Source: Amphiscolops sp. MND2022
Taxonomy: Eukaryota
NCBI GenBank assembly: GCA_964187785.1
Contig: OZ076409.1
Location: forward strand, 18,354,001 to 18,418,000
Direction: 5' to 3'
Length of the DNA: 64,000 nucleotides
Shown here in pieces: positions 1-64,000 of this stretch. A model generated the notes under the pieces. That model searched no databases, was not told where the DNA came from, and worked only from the letters and a program-made list of their open reading frames with translations. Positions within the stretch are counted from its first letter, which is position 1, and each line of letters begins with the position of its first letter. Both the position numbers and the translations under genes were made by a program.

Positions 1-1354
1 TTATGATTATCTATCAGTCTTAACATAGTCGGTGATTAAAATTAGATTGATAGTCTGAACAATTTTTTTCCAAATCTCAAAGCTGACAACTGTTTGATCG
101 TACTATCCCAGTCTTGGCGCTTCATAGCAACGCTGCAGCCGTTAATCATGCGGAGTTAAGTATCGTCGAATGAATTTTCCTTCGATCTCTATTTTGGGAC
201 AATTTGATGATTTTTCTGAGAACCTTGTCTCTGTTTAACCTTCGAATAAAAAGTCAAATTGGGAAATGGGAAAGTCAGAGGAATGCAAAATTAAAGTAGG
301 GCAGTGTTTTGACATCACTAATTTTTCCCGCTAATGTTCGATTTCAACTTTCAAAATTGACTGATAACCTAAAGAGAAACAGACTGGAATTTTTTTCTTG
401 AATTTCTGAATTTTTCTTGTATAAGATTTCGAGGAAATCTTGATTTAGGACTTTCTATAAGTTACCACTTATTTGAATCGCTAATGAAGTCGCTGAAAAA
501 TTCCTGCGCTGCCGCTAATTAGCGGTGTCAAAACTGTGAAGTAGAGTATTTGACTTTCCATGAAAAATGGTGGTTTTTCGGTCGATATAATTTTAGGGCC
601 TAGCAAAATTTTTCATTTCGGAGAAAGTATATTTGAAAAATGTTTCACCAGAGTTTTCGCGAAAACAAAAAGGAAGTTCGCAGCAGAATTCGTACTTTTA
701 GTCTAGAAACCTTGAAAAGTATTGAGATCTTGTGAATTCTGTGAAAAATTCAGATGTTTTTCGATGCCTGACTTGATATACCAATATCGCTTTTTGTTCA
801 ATAACACCAGTTGCAATTATTGCTAACCAGCAATAGCTGTTTGAGCAATACATTTTCATTCAGGTATGTCTATTAGTCACCAAGCTATTCCGGCGAAATC
901 TGTTATTCGAAATTATGTCACGCCTACAGTTTCAAAGGGAATTGTTTCTTACGTTGTGCACTGGCTTTCATCACTGTAACTGATAAGCTTCTAGTTTCGG
1001 TGATTAGATTTCACAAGTTTGTTAGTCCGTCGCGTATCTTCATCATCGGCTGACGTTGCACGATGTCGATTTTGTAAGAGTTGTTCAAACATCGTTGTTA
1101 GGTATCAGACTTGATTCAAATTCACAATGAAATATTCTAAGAGCAACGTCATCGGTTAGGTCAAAAGCTTTCAGTCAAGTTACAGCAACCTGATTTCCTT
1201 TTGTTCCATTTGTCTTGTTGTTAACCTACTAACTTGACCTTCCTAGCGTTTTGACGTCATCAACGTGTGTGAAACGTCACAACTGTTACAACCGCAGGGG
1301 TTTAATTGCAACTCAAGGTTCAAATATTAAGCAATCTGCCTCTTCTCAACATCA

Positions 1355-1729
1355 ATGTCTGCCAGTGAATCAATCTTATCTCTGCATAATGATTACGATA
1401 TCGATTTTCGAAACGATTGCGATAAAAACTATAGGAGAGGAAATTTCTTCAATCCAAAATCATTCCAACAGAACGCTCCCTCGCAAACGTCTGGATCCGG
1501 ATCCAAACCACCAGTCAATTGCCAAAACTATCACTTCAGCAACCAACCAGGAGTTCCCGAAAACCGGAGAAAGTGCATCTTCTGGAGAATTCGACCACTT
1601 TCAAACATATCCAGTCACATAAGCCAGCCAGTCAGCGAGAAAGATGGTTTTTTGTGTCGTGAAAGAAATGCATCCTGTACCTTTCGGCAGCAACGAAAGC
1701 AATGTGCAATACAAAGAACAGAGTCATAA
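1355..1729 (+). CDS. Possible ORF or exon of unknown function (124 aa); may be non-coding
   Basis: ATG-initiated ORF in non-repetitive sequence, GTAAGT donor-like site near 1891 and AATAAA near 2041; no recognisable domain. Confidence 0.15.
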   Translation: MSASESILSLHNDYDIDFRNDCDKNYRRGNFFNPKSFQQNAPSQTSGSGSKPPVNCQNYHFSNQPGVPENRRKCIFWRIRPLSNISSHISQPVSEKDGFLCRERNASCTFRQQRKQCAIQRTES

Positions 1730-2560
1730 CAGCTACCTAAAGTACCACGATTCTTCGAGGTTTTCATGGCCTTCACAGAACACATCACTCGTGCCAACAT
1801 TCTTTGGAAACATGGAACGAGACAGAAGTAGCACCCCTAACTACTTCAACTACCAAGATGGAAGGAATGGGAATTAACCCACACAGAAAAGTAAGTATCA
1901 AAAAACAATGAACTTAGTCTGCACAGCTATTTCCATTTATTTGTAAATTTCCTATTTTCATTATATATGATTTTACTGTTTTGAATGTTTCTACAAGTCG
2001 CCAATCTGTATATCAGAAATTTGTGATTCCATTGACCGCAAATAAAATAAAATATTTACATCAATTGTGCTTTTCCGCGAACTCTTGGTCGACAACTTTC
2101 ACAGTGACTAATTTTTTCTTAACATCAAAAAACTTCCCGAGAAAAATCCACTCTTAACAATTTTACTATCGTCACCTCATTCTCATTATCTAGAAACCGC
2201 TCGAAGGCCCTTTTTTTCAAAACTTTTCAAGTTGAGAGAAAAAGTATACGAAAAACTCAAAATTAAAGGGCGGAAAACTGGTCGAACATCAACTAGTCGA
2301 ATAACAATCAAGTGCAAACTCGTCGAATAATTACATTACGCATAGGGACTACTCAGTGCTAATTATGGATTAATTTTCCTTAATTGATGCGTAAAAATTC
2401 TGTTTTACGCATAATACTTTTTCAGTTATTATTTTCCGACCCACGATTTCAATGGGGAGGAAAATCATCATCTGTGTTGCGTTTTTTTCCAAATTCTGCC
2501 AAAAACTCCACTTTGTACAACTCCACTCCACTTACTCAGTCTCCCTGCTCAGCCTTCATC

Positions 2561-2656
2561 CTTCATACTGAGATGGGAAAAAAATCTAAAGTAAAAATGG
2601 GAATAAATCTTCATACTGAGATGGGAAAAATATCTAAAGTAAAAATGGGAATAAAA
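2561..2656. repeat. 48 bp tandem duplication within a cluster of decayed MITE arms (about 2268-2930)
   Basis: cttcatactgagatgggaaaaaaatctaaagtaaaaatgggaataaa occurs twice in tandem; nearby GTCGAA and AGATCTAA motif arrays resemble the MITE arms at 13.6-14.5 kb. Confidence 0.7.
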
Positions 2657-4558
2657 ATGGGAAATATCTATAGGGAATAAGATCCAAAATTTCAGGACGG
2701 GAATAAGATCTAAAATCACTAAATTTTAGATCTTATTATTTAGATCCTATTCCCCTCCCAAAATAGCTATGGCTCAAGTGATGAAGGCGAAAAGGGAGGA
2801 AAATATCCCGGTGCTTAGCGGGCGTCTTGTATAATTGCTTGAAACGTTCGACTTTTATAATTTACGGAGTAATTTTTCATCATAATTGGTTCATAGCACA
2901 GCACGATCACAAAGTTAGCGCTATATTTCGCTGAGATGATTTTCTGTACATGCAACGAGTTTTCAGCCGGAGAAATTTCGGTGAGTTACTTTTCGACCAG
3001 TTTTCCGCTTAGTTTTTTGACCAGTTGTTTTCGACTTTTAGTATATTCGAGAGAAAAGGTAAGGAAAAATGTACATGGGGAAGAGAGTTTCCAGAAGTTG
3101 GTTTCCAAATGAACATCGGAAGCTATACTTGGCGACATCATCCAAACTGCACTGAATGTAGAATTAGTTGAGCTTTTCATTATCGACGACTATTTTGACG
3201 TTAGCTTCATAAAATCAATTACTTTCGAAAGACGCAAGAAATACAAAGACAGTTTCCACAAAGCCTAGAAAACAAGGCTATAATGATGAAAACTGTCAGT
3301 TGTATAATTAACCGAAATTAACAAGTTTGTAAAAATGTTAAGTAATTTTGCAAGCACAGTGGATCCCGGATATAATCAACATCAACCACTAGTGGTGTTT
3401 CTTATAATGGAACTTTCTTATATGCGGCTTTTTCAGAAGGAATTATATTGGAAGTCGAAGCCAAGGTACGCATTGGCTGAAAGCGGGTATTAGCGGGATC
3501 CCATAACCGGGATCCAAAGTTTTCAATTTCGATTTGTATTTCAGATTTTGAAAGTCTCCTGTCTCAAACACCCCCAAACAAACAATCGTATTGAATCAAG
3601 CAAAGGTGATAACTTATTTTTGTTTTTCTATTGTTAGAGCTCATGTGGCGTCTTATGACTATGCTCTTACTGAGCGGGCTTGAGGTCCTCCCAGTAAGAA
3701 GTGATTACATCATATGGCATCTTACCAATGAGGTGCGTAATTTTGTATGTGACTAAAAAAAAGCCAAATCAGTAGAAGCCGGCATGAAAGTAGTAGTCAA
3801 ATTAGATTTTAAAAGTCAGTTCAAACGTAGTTACCACGAATTTGCAAGTTTGAAACAGGTCGACTGCCGAAGTTTGCTAACAGAATTTTAAGCTACCATG
3901 TATGCAAAAAATAGTTCAAAAACCTGTTTCAACAGACGGTGCTTCGTTTTTATGGCAAACTTCGTTCTAAAGGTGAAAATTGACACCGGCGATTTAATAA
4001 GGCGAAAATTACGACTGTACATTCCTTTTTCTCTGAAATTTTTTCTACAAGGAGTGATTTTTTTAAATTCAAAAGTTGTTGGCTAACAACAGCGTTTTAA
4101 ACGTTTAAAATGTTTTAAACTATCTTGAAGAACCTTGCGGGAAAACTTTTTTCATCTTTGTTATCAACCAGGTTCATTATCATTTGTTAAACTGCTATAT
4201 AACGCGGGGCTTTTGCAGTTTCGATTTTTTTCGCTAGGTTTTCTTTTGAAATCGAACAAAAAGTTTCAATCAACGCCAAAATTCACAGAACTGTGATAAG
4301 TGATATAGTTTTTTTTGTTTTCTTGTTAGATTTCAAAACAAAAATATCAAAATTTTCACCGGCAATTATATGTCTAATTTTTTGGTACCATGTTTCATGA
4401 TACCATCAAAACTTCTATAGAACTAAGAGAATCAGTTTCAAAGTTTTAAAAATGTTACACTTCAATAAAACTTCAGTAACACTCGAATCTCATTTAATAT
4501 TATAACTTCAATTTCTTTCTTCTCGGAATAATTGATCTAAATTGCATATAGTTCTTAA

Positions 4559-5148
4559 CCTTAACTTGGCCAATGTGCCAAATTTGGCACATTTTGTTTC
4601 TGCAAATTCTTAACGCACCAGCTGATTGTATGGTAAAGCAAAACCTTTAATAAGAGTTTCAGACAATATTGCATAGCATTCGGCGCCTTTTCACGGAAAA
4701 TTGACGTGATGTCTCCAAAACCCAGAAAATGACGCAAAAAAATCAAAAGAAAAATAAGTGCAGATTTTCCGTTTTCCCAGTTTTCGTTTGTGCCCCTTTT
4801 ATCCCACTGGTATCAACATTGGGTCAAAGCGTCCCCGGCATGTTTTGAAACATGTTGAAAAGCAAGCAGAGACACGACGCGTGCAAAGTTTTAGCGCAAA
4901 GTTCGGAGCCAGTGCGGCGAAGCCGCACGCCAGCGGAGAACTTCGCGCAAAAAACTTTGCGCGCAAGGGGCCCGCGCTAGCGGGCCCCAAGCCCAGCAGT
5001 TTAAAAATTGATTTGAAAGCCCCAATGCTCCTCTTTCGAACGCTGTATAAATAGTTTGTCGGACTTGTATAGTTCAGGAGATATTGCGGTTTAAAGTTGA
5101 AGCACCTGATTTTTGGATGCAACAAGATTTTTCCTGGCCAACTTAAGG
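4559..5148. mobile_element. piggyBac-like MITE with internal hairpin cluster
   Basis: TTAA on both sides (4555-4558, 5149-5152); TIR CCTTAACTTGGCCA vs reverse complement CCTTAAGTTGGCCA (13/14); no transposase. Confidence 0.85.
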
Positions 5149-5242
5149 TTAAAGGTAGATTAGAAATATGAGAGCGTTTTGGGACTCCAAGAACGTTGAT
5201 AGAAAAATGCGTCTTAGAAACCAAAGTGATTATTCAGAGACA

Positions 5243-6457
5243 TCACATCTTGGACTGCTTTCGAGACAAAAACTTCATCACTGCCGATATGCATTCTTCT
5301 GAGGTCCATCTTTCAACCAATCGATCACATTCGGCCTTGTTAACTTCATGCAGTTTCTCTTTATGCTGTTGACGCATCAACGCTTTTCCATACATGACAC
5401 TCTTAGGAGGCAGAGACGCCAATAACGCCAGACGCTCCTGACAGACCTTGTGAAAATTCTCATGGGGTATCACTTCTGTCACCAAGTTACGCTCCAAGGC
5501 TTCCTCTGCAGATATTTTCTTCTCGCACACCAACATTTCAACCGCTCTTTGGTGTCCCATTAGGAGAGGGAATGTATAGGATGAGCACCCTTCGGGCGAC
5601 TGGCCTAAAGAGGGAAACGGGGTATGAAAAGTGGCATTCGATGAAGCTAGCACCAAGTCAAACATGCCCAGAACCGTTACGCTGATTCCTACGGCTGGTC
5701 CGTTTATGAGGCCAACCAAGGGTTTTGAGAAATCTATATAGCTGCTCACATACTTCTCCAGAATGATTCCTCCTTGTTGAGCCCCCTTTTGCAAATCGCC
5801 GTTAAACTCGGCTGCCAGTTTTTGAAAACCACTCAAATCGTTTCCAGCACAATAGTACTGACCCGCGCCGGTCATGGCAGCCACAGTAACCTCATCGTTG
5901 GCATCAGCCTCAGCCAAAGCTTCGCCAATTTCTTGGTAGCATTCGATGCTCACTGCATTATACTTAGCAGGGTTATTCAGAGTAACGGTGAAAACTCCAT
6001 TGCTAATGTCTACCTTGATGGTCTGATACTTTCCTTCGACTGCTTTCTGAGGCGCTGCTTCTGCCTTAGAACCGCCTTGATCTGCGGCTAACAGCTTTTC
6101 TACAATGTCGATATACTGTTTCATAGCATCTGAGGAACTCACGTCTTTCAAACCACTCCAAGCATCCCATTTAGCTTTAGCTACGAAATTGAAAGCACCA
6201 GGTTTGGGAGTGTTGTTGACCCCAATAGTCGCTTGTTTGAACAGGGCGTACATCTTGAGCTTCACTTCGTTTCCAGGGTCCTTGGAGAGGGTATTGACTT
6301 GTTCAGACATCTGCTTGAACTTGGCTTCCAGAGATGCATCAGCCGAAAAAGGCGAAGTTTGATTCATGGCGAAGACCCGTGAAGCACCCGATATCAGAGG
6401 TCTGCTACTGAATCTGCGACAAAAGGGCTGCAAAAGGGAGGTCGCGATGAAATTCAT
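5243..6457 (-). CDS. ECI2: Enoyl-CoA delta isomerase 2 (ACBP domain + crotonase domain), intronless CDS, 404 aa
   Basis: ACBP motifs KLKMYALFKQAT...KAKWDAW; crotonase motifs YYCAGNDL, NGPAVGISVT, GQSPEGCSSYTFP; C-terminal SKM (PTS1-like); first in-frame ATG at 6457. Confidence 0.95.
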   Translation of the reverse strand: MNFIATSLLQPFCRRFSSRPLISGASRVFAMNQTSPFSADASLEAKFKQMSEQVNTLSKDPGNEVKLKMYALFKQATIGVNNTPKPGAFNFVAKAKWDAWSGLKDVSSSDAMKQYIDIVEKLLAADQGGSKAEAAPQKAVEGKYQTIKVDISNGVFTVTLNNPAKYNAVSIECYQEIGEALAEADANDEVTVAAMTGAGQYYCAGNDLSGFQKLAAEFNGDLQKGAQQGGIILEKYVSSYIDFSKPLVGLINGPAVGISVTVLGMFDLVLASSNATFHTPFPSLGQSPEGCSSYTFPLLMGHQRAVEMLVCEKKISAEEALERNLVTEVIPHENFHKVCQERLALLASLPPKSVMYGKALMRQQHKEKLHEVNKAECDRLVERWTSEECISAVMKFLSRKQSKM

Positions 6458-8522
6458 TTCATAACTAAAACGAAAGAGGTGAAGAGACCTGTAAATTGAA
6501 GTTGAACCAAAAACATTGTTTTTCAATGCGATTTTTTTGCGGCGATAATTCTTTCAAGGCGATATTCGTTTTACGCCTGGAAGGTCAGGAGTTGAAGACA
6601 GACAATATTTTATATACTTCGCGATTTGATTGAAAGAGCTTAGTCAAGTGGTCCCGAGCTACAGCCTCTCTGTGGTGCCATTCTTTGTGAAAAAAAATAT
6701 ATATTGATAGTTTGAACGCACTTTAATCAACACGATCGGAAGGTAGCTCAGACTTTTGTAGGAAGTCAAACGAAATATCCAAACAAAATGAAATGTCCAA
6801 GTTTAGCAGATAATTCAGGTGGTTATTGAGGTCACAACAGAGTATCTAAAATCATTATTGCCCAAAAAGCCAATAGCTTGTCAATCTAATTCATGACTAC
6901 TGCCACTCTTAATGCAAAAATTAGACTCCCGAGTTCTGGCGAAGGGAAGAAAATGCCATGTTCCAAAAACTATTTACTTCAATAAGGCAAAGCTTAACAG
7001 AGAAGCAATGATTTATAATAAAACGTAGGATTATATTATACTGAGTGAGAAAAATAACTTCAGGACAAAATAGCACCGTTTAGTTAAGCTTCCATTTTCT
7101 CACATCTTTTTTGAATGGAACTCGAGACGTGCACTTTTCACAAATCACGCCAGCCAAGTCTTGTAAAGATTACGTCACTGCAGTAAAAAGTGACGACACT
7201 TGGCAACTCACACTTGACAAAAAGGGAAGCACCAGAAACGTTTCCGACTGAATTTCCCGACTCAGATCCAACATTGAAAGGGTATTCGGGTACTTTGGTT
7301 GGTGTTTAAGAAAAGGTTCGTTCTTACGTTTTTTCATCACAGTTTTTTGGTAATTCGAAACTTTTATCACTCACTCATATTATAAAAACATTCACCAAGC
7401 TTCGTATGTATACAAGCTTTTGAATTCAACGAAAATCACAGCATTTTTTCAACTAAACATGATTCTTCATTCCAAATATACATATGCATCATTTCAGCTT
7501 ACAGGAAACATGAAAACTTCCTTTCTTTCTTAAATTCGAAGTGAAACCATACACCCTTCAAAGGTTTCTGGAGATACATAAATTAGAGGAAGGGGCGGGT
7601 GGGCTTCTGAGGTGTACAAGGACAGGACAAGGAGTATCATTAACCAATCACAGACTGTACAAAATTAGTGAACATCTATTGGTTTGCATTGGGTCGTTGC
7701 ATAGGTAGATAGCATCTTGTTTTCAATAATAATAACAACAAAACAACATTTTCATAGCCAGGAAGCCTAAAACAGTATCATTAAAAAATAGCAGCAGAGC
7801 AAGACAAACTCCACCACTGGGTAGCTCCTGTGATATTGGAAAAAGATCAGAAGAGCCCATCATACTGGGGCAACAAGAATTTCATCCCAGATGAAAAACT
7901 GCCGCAGTTACAATCATGTCAGAGTGGTAAAGCTGCATAGCGTCTTGTTGCATTACGTAATGACAGAGAGGACTTTCATCACATCCGTCCCCTATTTATG
8001 TTTGTTTGTTTGGTGTAGCAGTATTCAGTTGGTTATCATTATGAAAAGTTGAACATTGATGCGTTTCAACGTCATTAAAAAATCCCACTTCAAGGGAAAA
8101 TGTTTGCCAAGGAAAATTTCGTAGTAACATTCGAGATTATTTGTCAAGTTCATAATGGTTTGTACCAGCAAATTTTTCTAAACATTTCGTTGAGTTTAAC
8201 ATTATCTTTAGAGTAATTACCTTTAGAGTACCTGTCAGAAAATTGACACAGGCTTTTCTCATAATTTCGAAACGCATTCAAGGATTACAGTAAAAACAGT
8301 GTGATATTGCGGCAAAGCAAAAAGTCATTATTGCGCAAGGTAGTCATCAACGTACAAGTCTTGGTTCAAGTCACGAACGCACCCTAATTCCATTTTTGAT
8401 TGGTGCGCAGTGGGTGGGTATTTACAGTGAGGGCAAAGAGTTGGTCGAGGTATAAGGTACTGTCGCTGTTACTCACTCAACACAAGACAGCGACTCCAAA
8501 TTGCAACAGCTCCGCTCTTGGT

Positions 8523-8581
8523 TCATGTCAAGGCTTCTTGACTTTTGCGGACACATTCGCGCACTTTCTTCTTGTAGGCAC
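8523..8581 (-). CDS. UBE2G1: UBE2G1-like E2, exon 3 (last; GAYKKKVRECVRKSQEALT*)
   Basis: Acceptor ttcaaag at 8582; phase 1 matches the exon 2 donor; peptide resembles the UBE2G1 C-terminus (KVARCVRKSQE); TGA at 8525-8523. Confidence 0.88.
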
Positions 8582-8958
8582 CTTTGAATAAACAGAAGAG
8601 TTCAGGTTTGGAAATAAGGTTTGTTTGATTCAATTATGGTCTACCCTCCGCTCCAAAACTAAAAATCGACATTCATGAAAACCCTAATGTCCTATGCGTT
8701 ATATCGGGACAATTAAACCTGATAAGGTTCACAAAAGCGTTGAAAAACTCAGTTGTATGAAACTGGCCAAAATTAAACAATTTGGAAGAAAAAAGGATAG
8801 CGTATTCCAACGGGTAAAAGCCGCAATTTAAAAGCTCGAGGGCGGCTTCTCAGAATAATATTTTTGGACAAATTCGGCTTCTATTTGAAGTGATACGGTA
8901 TGCTATAGATATGCTCTTCCACTGACAGCCTTCGTTTAATCTGGTTGAAAAGGCTAAC

Positions 8959-9241
8959 CATTGAAATCGTTTCTCCAGTCAATGGCAGCATCTAAATTAG
9001 CAGGTGACTCGTCGTTGCCTTCACTGAGCATGGAAATGACGCTGAGGATGATGGTCTCGGCAGTGTGCACCGGGTTCCACCGCTCGGAGGCAGCCTCGTA
9101 CCCGAAGCTGTCTTCGCCGGGCTCGTGCAAGATGGAGATGCAGACATCGCCCTCTTTTGAGATGTTAGGGTGCCACATCTGACTCACGAACTTCATCTTC
9201 GGAGGTCTCAGGGGGTACTCCTTGGGGAAATTGAGCACAGC
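8959..9241 (-). CDS. UBE2G1: UBE2G1-like E2, exon 2 (catalytic Cys and acidic loop)
   Basis: FPKEYPLRPPKMKF...WHPNI...VCISILHEPGEDSFGYEAASERW; acceptor tttgaag at 9242, donor gttagc at 8958. Confidence 0.93.
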
Positions 9242-9840
9242 CTTCAAACATGCATCACAAAACTAGCTTCATTGGAACTTACCATCGAAAGATCTTACTG
9301 AATTAGTGCACTATTTTGCACAAGATTTTGACTGTAAAACGGGTTGCTTAGTAATCAATATTCACAATAAACACAACCAACGAATTATAACAGCCAAATT
9401 TATGACAATGAAATTCCAACAGGTGGGAAAAATCATTTGGGGAATATTAAGGTAGGGATACAAAATGTACACGACATGGCTTCAGACGTTATTTCCGAGA
9501 ACGACCTACCCTTGACTTGACTTTTCACTTCCCATGTGGCATGTCCCCCTTTTGACTCGTTACACTATGCTCCCCTAGAGAAAAAATGTTACTGGCTCAT
9601 TTTTATTTATCTCTTAATCAAAAATTTTCCCATGCTATTCTGCCAATAAATTGATCTCTCTATATATATCGACACTTTTTATTGGCTCTTATTATTAAAA
9701 TCCCCACTCAGCCAATCAGAAGCGTTGATATATGACAGATCTGGGCTATTAGAATTAGTATTAGACTGTTTGAAAGTTTTCACTTTGTCCTCCCCTTTTG
9801 CTATGTTTGACTGTAAAATTTGGTGTTGTCAGTGAGTTAC

Positions 9841-10026
9841 CTTGAACATGCCTCCCTCGTAGAAAGTGTCGGGGGGCCCAATGATGATCACCTCCCACTT
9901 GAAGAAGTCGTCGTCAATGAGCCCAGCCGAGAAGCCCTCAACAGGGTTCTTGAGCATGTTCGTGTACTCGCGCTTCAACAACAGCATGCCCTGAGTCCCG
10001 TCCCTCGGTCTTCTTTCGGCCGACAT
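9841..10026 (-). CDS. UBE2G1: UBE2G1-like E2, exon 1; spliced protein 175 aa
   Basis: KNPVEGFSAGLIDDDFFKWEVIIIGPPDTFYEGG; ATG 10026; donor gtaact at 9840, phase 0. Confidence 0.92.
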
Positions 10027-10751
10027 GTCCGCAGGCTGCGACGGCAAGTCCTCGATCAACTTTTTATTTGGTTTTTCAATTAAAGCTAAATTAATTTTTG
10101 GTTTTTCAAAATCACTACAGCAGCTAAAAGCGCAGCTCAAAATCTGAAAGACAAAAGCCAAGTTAAACTTTGATACAGAAGCGAAATTGTTGTTTCTGAA
10201 GGACGGGTTATAAAAACCGGTTTATGTAAGTTCAAAACATCCACGCTAGCAAGTATGAAACTCCTAATTGCCGAATCGAGCCGTTCCGAGAAATAGGTCC
10301 CTCCTGGGTTGTAATACTTCTGCTTTAGGCTACAATAACAAAACGCAGAAATATCAATAATTCAATAATGCCGCTAAAAATGGTTCACATTGAAAACCTG
10401 ATTACATTGACCAGCGCTGGTACTTTGACAGAAAACCGTCCGAGGCTAAAGTTTCAGTTTATATTTCGATAATCAGAAAACACTAATCTGATGTCTCATT
10501 CAGAATTCAGTTCACTAAAATATTAATAAAAGCCGAAAAGCGATGGTCCAGAACTACCACCCCTTGACAGCTTGCCGAGTTGGTATTTCAAATAAGCGGA
10601 TCAATCATATGTTTAAACTCGCAAACAACTATGTTACCGTCTAACCATTGTTTCTTGTTCTATGGAACTCATATTCCGATGCAAAAGTTCCATCTAATTA
10701 AGAAATATACTAAGTAACAAGCAGCTTGTATAAAACTCACAGAAATTTACA

Positions 10752-11590
10752 AACAAGCCGGGAGCCTGAGACCAAACGATCCCGGAATGACAAGTCAGTG
10801 CCCGCTTAAGGCTCAAAAAGCGCACGTTAAGGAACTGTTTTTGAAAAAAATCTAAGCAGGAAAAAAGATGGGAGGGCCCTTCAGGCTTGGAAAAACGCTA
10901 AAAGGTTGTTTTCGAGGTTTTGGATAACACCAGTGCCGAAAAATGTCCGTTGGGCTTAAATGGAGATTTTTAAACTGGAAAATTTAAACATTTCAGAAAA
11001 ATCACGGTGCTGGATTTGAACCCACATCTCGCTTTTTAATCCGATTGAGTATGTATTGGAGTATTTTTAGACTGATGATGGCTTGTAGCCGAAAACGTTT
11101 TCAAGACATTCTTAAACATTGATCGTTTTTCCAAGATGAGTATGTTCAAGTGAAAGGGAAGGATCCTTTGAATCATTTTGGCAATCTTCATGGTCTCTTC
11201 GACTGGATTGAAAACGAAACGGAAAGCCACTATAATAGTTGTTTTATTTCAATAAGGCCCTACCTAAGTCGAACAGTGTCTCTTAATTATGCTCAAGGAC
11301 AATTATGGAGAAAACGTCAATCTGACAGTGCCAGAAAGTATCTGAAAGGGGCGCCCTTGAGGCTCGAAAGACGCTTCTCCTTAATTGAAAACGTCAAAAT
11401 ACACAAATTGGCGAAAAAAGGCGCACGGTGTCAAAATCCGGCGTCAAAATGTCAAACATTTTGAAAAATTCACTCCTGCCTGCAATTCGAACCCGCGTAC
11501 TCCTGTTTCCAAATCACGCATTTCGTCCACTTAGACCCAATGGCCGGATACAGTACTGAGTTTTATTAAATTGGAAACTTTCCACTTCTC
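10752..11590 (-). mobile_element. Degenerate non-autonomous repeat(s) related to the HINE at 53.7-54.7 kb, with tRNA-like B-box segments
   Basis: aacaagccggga...taaggctcaaaaa matches the reverse complement of the HINE 3' end; tttgaaccc/ttcgaaccc motifs near 11015 and 11487. Confidence 0.5.
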
Positions 11591-11861
11591 TTCACAAAGT
11601 GAATCGAGTCTAGTTTCATTTGAAACATTGAGTCATATTTTTCAAGAATAAAACATTCAGCGAATAAAGTTACCAGCAATTAGCGATGTCAAAACCCTTT
11701 CTATGAATAATATCAATTATACCACTTCAGTCTGCTTTCGCAAGCGTGATCAATAACTCAAAAACCCAACAAAAATGACAGGTTCAATTGAAATTCACTT
11801 AAAGCAATAAATTACTCTATAAAAAGAAAAAGATAACAAAAGAAAAGTTACGAAATTAGCA

Positions 11862-12065
11862 TCATTTGTCGTAGGAAATCAAACTCTGAATGTGAGTCAA
11901 AATAGCTTCAAGTTCCCGCTCTTCGAAACGGGTCTCAAGGCTTGGAACCAAAACACAGGCTTCTTCGGCTGAGGCCGGACACAAGTTAGCAAGGGCAGCG
12001 ATCTCAAATTTGTGCAGCTTCTTTGACATCAAGTGAGTTCTCACTGCCAAAATGGTTTCGTGTTT
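11862..12065 (-). CDS. POLR2D: RNA polymerase II subunit RPB4, exon 2
   Basis: [22 protein letters not shown]...PSLETRF; acceptor gcttcag at 12066; stop ends at 11862. Confidence 0.93.
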
Positions 12066-12378
12066 CTGAAGCATTCATTTCATTTATACACACGGAACTA
12101 TTAAATTTCAAATTCGACAAAATTTTATACTACTTTCAATCAAGTATTTAGTTCCTCGACAAGAATAATCGATTTTCAAAACAGTTCATGTGAATTGAAA
12201 GAAAAAATGACGGAAAGACAACGTACATTTCGTTTAGGACTGACTGCATGTACGCCATGTACGGCGCTTGATTAATGCAACTTGATCGTTTTCCATATCT
12301 GGCGACCAGCGTATATCTTCATAAAGATTTCTAAACTTTAAAGCGTGAAAAAAAAACATTTGGCGTGTGATTTGTTAC

Positions 12379-12633
12379 CTTGAATCGAGAGAAGCGTTCT
12401 GTGTATGCTAAGGTCTTCGAGAAAACTTCACTTGGAATCTGGAACTCATCGTCATGTTCACTTTGACTTTCACGATGTTTCAAAAGGGTGTAGACTTCGG
12501 AAATCAAAAGAGTTTCAGCCTCTGCGAATTCTTCAGGAAACTGCAACTCAGCAGCATCTTCCTCAAACTCTCCTTCAACACTGGGCTTGTTTGGATGAGA
12601 ACTACCAGAAGCAACATCGCCGAGATTACTCAT
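12379..12633 (-). CDS. POLR2D: RNA polymerase II subunit RPB4, exon 1; spliced protein 152 aa
   Basis: [24 protein letters not shown]...[16 protein letters not shown] 12633; donor gtaaca at 12378, phase 0. Confidence 0.93.
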
Positions 12634-12989
12634 GTCTGAAATGATCCTACTTCGGATTCTTTTCCATTTCGAATGCTGAATATGCATTGACTGATAAAAA
12701 GACACACATTTTTGAAGACTACTGGGTGTATCACCCCTCCCCAACACGACGAACAACTTACCACGACAATAATGACGGAGACTATTCAAAGCGTCGAAAA
12801 TTTTCGAAGTATTTAAAGCATCGAAAGAATCCCATAGCACCGATATGGAATAATATCTGGTCAAAATTTTTGGATGATCCTTGAGCGACCTGGATCTACC
12901 AAAGATGAAAATACCTTTATTTTATGTTATATGAGGAACAAGCTAAGGTATATGTAATATTCTATTACGATATCAATTAAATCCGAAAT

Positions 12990-13065
12990 TTTCACCCCCT
13001 ATGATGTATTTGATGTGAAAACATGACCACCCCAAACGCTGGCGCTTGGACCTATAACCCAAAAC
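12990..13065 (+). repeat. Short interspersed repeat shared with about 31317-31390
   Basis: ttcaccccctatgatgtatttgatgtgaaaacatg...gacctataaccc vs ttcacctcctatgaagtatttgatgtaaaaacatg...gacctgtaacct. Confidence 0.6.
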
Positions 13066-13588
13066 GAAGCTCAGCCCTTTTTATTAAACTAATATAGTGA
13101 ATAAACATTATAAAGCGAACTTGTCCGCGCCGATCCTGGAATCTTTATAGAATTGGATCGTCGTCATCAACCAGCGTTTTAAAAAAACGCTTCTTTATTC
13201 ATCATGTGCCCCCAGCCCGGGCGACAGACAAAAAAACTCCAAGATAGGAAACAAAAAGAATTGAGAAACGAGATCATGCAACCTGAGAGTTCAATGGATC
13301 GAGGATATTTCAATTCAGAAACTCAATGAGGCTCGTGAAAAGGTAACGATTATGAAACAAAGAACACATAAATTTCTTGATTGTGTGAGCGTGCATACAC
13401 AATCTTTATAGTAGTAGTAATATGAATTTGACCAGTCGTTGACTGGTACAGGATATTCTCCCTTTGACATTACGTGGATCCAAATTAAATTCTCGATGTT
13501 GAGCTGACAATTTCGTTGTATTGGCTGTCGAAGTGAACCCACAGGTGTTGTAGGAGTCGTTGTTTGAGGCCAAAAGGTTTGTCAAATT

Positions 13589-14027
13589 GAGTGACAGCAA
13601 TAAAGTCGAACGACTAAAGTCGAATTTGAACCGTATAACTAGCGTCGAAGTTCCATCGTCGACGGACTTATGACAAAGTCATTGCGTCTATGTCATTGCA
13701 AATGTAAAATGGTCAAACAATGTTTTGGCCGTCGGATATGCCCCATTTCCTCTTGGCCCCGCGGCCCCTTGGGGCCGCTTATGTTCCCATCTTGCTGACG
13801 GTTCCCATCTTACGACGGTGAGGGTGAGCGTGCAAACACAGTATATGACCCCATATTAGATGGGGAAAAGTACCTAAAATATTTTTTGAACCTAAAATTT
13901 TTATTTGACCAAATTCGACAAGAATTCGACCCAATTCTGTTCGACTAAATTCTACGCTATTCATTCGACGATATTCATCTACATTATTCAATAGACGAGT
14001 CAAAATTCGACTTCATTGCCGCAAACC
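13589..14027. mobile_element. MULE-like MITE family a (GTCGAA arms) with internally deleted shared core
   Basis: TIR gagtgacagcaataaagtcgaa / ggtttgcggcaatgaagtcgaa; diverged 8 bp TSD gtcaaatt/gacaaact; core remnant at 13733-13857. Confidence 0.7.
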
Positions 14028-14039
14028 GACAAACTGGAC

Positions 14040-14544
14040 GGCTGCGTGGAATCAGGTCTAATGAAATAGATCTAAGAGAGGGGGCAAAACTGAGATCTAA
14101 ATAAATTGATCTAATTAATCAGGTCTAAAAATCTCACCTAATGTGATCTAATTTGAGAAAAAAAATGAGTCAATTAGGATCTAAAACTAAAAGGTGATAT
14201 AAAGTAAAAAACGTGCCTCGGATAAGTCCCCATTTCCTCTAGTGCCACGCGGCCCCTTGGGGCTGCATATATTACATCTTGCTAAGCGAGGCTGAACAGG
14301 AGCGAAGACCTAGCGGGTACGGAGATTGCGAAGCGATCGTAGTGGGAGCTGGTCTTTGCGTTGGTGAGGGCGAGCGTGCATACACCGCATATGCCCCACA
14401 TTATATTTTCGCTTTCAGAACACATATTAGATCATAAAGTGGTTGGACTTAAGTATTTCAGTTAAAATTAGATCTGATATTTAGACCTAACAGTTAGATC
14501 TAATTCCATTAGACCCAAGCAGTTAGATCAGAGGCGTACACTCC
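14040..14544. mobile_element. MULE-like MITE family b (AGATCTAA arms) with shared core
   Basis: Perfect 9 bp TSD aaactggac (14031-14039, 14545-14553); GG..CC termini; core at 14211-14402 (+). Confidence 0.85.
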
Positions 14545-14711
14545 AAACTGGACATCTCTGGGCAAACTATTTACCAAGGCAGTTATTCAGTAGAAAAAAC
14601 TTTGTTCACATAGTTGAAGCTTCCTTTTTCCGTGTTCGATTTGGATATCACCGGATGTTCGCAGTGTATTCGGGGATTCTTGAGGAAGAAAGAAGATAGA
14701 TGGATCGAAGT

Positions 14712-16035
14712 GGCTTCAAGTCATATTGCTTAATGCCATATTGCTTAAAAATCGACCATGTACGAATTGCTTAAAATTTTTTAAGCAATATGGACATCAT
14801 TTTAAGCAATATGGACATCATTTTAAGCAATATGGACATCATTTTAAGCAATATGGACATCATTTTAAGCAATATGGACCTAGTACAGTACAATATGGAC
14901 CTTAGGTCTAATATGATCTAATAGGTCTTACGATCTAATATGTGTTCTGAGTATGATATGTGTCGTATGGAATTAGATTTAACGGTAGGTCTAACTTTCA
15001 GATCTAATTTTATCTAGAATACTTACGTCTAACGCCTTTATGATCTAATATGTGTTCTGAAAGCGAAAATATAATGTGGGGCATATGCGATGTATGCACG
15101 CTCGCCCTCACCGTCGCAAAGACCAGCTCCCACTACGATCGCTTCGCGATCTCCGTTCACGCTAGGTCTTTGCTCCTGTTCGACCTCGCTTAGCAAGATG
15201 GGAATATAAGCGGCCCCAAGGGGCCGCGGGCCACTAGAGGAAATAGGGACATATCCGAGGGGATGCAGGTCATTTCGCCTAATGCCATTTCGCCTAAAAA
15301 TTTAGTTGAGTCATTTCGCCTAAGAAAATTAGGCGAAATGACCAAACGGGAATAACGTCTAAATAATCATGTTTCGAAAAAGGCTTTCTGAAAGCGAAAA
15401 TATCAAAATGTGGGGCATATGCGGTGTATGCACACTCGCCCTCACCGTCGCAAAGACCAGCTTCCACTACGATCGCTTCGCGATCTCCGTTCCCGCTAGG
15501 TCTTTGCTCCTGTTCGACCTCTCTTAGCAAGATGGAACATAAGCGGCCCCAAGGGGCCGCGGGTCACTAGAAGGAATGGGACATACCCGAGGCACGTTTT
15601 CTATTTTATATCACTTTTTAGTTTTAGATCTTAAACGATTTATTTGTTTCCCAATTTCATGTGTTTTTCACGTTTCTGAAAAAAAATTAGGCGAAGTGAC
15701 CAAAGTAAAAGACGTTTCGCCTAAAAAAATTAGGCGAAGTGACCAAACACGTTAGGCGAAATGACTTTAGGCGAAATGGCATTAGGCGAAATGACCATTT
15801 CCCATCCGAGGCACGTGTTATAAGTGTCACTTAGATCCGACGCATTACTCGATTCATCACTCATTACTCAACGTGGAAACACATCCATATTGCTTAAAAA
15901 TTATTAAGCAATATGTCCACAAAATTAAGCAATATAGCATTATCCATATTGCTTAAAAATTATTAAGCAATATGTCCCCAAAATTAAGCAATATGGCATT
16001 AAGCAATATGGAATTAAGCAATATGTCTTGTACCC
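14712..16035. mobile_element. MULE-like MITE family c (CCATATTGCTTAA arms) with shared core; contains nested MITE d
   Basis: 9 bp TSD gatcgaagt (14703-14711, 16036-16044); TIR ggcttcaagtcatattgcttaa / gggtacaagacatattgcttaa; five copies of a 21 bp unit at 14779-14879; inverted copies at 60296 and 62007. Confidence 0.92.
15261..15803. mobile_element. MULE-like MITE family d (TTAGGCGAAATGAC arms) with shared core, inserted into the core of MITE c
   Basis: 8 bp TSD atccgagg (15253-15260, 15804-15811); about 30 bp TIR ggtcatttcgcctaatgccatttcgcctaaa; core at 15407-15597 (-). Confidence 0.92.
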
Positions 16036-16685
16036 GATCGAAGTCAAAGTCTCCACTGAGCATTTTTGACAGAAATAATATCTTGTATTTGCAAATGATG
16101 TAGAAGTGGAAGAATTCAGCTTTGTTGTAGTAGCTCTTTGTAGTTGCTATTGCTCGTGCAATTTATTCATTTTAAGCATTTCTTCTGAATTCCTTCGAGG
16201 TTTTTGGTGTTTTCGACGTTTGCATACCAACATGTACTCCCATAAGTGGAAACAGGGAGAACCATTGACTTGTATAACTTCAGTTTAGTAGGAGCAGATT
16301 GTTTGGTGGAACTCCTCTTTAACGTGAAGAACACCCGAGAACTCTCTTTGTTGCAGTTTCAATCTGATGATTCCATTTCATATCATCGGATATATAAATT
16401 CCAAGATCTTTCTCTGTTGTAACTTGGGGAATTCCATCTCCACAGAAATAGAACTCCACATCGTTAGCGTGGAAGGCAAGATGGGAGCATTTGTGGACAT
16501 TGAGAGGTAGTTGATGCGTAGCGTTCCATCTTTTCACTCGGGACAAGTCCAGATGAAAATGGAGCTTTTGTTTTTTTATTGCAATAAAAATAGCGTCATC
16601 TGCGCAAAGCAGGGGTAATGAAGACTCGGAAGACTTGCATAACGAAGGGAGATCATTATATAGACGAGGAAAAGTTAGCCACGGG

Positions 16686-17411
16686 CAGGGATCCTAAATA
16701 CAAATACCCAGTTATTTGGGTTTCACCCCAATTACTTGGGTTTTGTACAAACCCAAACACCGTGATTGCACCCAAAACCCAAAACCCAAAGACATCATAA
16801 AATGACCAAATATACAAATCATGACCTAAATTCGTCGCAGATTATGGCAACGGTCACACATATGATGGTACAATTATTCCTTCATTTCAAGAATTTGTGA
16901 AACGGAGTGAACCAGAAGACGATTTTGATTTCATTCAGTCTATGTCAGGTTGTTTCAAACCAAGTAGCATTGATGCTGAACGACTTTTCCATATGGGCGA
17001 TTAACAAAGAATCACTTACAGTGTCGTATGCTTCCGGATACACACGCTCGTAACGTCTTTTTGAATGAAAGCAAGACATAAATGGAGCCAAGCGATGATG
17101 CTTGATCTATTTTCATTACATCTCTTATACACTTCATCTCTTTGCACTTCTAATACATACATACTCTATCTATTACTTTGTTTTTAATCTCAGTTTTTGA
17201 AAAAAGCAAAAAATTTTAATTCGAGACATTTTTCGTTCGAAAGTGCATAAAATTTTGATTCAGGACCTAAATATATCCCCCAAATATACCCCCACCAACC
17301 CAAACCCAAAACCCAGACAAATATGGTCGGGGCACCCAAAACCCAAAACCCGAAATAGTGTTTATGACCCCAAACCCAAACTAGGCTTGACCCAATCATT
17401 TGGTAACCCTT
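16686..17411 (+). mobile_element. Non-autonomous hAT element retaining a transposase C-terminal dimerisation fragment
   Basis: TIR cagggatcctaaat / aagggttaccaaat; ACCCAAA subterminal repeats; PSSIDAERLF...RMLPDT...VFLN at about 16950-17070; flanks gccacggg/gtctcggg match only 6/8. Confidence 0.8.
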
Positions 17412-20400
17412 GTCTCGGGGGACTAGCTTGGCCTTCCAAGCAGATAAAATATTTTTTTAGTAAAAAGTATGCTTCAGTGAATTCAGAGAATGAGGGGTAA
17501 ATAAATAGGAAGAAAGTAGCTCCTTAGGCCGACTAACTGTGGCCAAGATCCGGCAAAAAGCAGGAAAACACCGTCAAGAGAAAGCTCGAAATCTTTGGAA
17601 CATGTTATGAAACCTGTCATATTTTAATTGGTGGAGAGATAATTCAGGCAGGAATTCCCAAATAAAATCAATTCAAGATCAAATATATCATCATCAAGAA
17701 ATAACTGCGGATAAAAGTTCAATCATTTGGCATCATAATGCATTTTTGCTATTTTTGCTAGTTCCAGGAACTTTTTGACGAATTGAGAGCATTTGGGCTT
17801 CTGTGTGGAACTTTCGTTGTTAAAAATTTTTCTATTTGTGACATGCTCAAACTAGAGGAGGGAATAACGTCTAATGAATAACGTCTAAAGGTCCATCGGA
17901 AATAACGTCTAGAGGAATGACATCTAAACTGAAATATTAGGGAATAACTTCTAAACAGGGGAATAACCTTTAAAAAGAGGAATATTGTCTAAAATCAGGA
18001 AGCCTCTAAATTGGAAGAAAAGTCCAAAATATCAAAAAACCAACATAACACGTCTGAAAAATAGGAATAACGTTTAAAATTGGGAAAAACGCCTAAAATA
18101 TCCAAAAATCATTAAAATTCGTCTAAGAAACGGAAAAACGTCTAGAGTTGGGAAAATTCAAGTCAATCAAGAACTAAAGCTATAAAGTTGTTCAAAGTAT
18201 AAAACGTGTCTCGGATATGTCTCCATTTCCGCTGGTGCCCCGCAGCCCCTTGGGGCCGCCTATGTTCCCACCTTGCTAAGCGAGGTCGAAAAGGAGCAAA
18301 GACCTAGGGGTACGGAGATCGCGAAGCGATCGTAGTGGGAGCTGGTCTTTGCGACGGTGAGGGCGAGCGTGCATACACAGCATATGCCCCACATTATGAT
18401 ATTTTCGCTTTCAACAAGTCTGCTTTTGCAGATGTAGACAACTCCGCCCTTACGTCGGCCTTCGATGATTTCGAATTCTGCCATGTAGTCTAAAAATAGT
18501 CAGTTTTCAACGCGGATACTTTTCAAAATCAATTTTTTGAACATTTCCCTTTCTGGAATAACGTCTAAAAAACAGGGATAACGTCTAAAAAACAAGAAGA
18601 AAGTTTTAAAAAAACGGGACAAACGTCTAATTATTTAGTCGTTATTCCCGAAAAACGATTTATATTTAGACGTTATTCCCGTTTTGAACTCTGACGTTAT
18701 TCCTTAGACATTCTTCCCGGCCGCCTGCTCAAACACTCGCTCTCCTTGATTCAAATGAACAAACAAAACATAGCAAAGTGATTAGATTTTCAACTAGATT
18801 AAAGTATGTTTTTTAAATGACGGGTGAGACATCAGACAGGGGAAGTGTTTTGAGTTTGTTGACCGGACGAATGTATTCGCCAGTTGATGTCCTCACCTTT
18901 ACAACACGAACAAAATTGTCTGGCCCGCTATACGCATATGACACTCGGGCCAAGGGCCATTGTGAGGGAGCCACGTTGTCGTCCATGAGATATACAACAT
19001 CACCAACCTTGAGATTGCAGCTCTCTTTCCTCCGTTTACATCCTTCCTGGAGAGCCGATACGTACTCTTTTTTCCAACGGTTCCAGAAGTGACATTTAGG
19101 ATACGAGTCCACCGAGCAGTTGCTGAGCAATGTTTCAAATGAGATATCTGGGATGACTGCTCAGTTGGGTAACATTCCAATTTTGATCAGCCTATCAGAT
19201 GCCCAGAAGTCAAAATGACCTCATTTTTCGGGTCGTCTGAGACTAATCTTATGGGTCTTGAACTTAGCACGTTTTCCACTTGGCAGAAAAGGGTGGAGAG
19301 TTTTCCAAAACTGAGAACATTTTTGCCAATTATTCGTCTTAGATGGTTTTTTGCACTCTTAGTCCCAGCTTCCCACAAACCCGCAAAGTGGGGCGCTCGC
19401 GGAAGAATAAAGTCCCATTCAATCAGTAGTCCGGCTGGCACTGATTCTATAGAGTTTTCGATCGTGTCATTAGGTATTTTCTTGTGTTTAATAAGGAGCT
19501 CTGCAAGAGAACCTTGGAAATTCGAGACGTTATCTGAGTTAATAGAAGCAGGACAACGCCTCTTTGAAGGTTTAAAAAAACACGCCTGTGTTGGGAGATC
19601 AGAGACGATCTCCAGATGAACTGCCTTGCTGGCAAAGCACACAAATAGAGACGAGGTATGTTTTTGTGACGTCTTTACGATCACCGCTACAACAACTTGG
19701 GCCTCCAAAGTCCAAAATAACATGTTGGAATGCCTTGGAGGGAACTGTTTTTCTTTATTTAGGCCAATCGCCCATCAACTGTTCAGAACTTGAATTGAAT
19801 CTACAACAAATGATACACATCAAGATAATTTTCCGCAGTTGTTTGCCTCATGCTGGTATTCCAAATAAAGTACGGATTTCAGCTATCGTTTGGATAGTTC
19901 CACTATGCAGAGTTTGAAGATGGGCGTCAAGAATTATCAATCTTGGTAGTTCATTTTTTGCGGAACTATCTGAGGGTACATGGCTTCATCAGGCATTTCA
20001 GCATTGGCACATCGACTGCCTACATGCACTACCTCTTTTTGCAACAATGGATACAATTTAAGGATTCTGTTATTTGTTCGCACCGAATTACACCGTTTCT
20101 GAGACTCATTTTTCTTTTCTCAAGAATCCTTTTCTCTGCTCTTGATTTTTTTGTTTCTTCTTTTATTCCTTCTTGTTTGAATAGAACAAACGTTTCATGA
20201 GTTAACAGCCAATCAGGACCAACCCACCAGATTGACAAATTCTCAAGCTTGGATGGATCCACCAATCTGGACCTTGGCTCTGCTGGATTTTCATGTGTTT
20301 GCACATGATTCCTGATTAAATCTTCGTTCTCTTGAATTTTAGCACCTCGATTGGTTACAAAAGTTGCCCAAACGCTTGGCTCAGAAGCTAGCCGGTTTAT

Positions 20401-23400
20401 AACTATAGTGGAATCGATCAAAGCGTTTTGTGATTGGATTTTCAGACAAATTATGTTAAAGTTTTTGAGGACTGGATTAACCAGTTGACATCCCAGAAGA
20501 ACTGCGCAAAGTTCTAGCCTGGTTATTGATTGTGTTTTTTGGGGGTGCTATTTTGGCTTTTGCGGTGAGTGGAGTCGAACTCCGCCAACCTAGCTCTTCT
20601 TGAGCTACAATAAAGATTCAAGGAGCGTACCCTATCTCTGAAGCATCACAAAACAAAGGCAACAACACGGTATCTGTTTGCTCTATTCTCAACACAAAGC
20701 GGTGTAATTTGAATTGCCTTTCGATTTTGAATTCCAAGATGTAAAAGGGTAGCTTGTAATCCCAGCGGACATTGGTCTGCCAAATACTTTGCATTACATG
20801 CTTCAATTTCAGCGTGACCGGCGAGATCCAACCAACAGGGTCAGAAACTTTAGTGATATCACTAAGGACTTCCGTTTGGTCATTTGGGCATTGTCCAACT
20901 GTTGATCTGACTGCTGAATGTCGAAACTGAAGTTATAATGAAAAAGATTCCAGACAAGGCCTATTTTTTTAATGGTATGGTTTGTGTCAAGAAACTCAAA
21001 TGACTTCTTAGCTTCACGATACTGGGGCGGTAGTTAAAGCGTGATCAACGAATCATTGCAAGTCCACTTTCGCAAGTCGAATTTGTTCCGCTCCAACGCG
21101 CTGATCGAACCTTTTTGCCATTCTTTCGCCTGTTGAACAGACGAAGCTCCCGTCAGAATGTCGACGACATAGAAGTCACGCTTTATAGCTTCTTGAACGA
21201 CGTTTGTTACGTTTGGCTGCTTAGCGCACAGTATTAATGCTCGAATGGAATGATAGGATGCTGCGGCATTTTAGTACGGTACCCTAGTCATGCGAAGAGT
21301 TTGAACTTGATCGCCAGAGTATTCTAAGGAAGTCATATCTTGTCGATTTAGATCAAAATGTCAATACAATTTAGAACTGTCCGCGATCATAGCTATTTCA
21401 AAGAACCTGAAGCGCACGAGAATACTGAAGAGGTCATCTTTTAATTTCCGACCTATGCGTAGACAGTCATTCAGAGAACGCCCAGATGTTGTCTTTGCGC
21501 TGGCGTTAAAGACGACTCTCAATTTTGTGGTTGTGCTGTCTGGTTCATGGACACAATGATGAGGGAGATAAAAACAATTAAGATTGTCTGATTCATTTTC
21601 GGGAACCAGTTCTATGTGGCCAAGGACGACTATTTCTTGTATGAATGCAAGGTATTCCATTTTGAGTTCAGGATTGGCATTTAGCTTGCGCTCGAGACTG
21701 AAAAAACGCTTCAAGGCGCTTGCTCTGCTGTGGCCTAGTTTGACACCATTTGACAGAAACGGAAGTTGGACTAAAAACCTGCAATCTGGCTTCTGAATAT
21801 TTGTGTCATCAAAATGTTTTTCACAGCCTGCTTCTTCTGCAGTCAAATGTTTCTTGATTGGTACGTTCTCTAACTCCTAAAACTACGATAGGATGTCATC
21901 CGTGGACTCCGGAGAAACTACAGAAACATTGATACTAATGGTATAGTCAGGTGGAACGCTCACTTTTTGACGGGACCAGATACTGCGCAATTAAAAAGTG
22001 ATTCTCGAATTACAACTTCATTGTTTCGGATTCGACTTTCCAGAAAAATGTTTTCGAGGACGTCAGCGCCAAGAAGAATGTCGATTTTTCCCGTATTGAT
22101 GAAAGTTGGGTCTGCTAAAACAAGGGTTTTCACATATTTAAATTGCGAAATATCATAATGCTCCATTGAAAAATTCTTCGTTTTGTTAGGAATGATGTGC
22201 AGACTAGTGTCAATGAACTGATGCAGCCGAGTGGGTAGAAAGTCCAGAGTTTTTTGGGCCCCTGTGGCACCTAGTGGACTGATTGGCGTTTGCGTCCGGA
22301 TTGTTGTCAGCATCAATGCTTTCGCGGTCGACTCTGTAATGAAACTAGCCTGTGACCCAGAATCAAGAAGTGCTTGCATTTGAATGTCTTTTCCTGATTG
22401 ATTTTGAATTTTGACCAATGCTGTTGAGAGAAGAACATTGTTGGTGTTTGTGGCTTTTACGGCAACGCCTTAAGCAGGTTGACTCCTTTGCGCCTCGTTG
22501 CATTTGATTTCACGTCACTTGTGGACACTCTGCCCAAGTTAGACTGAGCATTCTTTTACGACACGAATTTTTGACTTGATGCTGTAGAAGGCTTTTCCCG
22601 ATGTAAAAATGAATGATGCTTTAACTTACTTTCTCTGCAAGTAAATTTCGAAGTACATGCACCAACAAGTTGACCTGGATGAAGACAGTTGAAACAAATT
22701 TATTTTTGTTGTGCAAACTTCTGTCGATCAATAGCAGACAATTTGAGAAACAATGGGCAAGATGACAATATATAACATTCCTGACGAGTATCACCACAAA
22801 CACTCACGACAGTGTATGATTGAATGTGCTTTTGATTCGACTGGGTTTTTGCGGAAGTCGGATTTTTGGCGTGTGTCCACTAATTTTGCCAAGTCTTTCC
22901 ATTTCAGGAAATGAGTTCGCTGATTAGCTACCTGCCATTGCTTGCGAGACTCACCATCAAACTTTTCGATGATCCAAAAGATCAATAGAGAATCCAACGA
23001 TTCAATGGGTTCGCCTAATTCGGCTAAGGCTCTCAAATGTTGGTTGGTTGCTTATGAAAGTTTGCGCAAGGCAACGGCAGATTTACTTCGCATGGGGGGT
23101 TGCGTCCAAATGGCTTTCAGATGGGGCTGGACTAAGCAACGCTTGTTTTCGTAGCGTTCAATAAGTAATTTCATAGCTATTCCATAATTAGCACCAGGTA
23201 TTGTGACAGATGCTATAAGCTTGGCATCATCGCCAACCAAGCACACTAAACATTTCATCTTTTCAGAGTCGCTCAATTGGTTGTTGACATCAACTGATGC
23301 TTTGAATTGATCAATGAATGACATTCATTCAGTATACAACCCAGTGAAACAGGGTAATTGAAGTTGAGGCAGTCTCATTTTGCTGGTGGAACCTGAGTTT

Positions 23401-25160
23401 GAAGAACTTGGCGTTGCTGCCAAGCATTTTAATAATTAGCTATCAGTGCTTTGCTACGGGCAATAGCGTTACTGTAGTTTTTCATCAAATAACAAGTTGG
23501 TTTCAATTTCGGTAACTAATTCGTTTTCATCATCGAAGAGCAACTCAATTTCAATAGTTCATCATAGCGATGTACCACTTGGCATTTACTTTTCATGGTT
23601 GAGAGAAAACCTTCAGCTTCAAAAAGTTGATCCTGACTGATGATAGGCCGTCCTAACGTGAGATTATTCTTTGGCTCCAATTTTGTAAACGCATCCTTAT
23701 GCACAGCTCTTATTCCAACTAGTTTCCGTACATTCTGTCGTAGGTTGGTTTCCCGGGATGCTCCCCGATAGTTTGTTCAGAATCATACGTCACTTTAGAC
23801 ACTTAGGAAATAGAAAATGGAACATTTCTATTTGTAGTTTAGAAGTGTTGAGTAGATTTTGAAAAGCAACAATCGAGTGAATCAACATACACGAAAATGA
23901 TAATTAAAATCTTTGGGTAATGAAGAAATTATAAAATGTTTTGTTGGAAAAATTGAGAAGATTTGTTTACTCAATAATAATCGGGCGCGATAACACCCGA
24001 GAAGTCCCAGAGTAAATTTTTTTTGGCTTTTTTCATTTAAAATACTTCTAAGTTTTATTCTGCTGTTTCTTTCTCAGTGGTGTAGTTCAAAAATTGCTTG
24101 GGATTTCATGGCAAATGTTCCTCAGATTTTTTTGATACTCTTTCTTGCGGTTAGAAAGAAGGTGTTGTCTATGATTGATTGTCAAAAACTTTGCAGTTAC
24201 CAAATACTTTTTAACGAGAGAAGTTCCAATGCGTTGATTGTTCACAAGCGCTGATACTTGTTTCCGGAAAGGTTCAAGTATTTCCAGTAAATTTTAGATG
24301 TTGATCGCTGATTTCCATTGCTTTTATGCGGAGAAAGAGAACTATTCAGAAGGTCGTGCCAGATCACGATGTTACTTCGATTTTCTAGACTTGTTTTGAG
24401 CGGATATTGTAGTAGATTTTTAGTGTTTTTGGCAGTAGGATGAGAGCTAAGATCTAGAACTGCGAATACTTCGCTTTGTATAGGTTTTCGTAATGTAGTG
24501 GGTGCTTTGTCAACAGCCCTTCACAGAATACTAGCTCCAATCACATAAACTATCAATTCAATTTGATATACAAAACTTTCGCAATTTTGCGTTTCACGAT
24601 TTTTGTCAAAATTTCCTTTCCCAAACTGTAAAAGGGAACTAAACTTTTGGATTGACATTCTTCTGTTGATGTTGTCAGGGTCGGCAGACCACTTTGCCCG
24701 CGCCAATCCTGGTGTAACATGGAATCTTTTTCCTCTCGGCGGACCAGCGTGGCCTTCCAAACAAATAAATGAATTCCTAGGAAAAAAGAATGTTTCAGGA
24801 AACTCAGAGAATCAGGTGTAAATAATTAGGAAGAATGTAGCTCCTTTGGCTGACTAACTGTGGCCAAGATTCGGCAAAAAGCGGGAAAAGAGAAAGCTCG
24901 AAATCTTTGGAACATGTTATGAAATGTATCAGATTTTAATTAGTGGAGAGATAATTTGTGCAGGAATTCCCAAATATATTCAATTCAAGCTAAAATATAT
25001 GATAATCAAGATATAACTACAGGTAAAATATCAATCATTTGGCATTATATTGCATTTTTCCTATTTTTGCTAGTGTCAGGAAATTTCCGATGAATTTAAA
25101 GCATTTGGGATTCCGTCTGAAAATTTCGTTGTTAAAAAATTTTCTATTTGTGCTCTAACA
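17412..25160 (-). mobile_element. Decayed BEL/Pao LTR retrotransposon (LTRs about 25160-24715 and 18735-17412)
   Basis: DUF1759-like gag, protease ALLDSGSQASFI, RT YLPHHCV..TTTKLRVVFNAS, RNase H FCDASEIGY, integrase PRAPHFAGLWEA, DUF5641-like FWNRWKKEY; many stops/frameshifts; diverged direct repeats starting TGTT; purine tract next to 18735. Confidence 0.92.
17853..18725. mobile_element. MULE-like MITE family e (GGAATAACGTCTAA arms) with shared core, inserted in the BEL 3' LTR
   Basis: 9 bp TSD tgctcaaac (17844-17852, 18726-18734); core at 18204-18395 (+); residual ORF start MAEFEIIEGRRKGGVVYIC at 18484 (-). Confidence 0.88.
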
Positions 25161-25539
25161 AAGGTATCTGGGCCAAGTAAAAAAGTTATAGGAAATTCGA
25201 CAACTTGAGTCAAAAAATTTCTTTTTTAAAAACAAACTTCATAACACTGAATCACATATGCATGAGCAAGTTCCCAATAAACTATTATTGAAATCGATGT
25301 AAGGTGCAATGAATCACGGATAATAAATCAGAGAGACTTGATTGTAAAACTACCGGACAGCTGACTCTGGGAAGAATAACTTGGAAAAGCAACTTGTTCA
25401 AAGACCTCGATCTCAATAAAGGGGATCCAAAGAGAAAAGAGAAATGATCGCGCTCCGACATCAATGAAACATGTCAGATCAGAAACCATGTTAACATCGA
25501 CTTGACGATATTTTTTGTACGACCGCAAATATTGAACAC

Positions 25540-25765
25540 TTCGGATGTAACACTTCGGACACTTCGGATTGCGTGTCTTCGGATTTGCAATGAGTGCCAA
25601 AATAACCAAGCAGTTTGATAGAATATACCCCAGAATGAAAATACAATCATCGAGAAACATCATTCCTGGTTCACTTTTTGCTTTCTATGACAAGTATTCC
25701 CGAAAATGGATATACAACTTTGTGACGAAACAGAATTTTCTCTCAAGCCTTCAATTGAAGAACCA
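25540..25765 (+). pseudogene. TARG1/OARD1-like macrodomain fragment within an LTR retroelement remnant
   Basis: With one frameshift reads CVSSDFAMSAKITKQF...KWIYNFVTKQNF.., resembling TARG1 HCISEDCRMGAGIA..F...YIYYLITK...KPT. Confidence 0.65.
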
Positions 25766-25812
25766 CTTCGTTCAAGCCAGTGACTTCAATTTTGATTAGA
25801 CAAAGCAGAATC

Positions 25813-26259
25813 GTGGTATACTGATTGACAAAACAACTCTACAATCAATTTGGATCAATATTTGGCTGGTATAACGAAACCTCCCGATTTGGAACTGATT
25901 TGGAGTATAAATCGCGCCTCTGATATGTCCCCATTTCCTCTAGTGTCCCGCGGCCCATTGGGACCGCATATGTTTCCATCTTGGTAAGTGACGTCAAACA
26001 GGAGCAACTACCTAGCCGGAGAGGAGATCCCGAAGCGATTGTAGTGGGAGCTGGTCTTTGCGAGGCTGCGGGCGAGCGTGCAAACACCGTATTTGACCCC
26101 ACTTTACTTTCGATAATATATAAAAGCACAATAGCAGTCGACCTGTGTTTGTCGATCCGCGGTTTCTCGATCAATGTCGATCACACTTGTCGATCAGAGT
26201 TTTGTCCATCGTTGTCGATGAAAAAGTTTTCGATCTTTTCATTCGATCAGTTTACCCAC
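25813..26259. mobile_element. MITE family f (GATCGA arms) with a diverged shared core
   Basis: Ends gtggtatactgattga / reverse complement gtgggtaaactgatcga; core at about 25913-26103 (+); no TSD seen. Confidence 0.6.
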
Positions 26260-29200
26260 TTTCGTTCAAGCCTACTACCAACGCAAGATCATGCGACACA
26301 GTATGGAGGAGAAAACATTCGATTACCCAATCTTGGATGATTCCGAGATATCCTCCCGTGCCCAACAGTACAGAACCTCTTGACATATATCTTTGCGCAA
26401 TCGAAATGTACGAAAACAGTGTGTGTATTTCCCACAGAGCAACCTACACTGAATTGAATGCCTATCTTCCCGGGCCATACACCTCAAGTCATTGTTACCT
26501 AATGCTACCACCCAAAAATTCCGTTGACAACCGTGAAACAACTATGTCATTTGACTTCCCAGCTAGAAAAGACCAGAAAACCCATGGAATTAAACATTCT
26601 TCAGACAACCTTCAAGGAAAGGTCCTTAGAGAGGACACTATGTAAAACAATCAGCATTGAATTGACTATCTTGACTTCTGAAATCCTAATTCATCACCTT
26701 TCGCAACTGCGAACATAAGAAAAATGTCAAAGTAACCCAACAAACAACACACCGATGGTTTTCGCAAAATAGCATCTCCGCGATAGGGTACCTATTGGAC
26801 GTTCAAAACGTATTGATGACCCAATAATAACCTATTTTACAAACGATCCTATCTGACCCTATGATAAAATGGACACTTTGCCACTGCTACTGAGAAAATA
26901 GATAAAATTCGTAAATGAAATTTAACTTTACAGATACGATTGAACGTGTACTACACTATAGGGTGATAAAAAAGCGCGCAGCTGCAGAAACATGAGAATA
27001 AACTTCATCTTTCCATTTGCCATTTTTTTGACCTCAGCCAACAAGTTTCTGCGAAAACGGCAACTTTCCCACTGCTACTTAGATTAAACAGCGCGTATTG
27101 ACCATTCCCATGTTGCTCTTCGTTTCCACTAGCTGATACGGTGATAACGGAAACGCTTCTCCGCCAAAAAAAAAACAAAATATTTACCCTGCATGATCGT
27201 AAAATTCGAACTTTGCCACACCTTTACCATGAACTGGCAGCATCAAAATTGCAATTTTAAGCTCAATGGTTAGCATAACTTTTTAGCTAGGCCATAGGAC
27301 ATCTGGAAAATTCCTACCAAACAAAAACCCGTCTATCCGCTACGAGGCACTAGTCTGTCATTGAGCAGTGAATCTCTTTTTGTTGGCTCCTGACCGCCTG
27401 ATCCTTTTTCCCTGCACAATACGTAAACCGTTGATCAGGGTACCTATTGAAGGCTTTTGATTCCATACCAACAGCTTATGACTCAGTATGTGCCGTGTTG
27501 TTGCACTCGTTACCAGGAGTAACAGACAAAATTAAATGAACTGTTCGGGCAGGTAAACGCACTGTATCCCCCGGCTCCCCTGGCGCAATAGGATAAATTT
27601 TTATCACGCCCGTGAATGAGGTCATTTATAAACTGCTGAAGATGTGTACTCTCTGGCCTCTTGAATACTATAGCAGCTGACCTGGAACGCGGTCTGGCAA
27701 AATCACATAACCTGCGCCCGAAGATGCAACAACTTCAGTGGGTGGTTTAATGTCAGCGTGAAAACCATTTAGAGAATTTCCGGTACTCGGGGAGCAGAAT
27801 TGATTCAACTACAGTATGATGTTTTACATAAAAATGACAACCCCGCGCACAAGAGCAACCTCTAAGATTTGTGCCGCTACTGACACAAAAACAGCACTAA
27901 TTTTCCAGCACTGAGTTTGGCAAAACTCCAGCAAGAGGTTGATTTTTTCCTTACACAGTCTGGAAAAAGGTAAAAATAGCAACCACAAATTCAGAATTGC
28001 AACCATTTGACCATCAAAAAATGTACAATGTAATTAATTTACCTGCAAAAAGATAAAACAACTTGATAAGATCTCTAATTGCATCGAAGACAAACTATAT
28101 GAAAAAGTAAACCAAATTTCGACTGACAAGTTTCTTTGTTATGATGACGATGATCGCCATTTCGAGAAACAATACAGCTAATATCCATGAAATAGGCATG
28201 TCTTTCAGGGGGCCAATTCGAACAAACCACAATCCACTGGACATTTTTGCCTGTGCTGTCGGCTCTGGACAAGTGGCATCTTTCGCCGGCACGAAAATGA
28301 TTTCGCGACCTCCCTGCAACATTGCGGTCCCATCGGGACAACACAAAAACTTTTACAACTGAGAGACAATTTTATGGACACAGTTCAACGAAATAGAGGA
28401 AAAAATAATGACGTGTACTGAATTGATAACGTCCAAATAGGAAAATCACTGACGCGACACTACTCTTTGTTCCGGTGATGAAACAGCTACATGTAAAAAG
28501 ACGTCTTTCAGAAAAAATTTGTTCCACAGATTGATAAAGTTATGAATACGACCATTTTCATTGTTGCACGTGCGTCAAACCATAATTTCAATTTTTAACA
28601 GTGACAAACAGCTAACAAACACTGCATTATTGTTACCACAAGCAATTGGTGTGCTTAGGTTCACTAAATTCCCTCCCTACCAAGTTCATTTGCTGCGACA
28701 AAACGGAAGATTACTTATAACGGAAGATTATTTTAACATTGACAGGAAACACCCAAGCAAACTTTATAAGGTAAAAATACACCGCATTCTTTGGGACAGA
28801 TTTGAATGTTGCCCCCAGTACGCCTAACAATTACTACTCTAATGATACCTGACGAAAAAGTCAGTTTGGACAAAACCGAGTTGGACAAAACCGACTTGAC
28901 TGCTACCTGAGGATATTTTGACTGCTAGCCATACAATATTACATTGCCACACCCCGCAACGCACAATGTCAACATTATCATAGTTCAAAGAACCTCATTT
29001 TCACTCCAAAAAAATTCTGCAATAAAAAATTCTTACGACTGGCAAAAGTTACAAAAATCAGTCATTGGTCATAGTGTGCATCTGCCGACCCAACTCATAC
29101 CTTGCTTTCGATTTTTCGAAGTCATCAACACAACCAGTGCAGCTTCAGAATAGCAAATTACTGAGAATGTTTTCCACATATCACAAGAACGCAGTAGAAA

Positions 29201-29599
29201 TCACAAAAACCTGTTCAATGACATTACGATAAAAGGGTGGTCTACATTCACTCTATTCAATTCCGAAGGTGGGCCTGTTGCCATGTTCTTCACCTGAAAA
29301 TTCATCAATATTACGCAGACATCTACTACATGGACATGACGATAACACAGACGCTCCAGATTTTCAACGAACCAGCGTACCTCGCAGAGAACATGGCTCG
29401 AATGGTCTACTATATGGAATCGCGACTCAAGGACGCCATCACAGCAGAAAAAGAAATTACAGCACCCTTCAATTTGGGTATCAACCCTTTCCCAACCTAA
29501 ATTATAACGTTCACCCGACACAAATTCATATCCCTATACCCATCTGAGTGACACAAGACAATCGTTCAATTAACACGTTTTTTTTGGCATACAACATGG

Positions 29600-31200
29600 G
29601 TAAACTTTTTTGTGTACTATTTTTTGTCCTGAGAACAACAGCCTCTACTCATGGCAGCTTAGATAAAAGAATTTTCTAAAAGAGGAACCTAAACTTCTTG
29701 TAGGAAACTAAAATTCTTGTAGAGGGAAAACCTCCAATTATTACTAACCTTTCCCCGATTAGAGTACGACTTACAACAAACCTGAACCAAATTGCCGACA
29801 CCCTACAGCATATGTGGCAAACCCCTTCAAAGAGTTTCGCTATTTCAACGTCAAGAATACAAGTGAAACTGAGTTCAAAATAGACAGACTCCTTCGTGAA
29901 ACACGACAAGAAACAACCGCGGCTGAAAACGACTTTGCCAAAATGAAACAAGAAGTGTCGGTCTTTCTGAAGAGTATCAATGCCAAGAACCACAAAAACG
30001 AGTACTGCCACTAGCAGCGGTGGCTGTTGGTGCAATCGGTCTTTTTGGCGGCGGTATATAGTTTGGCTCTGGTGACTGATTCAATGAGTATTTTCGTCTC
30101 ATGCCAAGAAAAAGCAAACAGTTGTTATTCAACAATTGGCAAATTCAACCGATTCAAAATTCTTTGAGTATATAAAGATTCGGAGACGCTCAATAGCCTT
30201 CAAAAACAGAATCTTGACACCCAAAACCAGAATTTGCAAGTTATTGAGAAACAATTCAATGTGTTCCGTACGACTATTCACGAAATGCGGAACTGTGACA
30301 ATTTCTTATATCCACGACAAGTAACCTTCACTTTTGATATCATTTCGTCTTTGTTATCCTTGACATATAGCAATGTCAAATCATATCGATCAGCCCTGTT
30401 TGCATTTCAAATGTTCATAATGACTTCAATACCGTTCCGGCTGTCACAATATTTACCTATGTCTCTAATACCGAAAGACTCGCTGGAAATCATCTTACAA
30501 ATGCTGCAACCGAGCAACTTCATGGACAAGCTAGCTCTTGCTTTCTCTATGGACGAACTGCTGGCCTTTTATGAAGCACGACTACTACTAGGCGTATAGA
30601 TGTGTAAAGGGATGATGGACTACTAATGACCTTGTCAATTCCGTTGGCCTCGCGTCAAACGGTGTTTACATTACACAAGGCAACTGTAGTTTCCATGCAC
30701 CAATCCATAGGGGCAGATGCAATTCCTTGGCGTACAGTGTCGGAGTTTGTAGCAATCTCTGAGGACCTACCAGAAACTGCATTGGTGACACAAGACCAGC
30801 TACAGAAATGTATCGGATCAACCAAATACAAAATTTGTCATGATACCATGCAACGGAAACATCCGATGCCTCTTGTTAAACGACATTGTATTTTGGTAAC
30901 GTAATGGATGCAATTGAGGTGTGTGGAACCGAAGCAGTACCAACCCCTTTCAACGAAAAAGTACCCAATTTAGCCTATGGCATCTGGTTTATTACCTCGC
31001 CAACCCAAACTTCAACTTTCGTGAATCCTTCACGAACGCTACGACAAAAGCAGAATAATAAACAATCGAGTGATGCCGAATTTGTATTATTTGAAATGTG
31101 GAAATCAGCTCCTTTGACACAATATTAGAATTAGATCAGACCTGACAATTTGCATGAAAGTTCCACCTCTTCATTTGGATGTGAACCTCCCGAGATATTG
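29600..31200 (+). pseudogene. env-like class I fusion glycoprotein of a Gypsy/errantivirus-like element, frameshifted
   Basis: QKR followed by hydrophobic VLPLAAVAVGAIGLFGGGI at about 29995-30060, heptad-like region, LPMSLIP, LSIPLAS..FTLHKA, Cys-rich CIGSTKYKIC. Confidence 0.7.
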
Positions 31201-32254
31201 AAACATGAAAAACATCAACATAAACCAAATGGTTGGAAATGAAATACGGCTGGTAATTTTTTCAAAGCCCGGTGGTTTAAACTTTTTTTAAACGAAATTA
31301 ACCAATAGCCCAAATCTTCACCTCCTATGAAGTATTTGATGTAAAAACATGCCCACCGGGAACTCCGGTGCTTTGACCTGTAACCTAAACTTAAACGATT
31401 ATTCACTTCGATGTAAAAAGCAAAGAAGACGGATAATAAGTCAAAGAGAGTGACTTGATTGTAAAGGTACCGGACAGCTGACTTCTAGAAGATTAGGAAA
31501 ACTTTTTAACAAGAAATCTTCCTCTTTCCCACCGTTCTGAAGAAAAGGCAGTGATCAGTCTTACCACTAATATAAAATTACAAGTACCTACACAAGATTT
31601 TACCGTATAAAAGTTGAACTCAAACAAAGCACCAAGTGAGACACTTCATACGCATTCATAGGACAAGGAGAGCCGTCTTACTCAGGAGCATCAAACAAAA
31701 TTAACCAGCTAAAGACTTTGATTCCTTTTTTCATATAAAGCAGCAACCTATCGAGTTCGTTTTTATTATTACTTTAACGTTCTGAGATTTGTTGAATTTG
31801 TTGAAAATTTTGTTGAATTTGATGAACTTTTGATACATTTTGAAAATGACTGGAATGCTTTGAAAAATTTTTTTTTGGAATAAATGGAAATTCAGAAGAT
31901 ATGTTGAGGTTGAAATTGATGGGTAGAGAAATTGTAATTTTTTGGTTAGCATTTGTCTAACTTCTCGCACTTCTTAGATACCCCTCTTCAGTCGATATTT
32001 TGGTGAGTCCCACCGTTACCGGTAACATAAAAATACTTCATACACAAAAACCCGTCGCCCTGTGGTTACGTTATTTACGTTTACTGTCCAATCGCGACAG
32101 TAAGCTGTGACCAAGTTGTCAAACCCGTCAACTTCAATTTAGGACGTTTTCACAAATGTTGTTTTTTTTGCCAGCCGATAGAATTTCTCCAATTTTTGAC
32201 ATTTGTTTCATTTTTTGATTTTGAAAAATAACATACCACTAAGGCAACTCAATA

Positions 32255-32349
32255 AAATTTCTGGACACTAAAGCAAAGATTCAGAGCTGACAGGATTTGA
32301 ACCTATTCTTCCAAGTCGCGGCCTGACGTGCTGATCATTACACTACAAC
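32255..32349 (-). mobile_element. tRNA-derived SINE-like head (related copies about 32535-32582 and 56937-57020)
   Basis: Minus strand tagtgtaatg (A-box-like) and ggttcaaatcc (B-box); downstream flank ctttgctttagtgtc is shared with the 56.9 kb copy. Confidence 0.6.
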
Positions 32350-33037
32350 TTCGATATATGAGCAACCTGTCCTGACTTATAAACCAACTTGGTGGTTGCT
32401 ACATTATTCCCTTCTCAAAAGAGTTCCTATCTCGCTGTCACCAAGCTCAAGGACAACATTCGGTACGAGCAACTCATGTCAGCTCTACCACTATTGCAAC
32501 TCGATAAACTATCTAGACACCAATCAAATTTTTAGAGCTAGCAAGATATGAACCTATTCTTCCATATAGCGGTCTGACGTCATGTTCAATTTACTCCTTC
32601 TATGTAGGTGTACAGTGAAATTCGAAAGTTTGTTGGATATCACAGCCTGCTTTGTTTGCCGCACAGATCACTTTTCAGTCAGAAGCTTCCTCAATGTAGT
32701 TTACTTGTGCACACGAAAAAGCGTCTTGAGGGTTACAAGACACGTGGCTTGACAACACTTGGCTGATGTTTTATTTCGAGTCACTTTTTTTTAAATTTTA
32801 TGTTTCCACTGTCAAATACCATGGATCTTCGTCACCAATCTATGTGCGTTATCATGCTGCAGAGGGGGGGGGGGAGACACACACCCGTGGTCTGCAAAGA
32901 AAGGAAAAACTTTCCCAGTAGACCAGCAGCAACAGATCAACAACGAAGAATGTTCTTATACCAGCCACTATCCCTGTCGGCCGGTAGAAACAAGGTTTTG
33001 AAGAAAGCTGCGATGATAAACAGGTTTTTCAAAATGA

Positions 33038-33535
33038 CTATAAGTAGTAAATTTCTTCAAACGCGTCTCTGTCACTCTCAGTTCCAAGAACAAAGGCCGC
33101 AAAGCCGATCTGGAGAGCTGAGATCCGTTGCTTCAAAAAGCTGCAAGCTCGGTGATCGTCGTGCGAACTACAGAGCGTTTTATAGAGACGCGTACTGGAA
33201 ATTTCAATACTCTCGCCTAAAGAACCCTGTACTTCCATGGCCACCAGTTGAAAAGTGTATTCATTGTCTATCATTTCGCAATACCTTTCATTTTTACATT
33301 GTTCAGGCCTGATGACGGCGAATCCTGGGTTGCATAAAGAGCCTTGGTTCAGGCCACTGGCTGCATGAGCATCCACCACCGTTATATCCCACACAGCTGT
33401 TTGTTAAACAATCTGAAACAGTCAGGTACTGACCACGCGGTTCGAGCACTGAAGGCAAATGGAGAGATCCCAATGTCTGCTAAATGAGAGAAATGGTAGT
33501 CGCATGACGTGAGAAGCTACCAGCACTCTTGGTAG
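33038..33535 (-). pseudogene. C-terminal restriction-like endonuclease fragment of a CRE-like non-LTR retrotransposon
   Basis: SAG.FSRH...EP.G...WDITVVD...VAMEVQGSLG...FLKQRIS..QIG..A.VLGT pattern. Confidence 0.75.
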
Positions 33536-34266
33536 AGAATGAAAAGTTCTAAACTCTCAAAAGTTTTCTCGAGGATGAATCATCGGTTCATTAATTCGAA
33601 AGCGTTTTCAGAATCAGTTTCATGATTACGTTTTTTTTGGGCTGGATTCTCTCCGTCAGACATCGGAGAACATGTGAGGCCAATTCAGCGCCTTTTTTGC
33701 TACACCTTTTTGTCGACTTCCGTATCTTGTTTGACTTGATTCGAAGACATAGTATGCGGTACAATTTGCGGATAACCGGCGTAAAGTAACGCCTACAGCA
33801 ACCGGCGATCTCTTCCATCGGTCTTTTTAGCGCAAATGATTTCGCACCAAAGAAGATCGAGAGGTACTTTTCCCTCGCGAGTCACCTTCATAAGAATGGA
33901 TTTGGCTCGGAGAAAATTAAATCCAGGTTGGCCGTTCGTTTTGGCAGGCATATCTTTCAAAATGCGAGTACAATATTATCCAAATCCACACTAGAACCGT
34001 TAGGAAAATGCACAAGAGTTTTTTAAACGGAGACCTCAGGGGTTGAAAATTAGTTGACAAAAACAACCAGCACAAGTGGTTTGCCCAGGTGCAGCGACAC
34101 ACCATTAAAATAGCGTCAGAGATGTTGACCAGTTGTCAACAATTCAAACCATTGCCATCTCTGAAGCTATTCAACAAGCCTTCAATAGGCTTGAGTTGGT
34201 GTTTAACAACCAATTCGAAATCTTTCAATTTTATCTCCAAGTAAAGACCAGCTCCCTTTATGATTG

Positions 34267-34765
34267 ATTCGCGATCTCCGTTCCAATGCACGTTTTAGTT
34301 TTTAAGTCTTTACCATATCAGGGATAACCTCCAAAAAAACAGAGAAAACGTCTAAAATTTAGAACCTAGTTGCGATTCAGGAACTGGCAAGCTCCAGATC
34401 TTGGATATGAAAATTGTCATTTAGACCTTAGTTCTTTAGTTACAGAAGTGCGTTTCGATCTAATTCCTTGGATCGCAAGTTGTGCCCACTGCATTTAGCG
34501 CACTGAGGGTTTGTGAAGATAGCTAACTACGTTATGATGAAGATTTTGACAAATTCTGCCACGTGTTTCTAATGCAGTAGTTTTTAGCCAAGTGGTATGA
34601 AGCCGGAAAACCATACCCAAGACGTGTGGTTTGAAAAATTATGCTAAGTGAGCAAATGCATTAGGCCAAATGAGGTCACAAGTCACAATAATTCGGCTTA
34701 AATTCTGTGTCGAACCATTTGGCCTAAAGTTCTGAGGCAAAATGACTACAATTTTAAACCAAGTG
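34267..34765. repeat. Decayed remnants of the MITE core and of the arms seen at 58869-59195 and 61189-61410
   Basis: ttcgcgatctccgttcc core fragment; gtgcgtttcgatc...gttgtgcccac and gacaaattctgccacgtgttt match reverse complements of the 58.9 kb and 61.3 kb sequences. Confidence 0.65.
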
Positions 34766-35639
34766 TATTCTAATTCAAGGAATGGCTCAAAACACTTTTT
34801 CGAGACCAAAACAGGATTGACATTTTAACGAAGTTTTAGGAAACAACGAAAAAAGTAAACGTGTTGCTAAAGGTTGGATTCGCTAAGCAGCAATCTTGAG
34901 GCATGGCTATACTGCATGTCACTCTGCTTCATATCAGTCCTCCTTTTAGGGCTCTAGGTGTATGTGAACATAGCAGACTATGTTGTCACAATTTTTCCGA
35001 CAAAATCTGACACGCAGTTTCAGCTTAGTGAATTCGTTTCGATTTCAAATTTTAACCGCCCAGACTGCAGCATAAACGACAATTTTGCTGTTTGAGAGCC
35101 AATTTTCGTTTTCTGCTGTTTGGTAGTTCGGTGGTTTGGGAATTCAAAATATTAGACACTGTCGTAGTTCTCAAAAACGCAAACAGCACAAAAAGCACTT
35201 CACCAAATTGAAAACTCACATTGCAGTTGATTTTCCTAATTGGGCAGCAGAATATGGCGTGAGAAAATATCAACTGTCTCTTTCAAAAGCAAACGTGACT
35301 GCAAAAGCTTTAACATGTAAAGCTAATTAGAGTGGAATCTTTTTGACAACGGTGTATTCCCAAATAACATAAGCGCAATTTTTATAAAATCTAAATTAAT
35401 TTCGAATAACATAAAAATCAAATGAACTCGACTAAAAATGAAATTGAAATTGTTTGCGCGAAAATTTCAGTGATTAAAAGTGTTCACAGTTCAAAAGATT
35501 CACTGAGTCATGGAAATTACAGAAAAAATTTAGTCAATTCGATTGTTTAACAGGTTTTTGGTTTTCAGTTGATACTCTATGGTTTTTATTGACAAAAAAA
35601 GAAAGTGTTTCAAACCTTATTATCAACTGAAATTTTCAT

Positions 35640-36180
35640 TCTTTGTTCACAAGGTTACGACTTGTTTATTGGTCGTTGTTTGAAGTAGAGTTTAACTTTA
35701 CCGATCTAGTCAGTGAGTAGAAACTTCTAGAATCCTCTTCATTACGTTCGTCTCTTACGTTTTCTCCTGTTTTAGATTTGAGAAATTTCAACAACTCTCT
35801 CTGAGACCTCAGCAAGAATGTTTTGACTTTCGAGGTTATCTCATCCTTCAAAGATGCTCTCAGGCTCTGTAAAGTGTTGTTTTCAATCCTAAAGGACTTA
35901 GCGTGGGGCGGACCCAAAACTGCTATATCCTCATCATTTAACTCTTCATTTTGGACCAAACTGGTTAAACTCAGGTTTCAATCACGTTTTTCTCGGTGCT
36001 TTCTTGCTGGTTGTTTCTTCTCTTTTGACTTCTTGTTGACATTTTGATTTTGTCAATTATAATTGAAGTTTCAAAATTTTGACGTTTTTCAACGTTTGAG
36101 TCTAGCAAATTTTAATGAATGGTATTTACAAACCCACAATTTACATACCTTCGTAGTCCTAGCACCATTTGATTACGATG
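35640..36180 (-). mobile_element. Probable 5' region of an LTR element (PBS-like site and start of a gag-like coiled-coil ORF)
   Basis: tggtgctaggact near 36166 resembles a tRNA PBS; downstream MSTRSQKRRNNQQ...LRASLKDEITSKVK, frameshifted. Confidence 0.4.
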
Positions 36181-37399
36181 AAAAACTCGATTTTTCCTCA
36201 AACTTTTAGTCGTTTCCGGTAATATCAGGGGAACTTTCGCTTTAAACCTCAAATTCACGTAGTTGTTTCCTCAAGATTTGCGCACAAAATCTCTATTTCG
36301 GTATTAGTCGTCATACATGATCTTATCATTATTTATTCCGGCGTCTTTGTATATCCTCCCAAGCAGGAAGCAGATTTTACTTCAAGCAGTCAAATCGGAA
36401 ATGCTTCCTTGTTTCACTGCTTTGATTCGCGGGAAAATTGACGCAGAGATGACGCTGACGTGAACAACAACTACCTGCTTTTGAATTTCAACTTGATGAT
36501 AATGGTGACTAATTTGCAAAAGAATTTCCTACTGATGCTAAGCGAAAGCTAGAGTAGGAGGGAAAACGAGGATATAATTGTTCCACTCAATTGATACTCT
36601 TACCAAATTGAACACAAGAAATTATATTCAAAGCGTCGTCAACATTTCACAGTACCGAAATATAATACAGAAATTATAACACCTCCAACGAATAACGTTT
36701 CTATCACGCAACAAATAACAAGGCGTGTGGTACAATCCATCCTTAAACAGGTAGCAACAAACAATATTTGTCTGGCAACAGTTATCAAAACGATCACTAC
36801 AAAATACATACCAATTGGCTTACCTTGAATTATGACGAAACGACGTCAGTTTGAACAAGCATTAATACAAGATTAGTATTGAAATTTAAGTGTAAAGGTC
36901 TAAATGTATGAAATTATTCTCGGTAATGCAAAATACTGTTGTTTCATATTACTGCATTTACAAACTGTGACTTTGAATCATGAAATATATGGTTGCTTAA
37001 CGACTTGTATTAGTCTCATTCATCATTTGCTTTTCAAAGGGCAATTATGTTACCTTTTTCTCAGAAAGGCGTGATCCCTCTAGTGTGCGTCTCAAATGAT
37101 ATTTTCCGTTTTAGATCGGTCTATGTTCTTAAATCAGAAGTAATCATATCCGTACTTTCTATTCATATTGGTTTATGATCTTGATTCAAAGATTAGTTTT
37201 AGTCCGCATTTCTGGTTGATAATGTGCATATGTTGACGTGACTTAAACTTCTCGACTGAAAGGTGTGAAATCGTTTCGATCTGTTCAATTTTGATGTTTA
37301 TTTCCATTTTAGGTTTGTTCAATATTGGTATTCCTTTCCAATTAGATCAATTTGGAAATAAGCATATGTTTTAATAATATGTCAGAGTTTATTTATTTG

Positions 37400-40300
37400 T
37401 TCAGAAAGTTTGTTTAAAAGTGGAAAACCTACATTGGGAACCTTGTGGTGCATCCTTGTCCTCTCCTAATTCCTATCCTTGTGCACCCACAAATCAATTC
37501 GGGCGCGGACTGTGACAGGGCCGCTGTCATTGATCTTGTCTGCCTGATCGTATCTGGAGCTCTCGGGAACAGATATTGCAGTTCGTAAAAGTTAGGGCCA
37601 TCTGCACTATCCCTCAGCTGTGCTAGCCCTCTTTCATCTTCTAGGTCGTTTAGTGGCTTCCTCACAAGTTATTCTAACTTTCTTAGTGGTCCAAGAGGAG
37701 TGGTAAAAATGGGCTGAAGTTTTCTCTTGCCACTTGTTCAACGTAGCCTGCTATCATAGCGCTCGTCATGAATGGCGTTTCGGAAGGCTCTTGTCCTCGA
37801 AGATGGACCTTCCTAAATGCTGCGAGCTAATGGGACTTTCGGGGTTAAGCCGTACTTCTTCTCCACATTGGACATCTGATTCGAGTCCGGAGTGAGAGTA
37901 ACTATTTGGTCCAGCAGAATCGAAGCTTGCATTTAGCCTCAAATCTTTTTGTAGTCCGATCCAATGGAATCTAACGATAAGTTACGTCTTTTCATAAGCT
38001 ACAGCTTCCACCGAGGAGTGGGATATTTGCAGCACGATTCTGTAGTTTGATTGGAAGTTTTTCGGGAGGGGCATTGAAACCCTTTCGGGCATGTCTTCAT
38101 CCTCACTTTCCAATGAGATGTCGATTAGTTGATATACGTTTTCGTTGGAACCCATTCTGTCTTGATTTTGGCAGTTGAACGTTATTCGCCTGCTGTTTGC
38201 TGTCGATGATTGGTAATCAATGATTTTTAGGATTACTTAGGACCAGCGGGATCAATCCCTCACTCCTGATTCGTCATCAATCTAGGTAATCTTTTTAAAT
38301 CACAGGCGCTGGCGTTTTGCCAACGTCGCGTTTTTATTGGCTGTTCAATTGAAATTTCAATCCCTTGTTGTCAACGTTTCGCTGAAGCCAAATTAATTTT
38401 AGCGAAATGCTAACTCCGATTTTGTTTTGCTGGCATCATTTATTGGTTGTTTCTTTTTCCATCAATTTCACTGGCAACGTTGCAAAATTATCTGACTAGT
38501 ATTGGCCTGTTTTGACCCTGTCTTTGTTTACCAGACTGCTGTTGAAATGATTTCTACCTAGTGTGTTGATTTGCGGGCACAAAAAGGCAATGAGACGCAG
38601 TTTCTCTTCTCGGAGAGGACTTGCGTACTAGTGACGCCGACGAAGCTCGTCTACCAGCACTTGAAAAGTGTTAAAATTCTCTAATCCATTAATCTTTGTG
38701 GATAATACTTGTTATAGCTTGGCCTTTTCTGCTTTGTATTTCCACTGCTTAGATTTTCTGACGCAACGATTTAGGAAAGTGTTTTTGGTGCCAAGCGCTG
38801 AGCATGAGGCTTCCTTGCCTGTGACTGCTGCTACTGTTTCTGGTGACACTGTTCCACCCGTCAACCAATCGACAAAGTTTGCTTCGGATTCTGATGGTCC
38901 AGCCGATTCCGATCAGGAGGGTCTCGATACACCTTTGAAATTGTGTTGGCTGCCTTTGTTCCTCCGTCTGCCATCACAGTCTGTGCTACTCTGCCACCTG
39001 CGGAAGGTACTGCTCACAGTGTGAGATTGTTCACCCCCTGGCGATAAGACACTGGATTGGGTGAAGCTACTTTTGGAGTTACTTCTGGGGTGTCTTCGAC
39101 GCCTTCCCCCTGACTCAAGAAATTCCTTCCGGATTTTGCGGAAACTTTTGAAACATTGACGTCCACCCGGGCTTCAGAGGGAGTTAGTTATGTTATTCGT
39201 TGTTTGTTGTTTTTGTTTTGCGGTTTTCCTTCGTTGATGGTAGCGTTTTCTAGTGATTGTGCACTCTTGATGTTTCCCTTCCCATCAAATGGCAAGCGCT
39301 CCCGTAGTGCATGTTCTGCCCCTGCTAATCAGTCTGGAAAATTTGCTCTGGGGAGTAGTAGTGAAGAGGGTGATGATAAAAGTACCCCACTGACGTCTGG
39401 GCAGGCTGCTCGACTGGGTGAGACGGATGCGTGTGAGCTGAAGACTCGTACTGTGGAACCTTTTGTAGCCAGTTAGTATTTTATCATGGACCACGTTAGT
39501 ATTTTAGGTTGTTTGCTGGGAGTTGTCATGTTGGTTGCTCGTGGATGGGGGTATTCTGGGCACTAGTTCGTTATTGAAGTGACGAGTTGTTGACGATTTG
39601 GTGTTTACCTGTTGAAGGATTTGAAGAGTTGGTAAGCCGTGTAGAGGAGAGTTTGGAGACTACTGGGTCCTCTGATATCGAGGAAGAAACCATAATTCGC
39701 GGAATCGACTCCTTCGTGATATGGTGCGAGACCAGCCTCTGTTCGAGTTGTTCGTGAGTTACTCTGGTACTGGCTGTGTCGCTACGACCTTCTGTACGAT
39801 ATGTGAGCGTGATGTATAGATGGAGACTAGAGGTGTTGCCGAGTTGGGACGGCATTTCATGGGTCCCAGACATTGGAATCAAGGCGTGGTGTATCGCGTG
39901 CAACCTTATCTGTCAGTGATTCAGTTTTCCGAAAGACTTGCCGCCTGAATGCACCAAGGTAGACTCCAGTGTATCGGTGATGGACCTGGAGATCTTTGCT
40001 CAAGGCTGGAGGCAGTTATGTGTTGCTGGTGAAATAGTGGGGACGTTTCCGGGCGACACTGGGATCTGAGAACCCCTTGTATAACTTGAACTCGAGCCTA
40101 ATTGCTGGTTAGTTTTGATGATTATATTAATATGTATGGCTTTGTATGTTTGTCAGCAAGTCATAATATGACTTTGTTCTAGTCGTTGATCTGTCGCGCC
40201 CTCTTTCCGCGAGGGCTCCTGTCACCTTGTTCGGCTCGCTGCTTTCAAGGAGTACAGCGGTTTCTTCAAAGACCGCACTGACTGTCAGTATTGTGTTGTT

Positions 40301-43300
40301 CGTACCTGGGACTAGGATGACCTGCAGTCTATTTGCGTTCGCGTGGAAGCGTCTGGGCAGCGTGTGCCGCGCTCTTTCACGTGTCATGTGCCGCTCTCCA
40401 TCCAAGGTGGTAGCCCGAGTCTGCTGCTCGTGCTCAACGAGAATCATGTTGATGATCGGCGCTTTGTCGTTTGGCAAGAGTGTAATAAGGACGCTTTCCT
40501 GTAAGCTTACCAGCAAGAGCATCAGGCTGTCTTCTGTGTGCTAGAAGTGACAACTATGGTGGATTACCTGATGCTGCGTTTGCCTGGTGCCCTTCAAGAG
40601 CCTTGGTTGGGTTACGTCTGTGAGCTCCGTCATTCTGTTGTCGTTGGACGAGTACAATTTTCTGAGTTGAGCATTGTCGTCGCTGATCTGCTGTCAGTAT
40701 GGGAGTGTGTGCGGACATTTGTGCGTTCCATTGGCCCCGAGCATGTTCAAAGTAGCTCAAACAGGGTAAGTTTTTTCTTTTTGGGCGGGGCGGGCGGTTT
40801 CAGTTCCGGTGTTGGTCTGTGGCATTTTGTGTTCTTGTAATTGGTAGGATATTGCGTCCCTGTAACATGTTGAGTATTCGTGTTGTGTTTGCAGATGCTT
40901 GGAAGTGACTGGATTGTTTATAATGAGGGAACTAATGAGCTGCGCCTGGTCCTCCTGTTGCATGTGTTTGATCTACGTGAGTATCTTTGGTTGGTTTTTG
41001 TGGCTATGGTTGGGAGTAGGCATTTTAGGCGTTGCGTATTTTTAGATCCGAATTCATTCAAAAAGCAATTGTCGGGGCAAAGCAAATTTGGCTTCCACTA
41101 TGATTTCGAGCTGTGTCAGTTTTTTATTGCCCCTTGTCACGTAGTAGAAAGGTGTCCTCTTTGCTGTCTCTGGACGCTTGTGAGAGTTACATGGATGCGT
41201 CAGAGCTTGCTCCTTACGAGATGACTTTTTGCAGCTGCACGATTTCGATGAGGAATTACGTCCGTCGTCGTGATACCAGCGAGGTGCAGGATTTCTTAGT
41301 ACAGGTTCACTGACCATCTTGTAAACATTATCTTGTTGCATCATACTACTGAATCTGAGTTTGCACAGAGTGTTTACTGTTTCTGCACTGAGTAATTGCT
41401 GGAGGGGGATGATAAGCAAGTTTTCCTCTTGTTCAAGAAGTTTGTTCGGGTTCTTGAAAAAGGCGGATCCTTGTGTTTTGTGGATTCGAAAGTTGCTGCT
41501 GATGAGTTCGTGGCCTATGTGGTTGATGTGCATGCTTGACATTCAAGTAGTGGCCGTGGCACCGAAAGCATTACTGAGATTTCTCCTTATTTGCGTAGTG
41601 ATTATGTCTTCATGTCGCGAAGAAACTTGTGTCGCGTTTTCAAACCTTGTTGCTCAGTTGTTCAAAAGCCTTTAATGGTTAATCTTGCAGTTGACATAAG
41701 TTTGGATGTTTGTATGGTCCCAAGAATCGCCGCTGCGACGTCCTGTATACGGGGGGGGGTGCAGAGTTGCGACTCTTCTGCTGACTACAAGCATAGCTCG
41801 TATGTGTACAAGCATATATGTAGTTGGTGGGCATTCTATGTTTGTGGATCGTTACTGTACCTCGTTTGACATTCACTTGGACAATCAGAATAAAGGATCT
41901 CATCAACGGCTTCGTAGCGCCAGTAAACAAGGTCAAAAATTGCAGCTTGCATGTGATGCGGAATCTTCTACTACGACTTTTTCGGAAAGTGCTTCATAAT
42001 CAGTTGCTGCTGGGTCAATTGCGGTTGCAGTTGCATCTAGTCTGTAAGTCAGGGTAAAGCGAAACAACATGCGACCCTTTCATCATTTTAGGGCGAAAAA
42101 GAGATGTGCTCGAGGAAGAGAAAGCTGCGAATAAAACACTGCAAAGATCTGTAAAAGGTCGTGCGTCTTATTGGGTCTCTTATACTTTGGGTCGAAGAAG
42201 TAGTTGTAACTCTTTTTGTAACCAATTGATGAACTCGTATGATTTTGGTAGTATTTTTTGTTATATATCACTGTCCGCTGGCAGTTGCTTCTAGTTTTTA
42301 GTTTCCGAAATTGATGAATCGAATAAAAAAGGAAGTCGATGAACTTAAAAAGGAAAAGAGAGAAAAAAGAATCCTGTGTCGTAGTAGGCTCGAATTAAAA
42401 TTTGTCACATTTGTTCAGCCCGGACTCCTGATAATGTATTTTTCATCTAAGTGAGTCGAAGTCACAGCGACAAGTCTTCTGATGTCAGGATTAGCGTCAG
42501 ATGTAGGTTTGGTAGGTCTCAGATTATAATTAGCTATTTTCCGAGGATTATATCCGACGATCTTATGCTGTGATTTTGGGGGAATATGAGGGCTTTCAAT
42601 GGGTGGGGCGTCGTATATAAGGGTTATCCCCTAGGTCAGTAGTGAGATTTGAAATGTCCGGCGACGGTAGCTCGACGTTTTCTATTGTCTGACTTTGGTC
42701 AGCGAGTTTTTCTTGTTCTTCTGTTTCTTTAACAGTATCGTCTGTTATCGCGACATCAACACTTTGACTGCAAAAATTCATTTCCCAAGACCTATTAAAC
42801 GTTTCGTTGTGTGACGTTTTGCCATCTGGATCAAGTAGATATTCGTTTGTTCTTACTATGACGTCAGGTATGCGTTGTTGTGACACGTAGGGCCTATTTC
42901 GTATTCTGTGCAACGTTTGCATATACCTTGTCCCGTTTTTCCTGATTGTGTAGTTATTGTTTGGTAGTACTTTATTCACGATGTACGGTCCTGTCCAGAT
43001 ACAATTTCTAAACGCAAACTTGGTTGCTTGGTTGTCAGCCTTCGGGTTGAGTGTGTAGCAAAATTCGCTCAATTTGAGTAGGGCTGCTGACTCCTTACGG
43101 TCCTAATATTTCTTGTACTTAGGATAGGACAGCATGATGTTGTCTTTTGCTGTCGCACGCACTTCGTCAATTTGTTTCCATAGCAGGTCTGTTATGTCTG
43201 AATTAGGCGTAGTTTCCCATTTCTGTTTGATGCCTAAGTTTGGATCGAGAGCATTGTACGGTATACTTCCGTAGAAAACTGTGGAAGGTTCGCAGCCCAA

Positions 43301-44340
43301 TGTTTCGTGATAGGTTGTATTATAGTTCATTACTGCTATTTGGACATATTTGTGCCACATGGAGCGTCGTTCTCCTGTCGATATCTTCAGTGATGTTTTG
43401 ATAGACGCATGCGTTGTTTCCAGTATCCCAATCGTTTGTGCCTGTTTTGCGGAGGCGTGGCTGATTTTTATTTCCGGTATCCGTGTTACCTCTGCTCGGA
43501 TTTTTGATCTGAATTGCGATGCTCTGTCCGATAGGATGAGTGTAGGTACGTACGCATGTCATGTCATGACGTGGACGGTGCAGCGTCCAATTGTCGTAAC
43601 AGTAATGTTTTGGGTTGGATAGGCGAATAGGTACCGTGAAAGAACATCTATGATTCTGACGATATTTTGCTAGCTTGCAGAGCTCGGTAGCTTTGTAGGA
43701 TGTGAATTTCTAAATTGTCTTCTGGTCCCAGTACATGTTTTGTTTTATTGAGCATTTTCGGTCTAAATAGACGGTTGTCAATTCTTTTGTTTTTGATACA
43801 GTCTTCACAGTTCGAAACCTATTGTTTGATTCGTTTTGCTAGTTCTGGACAGAAGATTTTTGATCTGCATTCTTGGATCTTTTTTGTTATTCCAGGGTGT
43901 TTCCCCATTTTTCCGTGTAATGCTCTGAGTAATTCGTCTATCAGGTGTTCGGGGATTAATATTTGGTGATGTGTGACTTGTTCACATTCCCCGTAGTATT
44001 TGCGCATGAATATCCCATCTTTGACGATTAGTCTGTCTTCTTGCACTAAGAGGCGTTTGGCTTTCGAATAGATCTGTGGTAGGTGTTTATCATATTCTTC
44101 GCCCAAAATGGGTTTGTGGACTACTATCGGCTTGTCTTTTGGTTCGACGTGGAGTTCCATTGGCGGGACTTCTTTTCGAAGGAGTGTTTGGTATTCGTAA
44201 GTGTTGAAAGTGCTGGACCGGTATTCGTGGAGTGTCCAATATCCCCCTTGGATAGGTACATCCTCCAACGGTGCAAACGAGCACTACCTTGGTTAGCGGA
44301 TACGTTTACTGGTTGTTTTTCTCTTGATGCACGCGATTCG
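37400..44340 (-). mobile_element. Gypsy-like LTR retrotransposon remnants: integrase (42596-44268), 3' accessory region and an older pol fragment
   Basis: H2C2 motif LHGKMGKHPGITK...C..C; integrase core WHKYVQIAVMNYNTTYHETLGCEPS; GPY/F motif WTGPYIVNKVLPNNNY; multiple frameshifts. Confidence 0.8.
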
Positions 44341-45749
44341 TGACACGACCAAGGTAGATTGAAGAACGGGTTTGAATATATTTTAAAGGACAGCTGAAAA
44401 AAATTTACTTGAAGCACACGATACGTGATACTACAAGCTGACACTTTCAGCAAGCATTTGTTGTTCCGAACCAGTGCAGGCTTTGTTTTGGGGGAACATG
44501 AGACATTTCAAAAAAACTTTAATGTTAGAAATAAGATGTAAAGGGACGACCTAACAGGATGCCAACCTGCCGTATCATCTGATCAGGGAACGACCTTGAT
44601 CAGGAAAAGGATGTATTTCAAGGTGAGATCCATTATGGCACTGATATGAACAACAAAATCAAGATATCATTAAAACAATAATGAAGTAAGTACCTCGTTA
44701 GGCACGATGCGACGTCTCCTCCGAGTATAGGAGGTTTATGCTGTTACAATGTCCTTGAGCGAGGACCTGGGTTTGAGTCTCTTTCTTTATTATGTTATTT
44801 TTAATTCTGAGCCGTGGAAGAGTTAAGAACCTGCTATTTGCTCCGAACTGTAACCGTGTGGGCTTTCCTTGATTAGGTCTTCTGTCATTGCACATGAAGA
44901 CCACAGCACTGATGGAGTTGCTAGCGAAATTCAAGGATTGTGATCAAGTGAAGGAAATATAATAATCTGCGATGTACCAGCGAGTACCGATCGATTTTCT
45001 TTTACAGTTGTATCGAAGCGAACTTGGTTCCCTTTCGAATAAGTCGAACAAGATAGGTCGCAGTGATTGCAAGTTTTTTAATTTCAGTGATGGAGAGCAT
45101 TGTTTGGCCAATTTCAAAGTGTACAGGATGTCAGTGAGCGTAGGGTGCTCCGTGTGTGTATGGGTGTTCGTGTTGGTAAGTAAGATCCGTTGTAGAATTG
45201 AGTGGAAACTGGATCTCAAATAAGCGTTCAAGGCCTTCGCGGCTTTCTTCATTGTTCGTAAAGTTCTTTCAGCGATGCCAATGGATAGTAGTGAGTAAAG
45301 GTAGAACCTAACTGTGAAACCTTGCGCCTCTAGCCAACAGGCGAATTCGCTCTGAGTAAAAATTTTCGCTATATCAGGAATTTTTCGTGTTGTATCTCAA
45401 ACCGTGCATATATCGAAGAAGGACACTTAATAACATTTTCAGTTATATAATCGGGGCATATGAATGGTTCGGTCCTTCCAGATCCCGGATTGACCATTAT
45501 GCGAACGTTGCCGATTTGTTGGATATGATCACATTCCATGTGCAACCGTTCCAACCGCTATTTTTGTGTCAAATCCTGATGGACCTCATCCACACTGGTC
45601 TGGACACCAGTTTGTTGAGTCATATGATACGAAAAACTCATTGCTACGAAGATGTGAGATCATGGAAAACACTGAAAAATTTTCAAAATAAAGACATTTT
45701 TACACTTGCGATAAGCAAGTGTTATGGGAAAGTGCGGGCGCTTTTTTTT

Positions 45750-46740
45750 CCGGGCGACAACTTTCTCGTTTCACGCGTCAAGTTGCACAGTTCACGCGTT
45801 CGTAGTCTAGTGGTAAGATGTTTGCTTTTCAACCCAGAGGTTTCGTTTTCGAACCCGTGCATATGCGCTAATTTTTTACAAGTTATCTGAAGCAGGTTCT
45901 CACTTTTTTCGGTACCATGAGACTCCCCCCTCCTTTTTTCGGCTTTGGGAGACTTTTTCGAAAATTTTTAAATGCCGCCAATTGTCTTTCCTTCTATTTT
46001 TTTGATATTTTGCAAGAGAACGAATGTTAGAAAATCCCAAAGGGCCGCTTTTTTCAAATTTTTCGACACTATGAGACTCGAAATTTCTCTTACTTTTCGA
46101 AAAATTTTCGAAAGACTCCAAACGGTCTCCCTTCAGTTTTTTGAACTTTTGCAACAAAATGGATGTTAAAATATCTCCAAGGGCCCCCTTTTACAGTTTT
46201 CGGCATTGTGAGATTTTTCAAAAAGAATTTTTGTCTCAAAATTAGGTTTTCTCAAGCCCAGAACGCTCTATTCGATTTTCGTTTTTTTAAGGACCGGTGT
46301 TTGTTACATTCGTTTTCATCGAAGCCCCGCTCAATTTTTACAAGACACAAAACGTTTTGCGAGCGTAAAGCACTCCTCAACGTTTTTGTCACTATGCGAA
46401 TTACCGGAGACCTTCATCAAAAAAAATTCGGAAAATTTCGAAAAAAAATTCTTTATTTTCTGTTTTTTTTTTAAAGGTTTTCCGTTGAGAAAGATGTTTT
46501 TTTTTGCTGTTTCCAGTTAGGGAAGAATGGTTTTCGAGACTTATGCGTATCCCTTCGGGTATTTTTTCGGGGCTGTAAAATTGATGAAATTTTAACATTA
46601 TTGTCATTTTACTCTTTGTTCTCCGTATGATACTGCTTATTTGGTTTTCTTTTGAAAAGTTCACAACTTTTTTCGCAAGTAATTGCGAAGCACGGCTTCG
46701 CCTCTGTGTAATAGAAGTATTAACAAATGTCTCTATCGTC
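45750..46740 (+). mobile_element. Non-autonomous repeat with a tRNA-Glu-like segment (45796-45868), related to the HINE family
   Basis: tagtctagtggtaagat...ttttcaaccc...ttcgaaccc; shared motifs aagggcccc and cggcattgtgagatttttc; hairpin gcgaagc-acg-gcttcgc at 46685-46701. Confidence 0.55.
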
Positions 46741-46879
46741 GTAATGTTTTTGAGTACTTCTGTTGATTTTTTCCACTTTAATTCTTTAAAATCGATCGTT
46801 CAAGTTGGACTGAAAACGTTTCAAAGAATATAGTTTTCAACATTGATCTCGGGTTTTCACAAATTAAAAACAGGGAGTC

Positions 46880-47150
46880 ACTGTCGAAGACGCTGAACAA
46901 CTGAAAAAAGAAAAGTACCAGTGTCTCTTCCATCTATTGCATTCAAGTACAAGGCCGGTTAGACAATCTACATCTGTTTTCCATGGAGATTTGTGTAAAC
47001 AACTGTATATCATCGGCGATTTATCGCTGTCGACGACGCTGTAGAACTGAAAATAGAAAAGTACCAGAGTCTTTTCCTTCTCCTGCATTTGAAGTACGAG
47101 GCTGGCTAGACCATCTACATCTGCGTTTGGTAAACATCTGTGTATAGTCA
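46880..47150. repeat. Imperfect tandem duplication of about 147 bp
   Basis: ctgtcga(a/c)gacgctg...aactgaaaa...aaaagtaccag...agtac...tagac.atctacatctg occurs twice. Confidence 0.7.
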
Positions 47151-48054
47151 ACAGGCGAATCCGAGCCGGCAGTTAATTCAAGCCAAAGATCTCGCAATTC
47201 AGATGAGAAATGCTCCAAATTTAGTTGGATCTGTCCGTGATGAATATCAGCTGACTGAATTGTACTAGTGAAATGCTTCTTCAACGTTTTTTACCTGGTT
47301 GAATTGCTTCATCTGATTCTCGCCTATTTTCCGCCTTGTCGTTCCGGAAAGTAGAGCAAATAACGGCTAAAAATCCGCGTTTTGACACAGAAAATGAGCA
47401 GGAATTGGCTTCAGACGTTAATTCTGTTTTGCATTTAGACGTTACTCCTTAGATGTCATTCCTGCTCATGTCTGCGAACGAGTCAAAATTTCAAAAGTCA
47501 ATGTTTCGAGGTCCAAATGTTGAACGTTTTTCGGTGTTTTGACTCGCTTCCAAGACGGAGTAGTTTAATTATAATTCTAAACGGAAGTAGTAGTAAACGT
47601 CTTTATTTCATAAAAAGAGGAAATATGGTAACTGGCTGGAATAAAATGGAAACTGAATAATGCTGGACAGATTGAGCGAAAATACTTTATCAAAAATGAA
47701 CAACTTTGTAGCCATTGGAAGGATAGCATCCTTTCCGGAGCAAAAACTCAATAGATTTTTTCAAAGCTGAGAGGTCATAACCAACTTGTGTCCAATTCTA
47801 CTTGGTTGTGGGGAAACTATTAGATTTGAATTTTCTTTAGGCCTCTGAAAACAAGAACTTAGCAGCGATTTTTGCAGGCTTCGATTTTTCTATCATTGCA
47901 AACTCCACTTCCACTATTTTGTGCCAAGAGAAAACCATGTCAGTTTCAGCTAGTTGATTGCACAGCGGTAGGATTTTTATGCGACAGAGAGCCTCGTTGT
48001 CTTCTTCACATGAAACTATCCAGTTCTGGAATCGTTCCATTTAGTGCATATCAG

Positions 48055-49720
48055 TTACTGAAGGATGCTGTATTGAAGAACATTACAGTAGTTTAGGATG
48101 ATTAAGGATTGACAGATTCTTTTCCTATTCTATCGAGCTGTTTAAGGACACATTTTGACACAGTAAACTGATATTTGTTGCATTTTGCTACCTCAGATTC
48201 AACAGGAGCAGTTTAGGAGAGCTTAAAACTCCAGGATCGACCAATTCAAGAACAGGCACCGTTGTTGTGCCAGTTAAATTTAAACGGTTGAATTTATCTA
48301 AATGAAACTCAACCACTTTTACCTGCCCATAGAGAAAGGCAATCGTTTGATTCGTTTCTAAATATTGTTATTCATGTAAATGTTCAAAAATTAGTCAAAA
48401 TGTCGAAACGTCAAAACGACTTTCTTCAAGACGTAAATTATAACTGAAGATTCTGAAAGTAAGAAACGGCTATTTCCACATTTCCTCTATACATATTAAA
48501 TATAGTATCCCCAACTTGCGGGAGGGTGTTTTTATAAATAGACAAAAAATTGAGAGTTGGATAAAAAAATGTTAGGCTTTAATGATGAGAGTTACAGGGT
48601 TCCGTTTAATTTTGTTGAATGTGAGTTGTAGTCAATGATAGTCTTGCACTCTTCAGGGTCTAGGAGATACATAAAGTCAATATCATCAGGTCTGATGTCA
48701 TGTCGTTGTATTGACCACATGCCAGAAATAAATGTTCGGCAGTCTTCTCACTATTGCCACAACAACACATCGGAAACTTCGTCTGCCTTTTTTCCAGGCG
48801 TAATCGGCTAAGGCGAAAGAGTTGCCAAACAGCATTTCACATATTTTAACAGCTTCATACCTTTGGAGGTTGAAAAGGGGGACGGAGTGTTATAAGCAGA
48901 TGGCGTTTTGGTGCAACATTTCAGAAACGACCTCTTCTCTTAATGTTTCTACCTAATGCTCCACAGAAAGTTAAATAAAAAGCTGACATCTTAGTGTTTG
49001 TATCTCGTACAATTTTGATTTCTCAGGGACTTTCCCAATCGCGTTACGTGACTCTCGAGGAGGTTAGCAACATTGTACCGAAAAGAGGTTACTGCCAACC
49101 AGAACCTGACAAGAGTTGATATTCGGCAGGAATCCCTGGCTAAAGACTGTCCTTATGAAATAATTCTGTAACGCTGTGACGTATTTGAAGTTTTTCTCAA
49201 GACATATCAGTGCTGCATAGAAAAGTGAGAGTAAGAGGGTGCTTTTGTACAGCAGAACTAGCGTTGAAACTGCAACGTTCCATTTCCTACTGCATAACGA
49301 CTTAATAATATTCCAATTTCGCGTTACTTTCTCTATTGTTGTAGTAGAAGTAGAATGATCTCGGTAGTGGAGTTTGGTATCAATAACTTTGTTGTTTTTT
49401 GAACCTGACATTTATGACCATAGAGGGACGGGAGCTGGATGTTATTTTCGTCGGAGTTGAACAGGATTATTTCTTCAGTTTTTCCTCCGTTCACTAACAT
49501 TCTGCAATCAGCACACCACTTTCGATGTCGGGACAAGTTTTACGAAGGATGTCAGATAGATATGACGAAACATTGCCAGTGACAATGACAGAACTACCGT
49601 CTGCAAACTCGAGATTCTGTGCTTGATTACAACGAAGGTTGTTTATAAAAATGATGAAGAGCAATTGCGACAAAACATTTTGTAGGGAACGCCAATGTTA
49701 ATCTGGAACTTCGAAGATTG
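48055..49720 (-). mobile_element. 5'-truncated LINE copy (end of RT, CCHC-like knuckle, 3' UTR)
   Basis: FADG...VNGGKTEEIILF, PMCCCGNSEKTAEHLFLAC; about 1.15 kb is repeated at 49770-50925. Confidence 0.8.
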
Positions 49721-49769
49721 TCATCCTTTCAATTCGTATCACAATTGGTATTACATACATATCAGTTAT

Positions 49770-52700
49770 TGAAGGATGCTATATTCAAGGGCATTACAGT
49801 AGTATAGTGTAATTAAGGATTAACAGATTTTTTCAATCTATCGAGCTGTCTAAGGACACATTTCGACAGAACTATTTTTTTGTTGCATTTTGCTACCTCA
49901 GATTCAACAGGAGCAAATTAGAAGAGCTTGAATCTCCAGGATCCATCAATTCTTGAACAAGCACTGTTGTTCTGCTAGTTGAAATTTAAACGGTTGATTT
50001 TATCTAAATGATACAGCCATTTTTTTCCCATAGAGTAAGGCAATTCCTTGACTCTTCTCTAAAAGTTGTCATTCAAGTGAATGTTCAGAAATTAGTCAAA
50101 AAGTTGAAACTTCAATATGACTTTCTTCAAGACGTAAATTATAACTGAAGACTTCTGAAATTATGAAACGGCTATTTCCACGTTTCCTCTATACATTCTA
50201 AATCTAGTAGCCCCAACTTTCTGGAGGGGTTTTATAAAGAAAGACAAAACATTTAGAGTTGGATTAAGATAAGTTTGGCTTTAATGATGAGAGTTACACG
50301 ATTCTGTTTATTTTCGTTGAATTTGCGTTGTTGTCAAGGATAGTATTGCAGTCTTCAGGTTCTAGGAGATACAATAGGTCTATATCTTCAGGTCTGATGT
50401 TGCTGTATTGACCACATGCCAGAAGTAAATGTTCGGCAGTATTCTCACTATTGCCACAACAACTCATCGGAGACTTCGTCTGCCTTTTTTCCGAGCGTAA
50501 TTGGCTAAGGCGAAAGAGTTGCCAATCAGCATTTCACATATATTAATAGCTTCATATATTTTGAGAATGAAAAGGGGGACGGAGTGTTATAAGCAGGTGG
50601 AGTTTTGGTGCTACATTTCAGAAACGACCTGTTATCTTTATGTTTCCACCTAATGTTTCACAGAAGGTTGAAGAAGATGCTGACATCTTGCTGTTTGTAT
50701 CTCGTTCTATTTTGATTTCTCAGGAACTTTCCGAATCGCGTAACGTGACTCTCGAGGAGGTTAGTAACATTGTCCCGAAAAGAGGTTAATGCCCAGCAGA
50801 ACCTGACAAGGGTTGATATTCGGCAAAAATCCGTGTCTAAAGACGGTGCTTATGAGATAATTCTGTAATGCTGTGACGTATTTGAGGTTTTTCGCAAGCC
50901 ATATTGGTGCTGCATAGAAACGTGAGGGAACTTCGGAGATTGGTATCCATTCAATTCGATGGAAGTCACTCTGGGTTTCAGAAACGAACTAATACTTTCT
51001 GTCAGAAATATTGTGTTCCAGCAGTTCAAAGAGGACCGTCCACCCACACGCTATCAAAAGACTTTTCGAGGTCAATGTTTCGCAGAGTTGTTGGAACACG
51101 TGAACAGATGTAGTCTGTAAAGCGATCGAGTGGTGTTTCTTTTCGATTTGAAACCCTCCTGTTCGTCTCCAAGCAGTCCATTGACATCGAGATGAGTTTT
51201 GATTCTAGTTACAAGTAGTCGTTCCTGTTACAAGTTTTGCCGATATGACTGGAGATTGAGAGTGGTCGACATGAAGAGCATTCATCGTATCACATTTTGT
51301 TTGGTTGGCGTATGAAGACAACTGGTGACTCCGTCCATGACAACACATGATTTTTCTAACAAGCTTTGAAATTAGTCAGCAAAAAAGCGAGTGTTTTTTT
51401 GCCCAAAGTCTTGATCATTATCAAATGGTTTAACGTTGCTTGATTTCAAAATATAGTTTTTCAAAACATCGAAAATAATTTCATCTTGAAAAACTTCATT
51501 TTAATGTTCTGGATCATTGTGTGGTTTGTTTATTTTGGCTTCTACTATATGTGTTGAGTCGTTGAATCTCTCTGTTTTCAGATGTTCTCCTCCAAAGAAC
51601 GTTTTTTCAAATTATTTGCTAAATTCCTCTGGAGCATATAAGAGCCTCCATTCCTTACTGCGTCTTAGTCCAACTTCTTCATGTTTACTGTTGAGAAATG
51701 TTTTGTAAGAAGTCCAGAACTCTGATCCTCTATTATGCTCAAGCGATGGCATATAGTTTTCCTTTCATTCAGATACACTTTTGTTGTGTAAAATCTTGAA
51801 ACGTTACTTCGCTGCCTTCAGCTTCCGTCCGTTCTCCATATTTGATTTGTACTTTGAACATTTTTTGTAAAAATTGAGGCCCATTGCTTGCGTCAGTCAA
51901 GCATGTATTCCAAACGGTTTGCTATGATTTGAAACGCATTTGGGAGTTATGTGAACAAAGGAAGCTTCAAGAAGCAGATTTCTGAACTCGTTTCAAAAGA
52001 AGGGGTCGTCCTCAACATACATGAGATTCTCTATTCGGTCATCAATGAAAGAAGTCGATTTGCCCAATCAGTTTTCCCAATCCCTAATTTCTTGATATTC
52101 TGATTTTCTCGGTGTTGCTACCAGGTTCCAATCTCATAATACCTGGAACATGGGCCCTCAGTGGAGCACCGGTGAACAGCTCGGCCAATTCATCCGTAGA
52201 AAGTCTGTGTACAGTGGCCCATAACAGATGCAAAGATCAATGACGCTGGATCCATTTGCTGTCGAAAACATGGGCTCACCATCGTTGAAATCGCTGAAGT
52301 GGTCAGTTCTATGAAGTAGTTCTTCGCCTTACAAGTTACACGATTAGTCCCCCAAGAAACACGCCTTGCATTGAGGTCACCAACGAAAAGAGCTCCATTC
52401 AGGCCACTTTTGACAAAATAGGTTTTGCAACTCTGTATCACTGTCATGGCTTTTCTCAAGCTCTCGATGTCATCGGGTCTGAAATATGAAGTAGTAAGAA
52501 CTAACTTAATTTCGCCCAGCCTAACAGTCAAAACAAAATTATCAACAGGAGCGTCCTCGAATTGATCGAGTCTTGGGTAAGGGATTTGATTTTTCAACAA
52601 AACAGCGACGCTCCAGAATTTACATTAATACAGCTGCTTGTTGTGTAACTCAAAAAAACCTGAGCTTATTTGTGTCATGGATTCTTCCAGAAATTCGTTA

Positions 52701-53640
52701 TCAGCTTCAGTTTTTGTACGTCCTGGTTTAATGCTATTTTACTATGATCACTTTGGTCGCATATAATTTGCTGCAAGAAGATTATGCCAGGGTTAGTCAT
52801 CTTTTTTTGATACAGGGTTTCTCGGAGTCGGTGGTTGTAGACCTGCTCCTCGTAAACTAATTGTATCTGAGTGATATAAGTTAAACAGTCAAGTAAATCC
52901 GTTTCGTGGTTTCCGCTGCAATTGGCACACCTAGCAGGATGATTGCCTTTGCGGTCATCGACAGAGTTCTCGCCGGATCAAGGTCTGAATGTCACTTTCG
53001 AATCGTAATTGGTACTGATATGTCCGAACTTCTGACATTGCTAGCAGCGGATTGTTCGTATTCCTTGCTCTCTGACTTCGACTGGTTGATAGTATAAACG
53101 GTCAAAAAAACATGTCGGTGGTTGCCTGGTCTAACTGGGCATTTGTAGAGAACGCCTGTTTCACAGTTTGCAGGGATATCTCATCGCTTTTGACGAATTG
53201 TCTGACTCTAACACCTAGAAAGTTTACAGTTAGAGCTTTTGTGCAACTGACGGCGCCGTGGTGTTCCCTCCTATCACTAGCTCTCCGAGCGGACGAGTCA
53301 TCCTCAAACACTGCAGCCTCCTCTGGATCTAGTGTTGTGAACTCAAGATGTTTACTACCTTGTGCGGTAATAAAAGCGTCAGCTAACTTTTTGTTAGGTT
53401 ATACGAAAGCAAACGCTCTTTTGATTTAGATACTATTTTTGAAATTTTGATTTGTCTTGAAAAAGAATATGTTGCCGGGATCACGGTTTTGTCGTGTTCC
53501 ACTTCTGGTGACAGCTTTACTTTTCGTTTGAAACCCGTATCGATTAGTGTTTACTTTTTCCGCATCGTTCTCTAGATGTTGGGTCGATGCTGAAGTTTGA
53601 TAGGTAATGGGTCTTTTTTCATGGATTCCATAACTTGTTA
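49770..53640 (-). mobile_element. Second, longer LINE copy (ORF1 remnant, APE endonuclease, internally deleted RT)
   Basis: SYFRPD...GALFVGDLNAR..SWG at 52190-52600; 3' part is paralogous to 48055-49230. Confidence 0.8.
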
Positions 53641-53658
53641 TTCTGATTTCAGACTCTG

Positions 53659-54675
53659 TTTTTAGTCGGCGCTTTTCGAAGAAAAACGCAGACTATAGTA
53701 GTGACTTCTTTTTTTAAGACCAACGAACTGACAGATTTTATAAATTTTATAAGTTGGCACTAAACCGGCACTAACACTAAACTGTGTCACACTACTTAAC
53801 TGCCACTTGGCCATTGCGGCTTTTTCGAGGTCTGATAAGCAGAAGGACATGGGTTCGAGTCCCGTCATGACCAAAAATTTTTTATGCAAATTTTTTTCGG
53901 CTTTGTGAGACTTTTTTCGCAAATATCTCCAAAGGGTCCACCCTTCATTTTTTTGTCTATTTGCAAAAGAATGGATGTTAAAAAACTTCCAAAGGGCCCC
54001 ATTTTACATGTTTCGGCACTATGCGACTTACGGGAGACCAAAAAAATTTTAAAAATTTCAAAAAACGGAATTTTTTTTTCAATTTTTCTTCAAACGGGTA
54101 CTGTAGAAGAGAATACTTGACACTTTGAAGTCCTTTTGTTATTTTTGAGCCTTAGATATGGCGCCGACTTGGGCCGTTTCCGGCTTGTTTTTTTTAAGAC
54201 CAACGAACTGACAGATTTTATAAATTTTATAAGTTGGCACCAAACCGGCACTAACACTAAACTGTGTCACGCTACTTCACTGCCACTTGGCCACTACGGC
54301 TTTTTCGAGGTCTGACAAGCAGAATGACATGGGTTCGAGTCCCGCCATGACCAAAATTTTTTTGTGCAAATTTGTTTCGGCTTTGTGAGACTTATTTCGC
54401 AAATATCTCCAAAGGGTCCTACCTTCATTTTTTTGTCTATTTTGCAAAAAAATAGATGTTAAAAAACTCCCAAAGGGCCCCATTTTACATGTTTCGGCAT
54501 TATGCGACTTACGGGTGACCAAAAAAACATTTGAAAATTTTCGAAAAAATTCGGAATTTTTTTTCAATTTTTCCTCAAACGGGTACTGTAGAAGAGAAAA
54601 CTTGACACTTTAAAGTCCTTTTGTTATTTTTGAGCCTTAGATATGGCGCCGACTTGGGCCGTTCCCGGCTTGTTT
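53659..54675 (+). mobile_element. Helentron-like non-autonomous element (HINE) with a 480 bp tandem duplication, inserted in a T tract
   Basis: Subterminal IR agtcggcgc (53664-53672) / gcgccgact (54646-54654); 3' hairpin gccg-ttcc-cggc then TT; units start at 53711 and 54191; each unit has gggttcgagtccc. Confidence 0.75.
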
Positions 54676-54969
54676 GTTGTTGATTTGTGGTATTCAAAGA
54701 TTTCCAGGCCTTAGAGGCACAACCCTTAAGACGCTTGTCTTTGCATTTGGAGCAACACCACTGAACAGAGGCATTTTTTGAAAGTATTGGTGGGTCCTTT
54801 ACATGAAGCTCCTACATGATCTATGTCACTACGATTCACATCCGTTACAACATATTGAATTCTTTTCCGTTTCCTCAACTCCCTTACAATTAGGGCAACA
54901 ACCATCCGAAACCTACTGAATTGTGTTTTTCGGGCCCATTGTGTCAGATCGCAGCATATTCTCAAGGGA

Positions 54970-55302
54970 ATACAGATAACTAATCTACTGAGCCAGTTTC
55001 AGTTGATGAAGCCTCTTTCTTATTCTCTGATTCGGTTTCTTCCCTATCTTTTATCTGGTTTGTAACAGCGTCGATGATGATAATCTGGGAATTGAATAAC
55101 CACCTTTTGATGCCCCGATGCCCTCCCGGCGACAGTAAACTATTGCTATAATTCTGTCCCGGAACAGCAAGAGATTTTCTGTTAGCTGGTCGATCGAACG
55201 TGGCTGATAGTTATTGCATCTATCGGATAGAATATTCTAGTTTTGTAAGCGATATAGTTTAGCGTTCAATACCGTGAACTAGCGCCAATCATTAATACCA
55301 TG
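54970..55302 (-). pseudogene. Decayed paralogue of the SGNH-like ORF at 63326
   Basis: MVLMIGASS...YKTR and CNNYQPRSIDQL...RIIAIVYCRREG align with MVYIVGASS...YKFR and SNNHKPWTPQQL...RITAVIYCRRFG. Confidence 0.75.
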
Positions 55303-57014
55303 TATTTTGAATTGAGAAGGGAACTTACCAAAAGCTATAAGAAACAAGAAAAAAAGGAACGAACTTGCGAATCATGATAGAGGTCAATTGGCAAGACCAA
55401 CCCGCGGAACAGTCCTAGGGAAGCGCGGGCGTCGGTCTAATGGATTCGGCATACGTCGTCGAAAGGCATGCCTCGGCATGCCTACTGACTGTGGGCGTTG
55501 GTGACAGTTTGTGGCGGCAACTGAACCCGTCATAGTGTGGTGCAAATTACGAACGGCACTAGACCAGTTGGTGTCTCTATACAATCTGAAATTACCGCAG
55601 AACAGTTAGGTTGATAAAATGTCTCAGTGCGTTGAACTATTATTTCGAGAGAAAAAAACATCTACATGAACGAGAGCACCAACCTGTTTCATTTTTCATT
55701 TTCAGTGAAGATAGCCTTCAAGATTGACACGAGGTCAACTGGGAAGGCTATCGGGGGTGATAAAGGTGACCCATGTACAACCATTCAAAATCCAGTAAGT
55801 TAGGCTGAACTCAGTACCCTAGCTTTTGGAAATATGTGAAGTCTTTGACACAAAAAAACCACGAAACATCTACATTTCTTTTCTTTTTGGTACATTTTCC
55901 GGTCAAAATGGACAACTTCAGGTCAAGGGGGTCAAGGGGGTAACATCCGGTCAAAGAGGGGGTTACTTCCGGTCTCTGCGAGTGTCACTTAATGGTCAGT
56001 CAATTTGGAGTTCTTTCTACTTTTGACTCTTAGGAGTTACAGGACTGAAACATGATCTTAAAATGGGTTAAACAGTCAAACAGGGGGGTTTATACGCCGT
56101 TTCCGGCCATTGCGGAACCCACTAATGGCCAACCTGTAATCACTAACTTCCGGGCAGCTATTACTTCAACTTTGATTCCCTGATAGGCGCCTTGAAAACG
56201 ACTCAATCCCGATGAAAATCACGACTTTTTGTGAAAAATGATCTTTTCCGGTCCCAGGGGGGTTGGGATGAAAACAACACACGTCACCTGATTCACCTCA
56301 TTCCGCCCAACAAAACTTCAACAGGGTGCAGGCACGCTAAATCCACGGCTTCATGTTCGAAATTGGCATTTTCCCGAATTTGGGGGTAAAACTGGAGGGG
56401 GTACCCCATTATCTCAGAGGGGGGTGATCATATCACAACCAAAATTTCTCAGCAGATGTATTTTCAGATGCTGCAACGCAACGTAGAAGCAACCAAAATT
56501 GCTAGGATGCCCTGCAAAAAAGTTATAACCGCAAAAACAAAAAAGACGTAAAAACGCAACAAAAATCGCAGGAAATAGTAAAAAGTCGCCTTTAAAGTCT
56601 ATAGCCAGAAAAAATTGCTCCTACACGTTTGTTAAGCTTACTTTCCGCCAGGGCTATGCATAATTTCATCCAAATCGATCGGTGGAAAGTGATGTTTTTT
56701 CATTTTTACCCCCCATTTCCATAAGTTGTTCCATCGTCATAGATGCGGGCATACAGGACCCTGCCCGTCGCCCGCGAAATCTTGGTAGGGTTGCTGCCCG
56801 GACCACCCAGAGACCAAATTTTGACAATTGACCAGAACCTGATTCCAATGAAATGAGAACAATCAATTCAATCAATCAATAACTTCTCTGACTATCTGAT
56901 AAGTTTATCACAACAATTAGGCAACCCACTGAATTATCCAGACACTAAAGCAAAGATTTAAAGCACAAAGGATTCTAAATTTTCCTTCGAAGTCACGATC
57001 TGACGTGCTGACCA

Positions 57015-57090
57015 TTACATTATTATTATCATTGTTGTTATTATTAATTTTTTTATTATTAATACTTTTATTATCATCATTATTATTATG
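57015..57090. repeat. Imperfect (ATT)n microsatellite
   Basis: Runs of att/tta. Confidence 0.7.
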
Positions 57091-58370
57091 AATTTTTGTA
57101 ACGCCCAGCAGTCGGCGTACGAAAATTACAAAATTTCAATGAAAAATTCGAAATGTGCGATTTAAAATGGCCCACCCGGCAGGTACCGAAAATCGTAAAA
57201 GAAGCACAAACTGCACAAAAAACACCCCTACCCAGCCCGAGAGAGAACACCTCGCCAAAGAAGTATTTCCGAAATCACCGTGCGTTGCCATTTCCCTCGG
57301 AAGACGTCCCAGCTAACAGAAGAACCAGAAGAATGGCCCAAAAGACGAAGAATCTCAAAAGTTTGCATACTTTGCATGTGCCACTTGGCAGATCAAAGAC
57401 TAGCTGATACTGACGCCTGATGTTTCTTCAGTCTGTTGTACCGTATTTGTGGTTTTTGCTAATATTTGGTGATGATTGACCCCTACTTTCGTTATTTTAG
57501 ACGTTATTCATCTAACTAAAACGTACTTTAGCTAAACCCTTTTTTCGGACCTCGAAGGTATGTAGAGTCGTAGGAACGTTAGGAACGTTAGGATACGATT
57601 TTACAGGCTTGTGGGACGTGACCGCACTTTGAGTGCGCCGGCACGTTGCCACGGAGCTCTAACTGAGGAGCCTTCTTTGACGTTTGAAAAATTCCCTTTT
57701 AGGAGACCATTTCGGAATTAAGAACTAATGTCTAGGGCTGTAGTAAGACAACGGTCTCCTGTTTAAGCACCTTAGGCATTATCCCACTTCTATGATAAAC
57801 TCTGCAAGTTGGACGTTACATCTAGAATAGTTTTTATGGCGCACCTCAAAGGAGATTTTTCCAACTTTTCCTCGTAATTGGAGTTTTTCCTGCTTTGTCC
57901 GGATCTGGAAATCTTTTTGGAGAGTCCTGGAGTGTTTTTTGCCTTTTTCTAGCTTTACAGGCTTTGTACTAGTGATTTTCCTGCGTTTCCTGCTGTATTT
58001 GCCTGGTCTGAAATGAGAAATACCCAATTTATAGCAAAGTACCGTTTAGATACCGTTTCTGTTTGTTGAAATTAACCCTCCGGTTTAAACGAATTTTGTT
58101 TTAAAAGGTTTTAGAGCTTTTTTCAGCAAATTGGCAACGTATGGGGACCGAGAGCGAGACGTCCTTCACGACCACTCCACACATACCCTATCAGTTGCCG
58201 TACCCACCACGTCAGCCGGGTTACATCGCTATTAAGCTGTTATTAACGGATGAAAAAGCATATTCCCAGGCGTATTCCCACAAAAACTAACGGACAAAAA
58301 CACCCGGCGTTTGTTTGGACCAGTAGTTGAAAAATTCGAGCACAAAAACTTTGATTATAGTACCCTATAT

Positions 58371-58860
58371 GGCTTCGGGCAAGCAGTTCGATTTACTAAG
58401 TTCGAATTTGAACTAGTGCAATAAGTTCGCATGGAATAGTTTCGAGACACCAAGTTCGAATTTTCATATCTGGCATATCCGGTGTAAACTGGACATCCTT
58501 CACACAAGATCCTGAGAGCTCCACCGCCTAGGATCTGAAGGAATCTAAAAACTGAAATGTGGGGCATATCCGGTGTATGCACCCTCGCCCTCACCGTCGC
58601 AAAGACAAGCACCCACTGCGATCTCCGTTCCCGCTAGGTATTTGCTCCTGTTCGACCTCGCTTAGCAAGATGGGAACATAGGCGGCCCAAGGGGCCGCAG
58701 GGCACTAGATGAAATGGGGAAATATCAGAGGCACGTTTTATACTTAGTTCAAAATTCGAACACAGTGATTCGAACTTTTTCCGGTCTTTGGAAAATTCGA
58801 ACTTAGTCCATTCGAAATTAAAATTCGAACTTATGCGTTCGAACTTACTAGTGTGCCCCC
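58371..58860. mobile_element. MULE-like MITE family g (TTCGAA arms) with shared core
   Basis: TSD ccctatat (58363-58370, 58861-58868); core at 58556-58736 (-) lacks the GCGAAGC hairpin. Confidence 0.8.
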
Positions 58861-58868
58861 CCCTATAT

Positions 58869-59195
58869 GTGGGCACAAACTACGATCTAAGGAATAAGAA
58901 CGAAACGCACTTCTGTAATTGAAATCTAAGAACTAAGATCTAAATGTCATTTAACTAAGATCTAGAGAATGTCAGCTCCTGAATTGTAACTAGAGTCTAA
59001 GTTTTCTGATGTTATTCCGGTTTTTTCAGACGTTATTCCCGTTTTGGGATGAAATGAACTCCCACACTCTTCATTAGACGTTATTCTTGTTCTATTTAGA
59101 CCTTAGTTACTGTGCATGCTTTTTGAATCTTAGTTCTTTAGATCTTAATTACGAAATTTCTTTAGATCCTATTCCTTAGACCTTAGTTACGCCCC
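58869..59195. mobile_element. MULE-like MITE (CTAAGATCTAA arms), no core, directly adjacent to MITE g
   Basis: Flanked by ccctatat (58861-58868, 59196-59203); ends gtgggcacaaactacgatctaaggaataag / reverse complement ggggcgtaactaaggtctaaggaatagg. Confidence 0.75.
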
Positions 59196-59898
59196 CCCTA
59201 TATAGCTCAAAATGTAATTTTGTTGATTTTAAAAGTCAAAATATTTCTGAAGCGAATACGGCCACTGGGAATACCTAAAAAACGTTTCAACAGACTTGTC
59301 AAGTCTGGAACCAAAGTTTTTTGTTTAGCTCAAATGTCAGAAAAGTCAAAAATTTAGCGAAACCCTCAAATTGGGCCATTTTGACCAATTTTGACAAGGG
59401 AGCGAAGCGAAGCTGAGCGACGTGCCATATGGCCAATCCTCAATGTTGCTACTTGGCGAGGGAACAGGACGTTTCGGCAAAGACGTTTCGGCAAAAAAAT
59501 GGTTCGAGACGTTTCGGCAAATTTTTCATGCCGGAACGTCCCGTATTATCTTGTTTTTGTTTTTGGTTTTCTACAAACTGGTTAGGTCCACCTTTGTTAC
59601 AATACCAGGTTGTATTCTACAATACCAGTTTGTAGAATTCTCGAATTGAAGAAAAACGATAAGACCATTAATGTAGGAATGATGCAAAGCATGAAACGTG
59701 CCTCGGATATGTCCCCATTTCCTCTAGTGCCTCTCGGCCCCTTGGGGCCGCTTATTTTCCCATCTTGCTAAGCGAGGTCAAACAGGAGCAAAGACCTAGC
59801 GGGAACGGAGATCGCGAAGCGATCGTAGTGGGAGCTGGTCTTTGCGACGGTGAGGGCGAGCGTACATACACCGGATATGCCCCACATATCATACAAAA

Positions 59899-60247
59899 GG
59901 GTGGGCGGAAGTAGGTCGAAGGAACGGGATCGAAAATCAGAGTTAGTCCTCAGGTCGACATACCAAATTTTTTGAATAGGATCGAAACAACTCGGATCGA
60001 AATTTTTTAACGTAGTCAGATATGTTCACATACCCCTAGTGCCCTGAATGCAGGAGCGAAGCGAAGCGGAGCGACGTGCCATATGACCATGCCTCAATGT
60101 AGCTACTTGGCGAAAGGAGCGAAGCGACCGAGCCATACAACAAATACGATAAAAATCGACCGCATTCCATTCAATCCCTGCAATTCGATCAAAAGGTTCG
60201 ACCTCTGTCCTTTCGACCAGAAAAATTCAACCTATTTACAGCCACCC
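59899..60247. mobile_element. MULE-like MITE (GGTCGA/GATCGA arms) with a GCGAAGC-rich 90 bp mini-core; duplicate at 61609-61958
   Basis: 9 bp TSD catacaaaa; TIR gggtgggcggaagtaggtcgaa / gggtggctgtaaataggttgaa. Confidence 0.88.
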
Positions 60248-60295
60248 CATACAAAACGTTTCGGCAATTGTTTTTAGCCTGAGACGTTTCGGCAT

Positions 60296-61047
60296 GGGTA
60301 CAAGACATATTGCCTACTTCCATATTGCTTAATGCCATATTGCTTAATTTAGTGGACATATTGCTTAATAGTTTTTAAGAAATTTGGATAATGCCATATT
60401 GCTTAATTTTGTGGACATATTGCCTAATAATTTTTAAGCAATATGGATGTGTTTTCACATTGAGTAATGAGTGATGAATCGAGTAATGCGTCGGATCTAA
60501 GTGACACTTATAACACGTGCCTCGGGTATGTCCCCATTTCCTCTAGTGGCCCGCGGCCCCTTGGGGCCGCTTATATTCCCATCTTGCTAAGCGAGGTCGA
60601 ACAGGAGCAAAGACCTAGCGGGAACGGAGATCGCGAAGCGATCGTAGTGGGAGCTGGTCTTTGCGACGGTGAGGGCGAGCGTGCATACATCGCATATGCC
60701 CCACATTATATTTTCGCTTTCAGAACACATATTAGATCATAAAGGCGTTAGACCTAAGTATTTTAGATAAAATTAGATCTGAAAGTTAGACCTACCGTTG
60801 AATCTAATTCCATACGACACATATCATACTCAGAACACATCTTAGATCATAAGTCCTATTAGATCATATTAGACCTAAGGTCCATATTGTACTGTACTAG
60901 GTCCATATTGCTTAAAATGATGTCCATATTGCTTAAAATGATGTCCATATTGCTTAAAATGATGTCCATATTGCTTTAAAAATTTTAAACAATTCGTACA
61001 TGGTCGATTTTTAAGCAATATGGCATTAAGCAATATGACTTGAAGCC
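60296..61047. mobile_element. MITE family c, 752 bp; duplicate at 62007-62758
   Basis: 9 bp TSD tttcggcat; same TIRs as 14712-16035 in inverted orientation; core at 60515-60707. Confidence 0.92.
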
Positions 61048-61188
61048 TTTCGGCATGTTTTTTTGCCGAAACGTCCGCCGCCATGTTTTTGCCGAAACGT
61101 CCGCCGCCATGTTTTTGCCGAATCATCTTTTGCCGAAACGTCCGGAATCTCTTGGCGAAGGGAGCAAAGCGACCGAGTCATACAACAA

Positions 61189-61597
61189 GGTAAATGGTCA
61201 CTTGGCTTAATGCCATTTGGCTTGAAGTCATTTGGTTAATACAATTGGTCACTTGGCTGAATTTTTTAAAGCTAAGTGTCTCGGGTATTGGTCACTTGTC
61301 TTAAAGTCATTTGACTTAAAACCACTTAGTTGAAAACACGTGGCAGATTTTGTCGAATTTATCTTTATTACGTAGTCAGCGTATTATTATAACAAGTCAT
61401 ATCAAGTACCCCTCGGATATGTCCGCATTTCCTCTAGTGCCCTGCGGCCCCTTGGGGCCGCTTATATCCCCATCTTGCTAAGCGAGGTCGAACAGGAGCA
61501 AAGACCTAGCGGGAACAGAGATCGCGAAGCGATCGTAGTGGGAGCTGGTCTTTGCGACGGTGAGGGCGAGCGTACATACACCGGTTATGCCCCACAT
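61189..61597. mobile_element. Left arm plus core of MITE family i (CACTTGGCTTAA arms); repeated at about 62874-63115
   Basis: Terminus ggtaaatggtcacttggcttaatgccatttgg has the same layout as the family d TIR; core follows at 61411; right arm not in the window. Confidence 0.7.
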
Positions 61598-63325
61598 ATC
61601 ATACAAAAGGGTGGGCGGAAGTAGGTCGAAGGAACGGGATCGAAAATCAGGGTTAGTCCTCAGGTCGACATACCAAATTTTTTGAATGGGATCGAAACAA
61701 CGCGGATCGAAATTTTTATAACGTAGTCAGATATGTTCACAAGCCCCTAGTGCCCTGAATGCAGGAGCGAAGCGAAGCGGAGCGACATGCCATATGGCCA
61801 TGCCTCAATGTTGCTACTTGGCGAAAGGAGCGAAGCGACCGAGCCATACAACAAATACGATAAAATTCGACCGCATTCCATTCGATCCCTGCAATTCGAT
61901 CAAAAGGTTCGACCTCTGTCCTTTCGACCAGAAAAATTCGACCTATTTACAGCCACCCCATACAAAACGTTTCGGCAATTGTTTTTAGCCTGAGACGTTT
62001 CGGCATGGGTACAAGACATATTGCTTAATTCCATATTGCTTAATGCCATATTGCTTAAATTTGTGGACATATTGCTTAATAATTTTTAGGCAATATGGAT
62101 AATGCCATATTGCTTAATTTTGTGGACATATTGCTTAATAATTTTTAAGCAATATGGATGTGTTTTCACATTGAGTAATGAGTGATGAATCGAGCAATGC
62201 GTCGGATCTAAGTGACACTTATAACACGTGCCTCGGGTATGTCCCCATTTCCTCTAGTGGCCCGCGGCCCCTTGGGGCCGCTTATATTCCCATCTTGCTA
62301 AGCGAGGTCGAACAGGAGCAAAGACCTAGCGGGAACGGAGATCGCGAAGCGACCGTAGTGGGAGCTGGTCTTTGCGACGGTGAGGGCGAGCGTGCATACA
62401 TCGCATATGCCCCACATTATATTTTCGCTTTCAGAACACATATTAGATCATAAAGGCGTTAGACCTAAGTATTTTAGATAAAATTAGATCTGAAAGTTAG
62501 ACCTACCGTTGAATCTAATTCCATACGACACATATCATACTCAGAACACATCTTAGATCATAAGACCTATTAGATCATATTAGACCTAAGGTCCATATTG
62601 TACTGTACTAGGTCCATATTGCTTAAAATGATGTCCATATTGCTTAAAATGATGTCCATATTGCTTAAAATGATGTCCATATTGCTTTAAAAATTTTAAA
62701 CAATTCGTACATGGTCGATTTTTAAGCAATATGGCATTAAGCAATATGACTTGAAGCCTTTCGGCATGTTTTTTTGCCGAAACGTCCGCCGCCATGTTTT
62801 TGCCGAAACGTCTTTTGCCGAAACGTCCGGAATCCCTTGGCGAAGGGAGCAAACCGACCGAGTCATACAACAAGGTAAATGGTCACTTGGCTTAATGCCA
62901 TTTGGCTTGAAGTCATTTGGCTTAATACAATTGGTCACTTGGCTGAATTTTTTTAAGCTAAGTGTCTCGGGTATTGGTCACTTGGCGCAAAGTCATTTGA
63001 CTTAAAACCACTTAGTTGAAAACACGTGGCAGATTTTGTCGAATTTATCTTTATTACGTAGTCAGCGTATTATTATAACATGTCATATCAAGTACCCCTC
63101 GGATATGTCCCCATTGGTTGTGATAAACTTGTTGTGATAAACTTGTTGAATAGTTTCAGACTTTTGATTGAATTGATTGATCTTCATCACATCACTGGAA
63201 GCGTTGTGCAGGACCGATCAAGGCTTTCGGGGGATCTGTGGCTCTTCTGTTGGCTTTTCTCACCAATTGGGTGGACCTATCTAGACAATTCTGTTAGTTT
63301 GTTCCAATTTCCTTATGTGATTCCT

Positions 63326-63949
63326 ATGGTTTATATAGTTGGAGCTAGCTCATTACACGTAACAGTAGAATCAACTACTTACAAATTCAGAAAAACTATT
63401 CGGAACTTCATTACCGCAATACCAGGTCTCAGTTTCTGTCACAACTCGAGACTGAAAAATTTGCAGCATCTTCTATCTCAAGGAAAACTGAAATATCAAC
63501 ATAACCTGCTCCTCTGGCACGACCTGATAAATAATACTTTATCCCCACATTCAAGCAACAATCATAAACCCTGGACCCCTCAGCAACTAGTTACGGCATT
63601 AAAACAGCAAAGTCATCGAATAACTGCAGTCATTTACTGCAGAAGATTTGGGACTGCAGATATCTTTAACCAATTACTGGCTACTGATATGCTTATAATC
63701 CGGGCTGATAAACACCTTCTATCTAACAGAAAGAGGAACAATCATTGGATTAAAACGCAACTTGCAGAAGTGCATCTCTGGGTCCGCATTGAACTGAACT
63801 TGCTACACACGGTTTTACAGCGGAGCAAAAAGCTGCAGTCAATAGTTATTCAAAACCGCTCCAGAACCAGAAAACGTAAATCCAAGAACAGATCCACTTC
63901 CGCGAGAAGGAGGAACAAAAAAGCGAAACAGGAATCTCTAACTGGGTAG
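63326..63949 (+). CDS. SGNH-hydrolase-fold-like protein (207 aa) with a basic tail, carried by a repeat element starting at 63116
   Basis: Intact ORF; block I-like IVGASS, block II-like AIPG, block III-like LWHDLINN, late His (EVHL); RTRKRKSKNR...RRRNKK tail; decayed paralogue at 55 kb. Confidence 0.55.
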   Translation: MVYIVGASSLHVTVESTTYKFRKTIRNFITAIPGLSFCHNSRLKNLQHLLSQGKLKYQHNLLLWHDLINNTLSPHSSNNHKPWTPQQLVTALKQQSHRITAVIYCRRFGTADIFNQLLATDMLIIRADKHLLSNRKRNNHWIKTQLAEVHLWVRIELNLLHTVLQRSKKLQSIVIQNRSRTRKRKSKNRSTSARRRNKKAKQESLTG

Positions 63950-64000
63950 CTATTTGAGCCTTTGTTGGTTTGGAGCGGCCCGGGGCGAGTAACCTGCTTG

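What the first reader, a model, noticed from the sequence alone, without database searches (positions are those of the whole stretch)
4878..4996. An unrelated piggyBac MITE has an analogous GCGAAGC hairpin module
Seen: the inverted repeat gcgtgcaaagttttagcgcaaagttc / gaacttcgcgcaaaaaactttgcgcgc encloses gtgcg-GCGAAGC-cgcac and is followed by ggggcccgc-gcta-gcgggcccc. This is the same layout as the MULE core (stem around GCGAAGC plus a GC hairpin) with no sequence similarity, in a TTAA-flanked element. Inference: non-autonomous DNA transposons of different superfamilies may converge on one ssDNA-structure signal.
Basis: partly seen in the sequence, partly recalled or inferred. Interest (0 to 1): 0.7.

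Follow-up and report, generated by a model that had tools for sequence, protein, structure and literature searches.

The report
G·A-locked DNA hairpins inside piggyBac MITE
A small gene-less jumping element in an animal genome carries a pair of hairpins whose loops are all of a kind known to be extra-stable in single-stranded DNA, and unrelated jumping elements nearby use the same design, which hints at an unexplained single-strand step in how such elements multiply.

Summary
The sequence is as quoted. It lies in a 590-bp non-coding element (4559-5148) with TTAA on both sides and 14-bp CCTT TIRs: piggyBac-type ends, not Kolobok. It is the only copy I could reach.

The shared signal is not "GCGAAGC plus a GC hairpin". 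The GC hairpin lies 3' of the stem here but 5' in the MULE core. What is shared is loop chemistry: the second hairpin is a GCGNNAGC mini-hairpin, and 4 of 4 further 3-4-nt loop strands run G…A on one strand, both here (p 7.5e-5) and in the core (p 2.3e-4). A third repeat module follows the same design. There is no detectable homology.

Best reading: a strand-preferring ssDNA hairpin stabilised by sheared G·A pairs, probably aiding copying during gap repair or replication. That function is inferred, not shown. Main rival: a captured Helitron/HUH-type terminus.

No compensatory change supports the core's stem, and enrichment across TE libraries is untested. This scan has noted the same G·A design on other DNA (Cryptons, Helentrons, bacterial MITEs; unchecked notes).

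The parts
4555..4558 (.). left TTAA target-site copy
4559..4572 (+). left TIR CCTTAACTTGGCCA (14 bp, piggyBac-type CC[C/T]T start)
   Evidence: motif from PMC2872659 and PMC5381638
4572..4593 (.). perfect 22-bp subterminal palindrome abutting the left TIR; possible transposase-binding subterminal motif (inference)
4879..4904 (+). 5' arm of the long imperfect stem
4905..4911 (+). GGA loop strand, 2-bp GC helix strand, CA loop strand (the one loop strand of 2 nt; it does not start with G)
4912..4928 (+). 7-bp inner stem capped by the GCGAAGC mini-hairpin (GAA at 4919-4921)
   Evidence: motif PMC13037366
4929..4937 (+). GCCA loop strand, 2-bp GC helix strand, GGA loop strand (gives a symmetric GGA/GGA internal loop)
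4938..4964 (+). 3' arm of the long imperfect stem
4967..4988 (+). 9-bp all-GC hairpin capped by GCGCTAGC (4974-4981), a GCGNNAGC mini-hairpin; the only one of 9 GCGNNAGC sites in the window with a stem over 3 bp
   Evidence: motif in the abstract of PMC13037366
4989..5000 (+). 11-nt tail then T; spacing as at a Helitron 3' end but without CTRR
5135..5148 (-). right TIR (13 of 14 complementary to the left)
5149..5152 (.). right TTAA target-site copy
5243..6457 (-). neighbouring host gene, ECI2-like (ACBP + enoyl-CoA isomerase, one open frame); its stop lies about 90 bp from the right TTAA, and the G..A strand of the module is antisense to it
60515..60710 (+). comparison: core A (the 'MULE core'), about 195 bp, with GAA cap, GGA/GTA and GGGA/GGGA loops and up to three outer GA/GA tandems; 12 full or partial copies inspected
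60010..60140 (+). comparison: module B, with runs of GC helices separated by GNA/GNA and GA/GA loops around GAA caps, inside a 9-bp-TSD element (59899-60247)

Best explanation
4559-5148 is a non-autonomous piggyBac-type element (ends shown; mobility inferred). Its GC-rich centre is a two-hairpin structure shaped for single-stranded DNA. Both caps are mini-hairpins and the internal loops run G..A, so sheared G·A pairs can lock the + strand, while the - strand has TTC, TAGC and TCC loops and lacks them (sequence shown; folding inferred from published chemistry). The MULE-hosted cores A and B reach the same design from different sequence. Most likely role (inferred): the transposase does not need it. 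It acts when the element is briefly single-stranded, during gap repair from the sister chromatid after excision or on a lagging-strand template. There the locked hairpins would resist single-strand-binding protein and give a priming or re-annealing site, so that full-length copies are restored more often and the family gains copies. Because the loops mismatch on the other strand, the duplex would be a poorer cruciform than a perfect palindrome and less exposed to deletion.
For: TIR/TTAA anatomy, with 0 pairs in 20 controls. Second cap fits GCGNNAGC on the same strand as the first. G..A in 4 of 4 loop strands of 3-4 nt besides the chosen cap, in the MITE (p 7.5e-5) and in core A (p 2.3e-4), against 0 of 3 on the MITE's other strand; 0 of 3000 refolded loop permutations reach 5 such strands in either module. 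Window scan: 12 of 15 cGN(N)Ag-capped hairpins above threshold contain G·A internal loops, against 0 of 11 in the reversed/complemented control (the 12 are 1 MITE, 8 core A and 3 module B copies, so three independent designs). Only GNA of 64 triloops forms the DNA mini-hairpin, the RNA form of GCGAAAGC melts at 39 vs 76.5 C, such hairpins lie at G4 and ssiA priming sites, and a tandem pair binds SSB poorly (PMC13037366). Among 7 core copies the stem differs from consensus less often (9 of 280 cells) than the rest of the core (60 of 875). Core A sits in elements with unrelated arms and 9-bp TSDs, like the shared interior of coral piggyBac CMITEs, whose authors suggest a role in transposition (PMC2872659).
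Against: One copy only, so no covariation and no empty site for this element. In 9 core A copies no pair of the GAA stem shows a two-sided change; 1 of 55 predicted pairs in the whole core does. Nearest-neighbour energies of the two strands are equal (-46.2 vs -46.7), and the Watson-Crick stems can form on either strand, so the bias rests on loop chemistry the model does not capture. The 2-nt CA strand does not start with G. GCTA itself is not in the review's Tm table. G and A loop ends in core copies (4 of 98 changed) are no better kept than loop middles (2 of 49). Other repeats in the window, including a TIR element at about 58860-59196, lack the module. piggyBac and MULE transposition have no known single-stranded internal intermediate (recalled). 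No functional data.
Confidence: 0.42

Rival explanations
1. The ssDNA design is real but belongs to a passenger: a captured terminus or mini-element of a rolling-circle (Helitron/Helentron, HUH-nuclease) system that landed in, or was captured by, the TTAA element and the MULE elements. The MITE gains nothing from it.
For: HUH elements read ssDNA hairpins, and canonical Helitrons end in a 16-20-nt palindrome about 11 nt before CTRR|T (PMC4067079). Here a 22-nt hairpin is followed by 11 nt and then T. In core A the 18-nt GC hairpin is followed on the opposite strand by CTAG ending at +10 or +11 in 7 of the 8 copies with a perfect hairpin. Cores A and B share a similar left end of about 40 nt and a sharp boundary and sit inside unrelated arms.
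Against: No CTRR after the MITE hairpin. In core A the CTAG is followed by A, not T, and the core continues past it. The hairpin-to-GAA orientation differs between the two modules. No Rep/helicase remnant among 113 open frames of 85 aa or more. All GAA-capped core copies inspected lie among TIR-type arms rather than free (by eye).
Confidence: 0.27
2. The module is an RNA structure (a transcribed MITE hairpin, small-RNA precursor, or 3'-flank element of ECI2).
For: Tandem G·A pairs are also stable in RNA (recalled). The element lies about 90 bp behind the ECI2 stop.
Against: GAA triloop and GCTA loop are not GNRA; RNA counterparts of mini-hairpins are far less stable. The G..A strand is antisense to ECI2. 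The only Rfam match at E<=1 in the window is a tRNA at 32282-32352.
Confidence: 0.1
3. Remote common ancestry: one ancient internal core shared by piggyBac- and MULE-type elements, diverged past detection, rather than convergence.
For: Both outer stems contain GCAAAG, a CGGAG block precedes the cap in both, and a collinear alignment can be drawn. Both have a 2-bp helix between two internal loops. Whole element vs core p 0.05.
Against: Module alignment no better than shuffles (p 0.46) or structure-keeping randomisations (p 0.52-0.56). nhmmer and blastn of the element found no core copy. Hairpin order differs.
Confidence: 0.09
4. A neutral by-product: palindromes grow by template switching, and stable mini-hairpin caps and G·A loops accumulate because they seed or survive that process. 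The module has no role in mobility.
For: Internal palindromes are common in MITEs (PMC12676858), and the Angel model ties MITE origin to fold-back replication (PMC5172404). No compensatory changes seen in core A.
Against: Template switching makes arms complementary; it does not explain identical non-complementary loop strands (GGA/GGA, GGGA/GGGA) all on one strand in unrelated elements.
Confidence: 0.1
5. Chance resemblance of two GC-rich palindromes.
For: The G..A rule was applied after I had seen the loops, and only three independent modules are compared.
Against: 1 of 20,000 shuffles for the double mini-hairpin; 0 of 3000 refold controls; 0 of 11 in the reversed-sequence control.
Confidence: 0.02

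Closest known systems
CMITEs of Acropora corals (piggyBac-type MITEs with an interior shared across families; PMC2872659, three of four parts of the main text read)
   Same: TTAA target, 13-14-bp CC[C/T]T TIRs, no coding capacity, an interior proposed to matter for transposition
   Different: CMITEs are about 100 bp and share interior sequence; the 60-bp consensus printed there has no GCGAAGC and the parts read discuss no hairpin. Here the likeness is of structure, not sequence, and crosses to MULE-type elements.
Mini-hairpin DNA d(GCGNAGC)/d(GCGNNAGC) at phage G4/St-1/alpha3 priming sites, RSF1010 ssiA and N4 promoters (PMC13037366; abstract, sections 2.3 and 4, passages read)
   Same: Both caps match the motifs exactly and sit on one strand
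   Different: Described roles are in phage and plasmid ssDNA; the review has 0 occurrences of 'transpos'. Here the caps top long stems with G..A internal loops inside a eukaryotic DDE-type element.
Helitron 3' end and Helentron/DINE-1 (HINE) 3' stem-loop (PMC4067079, passages read)
   Same: GC-rich hairpin about 11 nt before a T; ssDNA-type signal
   Different: No CTRR; enclosed by TIRs and a TTAA duplication, which Helitrons do not make
Angel fold-back model of MITE amplification (as summarised in PMC5172404, passages read; original not seen)
   Same: Single-strand stem-loop inside a TTAA/T2-type MITE invoked to explain copy gain
   Different: Angel is palindromic along its whole length with an A-rich loop; here the structure is internal, strand-biased and G·A-locked
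Kolobok / T2-MITEs of Xenopus (PMC6004289, passages read)
   Same: TTAA target
   Different: Kolobok ends begin RR (AGGRR); this element begins CC
REP/RAYT palindromes (PMC2817692, passages and Table 1 read)
   Same: Some REPs carry GCGAAGC-type caps on GC-rich imperfect stems, with potential to fold as ssDNA
   Different: Bacterial, GTAG-headed, mobilised by a HUH tyrosine transposase; no GTAG head or TIR relation here

Membership tests
piggyBac/TTAA MITE | TTAA on both sides | tested here: met
   4555-4558 and 5149-5152
piggyBac/TTAA MITE | TIR of 12-19 bp | tested here: met
   14 bp, 13 of 14 complementary; 0 such pairs in 20 controls; range
piggyBac/TTAA MITE | Terminal motif CC[C/T]T, or C[CAT][CAT][TGA][TAG][TGA] | tested here: met
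   CCTTAA at both ends
piggyBac/TTAA MITE | No coding capacity | tested here: met
   The two frames of 85 aa or more that overlap it (4758-5051 +, 4802-5233 -) have 0 Pfam families
piggyBac/TTAA MITE | High copy number, uniform length | not testable with these tools
   1 copy in 64 kb; no genome held; 38 of 38 metagenome TIR matches had no partner TIR within the fetched flank
piggyBac/TTAA MITE | Empty TTAA site or precise excision; cognate transposase with matching TIR | not testable with these tools
   No second haplotype DNA reachable; no DDE transposase family among 113 frames scanned
Kolobok / T2-MITE | RR (AGGRR) terminal sequence | tested here: not met
   Ends are CC...GG
Helitron 3' terminus (second hairpin) | 16-20-nt palindrome about 11 nt from the end | tested here: inconclusive
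   22-nt hairpin, 11 nt to a T
Helitron 3' terminus (second hairpin) | CTRR end | tested here: not met
   No CTRR within 16 nt of the hairpin
Helitron 3' terminus (second hairpin) | 5' TC and insertion between A and T, no TSD | not testable with these tools
   Needs further copies
Mini-hairpin DNA | GCGNAGC / GCGNNAGC sequence | tested here: met
   4917-4923 and 4974-4981, both on +
Mini-hairpin DNA | Sheared G·A pair, high Tm, nuclease resistance | not testable with these tools
   Published for GCGAAGC; GCTA loop not in the Tm table
CMITE-like shared interior | Interior sequence shared between families with different TIRs | tested here: not met
   This element vs core A: p 0.46 and 0.52-0.56. 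It is met among the MULE-type hosts of core A.
MULE-type hosts of core A | 9-bp TSD with G...C ends and inverted arms | tested here: met
   13 candidate end pairs (some overlapping) vs 0, 0, 1, 0, 2 in five controls; e.g. 14712-16035, 15261-15802, 58371-58859, 60296-61047. The 9-bp rule for MULEs is recalled.
Known RNA family | Rfam covariance-model match | tested here: not met
   None in the element at E<=1

The most novel reading that the evidence does not exclude
Non-autonomous cut-and-paste elements of unrelated superfamilies (piggyBac, MULE) are independently selected to carry a strand-specific, sheared-G·A ssDNA module that works like a phage or plasmid single-strand initiation signal. 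It recruits a host primase or polymerase to a displaced strand, so MITEs gain copies by a partly replicative route that the transposase does not supply. That would explain why MITEs outnumber their autonomous partners and why different TIR families keep a shared core.
Probability: 0.15. Interest if true: 0.88.

Novelty: new variant of a known kind. Interest (0 to 1): 0.55.

Why it matters
How MITEs reach high copy number through cut-and-paste enzymes is a long-standing open question (PMC5172404), and the role of conserved MITE interiors was left open for coral CMITEs. A defined loop code (G..A strands on one DNA strand) turns 'the interior matters' into a cheap test. It can be counted in consensus libraries against reversed-sequence controls, and switched off by G..A to A..G swaps or a strand flip that leave composition and Watson-Crick stems unchanged. 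Standard folding programs give both strands the same energy, so such modules are easy to miss. If the module is only a captured Helitron end, it remains a useful marker of core swapping between superfamilies, but of modest interest.

Tried and rejected
Whole genome: none held. Sequencing runs for 4300-6500: none was listed, so no reads were laid; this is no evidence either way.

Copies of the element: none in the window by blastn or nhmmer. The metagenome scan with the TIR gave 38 single matches, none with a partner TIR or interior similarity. Viral scans with the inner hairpin gave 21 loci, mostly one coding context; with the second hairpin, 4 loci without the rest of the module. A gapped pattern for the GGA/GGA loop gave 0 viral loci and 1 bacterial locus that looks like chance coding sequence. 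Plasmids: no match. Earlier scan notes: no look-alike of the element, one irrelevant hit for the core, none in this genome.

Host identity: exact protein look-up failed; named ECI2 hits are about 48-54% identical, from molluscs, fish, cnidarians and others, so the host is an animal not further identified.

Watson-Crick extension of 3 or more pairs was 6 of 109 vs 2 of 84 (p 0.47). Nearby same-strand mini-hairpins were biased in both sets (28 vs 9 of 109; 7 vs 1 of 84). Only the further GA/GA step differed (14 of 109 vs 0 of 84).

One search used a structure string one column out of register and is discarded; searches are used instead.

Rejected: Kolobok (ends CC), known ncRNA, protein-coding origin, 'same layout', detectable homology to the core, and CpG depletion as the source of the GC contrast (window CpG o/e 0.94).

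Literature searches that found no paper on this design in eukaryotic TIR elements: 30 of 236 listed, none relevant by title; 0 papers each. The library is open-access only, figures are not held, and Repbase/Dfam notes were not searchable. The CMITE supplement (a protein alignment by its caption) was listed but not opened.

Full report
OBSERVATION. The region folds as ssDNA at -46.2 kcal/mol, z -6.8, with 0 of 200 shuffles as stable. GCGAAGC occurs 20 times in the window against 4.3 expected, but 16 of the 20 are copies of two other repeats (8 core A, 8 module B), so that count is not independent evidence.

THE ELEMENT. The module lies 361 bp into a 590-bp stretch, 4559-5148, bounded by TTAA on both sides and by 14-bp TIRs with one mismatch. 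No such pair arose in any of 20 Markov controls; the other 13 TTAA-bounded pairs listed in the window are subrepeats of a different family. The ends begin CCTTAA, which fits the piggyBac motif given in PMC2872659 and PMC5381638 (passages) and not the RR ends of Kolobok/T2 elements (PMC6004289, passages). The two long frames overlapping it have no Pfam match, and none of the 113 frames of 85 aa or more in the window matches a DNA transposase or Rep/helicase. A perfect 22-bp palindrome abuts the left TIR. The neighbour is an ECI2-like gene on the - strand whose named relatives are animal proteins about 48-54% identical. No second copy was found in the window, no genome is held, and all 38 metagenome matches to the TIR lacked a partner TIR. 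Mobility and copy number are therefore inferred from the ends alone.

THE COMPARISON ELEMENT. The 'MULE core' is a repeat of about 195 bp with 12 full or partial copies inspected. It sits among unrelated arm repeats. A scan for GG...CC ends with 9-bp flanking duplications gave 13 candidate end pairs (some overlapping) against 0-2 in each of five controls, among them 14712-16035, 15261-15802, 58371-58859 and 60296-61047. The MULE label is thus reasonable; the 9-bp rule is recalled. A further module (B) sits in another such element, 59899-60247. The MITE module shows no homology to core A (p 0.46) or module B (p 0.49), nor under randomisations that keep the structure and the GCGAAGC (p 0.52-0.56). 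The whole element against the core was borderline (p 0.05). The layout is not the same: core A's GC hairpin is 5' of its GAA stem with a CTTG/CAAG loop, while the MITE's is 2 nt 3' of it.

WHAT IS SHARED. (1) The second hairpin is capped by GCGCTAGC, a GCGNNAGC mini-hairpin, the second motif named in the abstract of PMC13037366. It is on the same strand as the first and is the only one of 9 such sites in the window with a stem over 3 bp. Two such hairpins on one strand arose in 1 of 20,000 shuffles. (2) The internal loops of the long stem are GGA/GGA and CA/GCCA. The other strand scores 0 of 3. (3) Core A does the same, with GGGA/GGGA and GGA/GTA, 4 of 4 (p 2.3e-4). Refolding after permuting loop letters, which allows for bias in the energy model, reached five such strands in 0 of 3000 trials for each module. 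A scanner that allows G·A loops found 15 capped hairpins above threshold, 12 with G·A internal loops (1 MITE, 8 core A, 3 module B). The reversed and complemented sequence, which keeps the stems but flips G..A order, gave 11 hairpins and 0 with such loops. Core A extends with up to three GA/GA tandems. The G..A rule was applied after I had seen the loops and after an earlier scan note mentioned tandem GA mismatches, so the p-values are somewhat generous, and only three independent designs are involved. That symmetric GGA/GGA and GA/GA loops form sheared pairs in DNA is recalled; my search for it returned only the review.

DNA OR RNA. In the review (sections 2.3 and 4 read) only GNA of 64 triloops forms the mini-hairpin, and r(GCGAAAGC) melts at 39 C against 76.5 C in DNA. 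Such hairpins lie at priming sites of G4-like phages and RSF1010 ssiA, and a tandem pair binds SSB poorly. GCTA is not a GNRA loop, the G..A strand is antisense to ECI2, and Rfam finds nothing here. DNA is favoured; RNA is not excluded.

AGAINST. Computed energies of the two strands are equal and the Watson-Crick stems can form on either. Nine core A copies show no two-sided change in the GAA stem. In 7 of those 9 (two tandem duplicates dropped) the stem differs from consensus in 9 of 280 cells, loop ends in 4 of 98, loop middles in 2 of 49 and the rest of the core in 60 of 875: a weak signal from related copies. Other repeat families of the window, and a TIR element at about 58860-59196, lack the module, so it is not a general property of non-autonomous elements here.

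HOW IT MOST LIKELY WORKS. Shown: the ends, the sequence of the module, the loop bias, the absence of homology. Inferred: the + strand folds preferentially when single-stranded; the transposase, which acts at the ends of duplex DNA, does not need it; it acts during gap repair after excision or on a lagging-strand template, where SSB-resistant hairpins could favour priming or re-annealing and so full-length restoration and net copy gain. I put this at 0.42. The main rival (0.27) is a captured rolling-circle terminus. The MITE's second hairpin is followed by 11 nt and a T but no CTRR. Core A's GC hairpin is followed on the opposite strand by CTAG at +10 or +11 in 7 of 8 copies with a perfect hairpin, but then by A rather than T. 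Cores A and B share a similar left end. RNA structure (0.10), neutral palindrome dynamics (0.10), remote homology (0.09) and chance (0.02) follow.

KNOWN WORK AND NOVELTY. Coral CMITEs are piggyBac-type MITEs whose interior is better conserved than their TIRs, with a role in transposition suggested but unexplained (PMC2872659; parts 1-3 of 4 read). The Angel model links fold-back replication to MITE gain (as summarised in PMC5172404). A 2026 survey of inverted repeats notes their enrichment in MITEs and has 0 occurrences of GAA or GNA as terms (PMC13155455, passages). Searches found no paper on sheared-G·A or mini-hairpin modules inside eukaryotic TIR elements; the library is open-access only and lacks figures. 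Unchecked notes of this scan report the same design in coral Cryptons, Helentron ends, bacterial and giant-virus MITEs; I did not test them and do not count them as support. What this locus adds is the design inside DDE cut-and-paste elements of two superfamilies in one genome.

VERDICT. Observation confirmed, interpretation partly supported, with the shared feature redefined. A piggyBac-type MITE by its ends, with an undescribed strand-biased G·A hairpin interior: a new variant of a known kind. Interest 0.55, held down by the single copy, the lack of covariation and the lack of functional data.

Noticed in passing
window 14712-16035, 58371-58859, 59461-63115: MULE-type elements are nested inside each other's cores: 9-bp duplications fall in the left end of core A (15261-15802), just right of core A (59899-60247) and in module B (59461). 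This may reflect target preference for the cores.
   Followed up: partly
window 60010-60050 vs 60515-60555: Cores A and B share a similar left end of about 40 nt (AACGT...GATATGT...CTAGTG), suggesting a family of related cores swapped among different arms.
   Followed up: partly
window 60540-60570, - strand (and 6 other copies): Core A's 18-nt GC hairpin is followed by CTAG ending 10-11 nt later, the geometry of a Helitron 3' end, but then by A rather than T.
   Followed up: partly
window 60520-60540 and 60690-60705: Core A is bracketed by a near-direct repeat of about 13 nt (CGGATATG[T]CCCCA-like).
   Followed up: no
window 46655-46701: Three back-to-back 7-bp hairpins (loops CAC, GTAA, ACG) containing two GCGAAGC in inverted orientation, in otherwise AT-rich DNA.
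   Followed up: no
window 59701-61429 and 61411-63115; 48047-49229 and 49758-50926; 53709-54678: Tandem duplications (about 1.7 kb at 96%, 1.2 kb at 86%, 0.49 kb at 93%).
   Followed up: no
window 18816-23324 (-) and 42599-44283 (-): Broken Pao/BEL-type retrotransposon (Peptidase_A17, DUF1759, DUF5641, aspartyl protease) and a second broken LTR-type element with an integrase zinc-binding match.
   Followed up: no
window 32282-32352 (-); 32229-32588 and 56906-57022: A tRNA match within a short repeat of three copies; possibly a tRNA-derived SINE.
   Followed up: no
window 5243-6457 (-); proteins P0002-P0004: The ECI2-like gene is one open frame; unnamed relatives at 100% (partial), 80% and 60% identity lie on long contigs in the protein collection, so related assemblies exist whose DNA I could not fetch.
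   Followed up: partly
L091, L101, L123, L135, L167 and others: Viral contigs carry GAA-capped hairpins with two stacked GA/GA steps, closely resembling module B, often beside further mini-hairpins.
   Followed up: partly
L052/L057: One viral contig holds three copies of the 17-nt inner hairpin, two in tandem and one inverted.
   Followed up: no

Follow-up and report, generated by a model that had tools for sequence, protein, structure and literature searches.

A non-coding core handed between Mutator-like MITE families in Amphiscolops sp. MND2022 may act as a portable landing pad for their transposases

Muta1 and other Mutator-like elements (MULEs) of Aedes aegypti encode a transposase of ~500 aa with FLYWCH and MULE domains and create target duplications of 8 or 9 bp. 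They also have a short, imperfect motif at the termini, tandem repeats in the subterminal regions and non-autonomous derivatives with foreign filler (PMC5225508). The elements of Amphiscolops sp. MND2022 analysed here share all these features. The Aedes fillers are heterogeneous and partly made of host-gene pieces, with a genic preference (PMC5225508), whereas here the same filler is found in family after family and is where insertions cluster. The Tm1 elements of root-knot nematodes, of the Phantom-type Mutator/Foldback class, also have the asymmetric ends and tandem motifs observed here, and one of their subgroups carries a conserved non-coding hairpin passenger (PMC3169594). However, Tm1 is one family, and the accessible sections of the report mention neither transposase hand-off nor targeting, unlike the present case (PMC3169594). 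In Pack-MULE and Pack-TYPE capture, as here, autonomous ends enclose captured DNA (PMC6446971, PMC6379663). In contrast to those systems, every capture here involves one and the same non-genic module, acquired from other MITEs.

Coral CMITEs, which are said to have piggyBac-type ends and an unknown origin, are reportedly more conserved between families in their interior than at their ends, and a role of this interior in transposition has reportedly been suggested. A conserved interior common to MITE families has probably already been described in corals, and the earlier note's view of such a core as undescribed is doubtful; apart from the coral paper (PMC2872659), we found no matching description of a cross-family core in the literature. 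In apparent contrast to CMITEs, the partners are identified here and are coreless, serial capture is visible, a core has passed from MULE to Merlin ends, and the core is a focus of clustered insertions. Membership of the core hosts in the coral group is unlikely because they have MULE-type duplications. Tethered or homing transposition is known for Ty1 and Ty3 at tRNA genes, for Ty5, and for P elements, which show homing and origin preference; such targeting acts regionally, up to hundreds of bases from a bound site, and resembles what we propose below. MITEs of grasses insert preferentially into MITEs, and a Stowaway MITE contains an excision enhancer, an internal sequence that favours its MITE much as the core is proposed to do. 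These tethering and enhancer sites are host features or belong to a single family, whereas the proposed site here would be element-borne and serve many transposases.

The window (the whole stretch of 64,000 nucleotides analysed, positions 18,354,001 to 18,418,000 of contig OZ076409.1) contains repeated copies of a non-coding module of ~190 bases, core 1, for which we estimate ~7,000 copies in the genome. An exact 31-mer from core 1 occurs 2,405 times genome-wide compared with 0 for the reversed control, and core-1 abundance is far above chance. We verified every core position given in the earlier note, with copies 80-95% alike. A short A-rich stretch 5' of the core is common to many families and fades gradually. 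Core 1 has an imperfect direct repeat at its two ends, small DNA-type hairpins and, on its minus strand, a hairpin followed by a Helitron-like terminus. Whereas the short local hairpins are real, the description of the whole core as structured was not borne out: folding was not above that of shuffles (z = -0.57 for plus-strand RNA, -0.45 for DNA and -1.38 for minus-strand RNA), and two-sided changes were found in 3 of 43 predicted pairs among 49 core copies, a test of low power because these copies are young. On the same low-powered grounds, and with no match in Rfam, a structured RNA family was rejected.

Core 1 is hosted by 131 de-duplicated elements with 15 end types and target duplications of 8 or 9 bp, called with family-specific ends; an automatic search for duplications with loose settings gave too much noise, accepting 39 of 296 mismatched pairs, and was dropped. 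Several unrelated families were indeed involved, as had been noted, although their number, at least 15, is larger than the nine or so proposed. The host arms are long, composed of tandem motifs and bounded by short asymmetric termini, as in MULEs of the Phantom/Muta1 type. Among 70 MULE loci examined, we identified autonomous partners with the same ends for five of the 15 end types (F1, F2, F6, F7 and F8) and none for the other ten. All five partners contain a MULE domain. FLYWCH accompanies it in F6 and F8, with a weak match in F7; the F1 and F2 frames are partial. The partners lack the core and match the MITE ends at 80-99%. In the partnered MITEs, both ends of their own autonomous element flank foreign, core-containing filler, which often includes part of the arm of an older family. 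The partner transposases are 23-54% identical and fall into two deep clades (23-30% between clades) in a quick tree whose deepest fork is weak. The duplications, arms and partners together support the Mutator-like assignment made earlier, and the divergence of the five transposases bears out the claim that different enzymes serve different families. Core-1 host ends match none of 30 Merlin loci of this genome, whose ends are short perfect inverted repeats, and Merlin was rejected as the mover of these MITEs on this difference.

Within the window, eight of the 11 main core copies lie inside two-ended elements flanked by an 8-9-bp target duplication. To this extent the claim that all near-complete copies reside in foldbacks was correct, but the copy at 61411 lacks a complete element, having a single F8 arm 5' and F6 sequence 3'. 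An old plus-strand foldback at 13589-14023 (ends approximate) holds an internally deleted core 1 (about 13729-13860), and an old core-1 copy 80-85% alike, with decayed arms on either side, occupies 25913-26105 (plus). Repeated-motif arms are visible at both, as proposed, but a clean target duplication was not found at either. The upstream flank type of the latter copy is seen again in locus L302. The F1 MITE at 14039-14544 (plus; core 1 at 14211-14401) has the autonomous partner L202/L220. The F2 MITE at 14712-16035 (minus; core 1 at 15073-15260; autonomous partner L213) contains an F1-arm remnant and is interrupted near its core start by the F3 MITE at 15261-15803 (minus; core 1 at 15407-15599), which sits in the F2 core with an 8-bp duplication and itself contains the remnant of an F4-type arm. 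An F4 MITE spans 17854-18726 (plus; core 1 at 18204-18394) and has a 9-bp duplication with one mismatch. Further along are a core-1 fragment (core positions 107-148) at 34243-34284 (minus), an old copy of a second core, core 2, at 34879-34994 (minus; 77% alike), whose flanks are of the type of another MULE family, and the F5 MITE at 58371-58860 (minus; core 1 at 58556-58745; L001 176-665), adjoined by a coreless MITE of a core-carrying family at 58869-59197 (plus).

The remaining elements lie on the plus strand. A partial core-2 copy at 59399-59459, resuming at 61151-61188, was the target of the F6 MITE at 59460-61150 (core 1 at 59696-59887; partners L209, L210 and L212), inside which F7 and F2 elements are nested. 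The F7 MITE (59898-60247; autonomous partner L203) carries core 2 and is inserted 10 bases 3' of core 1, and the F2 MITE (60296-61047; core 1 at 60515-60706) lies within the F6 arm. The left arm of an F8 element (61189-61410; autonomous partner L211) is repeated at 62874-63096. The region includes a tandem duplication of 1.7 kb (59701-61429 versus 61411-63115, 96%), whose second unit, at 61411-63115, comprises a hybrid core 1 (61411-61597), an F7 element (61609-61958) with core 2 at 61726-61855, an F2 element (62007-62758) with core 1 at 62226-62417 and, at its end, the F8 arm followed by a 19-base core start (63097-63115). The copies at 61411 and 62226 are not independent insertions, both being part of this duplication. 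The two F7 elements contain core 2 and not core 1; a core-1 version of F7 is present elsewhere in the genome (L055, L237).

The cores of different families are only 1-12 of 171 bases apart, and those of F1 and F2 differ at 2 of 171. The direction from F1 to F2 is indicated by 68 bases in F2 that are 91.5% like the F1 partner, and inner arm remnants show that the core was handed from family to family. Near-identical cores, diverged coreless partners and these remnants sustain the earlier claim of movement between families. Neither of the two outcomes named in the earlier note as refuting this claim was observed: core distances did not track transposase distances, and no free copy outside MITEs was found among 131 near-full core copies. 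Nearly the whole of core 1 (positions about 13-183) is retained across the 15 families. By a count made by eye, 171 near-full copies compare with ~14 distinct internal deletions, each confined to one locus or a local duplicate of it, and none was seen amplified. Ten of 13 short foldbacks at loci picked without regard to a core hold core 1 or 2, and nearly all non-autonomous F6 and all F7 elements sampled are core-bearing. Base-level selection was not detected: shared versus single-copy changes (7/98 in the core, 8/121 in the spacer, 32/296 in the arms; P = 1.0 and 0.43) did not differ in this low-powered comparison, which leaves only indirect signs for the suggestion that the core promotes amplification in cis.

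The earlier picture of one shared core missed core 2, which is related to core 1 and is carried by further MULE families as well as by a MITE with Merlin ends (L193, L251). The terminal motifs of the two cores are alike (0-5 of 1,000 shuffles) and are the likely candidate binding sites.

Insertions of these families fall on and beside cores, a new observation that the earlier note missed and that by itself explains repeated capture. Members of these families, core-bearing or coreless, lie within a few hundred bases of a core much more frequently than chance or a control MULE family would give. For 23 of the 30 F7 loci, core 1 lay outside the element at ≤1.5 kb; none of 30 loci with a clade-IV MULE end had it there. 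The F7 loci were taken in chromosome order, and removal of five duplicates left 25 independent loci; 19 of these had core 1 or 2 outside (median 127 bp; 18 of 19 within 350 bp) and six had no core nearby, whereas either core was near 2 of 30 loci of a control MULE family. Around autonomous MULEs selected by protein, a core occurred within about 2 kb at 3/6, 9/9, 5/18 and 1/37 loci of four clades. Coreless autonomous elements inserted into cores include L213, L202, L177, L192 and the Merlin element L137. Within a cluster, direct hits in guild DNA (9/30) are about equal to its share of the neighbourhood; targeting is therefore regional and not sequence-exact.

Most of each neighbourhood is arm sequence, unique DNA or pieces of retrotransposons. 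The 3' end of one non-LTR retrotransposon, unrelated and without sequence in common with core 1 or core 2, likewise ranks as a strong neighbour and target (36/160 loci versus 1/80), and cores occur at 10 of 22 independent retrotransposon-anchored loci. Attraction is therefore not exclusive to the core, and a niche that existed beforehand could suffice. Derivation of the core from this neighbour was rejected, as its alignment did not exceed shuffles and shared words were not above chance. Clusters are seldom at genes: among the listed frames covered (77/120 for clusters, 71/102 for controls), a cellular Pfam domain was found in 2 of 41 cluster loci and 1 of 40 random windows, counts on which a housekeeping-promoter niche was rejected. 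Retroelement domains were somewhat commoner at clusters (14/41 versus 6/40). A niche of base composition or CpG was likewise rejected, the flanks resembling controls.

Because these families insert beside it, the core may well be a portable landing pad, attractive to the transposases of many families and therefore recaptured repeatedly. We give this reading, whose measured basis is co-location, a probability of about 0.5. The core would bind a host protein or keep chromatin open, so that its first copy would seed an insertion hot spot. On excision of a newcomer, gap repair or deletion could copy the adjoining core between the newcomer's ends and thereby found a new MITE family. The same property might ease the mobilisation of donors that bear a core, and this would account for the predominance of intact cores. 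More tentatively, the cores could be selfish replicators of a new level, without ends or enzymes of their own, which would lure transposases, be repacked into new MITEs and outlive their hosts, the two related cores crossing families and superfamilies.

The retrotransposon end, an equally good neighbour, is consistent with transposases that prefer the same few thousand pre-existing spots and with an inert core: MITEs would pile up there, and gap repair would copy whatever core adjoined, one that was early at high copy by happenstance. By simple arithmetic ~7,000 equal niches would yield the observed neighbour rate, and the negative selection test and the excess of retroelement domains agree with such spots. 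Yet other DNA dominates the neighbourhoods while 15 families kept nearly whole core 1 and further families whole core 2; moreover, no amplified deleted core was seen, gene starts are not where the clusters lie, and two diverged cores retain the same end motifs. We regard an inert core as the less likely reading, though as the main rival. The core-bearing state of the sampled F6 and F7 elements and the single occurrence of deleted cores could also reflect help on the donor side only, the core raising excision or pairing core-bearing donor and target, for which transgene homing offers an analogy. This is considerably less probable, as coreless autonomous elements landed in or beside cores.

That the core is its own mobile element, rolling-circle, SINE-like or recombinase-moved, inserting into MITEs, is very improbable and already largely refuted. 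The DNA-type hairpins, minus-strand terminus, imperfect end repeat and ends conserved between the two cores would fit it, but none of the 131 near-full copies is free, junctions are family-specific and carry 0-116 bases of the previous host, and no matching empty MITE was found among 30 F7 loci. The Helitron-like terminus is never an end (it has 59 variants genome-wide, and of 30 that were inspected 29 run on as core), and no core stood at an end of the RepHel autonomous elements read (10 of 152 matches over 20 kb each, 12 over 3.5 kb). A Helitron or Helentron was rejected for want of free copies ending at the hairpin and four-base terminus; a SINE was rejected because we found no tRNA, 5S or 7SL head with Pol III boxes, no tail and no target duplication of its own, and Rfam and tRNA searches gave no match. 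Vertical inheritance from a single ancestor whose arms diverged, which the fading A-rich stretch might suggest, is scarcely credible. The coreless partners belong to two deep clades, yet F1 and F2 cores are nearly identical; MITE ends match present-day partners, and core 2 also occurs between Merlin ends. This ancestry is refuted unless gene conversion homogenised the core after an ancient split, and conversion would leave the arm remnants unexplained.

How MITE families are born and why a few of them amplify is an open question, and their interiors have mostly been treated as inert. With five transposases, their natural MITEs and one common interior in hand, donor-side and target-side effects are directly testable. 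Should the core prove to be a landing pad, it would be a parasite of parasites that also shapes the pile-ups of DNA transposons in this 1-Gb genome, and as a docking site of 190 bp for MULE transposases it might find use in targeted integration.

The core, a non-coding module of ~190 bp carried by MITEs (core 1), was recovered by sequence comparison and direct reading at every window position listed in the earlier note. That note placed all near-complete copies inside foldback elements; 8 of 11 lie in an element with both ends and an 8–9 bp duplication. The copies at 61411 and 62226 derive from a 1.7-kb tandem duplication with its breakpoint inside the core, most simply explained by unequal crossover between two cores. 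The description of the core as structured was not upheld: whole-core folding was no better than that of shuffled sequence, compensatory change was nearly absent (3 of 43 predicted pairs, 49 copies) and the proposed Rfam search returned no match.

In the 1.07-Gb assembly (1,929 contigs, with the window on contig C1), one exact core 31-mer occurs 2,405 times and is present in 31 of 90 cores from loci chosen without regard to it, which scales to about 7,000 core copies. Because random stretches totalling 200 kb contained two cores, the window represents a core cluster. Its genes and elements are, on our reading, of animal type. We inspected 92 of 100 listed core places, the window being included in the sampling; together with the window copies and some of the best-match loci, these gave 131 near-full copies. 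When their flanks were classified as suggested, 130 had either MITE ends that could be verified or a MITE flank that recurs, and the flank type of the remaining copy (window 25913) is seen again in locus L302. A search with family-specific ends identified 131 elements bounded by a duplication; they comprise 15 end types, each with core-bearing members. In loci not selected for a core, 13 short foldbacks had a duplication, and 10 of these contained core 1 or a second, related module (core 2), a share that includes MULE-anchored loci and hence is no genome-wide figure.

The host elements themselves are typical MULE MITEs of the Muta1/Phantom type (PMC5225508, PMC3169594). Among the 70 MULE-transposase loci inspected, of 150 listed, several share end arms with the MITE families F1, F2, F6, F7 and F8, confirming these hosts as Mutator-like; none carried a core inside such a partner element. 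The partners encode MULE transposases, with FLYWCH present where the frame is whole. As predicted from their different motifs, the five transposases are distinct, at 23–54% identity and in two deep clades of a quick tree. In contrast, majority cores, compared across 14 junction types, are 1–12 of 171 bases apart (two between F1 and F2). The core-versus-transposase comparison is therefore discordant, and vertical descent of the core from one ancestor is ruled out. Merlin was also rejected as a core 1 host, as the ends of Merlin elements in this genome are different.

Core 2, the passenger of F7 (window 61726–61855), has at least seven other flank types, including clade III MULE families and a MITE with Merlin ends (L193:329–1029 and L251). 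At L137, an autonomous Merlin is inserted into a core 2. The two cores are alike at both ends (0–5 in 1,000 shuffles), and their middles share short words no more than expected by chance.

Family by family, the partnered MITEs consist of the partner's two ends (80–99% alike) enclosing foreign filler, which frequently extends past the core into the arm of another family. In F2, for example, 115 bases correspond to the right-hand side of F1, and a portion of them is 91.5% like the F1 partner, bearing out the claim that the core moves between families. F3 and an F4-type element have 80 + 44 flanking bases in common, and five more family pairs show comparable remnants. Judged from sequence, these remnants are the product of serial capture from adjacent MITEs. 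Capture would proceed by gap repair or deletion following insertion beside another element, a route established for Pack-type elements (PMC6446971; compare PMC6379663).

The families with cores also cluster on them. F7 ends have 1,440 exact genomic matches, and the end of a clade IV MULE, used as control, has 78. In the first 30 F7 loci in chromosome order, core 1 lay outside the element within 1.5 kb in 23, and 9 were inserted directly into an element of the guild, the families carrying or landing beside cores; both control counts were 0/30 (2/30 for nearby cores when core 2 was included). After removal of five duplicates, a core lay outside the F7 element in 19 of 25 loci, at a median distance of 127 bp. 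For F6 (486 matches), another core was near ~20 of 26 independent elements, read by eye. Autonomous elements picked by protein alone had a core within ~2 kb in 3/6, 9/9, 5/18 and 1/37 loci by clade, and five sit inside a core itself. These families land on one another, and the captured DNA is therefore always a neighbour. Local hopping does not account for the clusters, which are composed of different families, nor does mere survival of harmless insertions, as such neighbours are absent or scarce for clade IV, for the majority of Merlin loci and for Helitrons.

Several further features were observed. Core–core fusions, head-to-head and tail-to-tail, join cores of different families exactly at an 18-base palindrome (core 39–56; L064, L071, L091, L106) and are likely deletions between inverted neighbours. 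Core positions 5–14, where several families begin their core, were hit by repeated independent insertions (window 15261, L100, L213, L038). At L029 and L030, a tandemly arrayed tRNA-like gene contains an inserted F5 MITE, which was amplified together with it. A non-LTR retrotransposon that encodes a restriction-like endonuclease, and that we read as CRE-like, has at least 2,573 candidates; its 3′ part lies at window 32809–33402 (minus strand), L351, L298, L107 and ~35 other loci, and the MITE guild often inserts into this part. The last 55 bases show a C/D snoRNA box pattern, with a weak Rfam sR5 match (E 0.03, below gathering score). A second, distantly related retrotransposon 3′ end (~59% alike, with the same C/D-like box pattern) also adjoins guild elements at L007, L008, L019, L025, L301 and L118. 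By our reading of the frames, host genes resemble ECI2 (5243–6553, one long frame), a ubiquitin-conjugating enzyme (9829–10221) and RNA polymerase II RPB4 (12331–12921, minus strand), the first MITE cluster starting ~0.7 kb upstream of the last. Core-free tandem or dispersed repeats occupy 48047–50926, 53709–54678 and 45934–46470 (1.2-kb pair, 86%; 0.49-kb pair, 93%). A degenerate tRNA-like sequence at 32282–32352 (minus strand; Rfam 36.9 bits), repeated at 32486 and 56906, was not called by ARAGORN. A dense Helitron-type group with open frames of ~2,375 aa lies at C1 73.4–76.5 Mb.

We consider the core a portable landing pad with a probability of about 0.5. This reading is favoured by the near-whole core in every amplified family, by the contrast between 171 near-full copies and ~14 internal deletions, none of which was seen to recur at a second independent locus, by the ends conserved in both cores, and by clusters mostly within dead retroelements or anonymous DNA, away from genes. 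Such a pad could be a promoter-like open site, an insulator or a replication origin. Against a function of the core, shared and single-copy changes did not differ between the core and other parts, and insertions are also frequent at a second target, an older non-LTR retrotransposon's 3′ end, which has no likeness to either core. Weighing these observations, we find it less probable that the core is a passive passenger in a shared niche, and improbable that it acts only as a donor-side helper.

A coral MITE study reportedly had as its main result a conserved interior common to MITE families with different ends, so the shared interior is not a categorically new pattern. A search of mostly open-access main texts found no account of capture passing in chains from one identified transposase to another, of transfer of a core between superfamilies or of insertions that cluster on a shared core. 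The phenomenon is real and is well supported as the serial capture of one shared module by MULE families that, as a guild, insert next to it; the function of the core is inferred.

Follow-up and report, generated by a model that had tools for sequence, protein, structure and literature searches.

A core shared by families of Mutator-like foldback MITEs in Amphiscolops sp. and its apparent movement together with pieces of former hosts' arms

In the 64-kb stretch of Amphiscolops sp. DNA that we analyzed (the window, here always meaning the whole stretch), foldback elements made up about 14% of the sequence, and their anatomy identifies them as at least ten families of non-coding, Mutator-like foldback MITEs with differing ends. 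Most of these families have one ~190-bp core in common between their arms, and comparison of cores, arms and flanks indicates that this core moved between families together with pieces of its former hosts' arms. Nesting of elements followed by recombination across the shared core appears to us to fit the evidence better than abortive gap repair as the way in which this came about, though both can act.

Foldback families of the window and their shared interior

The families have inverted arms in which a short terminal motif is followed by short subterminal units in tandem, and their termini share one 22-base geometry (a GG start in 17 of 19 termini and AA at positions 21–22 in 15 of 19). We lettered them in window order as a (assumed to be 13589–14027), b, c, d and e, with F25, G58, K, P, M and J for the others (Table 1). 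Their arms fall into a group I (c, d, J and P, with a period of 15 bp in c, d and J) and a group II (a, b, e, G, K and M). Exact 9-bp target duplications flank b, three copies of c, e and M, and exact 8-bp duplications flank d, P, G and K, the exceptions being the decayed elements a (6 of 8 positions) and F25 (11 bp); a de novo scan for target duplications returned 11 pairs, three of them artefacts of a tandem duplication, versus none in 10 shuffles. These duplications of 8–9 bp set the elements apart from foldbacks of the Galileo/P type, for which 7 bp is expected. No DNA-transposase domain was identified by Pfam in the 137 of the 146 longest frames of the window that were scanned, so the assignment to type 2 foldback MULEs rests on anatomy. 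Family b sits 12 bp from the end of a.

Table 1. Positions of the foldback elements, cores and arm pieces in the window
Positions	Strand	Feature	Remarks
13589..14027	+	Family a: old foldback	Older subtype of core (13730-13856), lacking central hairpin; target duplication 6/8
14040..14544	+	Family b: complete foldback MITE, group II arms	9-bp target duplication; donor type
14150..14215	+	Left flank of b, including innermost arm unit	54/66 to d, 53/71 to e
14216..14401	+	Core in b	12/186 differences from consensus
14402..14544	+	b's own right arm	First 116 bp common to family c
14712..16035	-	Family c copy, group I arms	9-bp target duplication; interrupted by d
14901..15073	-	Right arm of b type, a fossil inside c
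15074..15260	-	Core in c	Opens with one 8-base copy of d's target duplication
15261..15803	-	Family d, nested in c at core edge, same orientation	8-bp target duplication
15344..15376	-	Arm piece of e type, a fossil inside d	31/36 to 18649-18684
15408..15592	-	Core in d	8/185 differences from consensus
15593..15657	-	Left flank of b/e type inside d
17853..18725	+	Family e, group II arms	9-bp target duplication; core 18209-18394
25779..26261	+	F25: old element	Older subtype of core at 25917-26103; flanked by an 11-bp direct repeat; arms weakly symmetrical
34240..35000	-	Decayed compound	Contains interior X, an arm of J type with the start of X, an arm of K type and part of a core (34241-34284)
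58371..58860	-	G58 element	Core 58557-58731; 8-bp target duplication
58871..59195	+	K58: coreless group II foldback	Back to back with G58 at same 8-bp site
59460..61150	+	P59, inserted in X interior	Core 59701-59887; 8-bp target duplication; hosts M and c
59899..60247	+	M, inserted just past the core of P59	9-bp target duplication; holds the second interior, X, at about 60000-60145
60296..61047	+	Family c copy inside right arm of P59	Core 60520-60706; fossil block of b type 60707-60879
61189..61410	+	Left arm of J, sister to that of d	Start of X, followed by 30-bp b/d-type flank up to core
61411..63096	+	Tandem copy of 59701-61410, junction in core	Left side of J, core, right side of P; c copy at 62007-62758 included
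63097-63115		19-bp core stub after tandem copy

A profile search identified 12 copies of the core (10 near full length and 2 partial), all 12 of them inside foldback arms, in addition to a 19-bp stub. The cores of seven arm types (b, c, d, e, G, P and J) were found to be 3–12 changes (1.6–6.5%) from one consensus, whereas arms were 80% alike or less between families; the cores of a and F25 represent an older subtype. A tree of the cores, built with family a left out, was a star in which none of seven inner branches was supported, and therefore no order of transfer can be read from it. Two group II foldbacks, K58 and the element at 2554–2760, have no core, so an element can persist without it. 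The units of the 2554–2760 element are intermediate between those of b and e, and at 58363–59203, where G58 and K58 lie back to back, three copies of one 8-bp site mark two insertions into the same target.

The core has two neat hairpins, although whole-core folding (z of -0.8 to -1.9 in young copies) was not significant overall, and a conserved RNA structure is not supported for it, as only 2 of 50 pairs had two-sided change, none of them in the two main hairpins. With regard to a captured host gene fragment, as in Pack-MULEs, one of its six frames is open, but 1-base indels break this frame in b, d, e and G. Exact-pattern scans of viral contigs, prokaryote genomes and metagenomes identified no related loci (two metagenome matches extended over a 20-mer only), and neither did blastn searches of phages.

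A second interior, X, was found in three places: in M (60000–60145), in the host split by P (59399–59459 with 61151–61188) and in the compound at 34 kb (34879–34994). It shares its first ~35 bp with the core, a likeness reached by 0–51 of 1000 shuffles depending on the copy. Interior X is rich in short stable hairpin motifs, and P59 was inserted in one copy of X while carrying another inside M.

The fairly sharp edges of the core, its hairpins, the start that it shares with X and, in one copy, a direct repeat at its ends (11 of 12 positions, reached in 0 of 100 shuffles) would be consistent with a core that is itself mobile, i.e., a HINE-, SINE- or Crypton-like element that targets these MITEs and drags flanks along. 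We consider this very improbable, given the confinement of all copies found by profile to foldback arms and the graded length of the shared flanks. HINEs and Helentrons are described in the cited accounts as having 11–15-bp subterminal inverted repeats, a 3' stem-loop near the end and insertion at TT without duplication (PMC4067079, PMC7492417); in the core, inverted matches were 7–10 bp and at chance level in eight of nine copies, and the only one of at least 11 bp, in b, was an arm unit. A HINE reading of the core had been prompted by the spacer of J and was dropped once the spacer was recognized as flank of b/d type and the search for subterminal repeats came up empty. Cryptons have terminal direct repeats of 4–6 bp, no inverted arms and a tyrosine-recombinase partner (PMC3212892), and the direct repeat at the core ends was not significant in eight of nine copies. 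As for a SINE head, the best A and B boxes were on the minus strand and in the wrong order for Pol III, and the core had no Rfam, tRNA or Pfam match.

We speculate, and regard it as a doubtful proposal, that selection among the transposons themselves favors the core as a transferable module acting in cis, one that raises the transposition or survival of whichever arm pair holds it and that swept through at least ten Mutator-like MITE families, displaced its older relative X and left a layered record of its successive hosts. Were this so, the core would be a DNA-transposon counterpart of the conserved domains of SINEs, a module parasitizing transposon families rather than the host.

Arm pieces of former hosts beside the core

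The sequence-only reading had proposed that c carries about 110 bp of the right arm of b next to its core. The match that it gave is real (97 of 109 columns between 14401–14509 and 60706–60813, with a local score of 155 as opposed to 29 or less in 200 shuffles), and it ends sharply at the boundary that the reading had drawn, but the b-type block in c is 173 bp long (60707–60879). Within 60707–60879 there are seven b-type units on the strand of the right arm and no c-type units, and the left side of c has a single b-type unit. In b, this block pairs as an inverted partner with the left arm (48 of 67 positions, 0 of 200 shuffles), and in c it is one-sided; it is thus native to b and fossil in c, and the direction proposed earlier, from b to c, is right. 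No b terminus or flanking duplication was found inside c, so the block does not represent a complete nested element. In addition, b and c share one core allele and a right junction three bases shorter than that of d and e; b and c diverge by 8% over the core and by 12% over the block, which is not a significant difference. Independent c copies differ by 18–22 of 752 positions and d sits in one c copy, so c and d are young; b and e, each a single copy, are further from the core consensus.

Both of the flanks attributed earlier to other families in d were also recovered. The left one (15598–15633 as reverse complement versus 14175–14210) matches b at 32 of 36 positions and extends to 54 of 66 from the core edge, and the 15-mer at 15348–15362, said to be a motif of e, occurs exactly three times in the window (twice in e and once in d), its copy in d being part of a 36-column match to the right arm of e (31 of 36). 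All three shared-flank matches (b with c, b with d, and e with d) exceeded shuffles by a wide margin. The left flank of d also matches e (63 of 88) and, over 15 of 20 positions, the spacer of J (reached by 1–3 of 500 shuffles). The arm of d is closest to that of J (83 of 112 columns), and the other copy of J opens into X, whereas d holds group II flanks; the interior of d was therefore acquired. As inside c, neither a terminus of e or b nor a flanking duplication was found inside d, so for both families complete nested insertions with target duplications, which the reading had named as an outcome that would overturn it, were not what we observed.

The left flank of d is closer to b than to e and its right piece is e-type; however, b and e are sisters that share this left flank (53 of 71), and a single donor related to both accounts for d as well as two donors would. 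Thus, of the order of transfer suggested from the letters, b to c stands, while "b/e to d" may refer to one donor. The J element at 61189, in which an X start and a 30-bp b/d-type flank lead into the core, represents a second case like d. A unit of b/K type to the right of the core of G58, which had looked like a further fossil, failed a shuffle test.

We also considered plain descent from one core-bearing ancestor, in which new units advanced along the arms from the ends and left unconverted inner units as relics, with no transfer involved. The single geometry of the termini would suit such descent, as would the ~30 bp to the left and 15–18 bp to the right of the core that are common to b, c, d and e. 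These innermost flanks point to an extended ancestral interior, and to that extent the objection that shared flanks are part of a longer ancestral core present in all families is correct; the long flanks, however, were not found in all families. Descent alone is improbable in our judgment, as the sister-armed families c and d (24 of 30) carry two different group II fossils that each match a living family, d and its closest arm relative J have different interiors, cores differ far less than arms, and recombinants exist.

Some of these recombinants come from other core copies, the flanks of which we read from predicted peptides. These peptides are automatic gene calls on the open core frame, in at least 323 clusters, of which 150 (P0121–P0270) were listed, and are used here as a guide to flanks and not as evidence of a protein; the nine clusters looked up were all unnamed singletons. 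Copies with insertions are overrepresented in this sample, and any single recombinant may be a local dead end or an assembly chimera. Scores for flanks no higher than 51 fall within the shuffled range and were left out of the argument. One peptide, P0256, mirrors the F25 locus. The 3' allele of the core was found to be fixed by the type of tail that follows it (P, 15 of 16; b/c, 8 of 9; the usual tail of the J spacer, 8 of 8; P2, 7 of 7). Among the 150 listed, 30 peptides could be typed on both sides, and seven of these have the J spacer, four with the usual tail and three with a foreign one (G, d or another); in these three the 3' allele follows the tail, placing a crossover inside the core. 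In P0136 the J spacer is joined to the right side of d, including its e fossil (94% over 80 residues), so this fossil is no isolated case. Other combinations include P0139 (M left arm, c-allele core and b-type flank), P0195 (M right arm) and P0135 (the right arm of K adjoining a core), and the arms of M and J occur with either interior.

Within the window all resolved donors belong to the b/e group, and evidence for a chain of transfers comes only from these peptides. In P0246 the core is followed by a b-like flank, P-type units shared with the P2 group and then the right arm of M, and P0243 has the same junction; this arrangement is a two-layer fossil, the best sign of serial transfer, and we conclude that the core was likely transferred serially between families. 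Insertion near the core was common in this sample: in 21 of the 150 listed peptides a known element end abuts or cuts the first third of the core (0–2 in 20 shuffles), and in 10 of the 150 an element starts at its far end. Four peptides (P0133, P0134, P0138 and P0140) have a short P-type element against a c-allele core, with a P-type arm opposite and differing upstream contexts, and the empty allele of M matches the P-type tail of other copies. A single insertion hot spot at the core edge is not supported, since insertions in this biased sample span from ~4 codons before the core to 19 codons into it.

Routes by which the core may have moved

The earlier proposal was that the core was copied with pieces of its previous host by template switching or abortive gap repair; transfer with arm pieces is upheld by our comparisons, but this mechanism is not singled out by them. 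We give about even chances to nesting plus recombination across the core as the source of the hand-over. The arms of non-autonomous Mutator-like foldbacks would set which transposase moves an element, leaving the interior exchangeable. Nesting is frequent: within the window, d lies in c, c and M lie in P, and P lies in X, each with its duplication intact, and among the listed peptides insertions fall at or inside the core. A nested second core would thus lie close by, often in the same orientation (as in six of seven nested or adjacent pairs, which is not significant at p 0.06), and homologous exchange between the two cores, within the nest or between chromatids, could delete or duplicate the intervening DNA and join the left side of one family to the right side of another. 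A product of the kind expected is the 1.7-kb tandem duplication at 59701–63096, whose junction is in the core and which has produced a J-core-P chimera; its mismatches are denser in the first 60 bases (4–6 of 60 versus 33 of 1650, p 0.04–0.002), although with a gapped alignment this becomes 3 of 60 (p 0.13).

Were matching arms then to become outermost, whether through two insertions of the same family around a core or through nesting and subsequent collapse, the transposase of that family could move the block. Any donor arm between core and junction would travel along as a fossil, and the inner termini would be lost by deletion in the repetitive arms. The core would in this way serve as a shared recombination platform, and repeated exchange would keep it nearly identical across families. 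Several observations count against this route: among the copies examined, neither c nor d has an intermediate that still holds an inner terminus; nesting and collapse leaves a one-sided fossil per event, so that d needs two events or a two-insertion composite; and the junction in c, a patchwork of 6–11-bp copies of nearby sequence, fits repair synthesis.

That patchwork, along with a 13-bp filler at the junction of J and a 4-bp overlap at the right junction of d, is what might be left by interrupted gap repair after excision, in which repair synthesis starts along the arms from either end, jumps to a core-bearing element at an ectopic site and comes back with the core and the flanks of one or two donors. 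Under such repair the two-sided fossils of d need one event only and inner termini would be missing from c and d, as observed; in addition, captured sequence is described as frequent in non-autonomous MULEs (PMC5499845). The sequence-only reading had suggested a search for microhomology at the junctions, and overlaps of 0–4 bp were indeed found, but they amount to only 1 bp in c and 0–2 bp at the left junction of d. These values were taken from lists of match stretches, as automatically called overlaps were confounded by stray matches; a 6-bp microhomology at the left junction of d was discarded when the stretch was found to match group I arms. As gap repair also leaves unexplained both the repeated capture of the same 190 bp and the crossovers inside the core, we consider it a possible but rather unlikely source of the hand-over, and nesting with recombination across the core remains our preferred reading.

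Comparison with known systems and other features of the window

MITE families are usually regarded as clonal deletion derivatives of one autonomous element, and in the FB composite transposons of Drosophila foldback ends move foreign DNA between them. In the window, by contrast, the left arms, right arms and interiors of many families form a single pool that is reassorted through the shared core, which bears on the birth of new MITE families. Among type 2 foldback MULEs, Muta1 of Aedes aegypti is described as having an 8–9-bp duplication and 12-bp units with 3–4-bp linkers (PMC5499845). As far as the cited descriptions go, Muta1 and Tm1 of Meloidogyne (PMC3169594) resemble the present elements in their 8–9-bp duplications, arms of ~15-bp tandem units, short asymmetric terminal motifs, unequal unit numbers and nested copies, and Tm1-HH has a hairpin motif between its arms (PMC3169594). 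Each is presented there as one arm family, whereas here at least ten arm types share one interior; the link to them is one of anatomy.

A closer parallel to the shared interior is Galileo of Drosophila mojavensis, in which, according to the cited account, one central region lies under the ends of three subfamilies, an arrangement ascribed to ectopic recombination (PMC3573991). Galileo is described as a member of the P superfamily, with 7-bp duplications, ends about 77% alike and a swapped region that is its own sequence (PMC3573991); in our case the arm motifs differ more and the families are more numerous. Likewise, the highly conserved domains of SINEs are reported as a middle module under exchangeable ends, with a recombination-hotspot hypothesis for module exchange (PMC5804259), and the SINE V domain is reported within the MER6 MITE (PMC6887750). 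On these accounts SINEs are retroposons whose domains span phyla and MER6 represents one capture, whereas the present core sits in DNA transposons. As a DNA system that is young and of high copy number, it also gives a means of testing, by counts of crossovers, the idea that such middle domains persist as platforms for recombination (PMC5804259). Pack-MULEs are similar in that MULE ends move foreign DNA between them, going by the cited description (PMC5499845). Compared with Pack-MULEs and FB elements, what is carried here is a single recurring non-coding module along with relics of the arms of sister families, and not varied pieces of host genes.

A literature search with narrow phrases identified no report of MITE families sharing an interior or of capture mechanisms, which is weak evidence of novelty. 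What sets the present case apart is its scale and layering, i.e., at least ten arm types, two alternative interiors and stacked arm relics. For repeat annotation, the shared core would merge unrelated families into one, and a chance open frame in this high-copy repeat has generated at least 323 spurious protein clusters that can be used to read repeat flanks.

Outside the foldbacks, the window contains an intronless ACBP-enoyl-CoA isomerase frame (5246–6553) with relatives at ~50% in molluscs, echinoderms, amphioxus and fish, and Pfam matches to exons of a ubiquitin-conjugating enzyme (8957–10221), to an RPB4-like exon (12334–12921) and to broken retrotransposon remnants of Bel/Pao type (about 18800–23300), Gypsy type (42600–44300) and LINE type (52190–52620). 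A 295-codon open frame with no Pfam match (63062–63949) starts within the J spacer and core stub and continues into the sequence by which that core is truncated. A repeat with a tRNA-like portion, present in three copies (32229–32345, 32486–32588 and 56906–57022; Rfam E-value of 0.0004 at 32282–32352), is probably a tRNA-derived SINE unrelated to the core. Finally, local duplications or repeats with 83–93% identity are present at 48047–49229 versus 49758–50926, 53709–54193 versus 54189–54678, and 17413–17840 versus 24734–25152.
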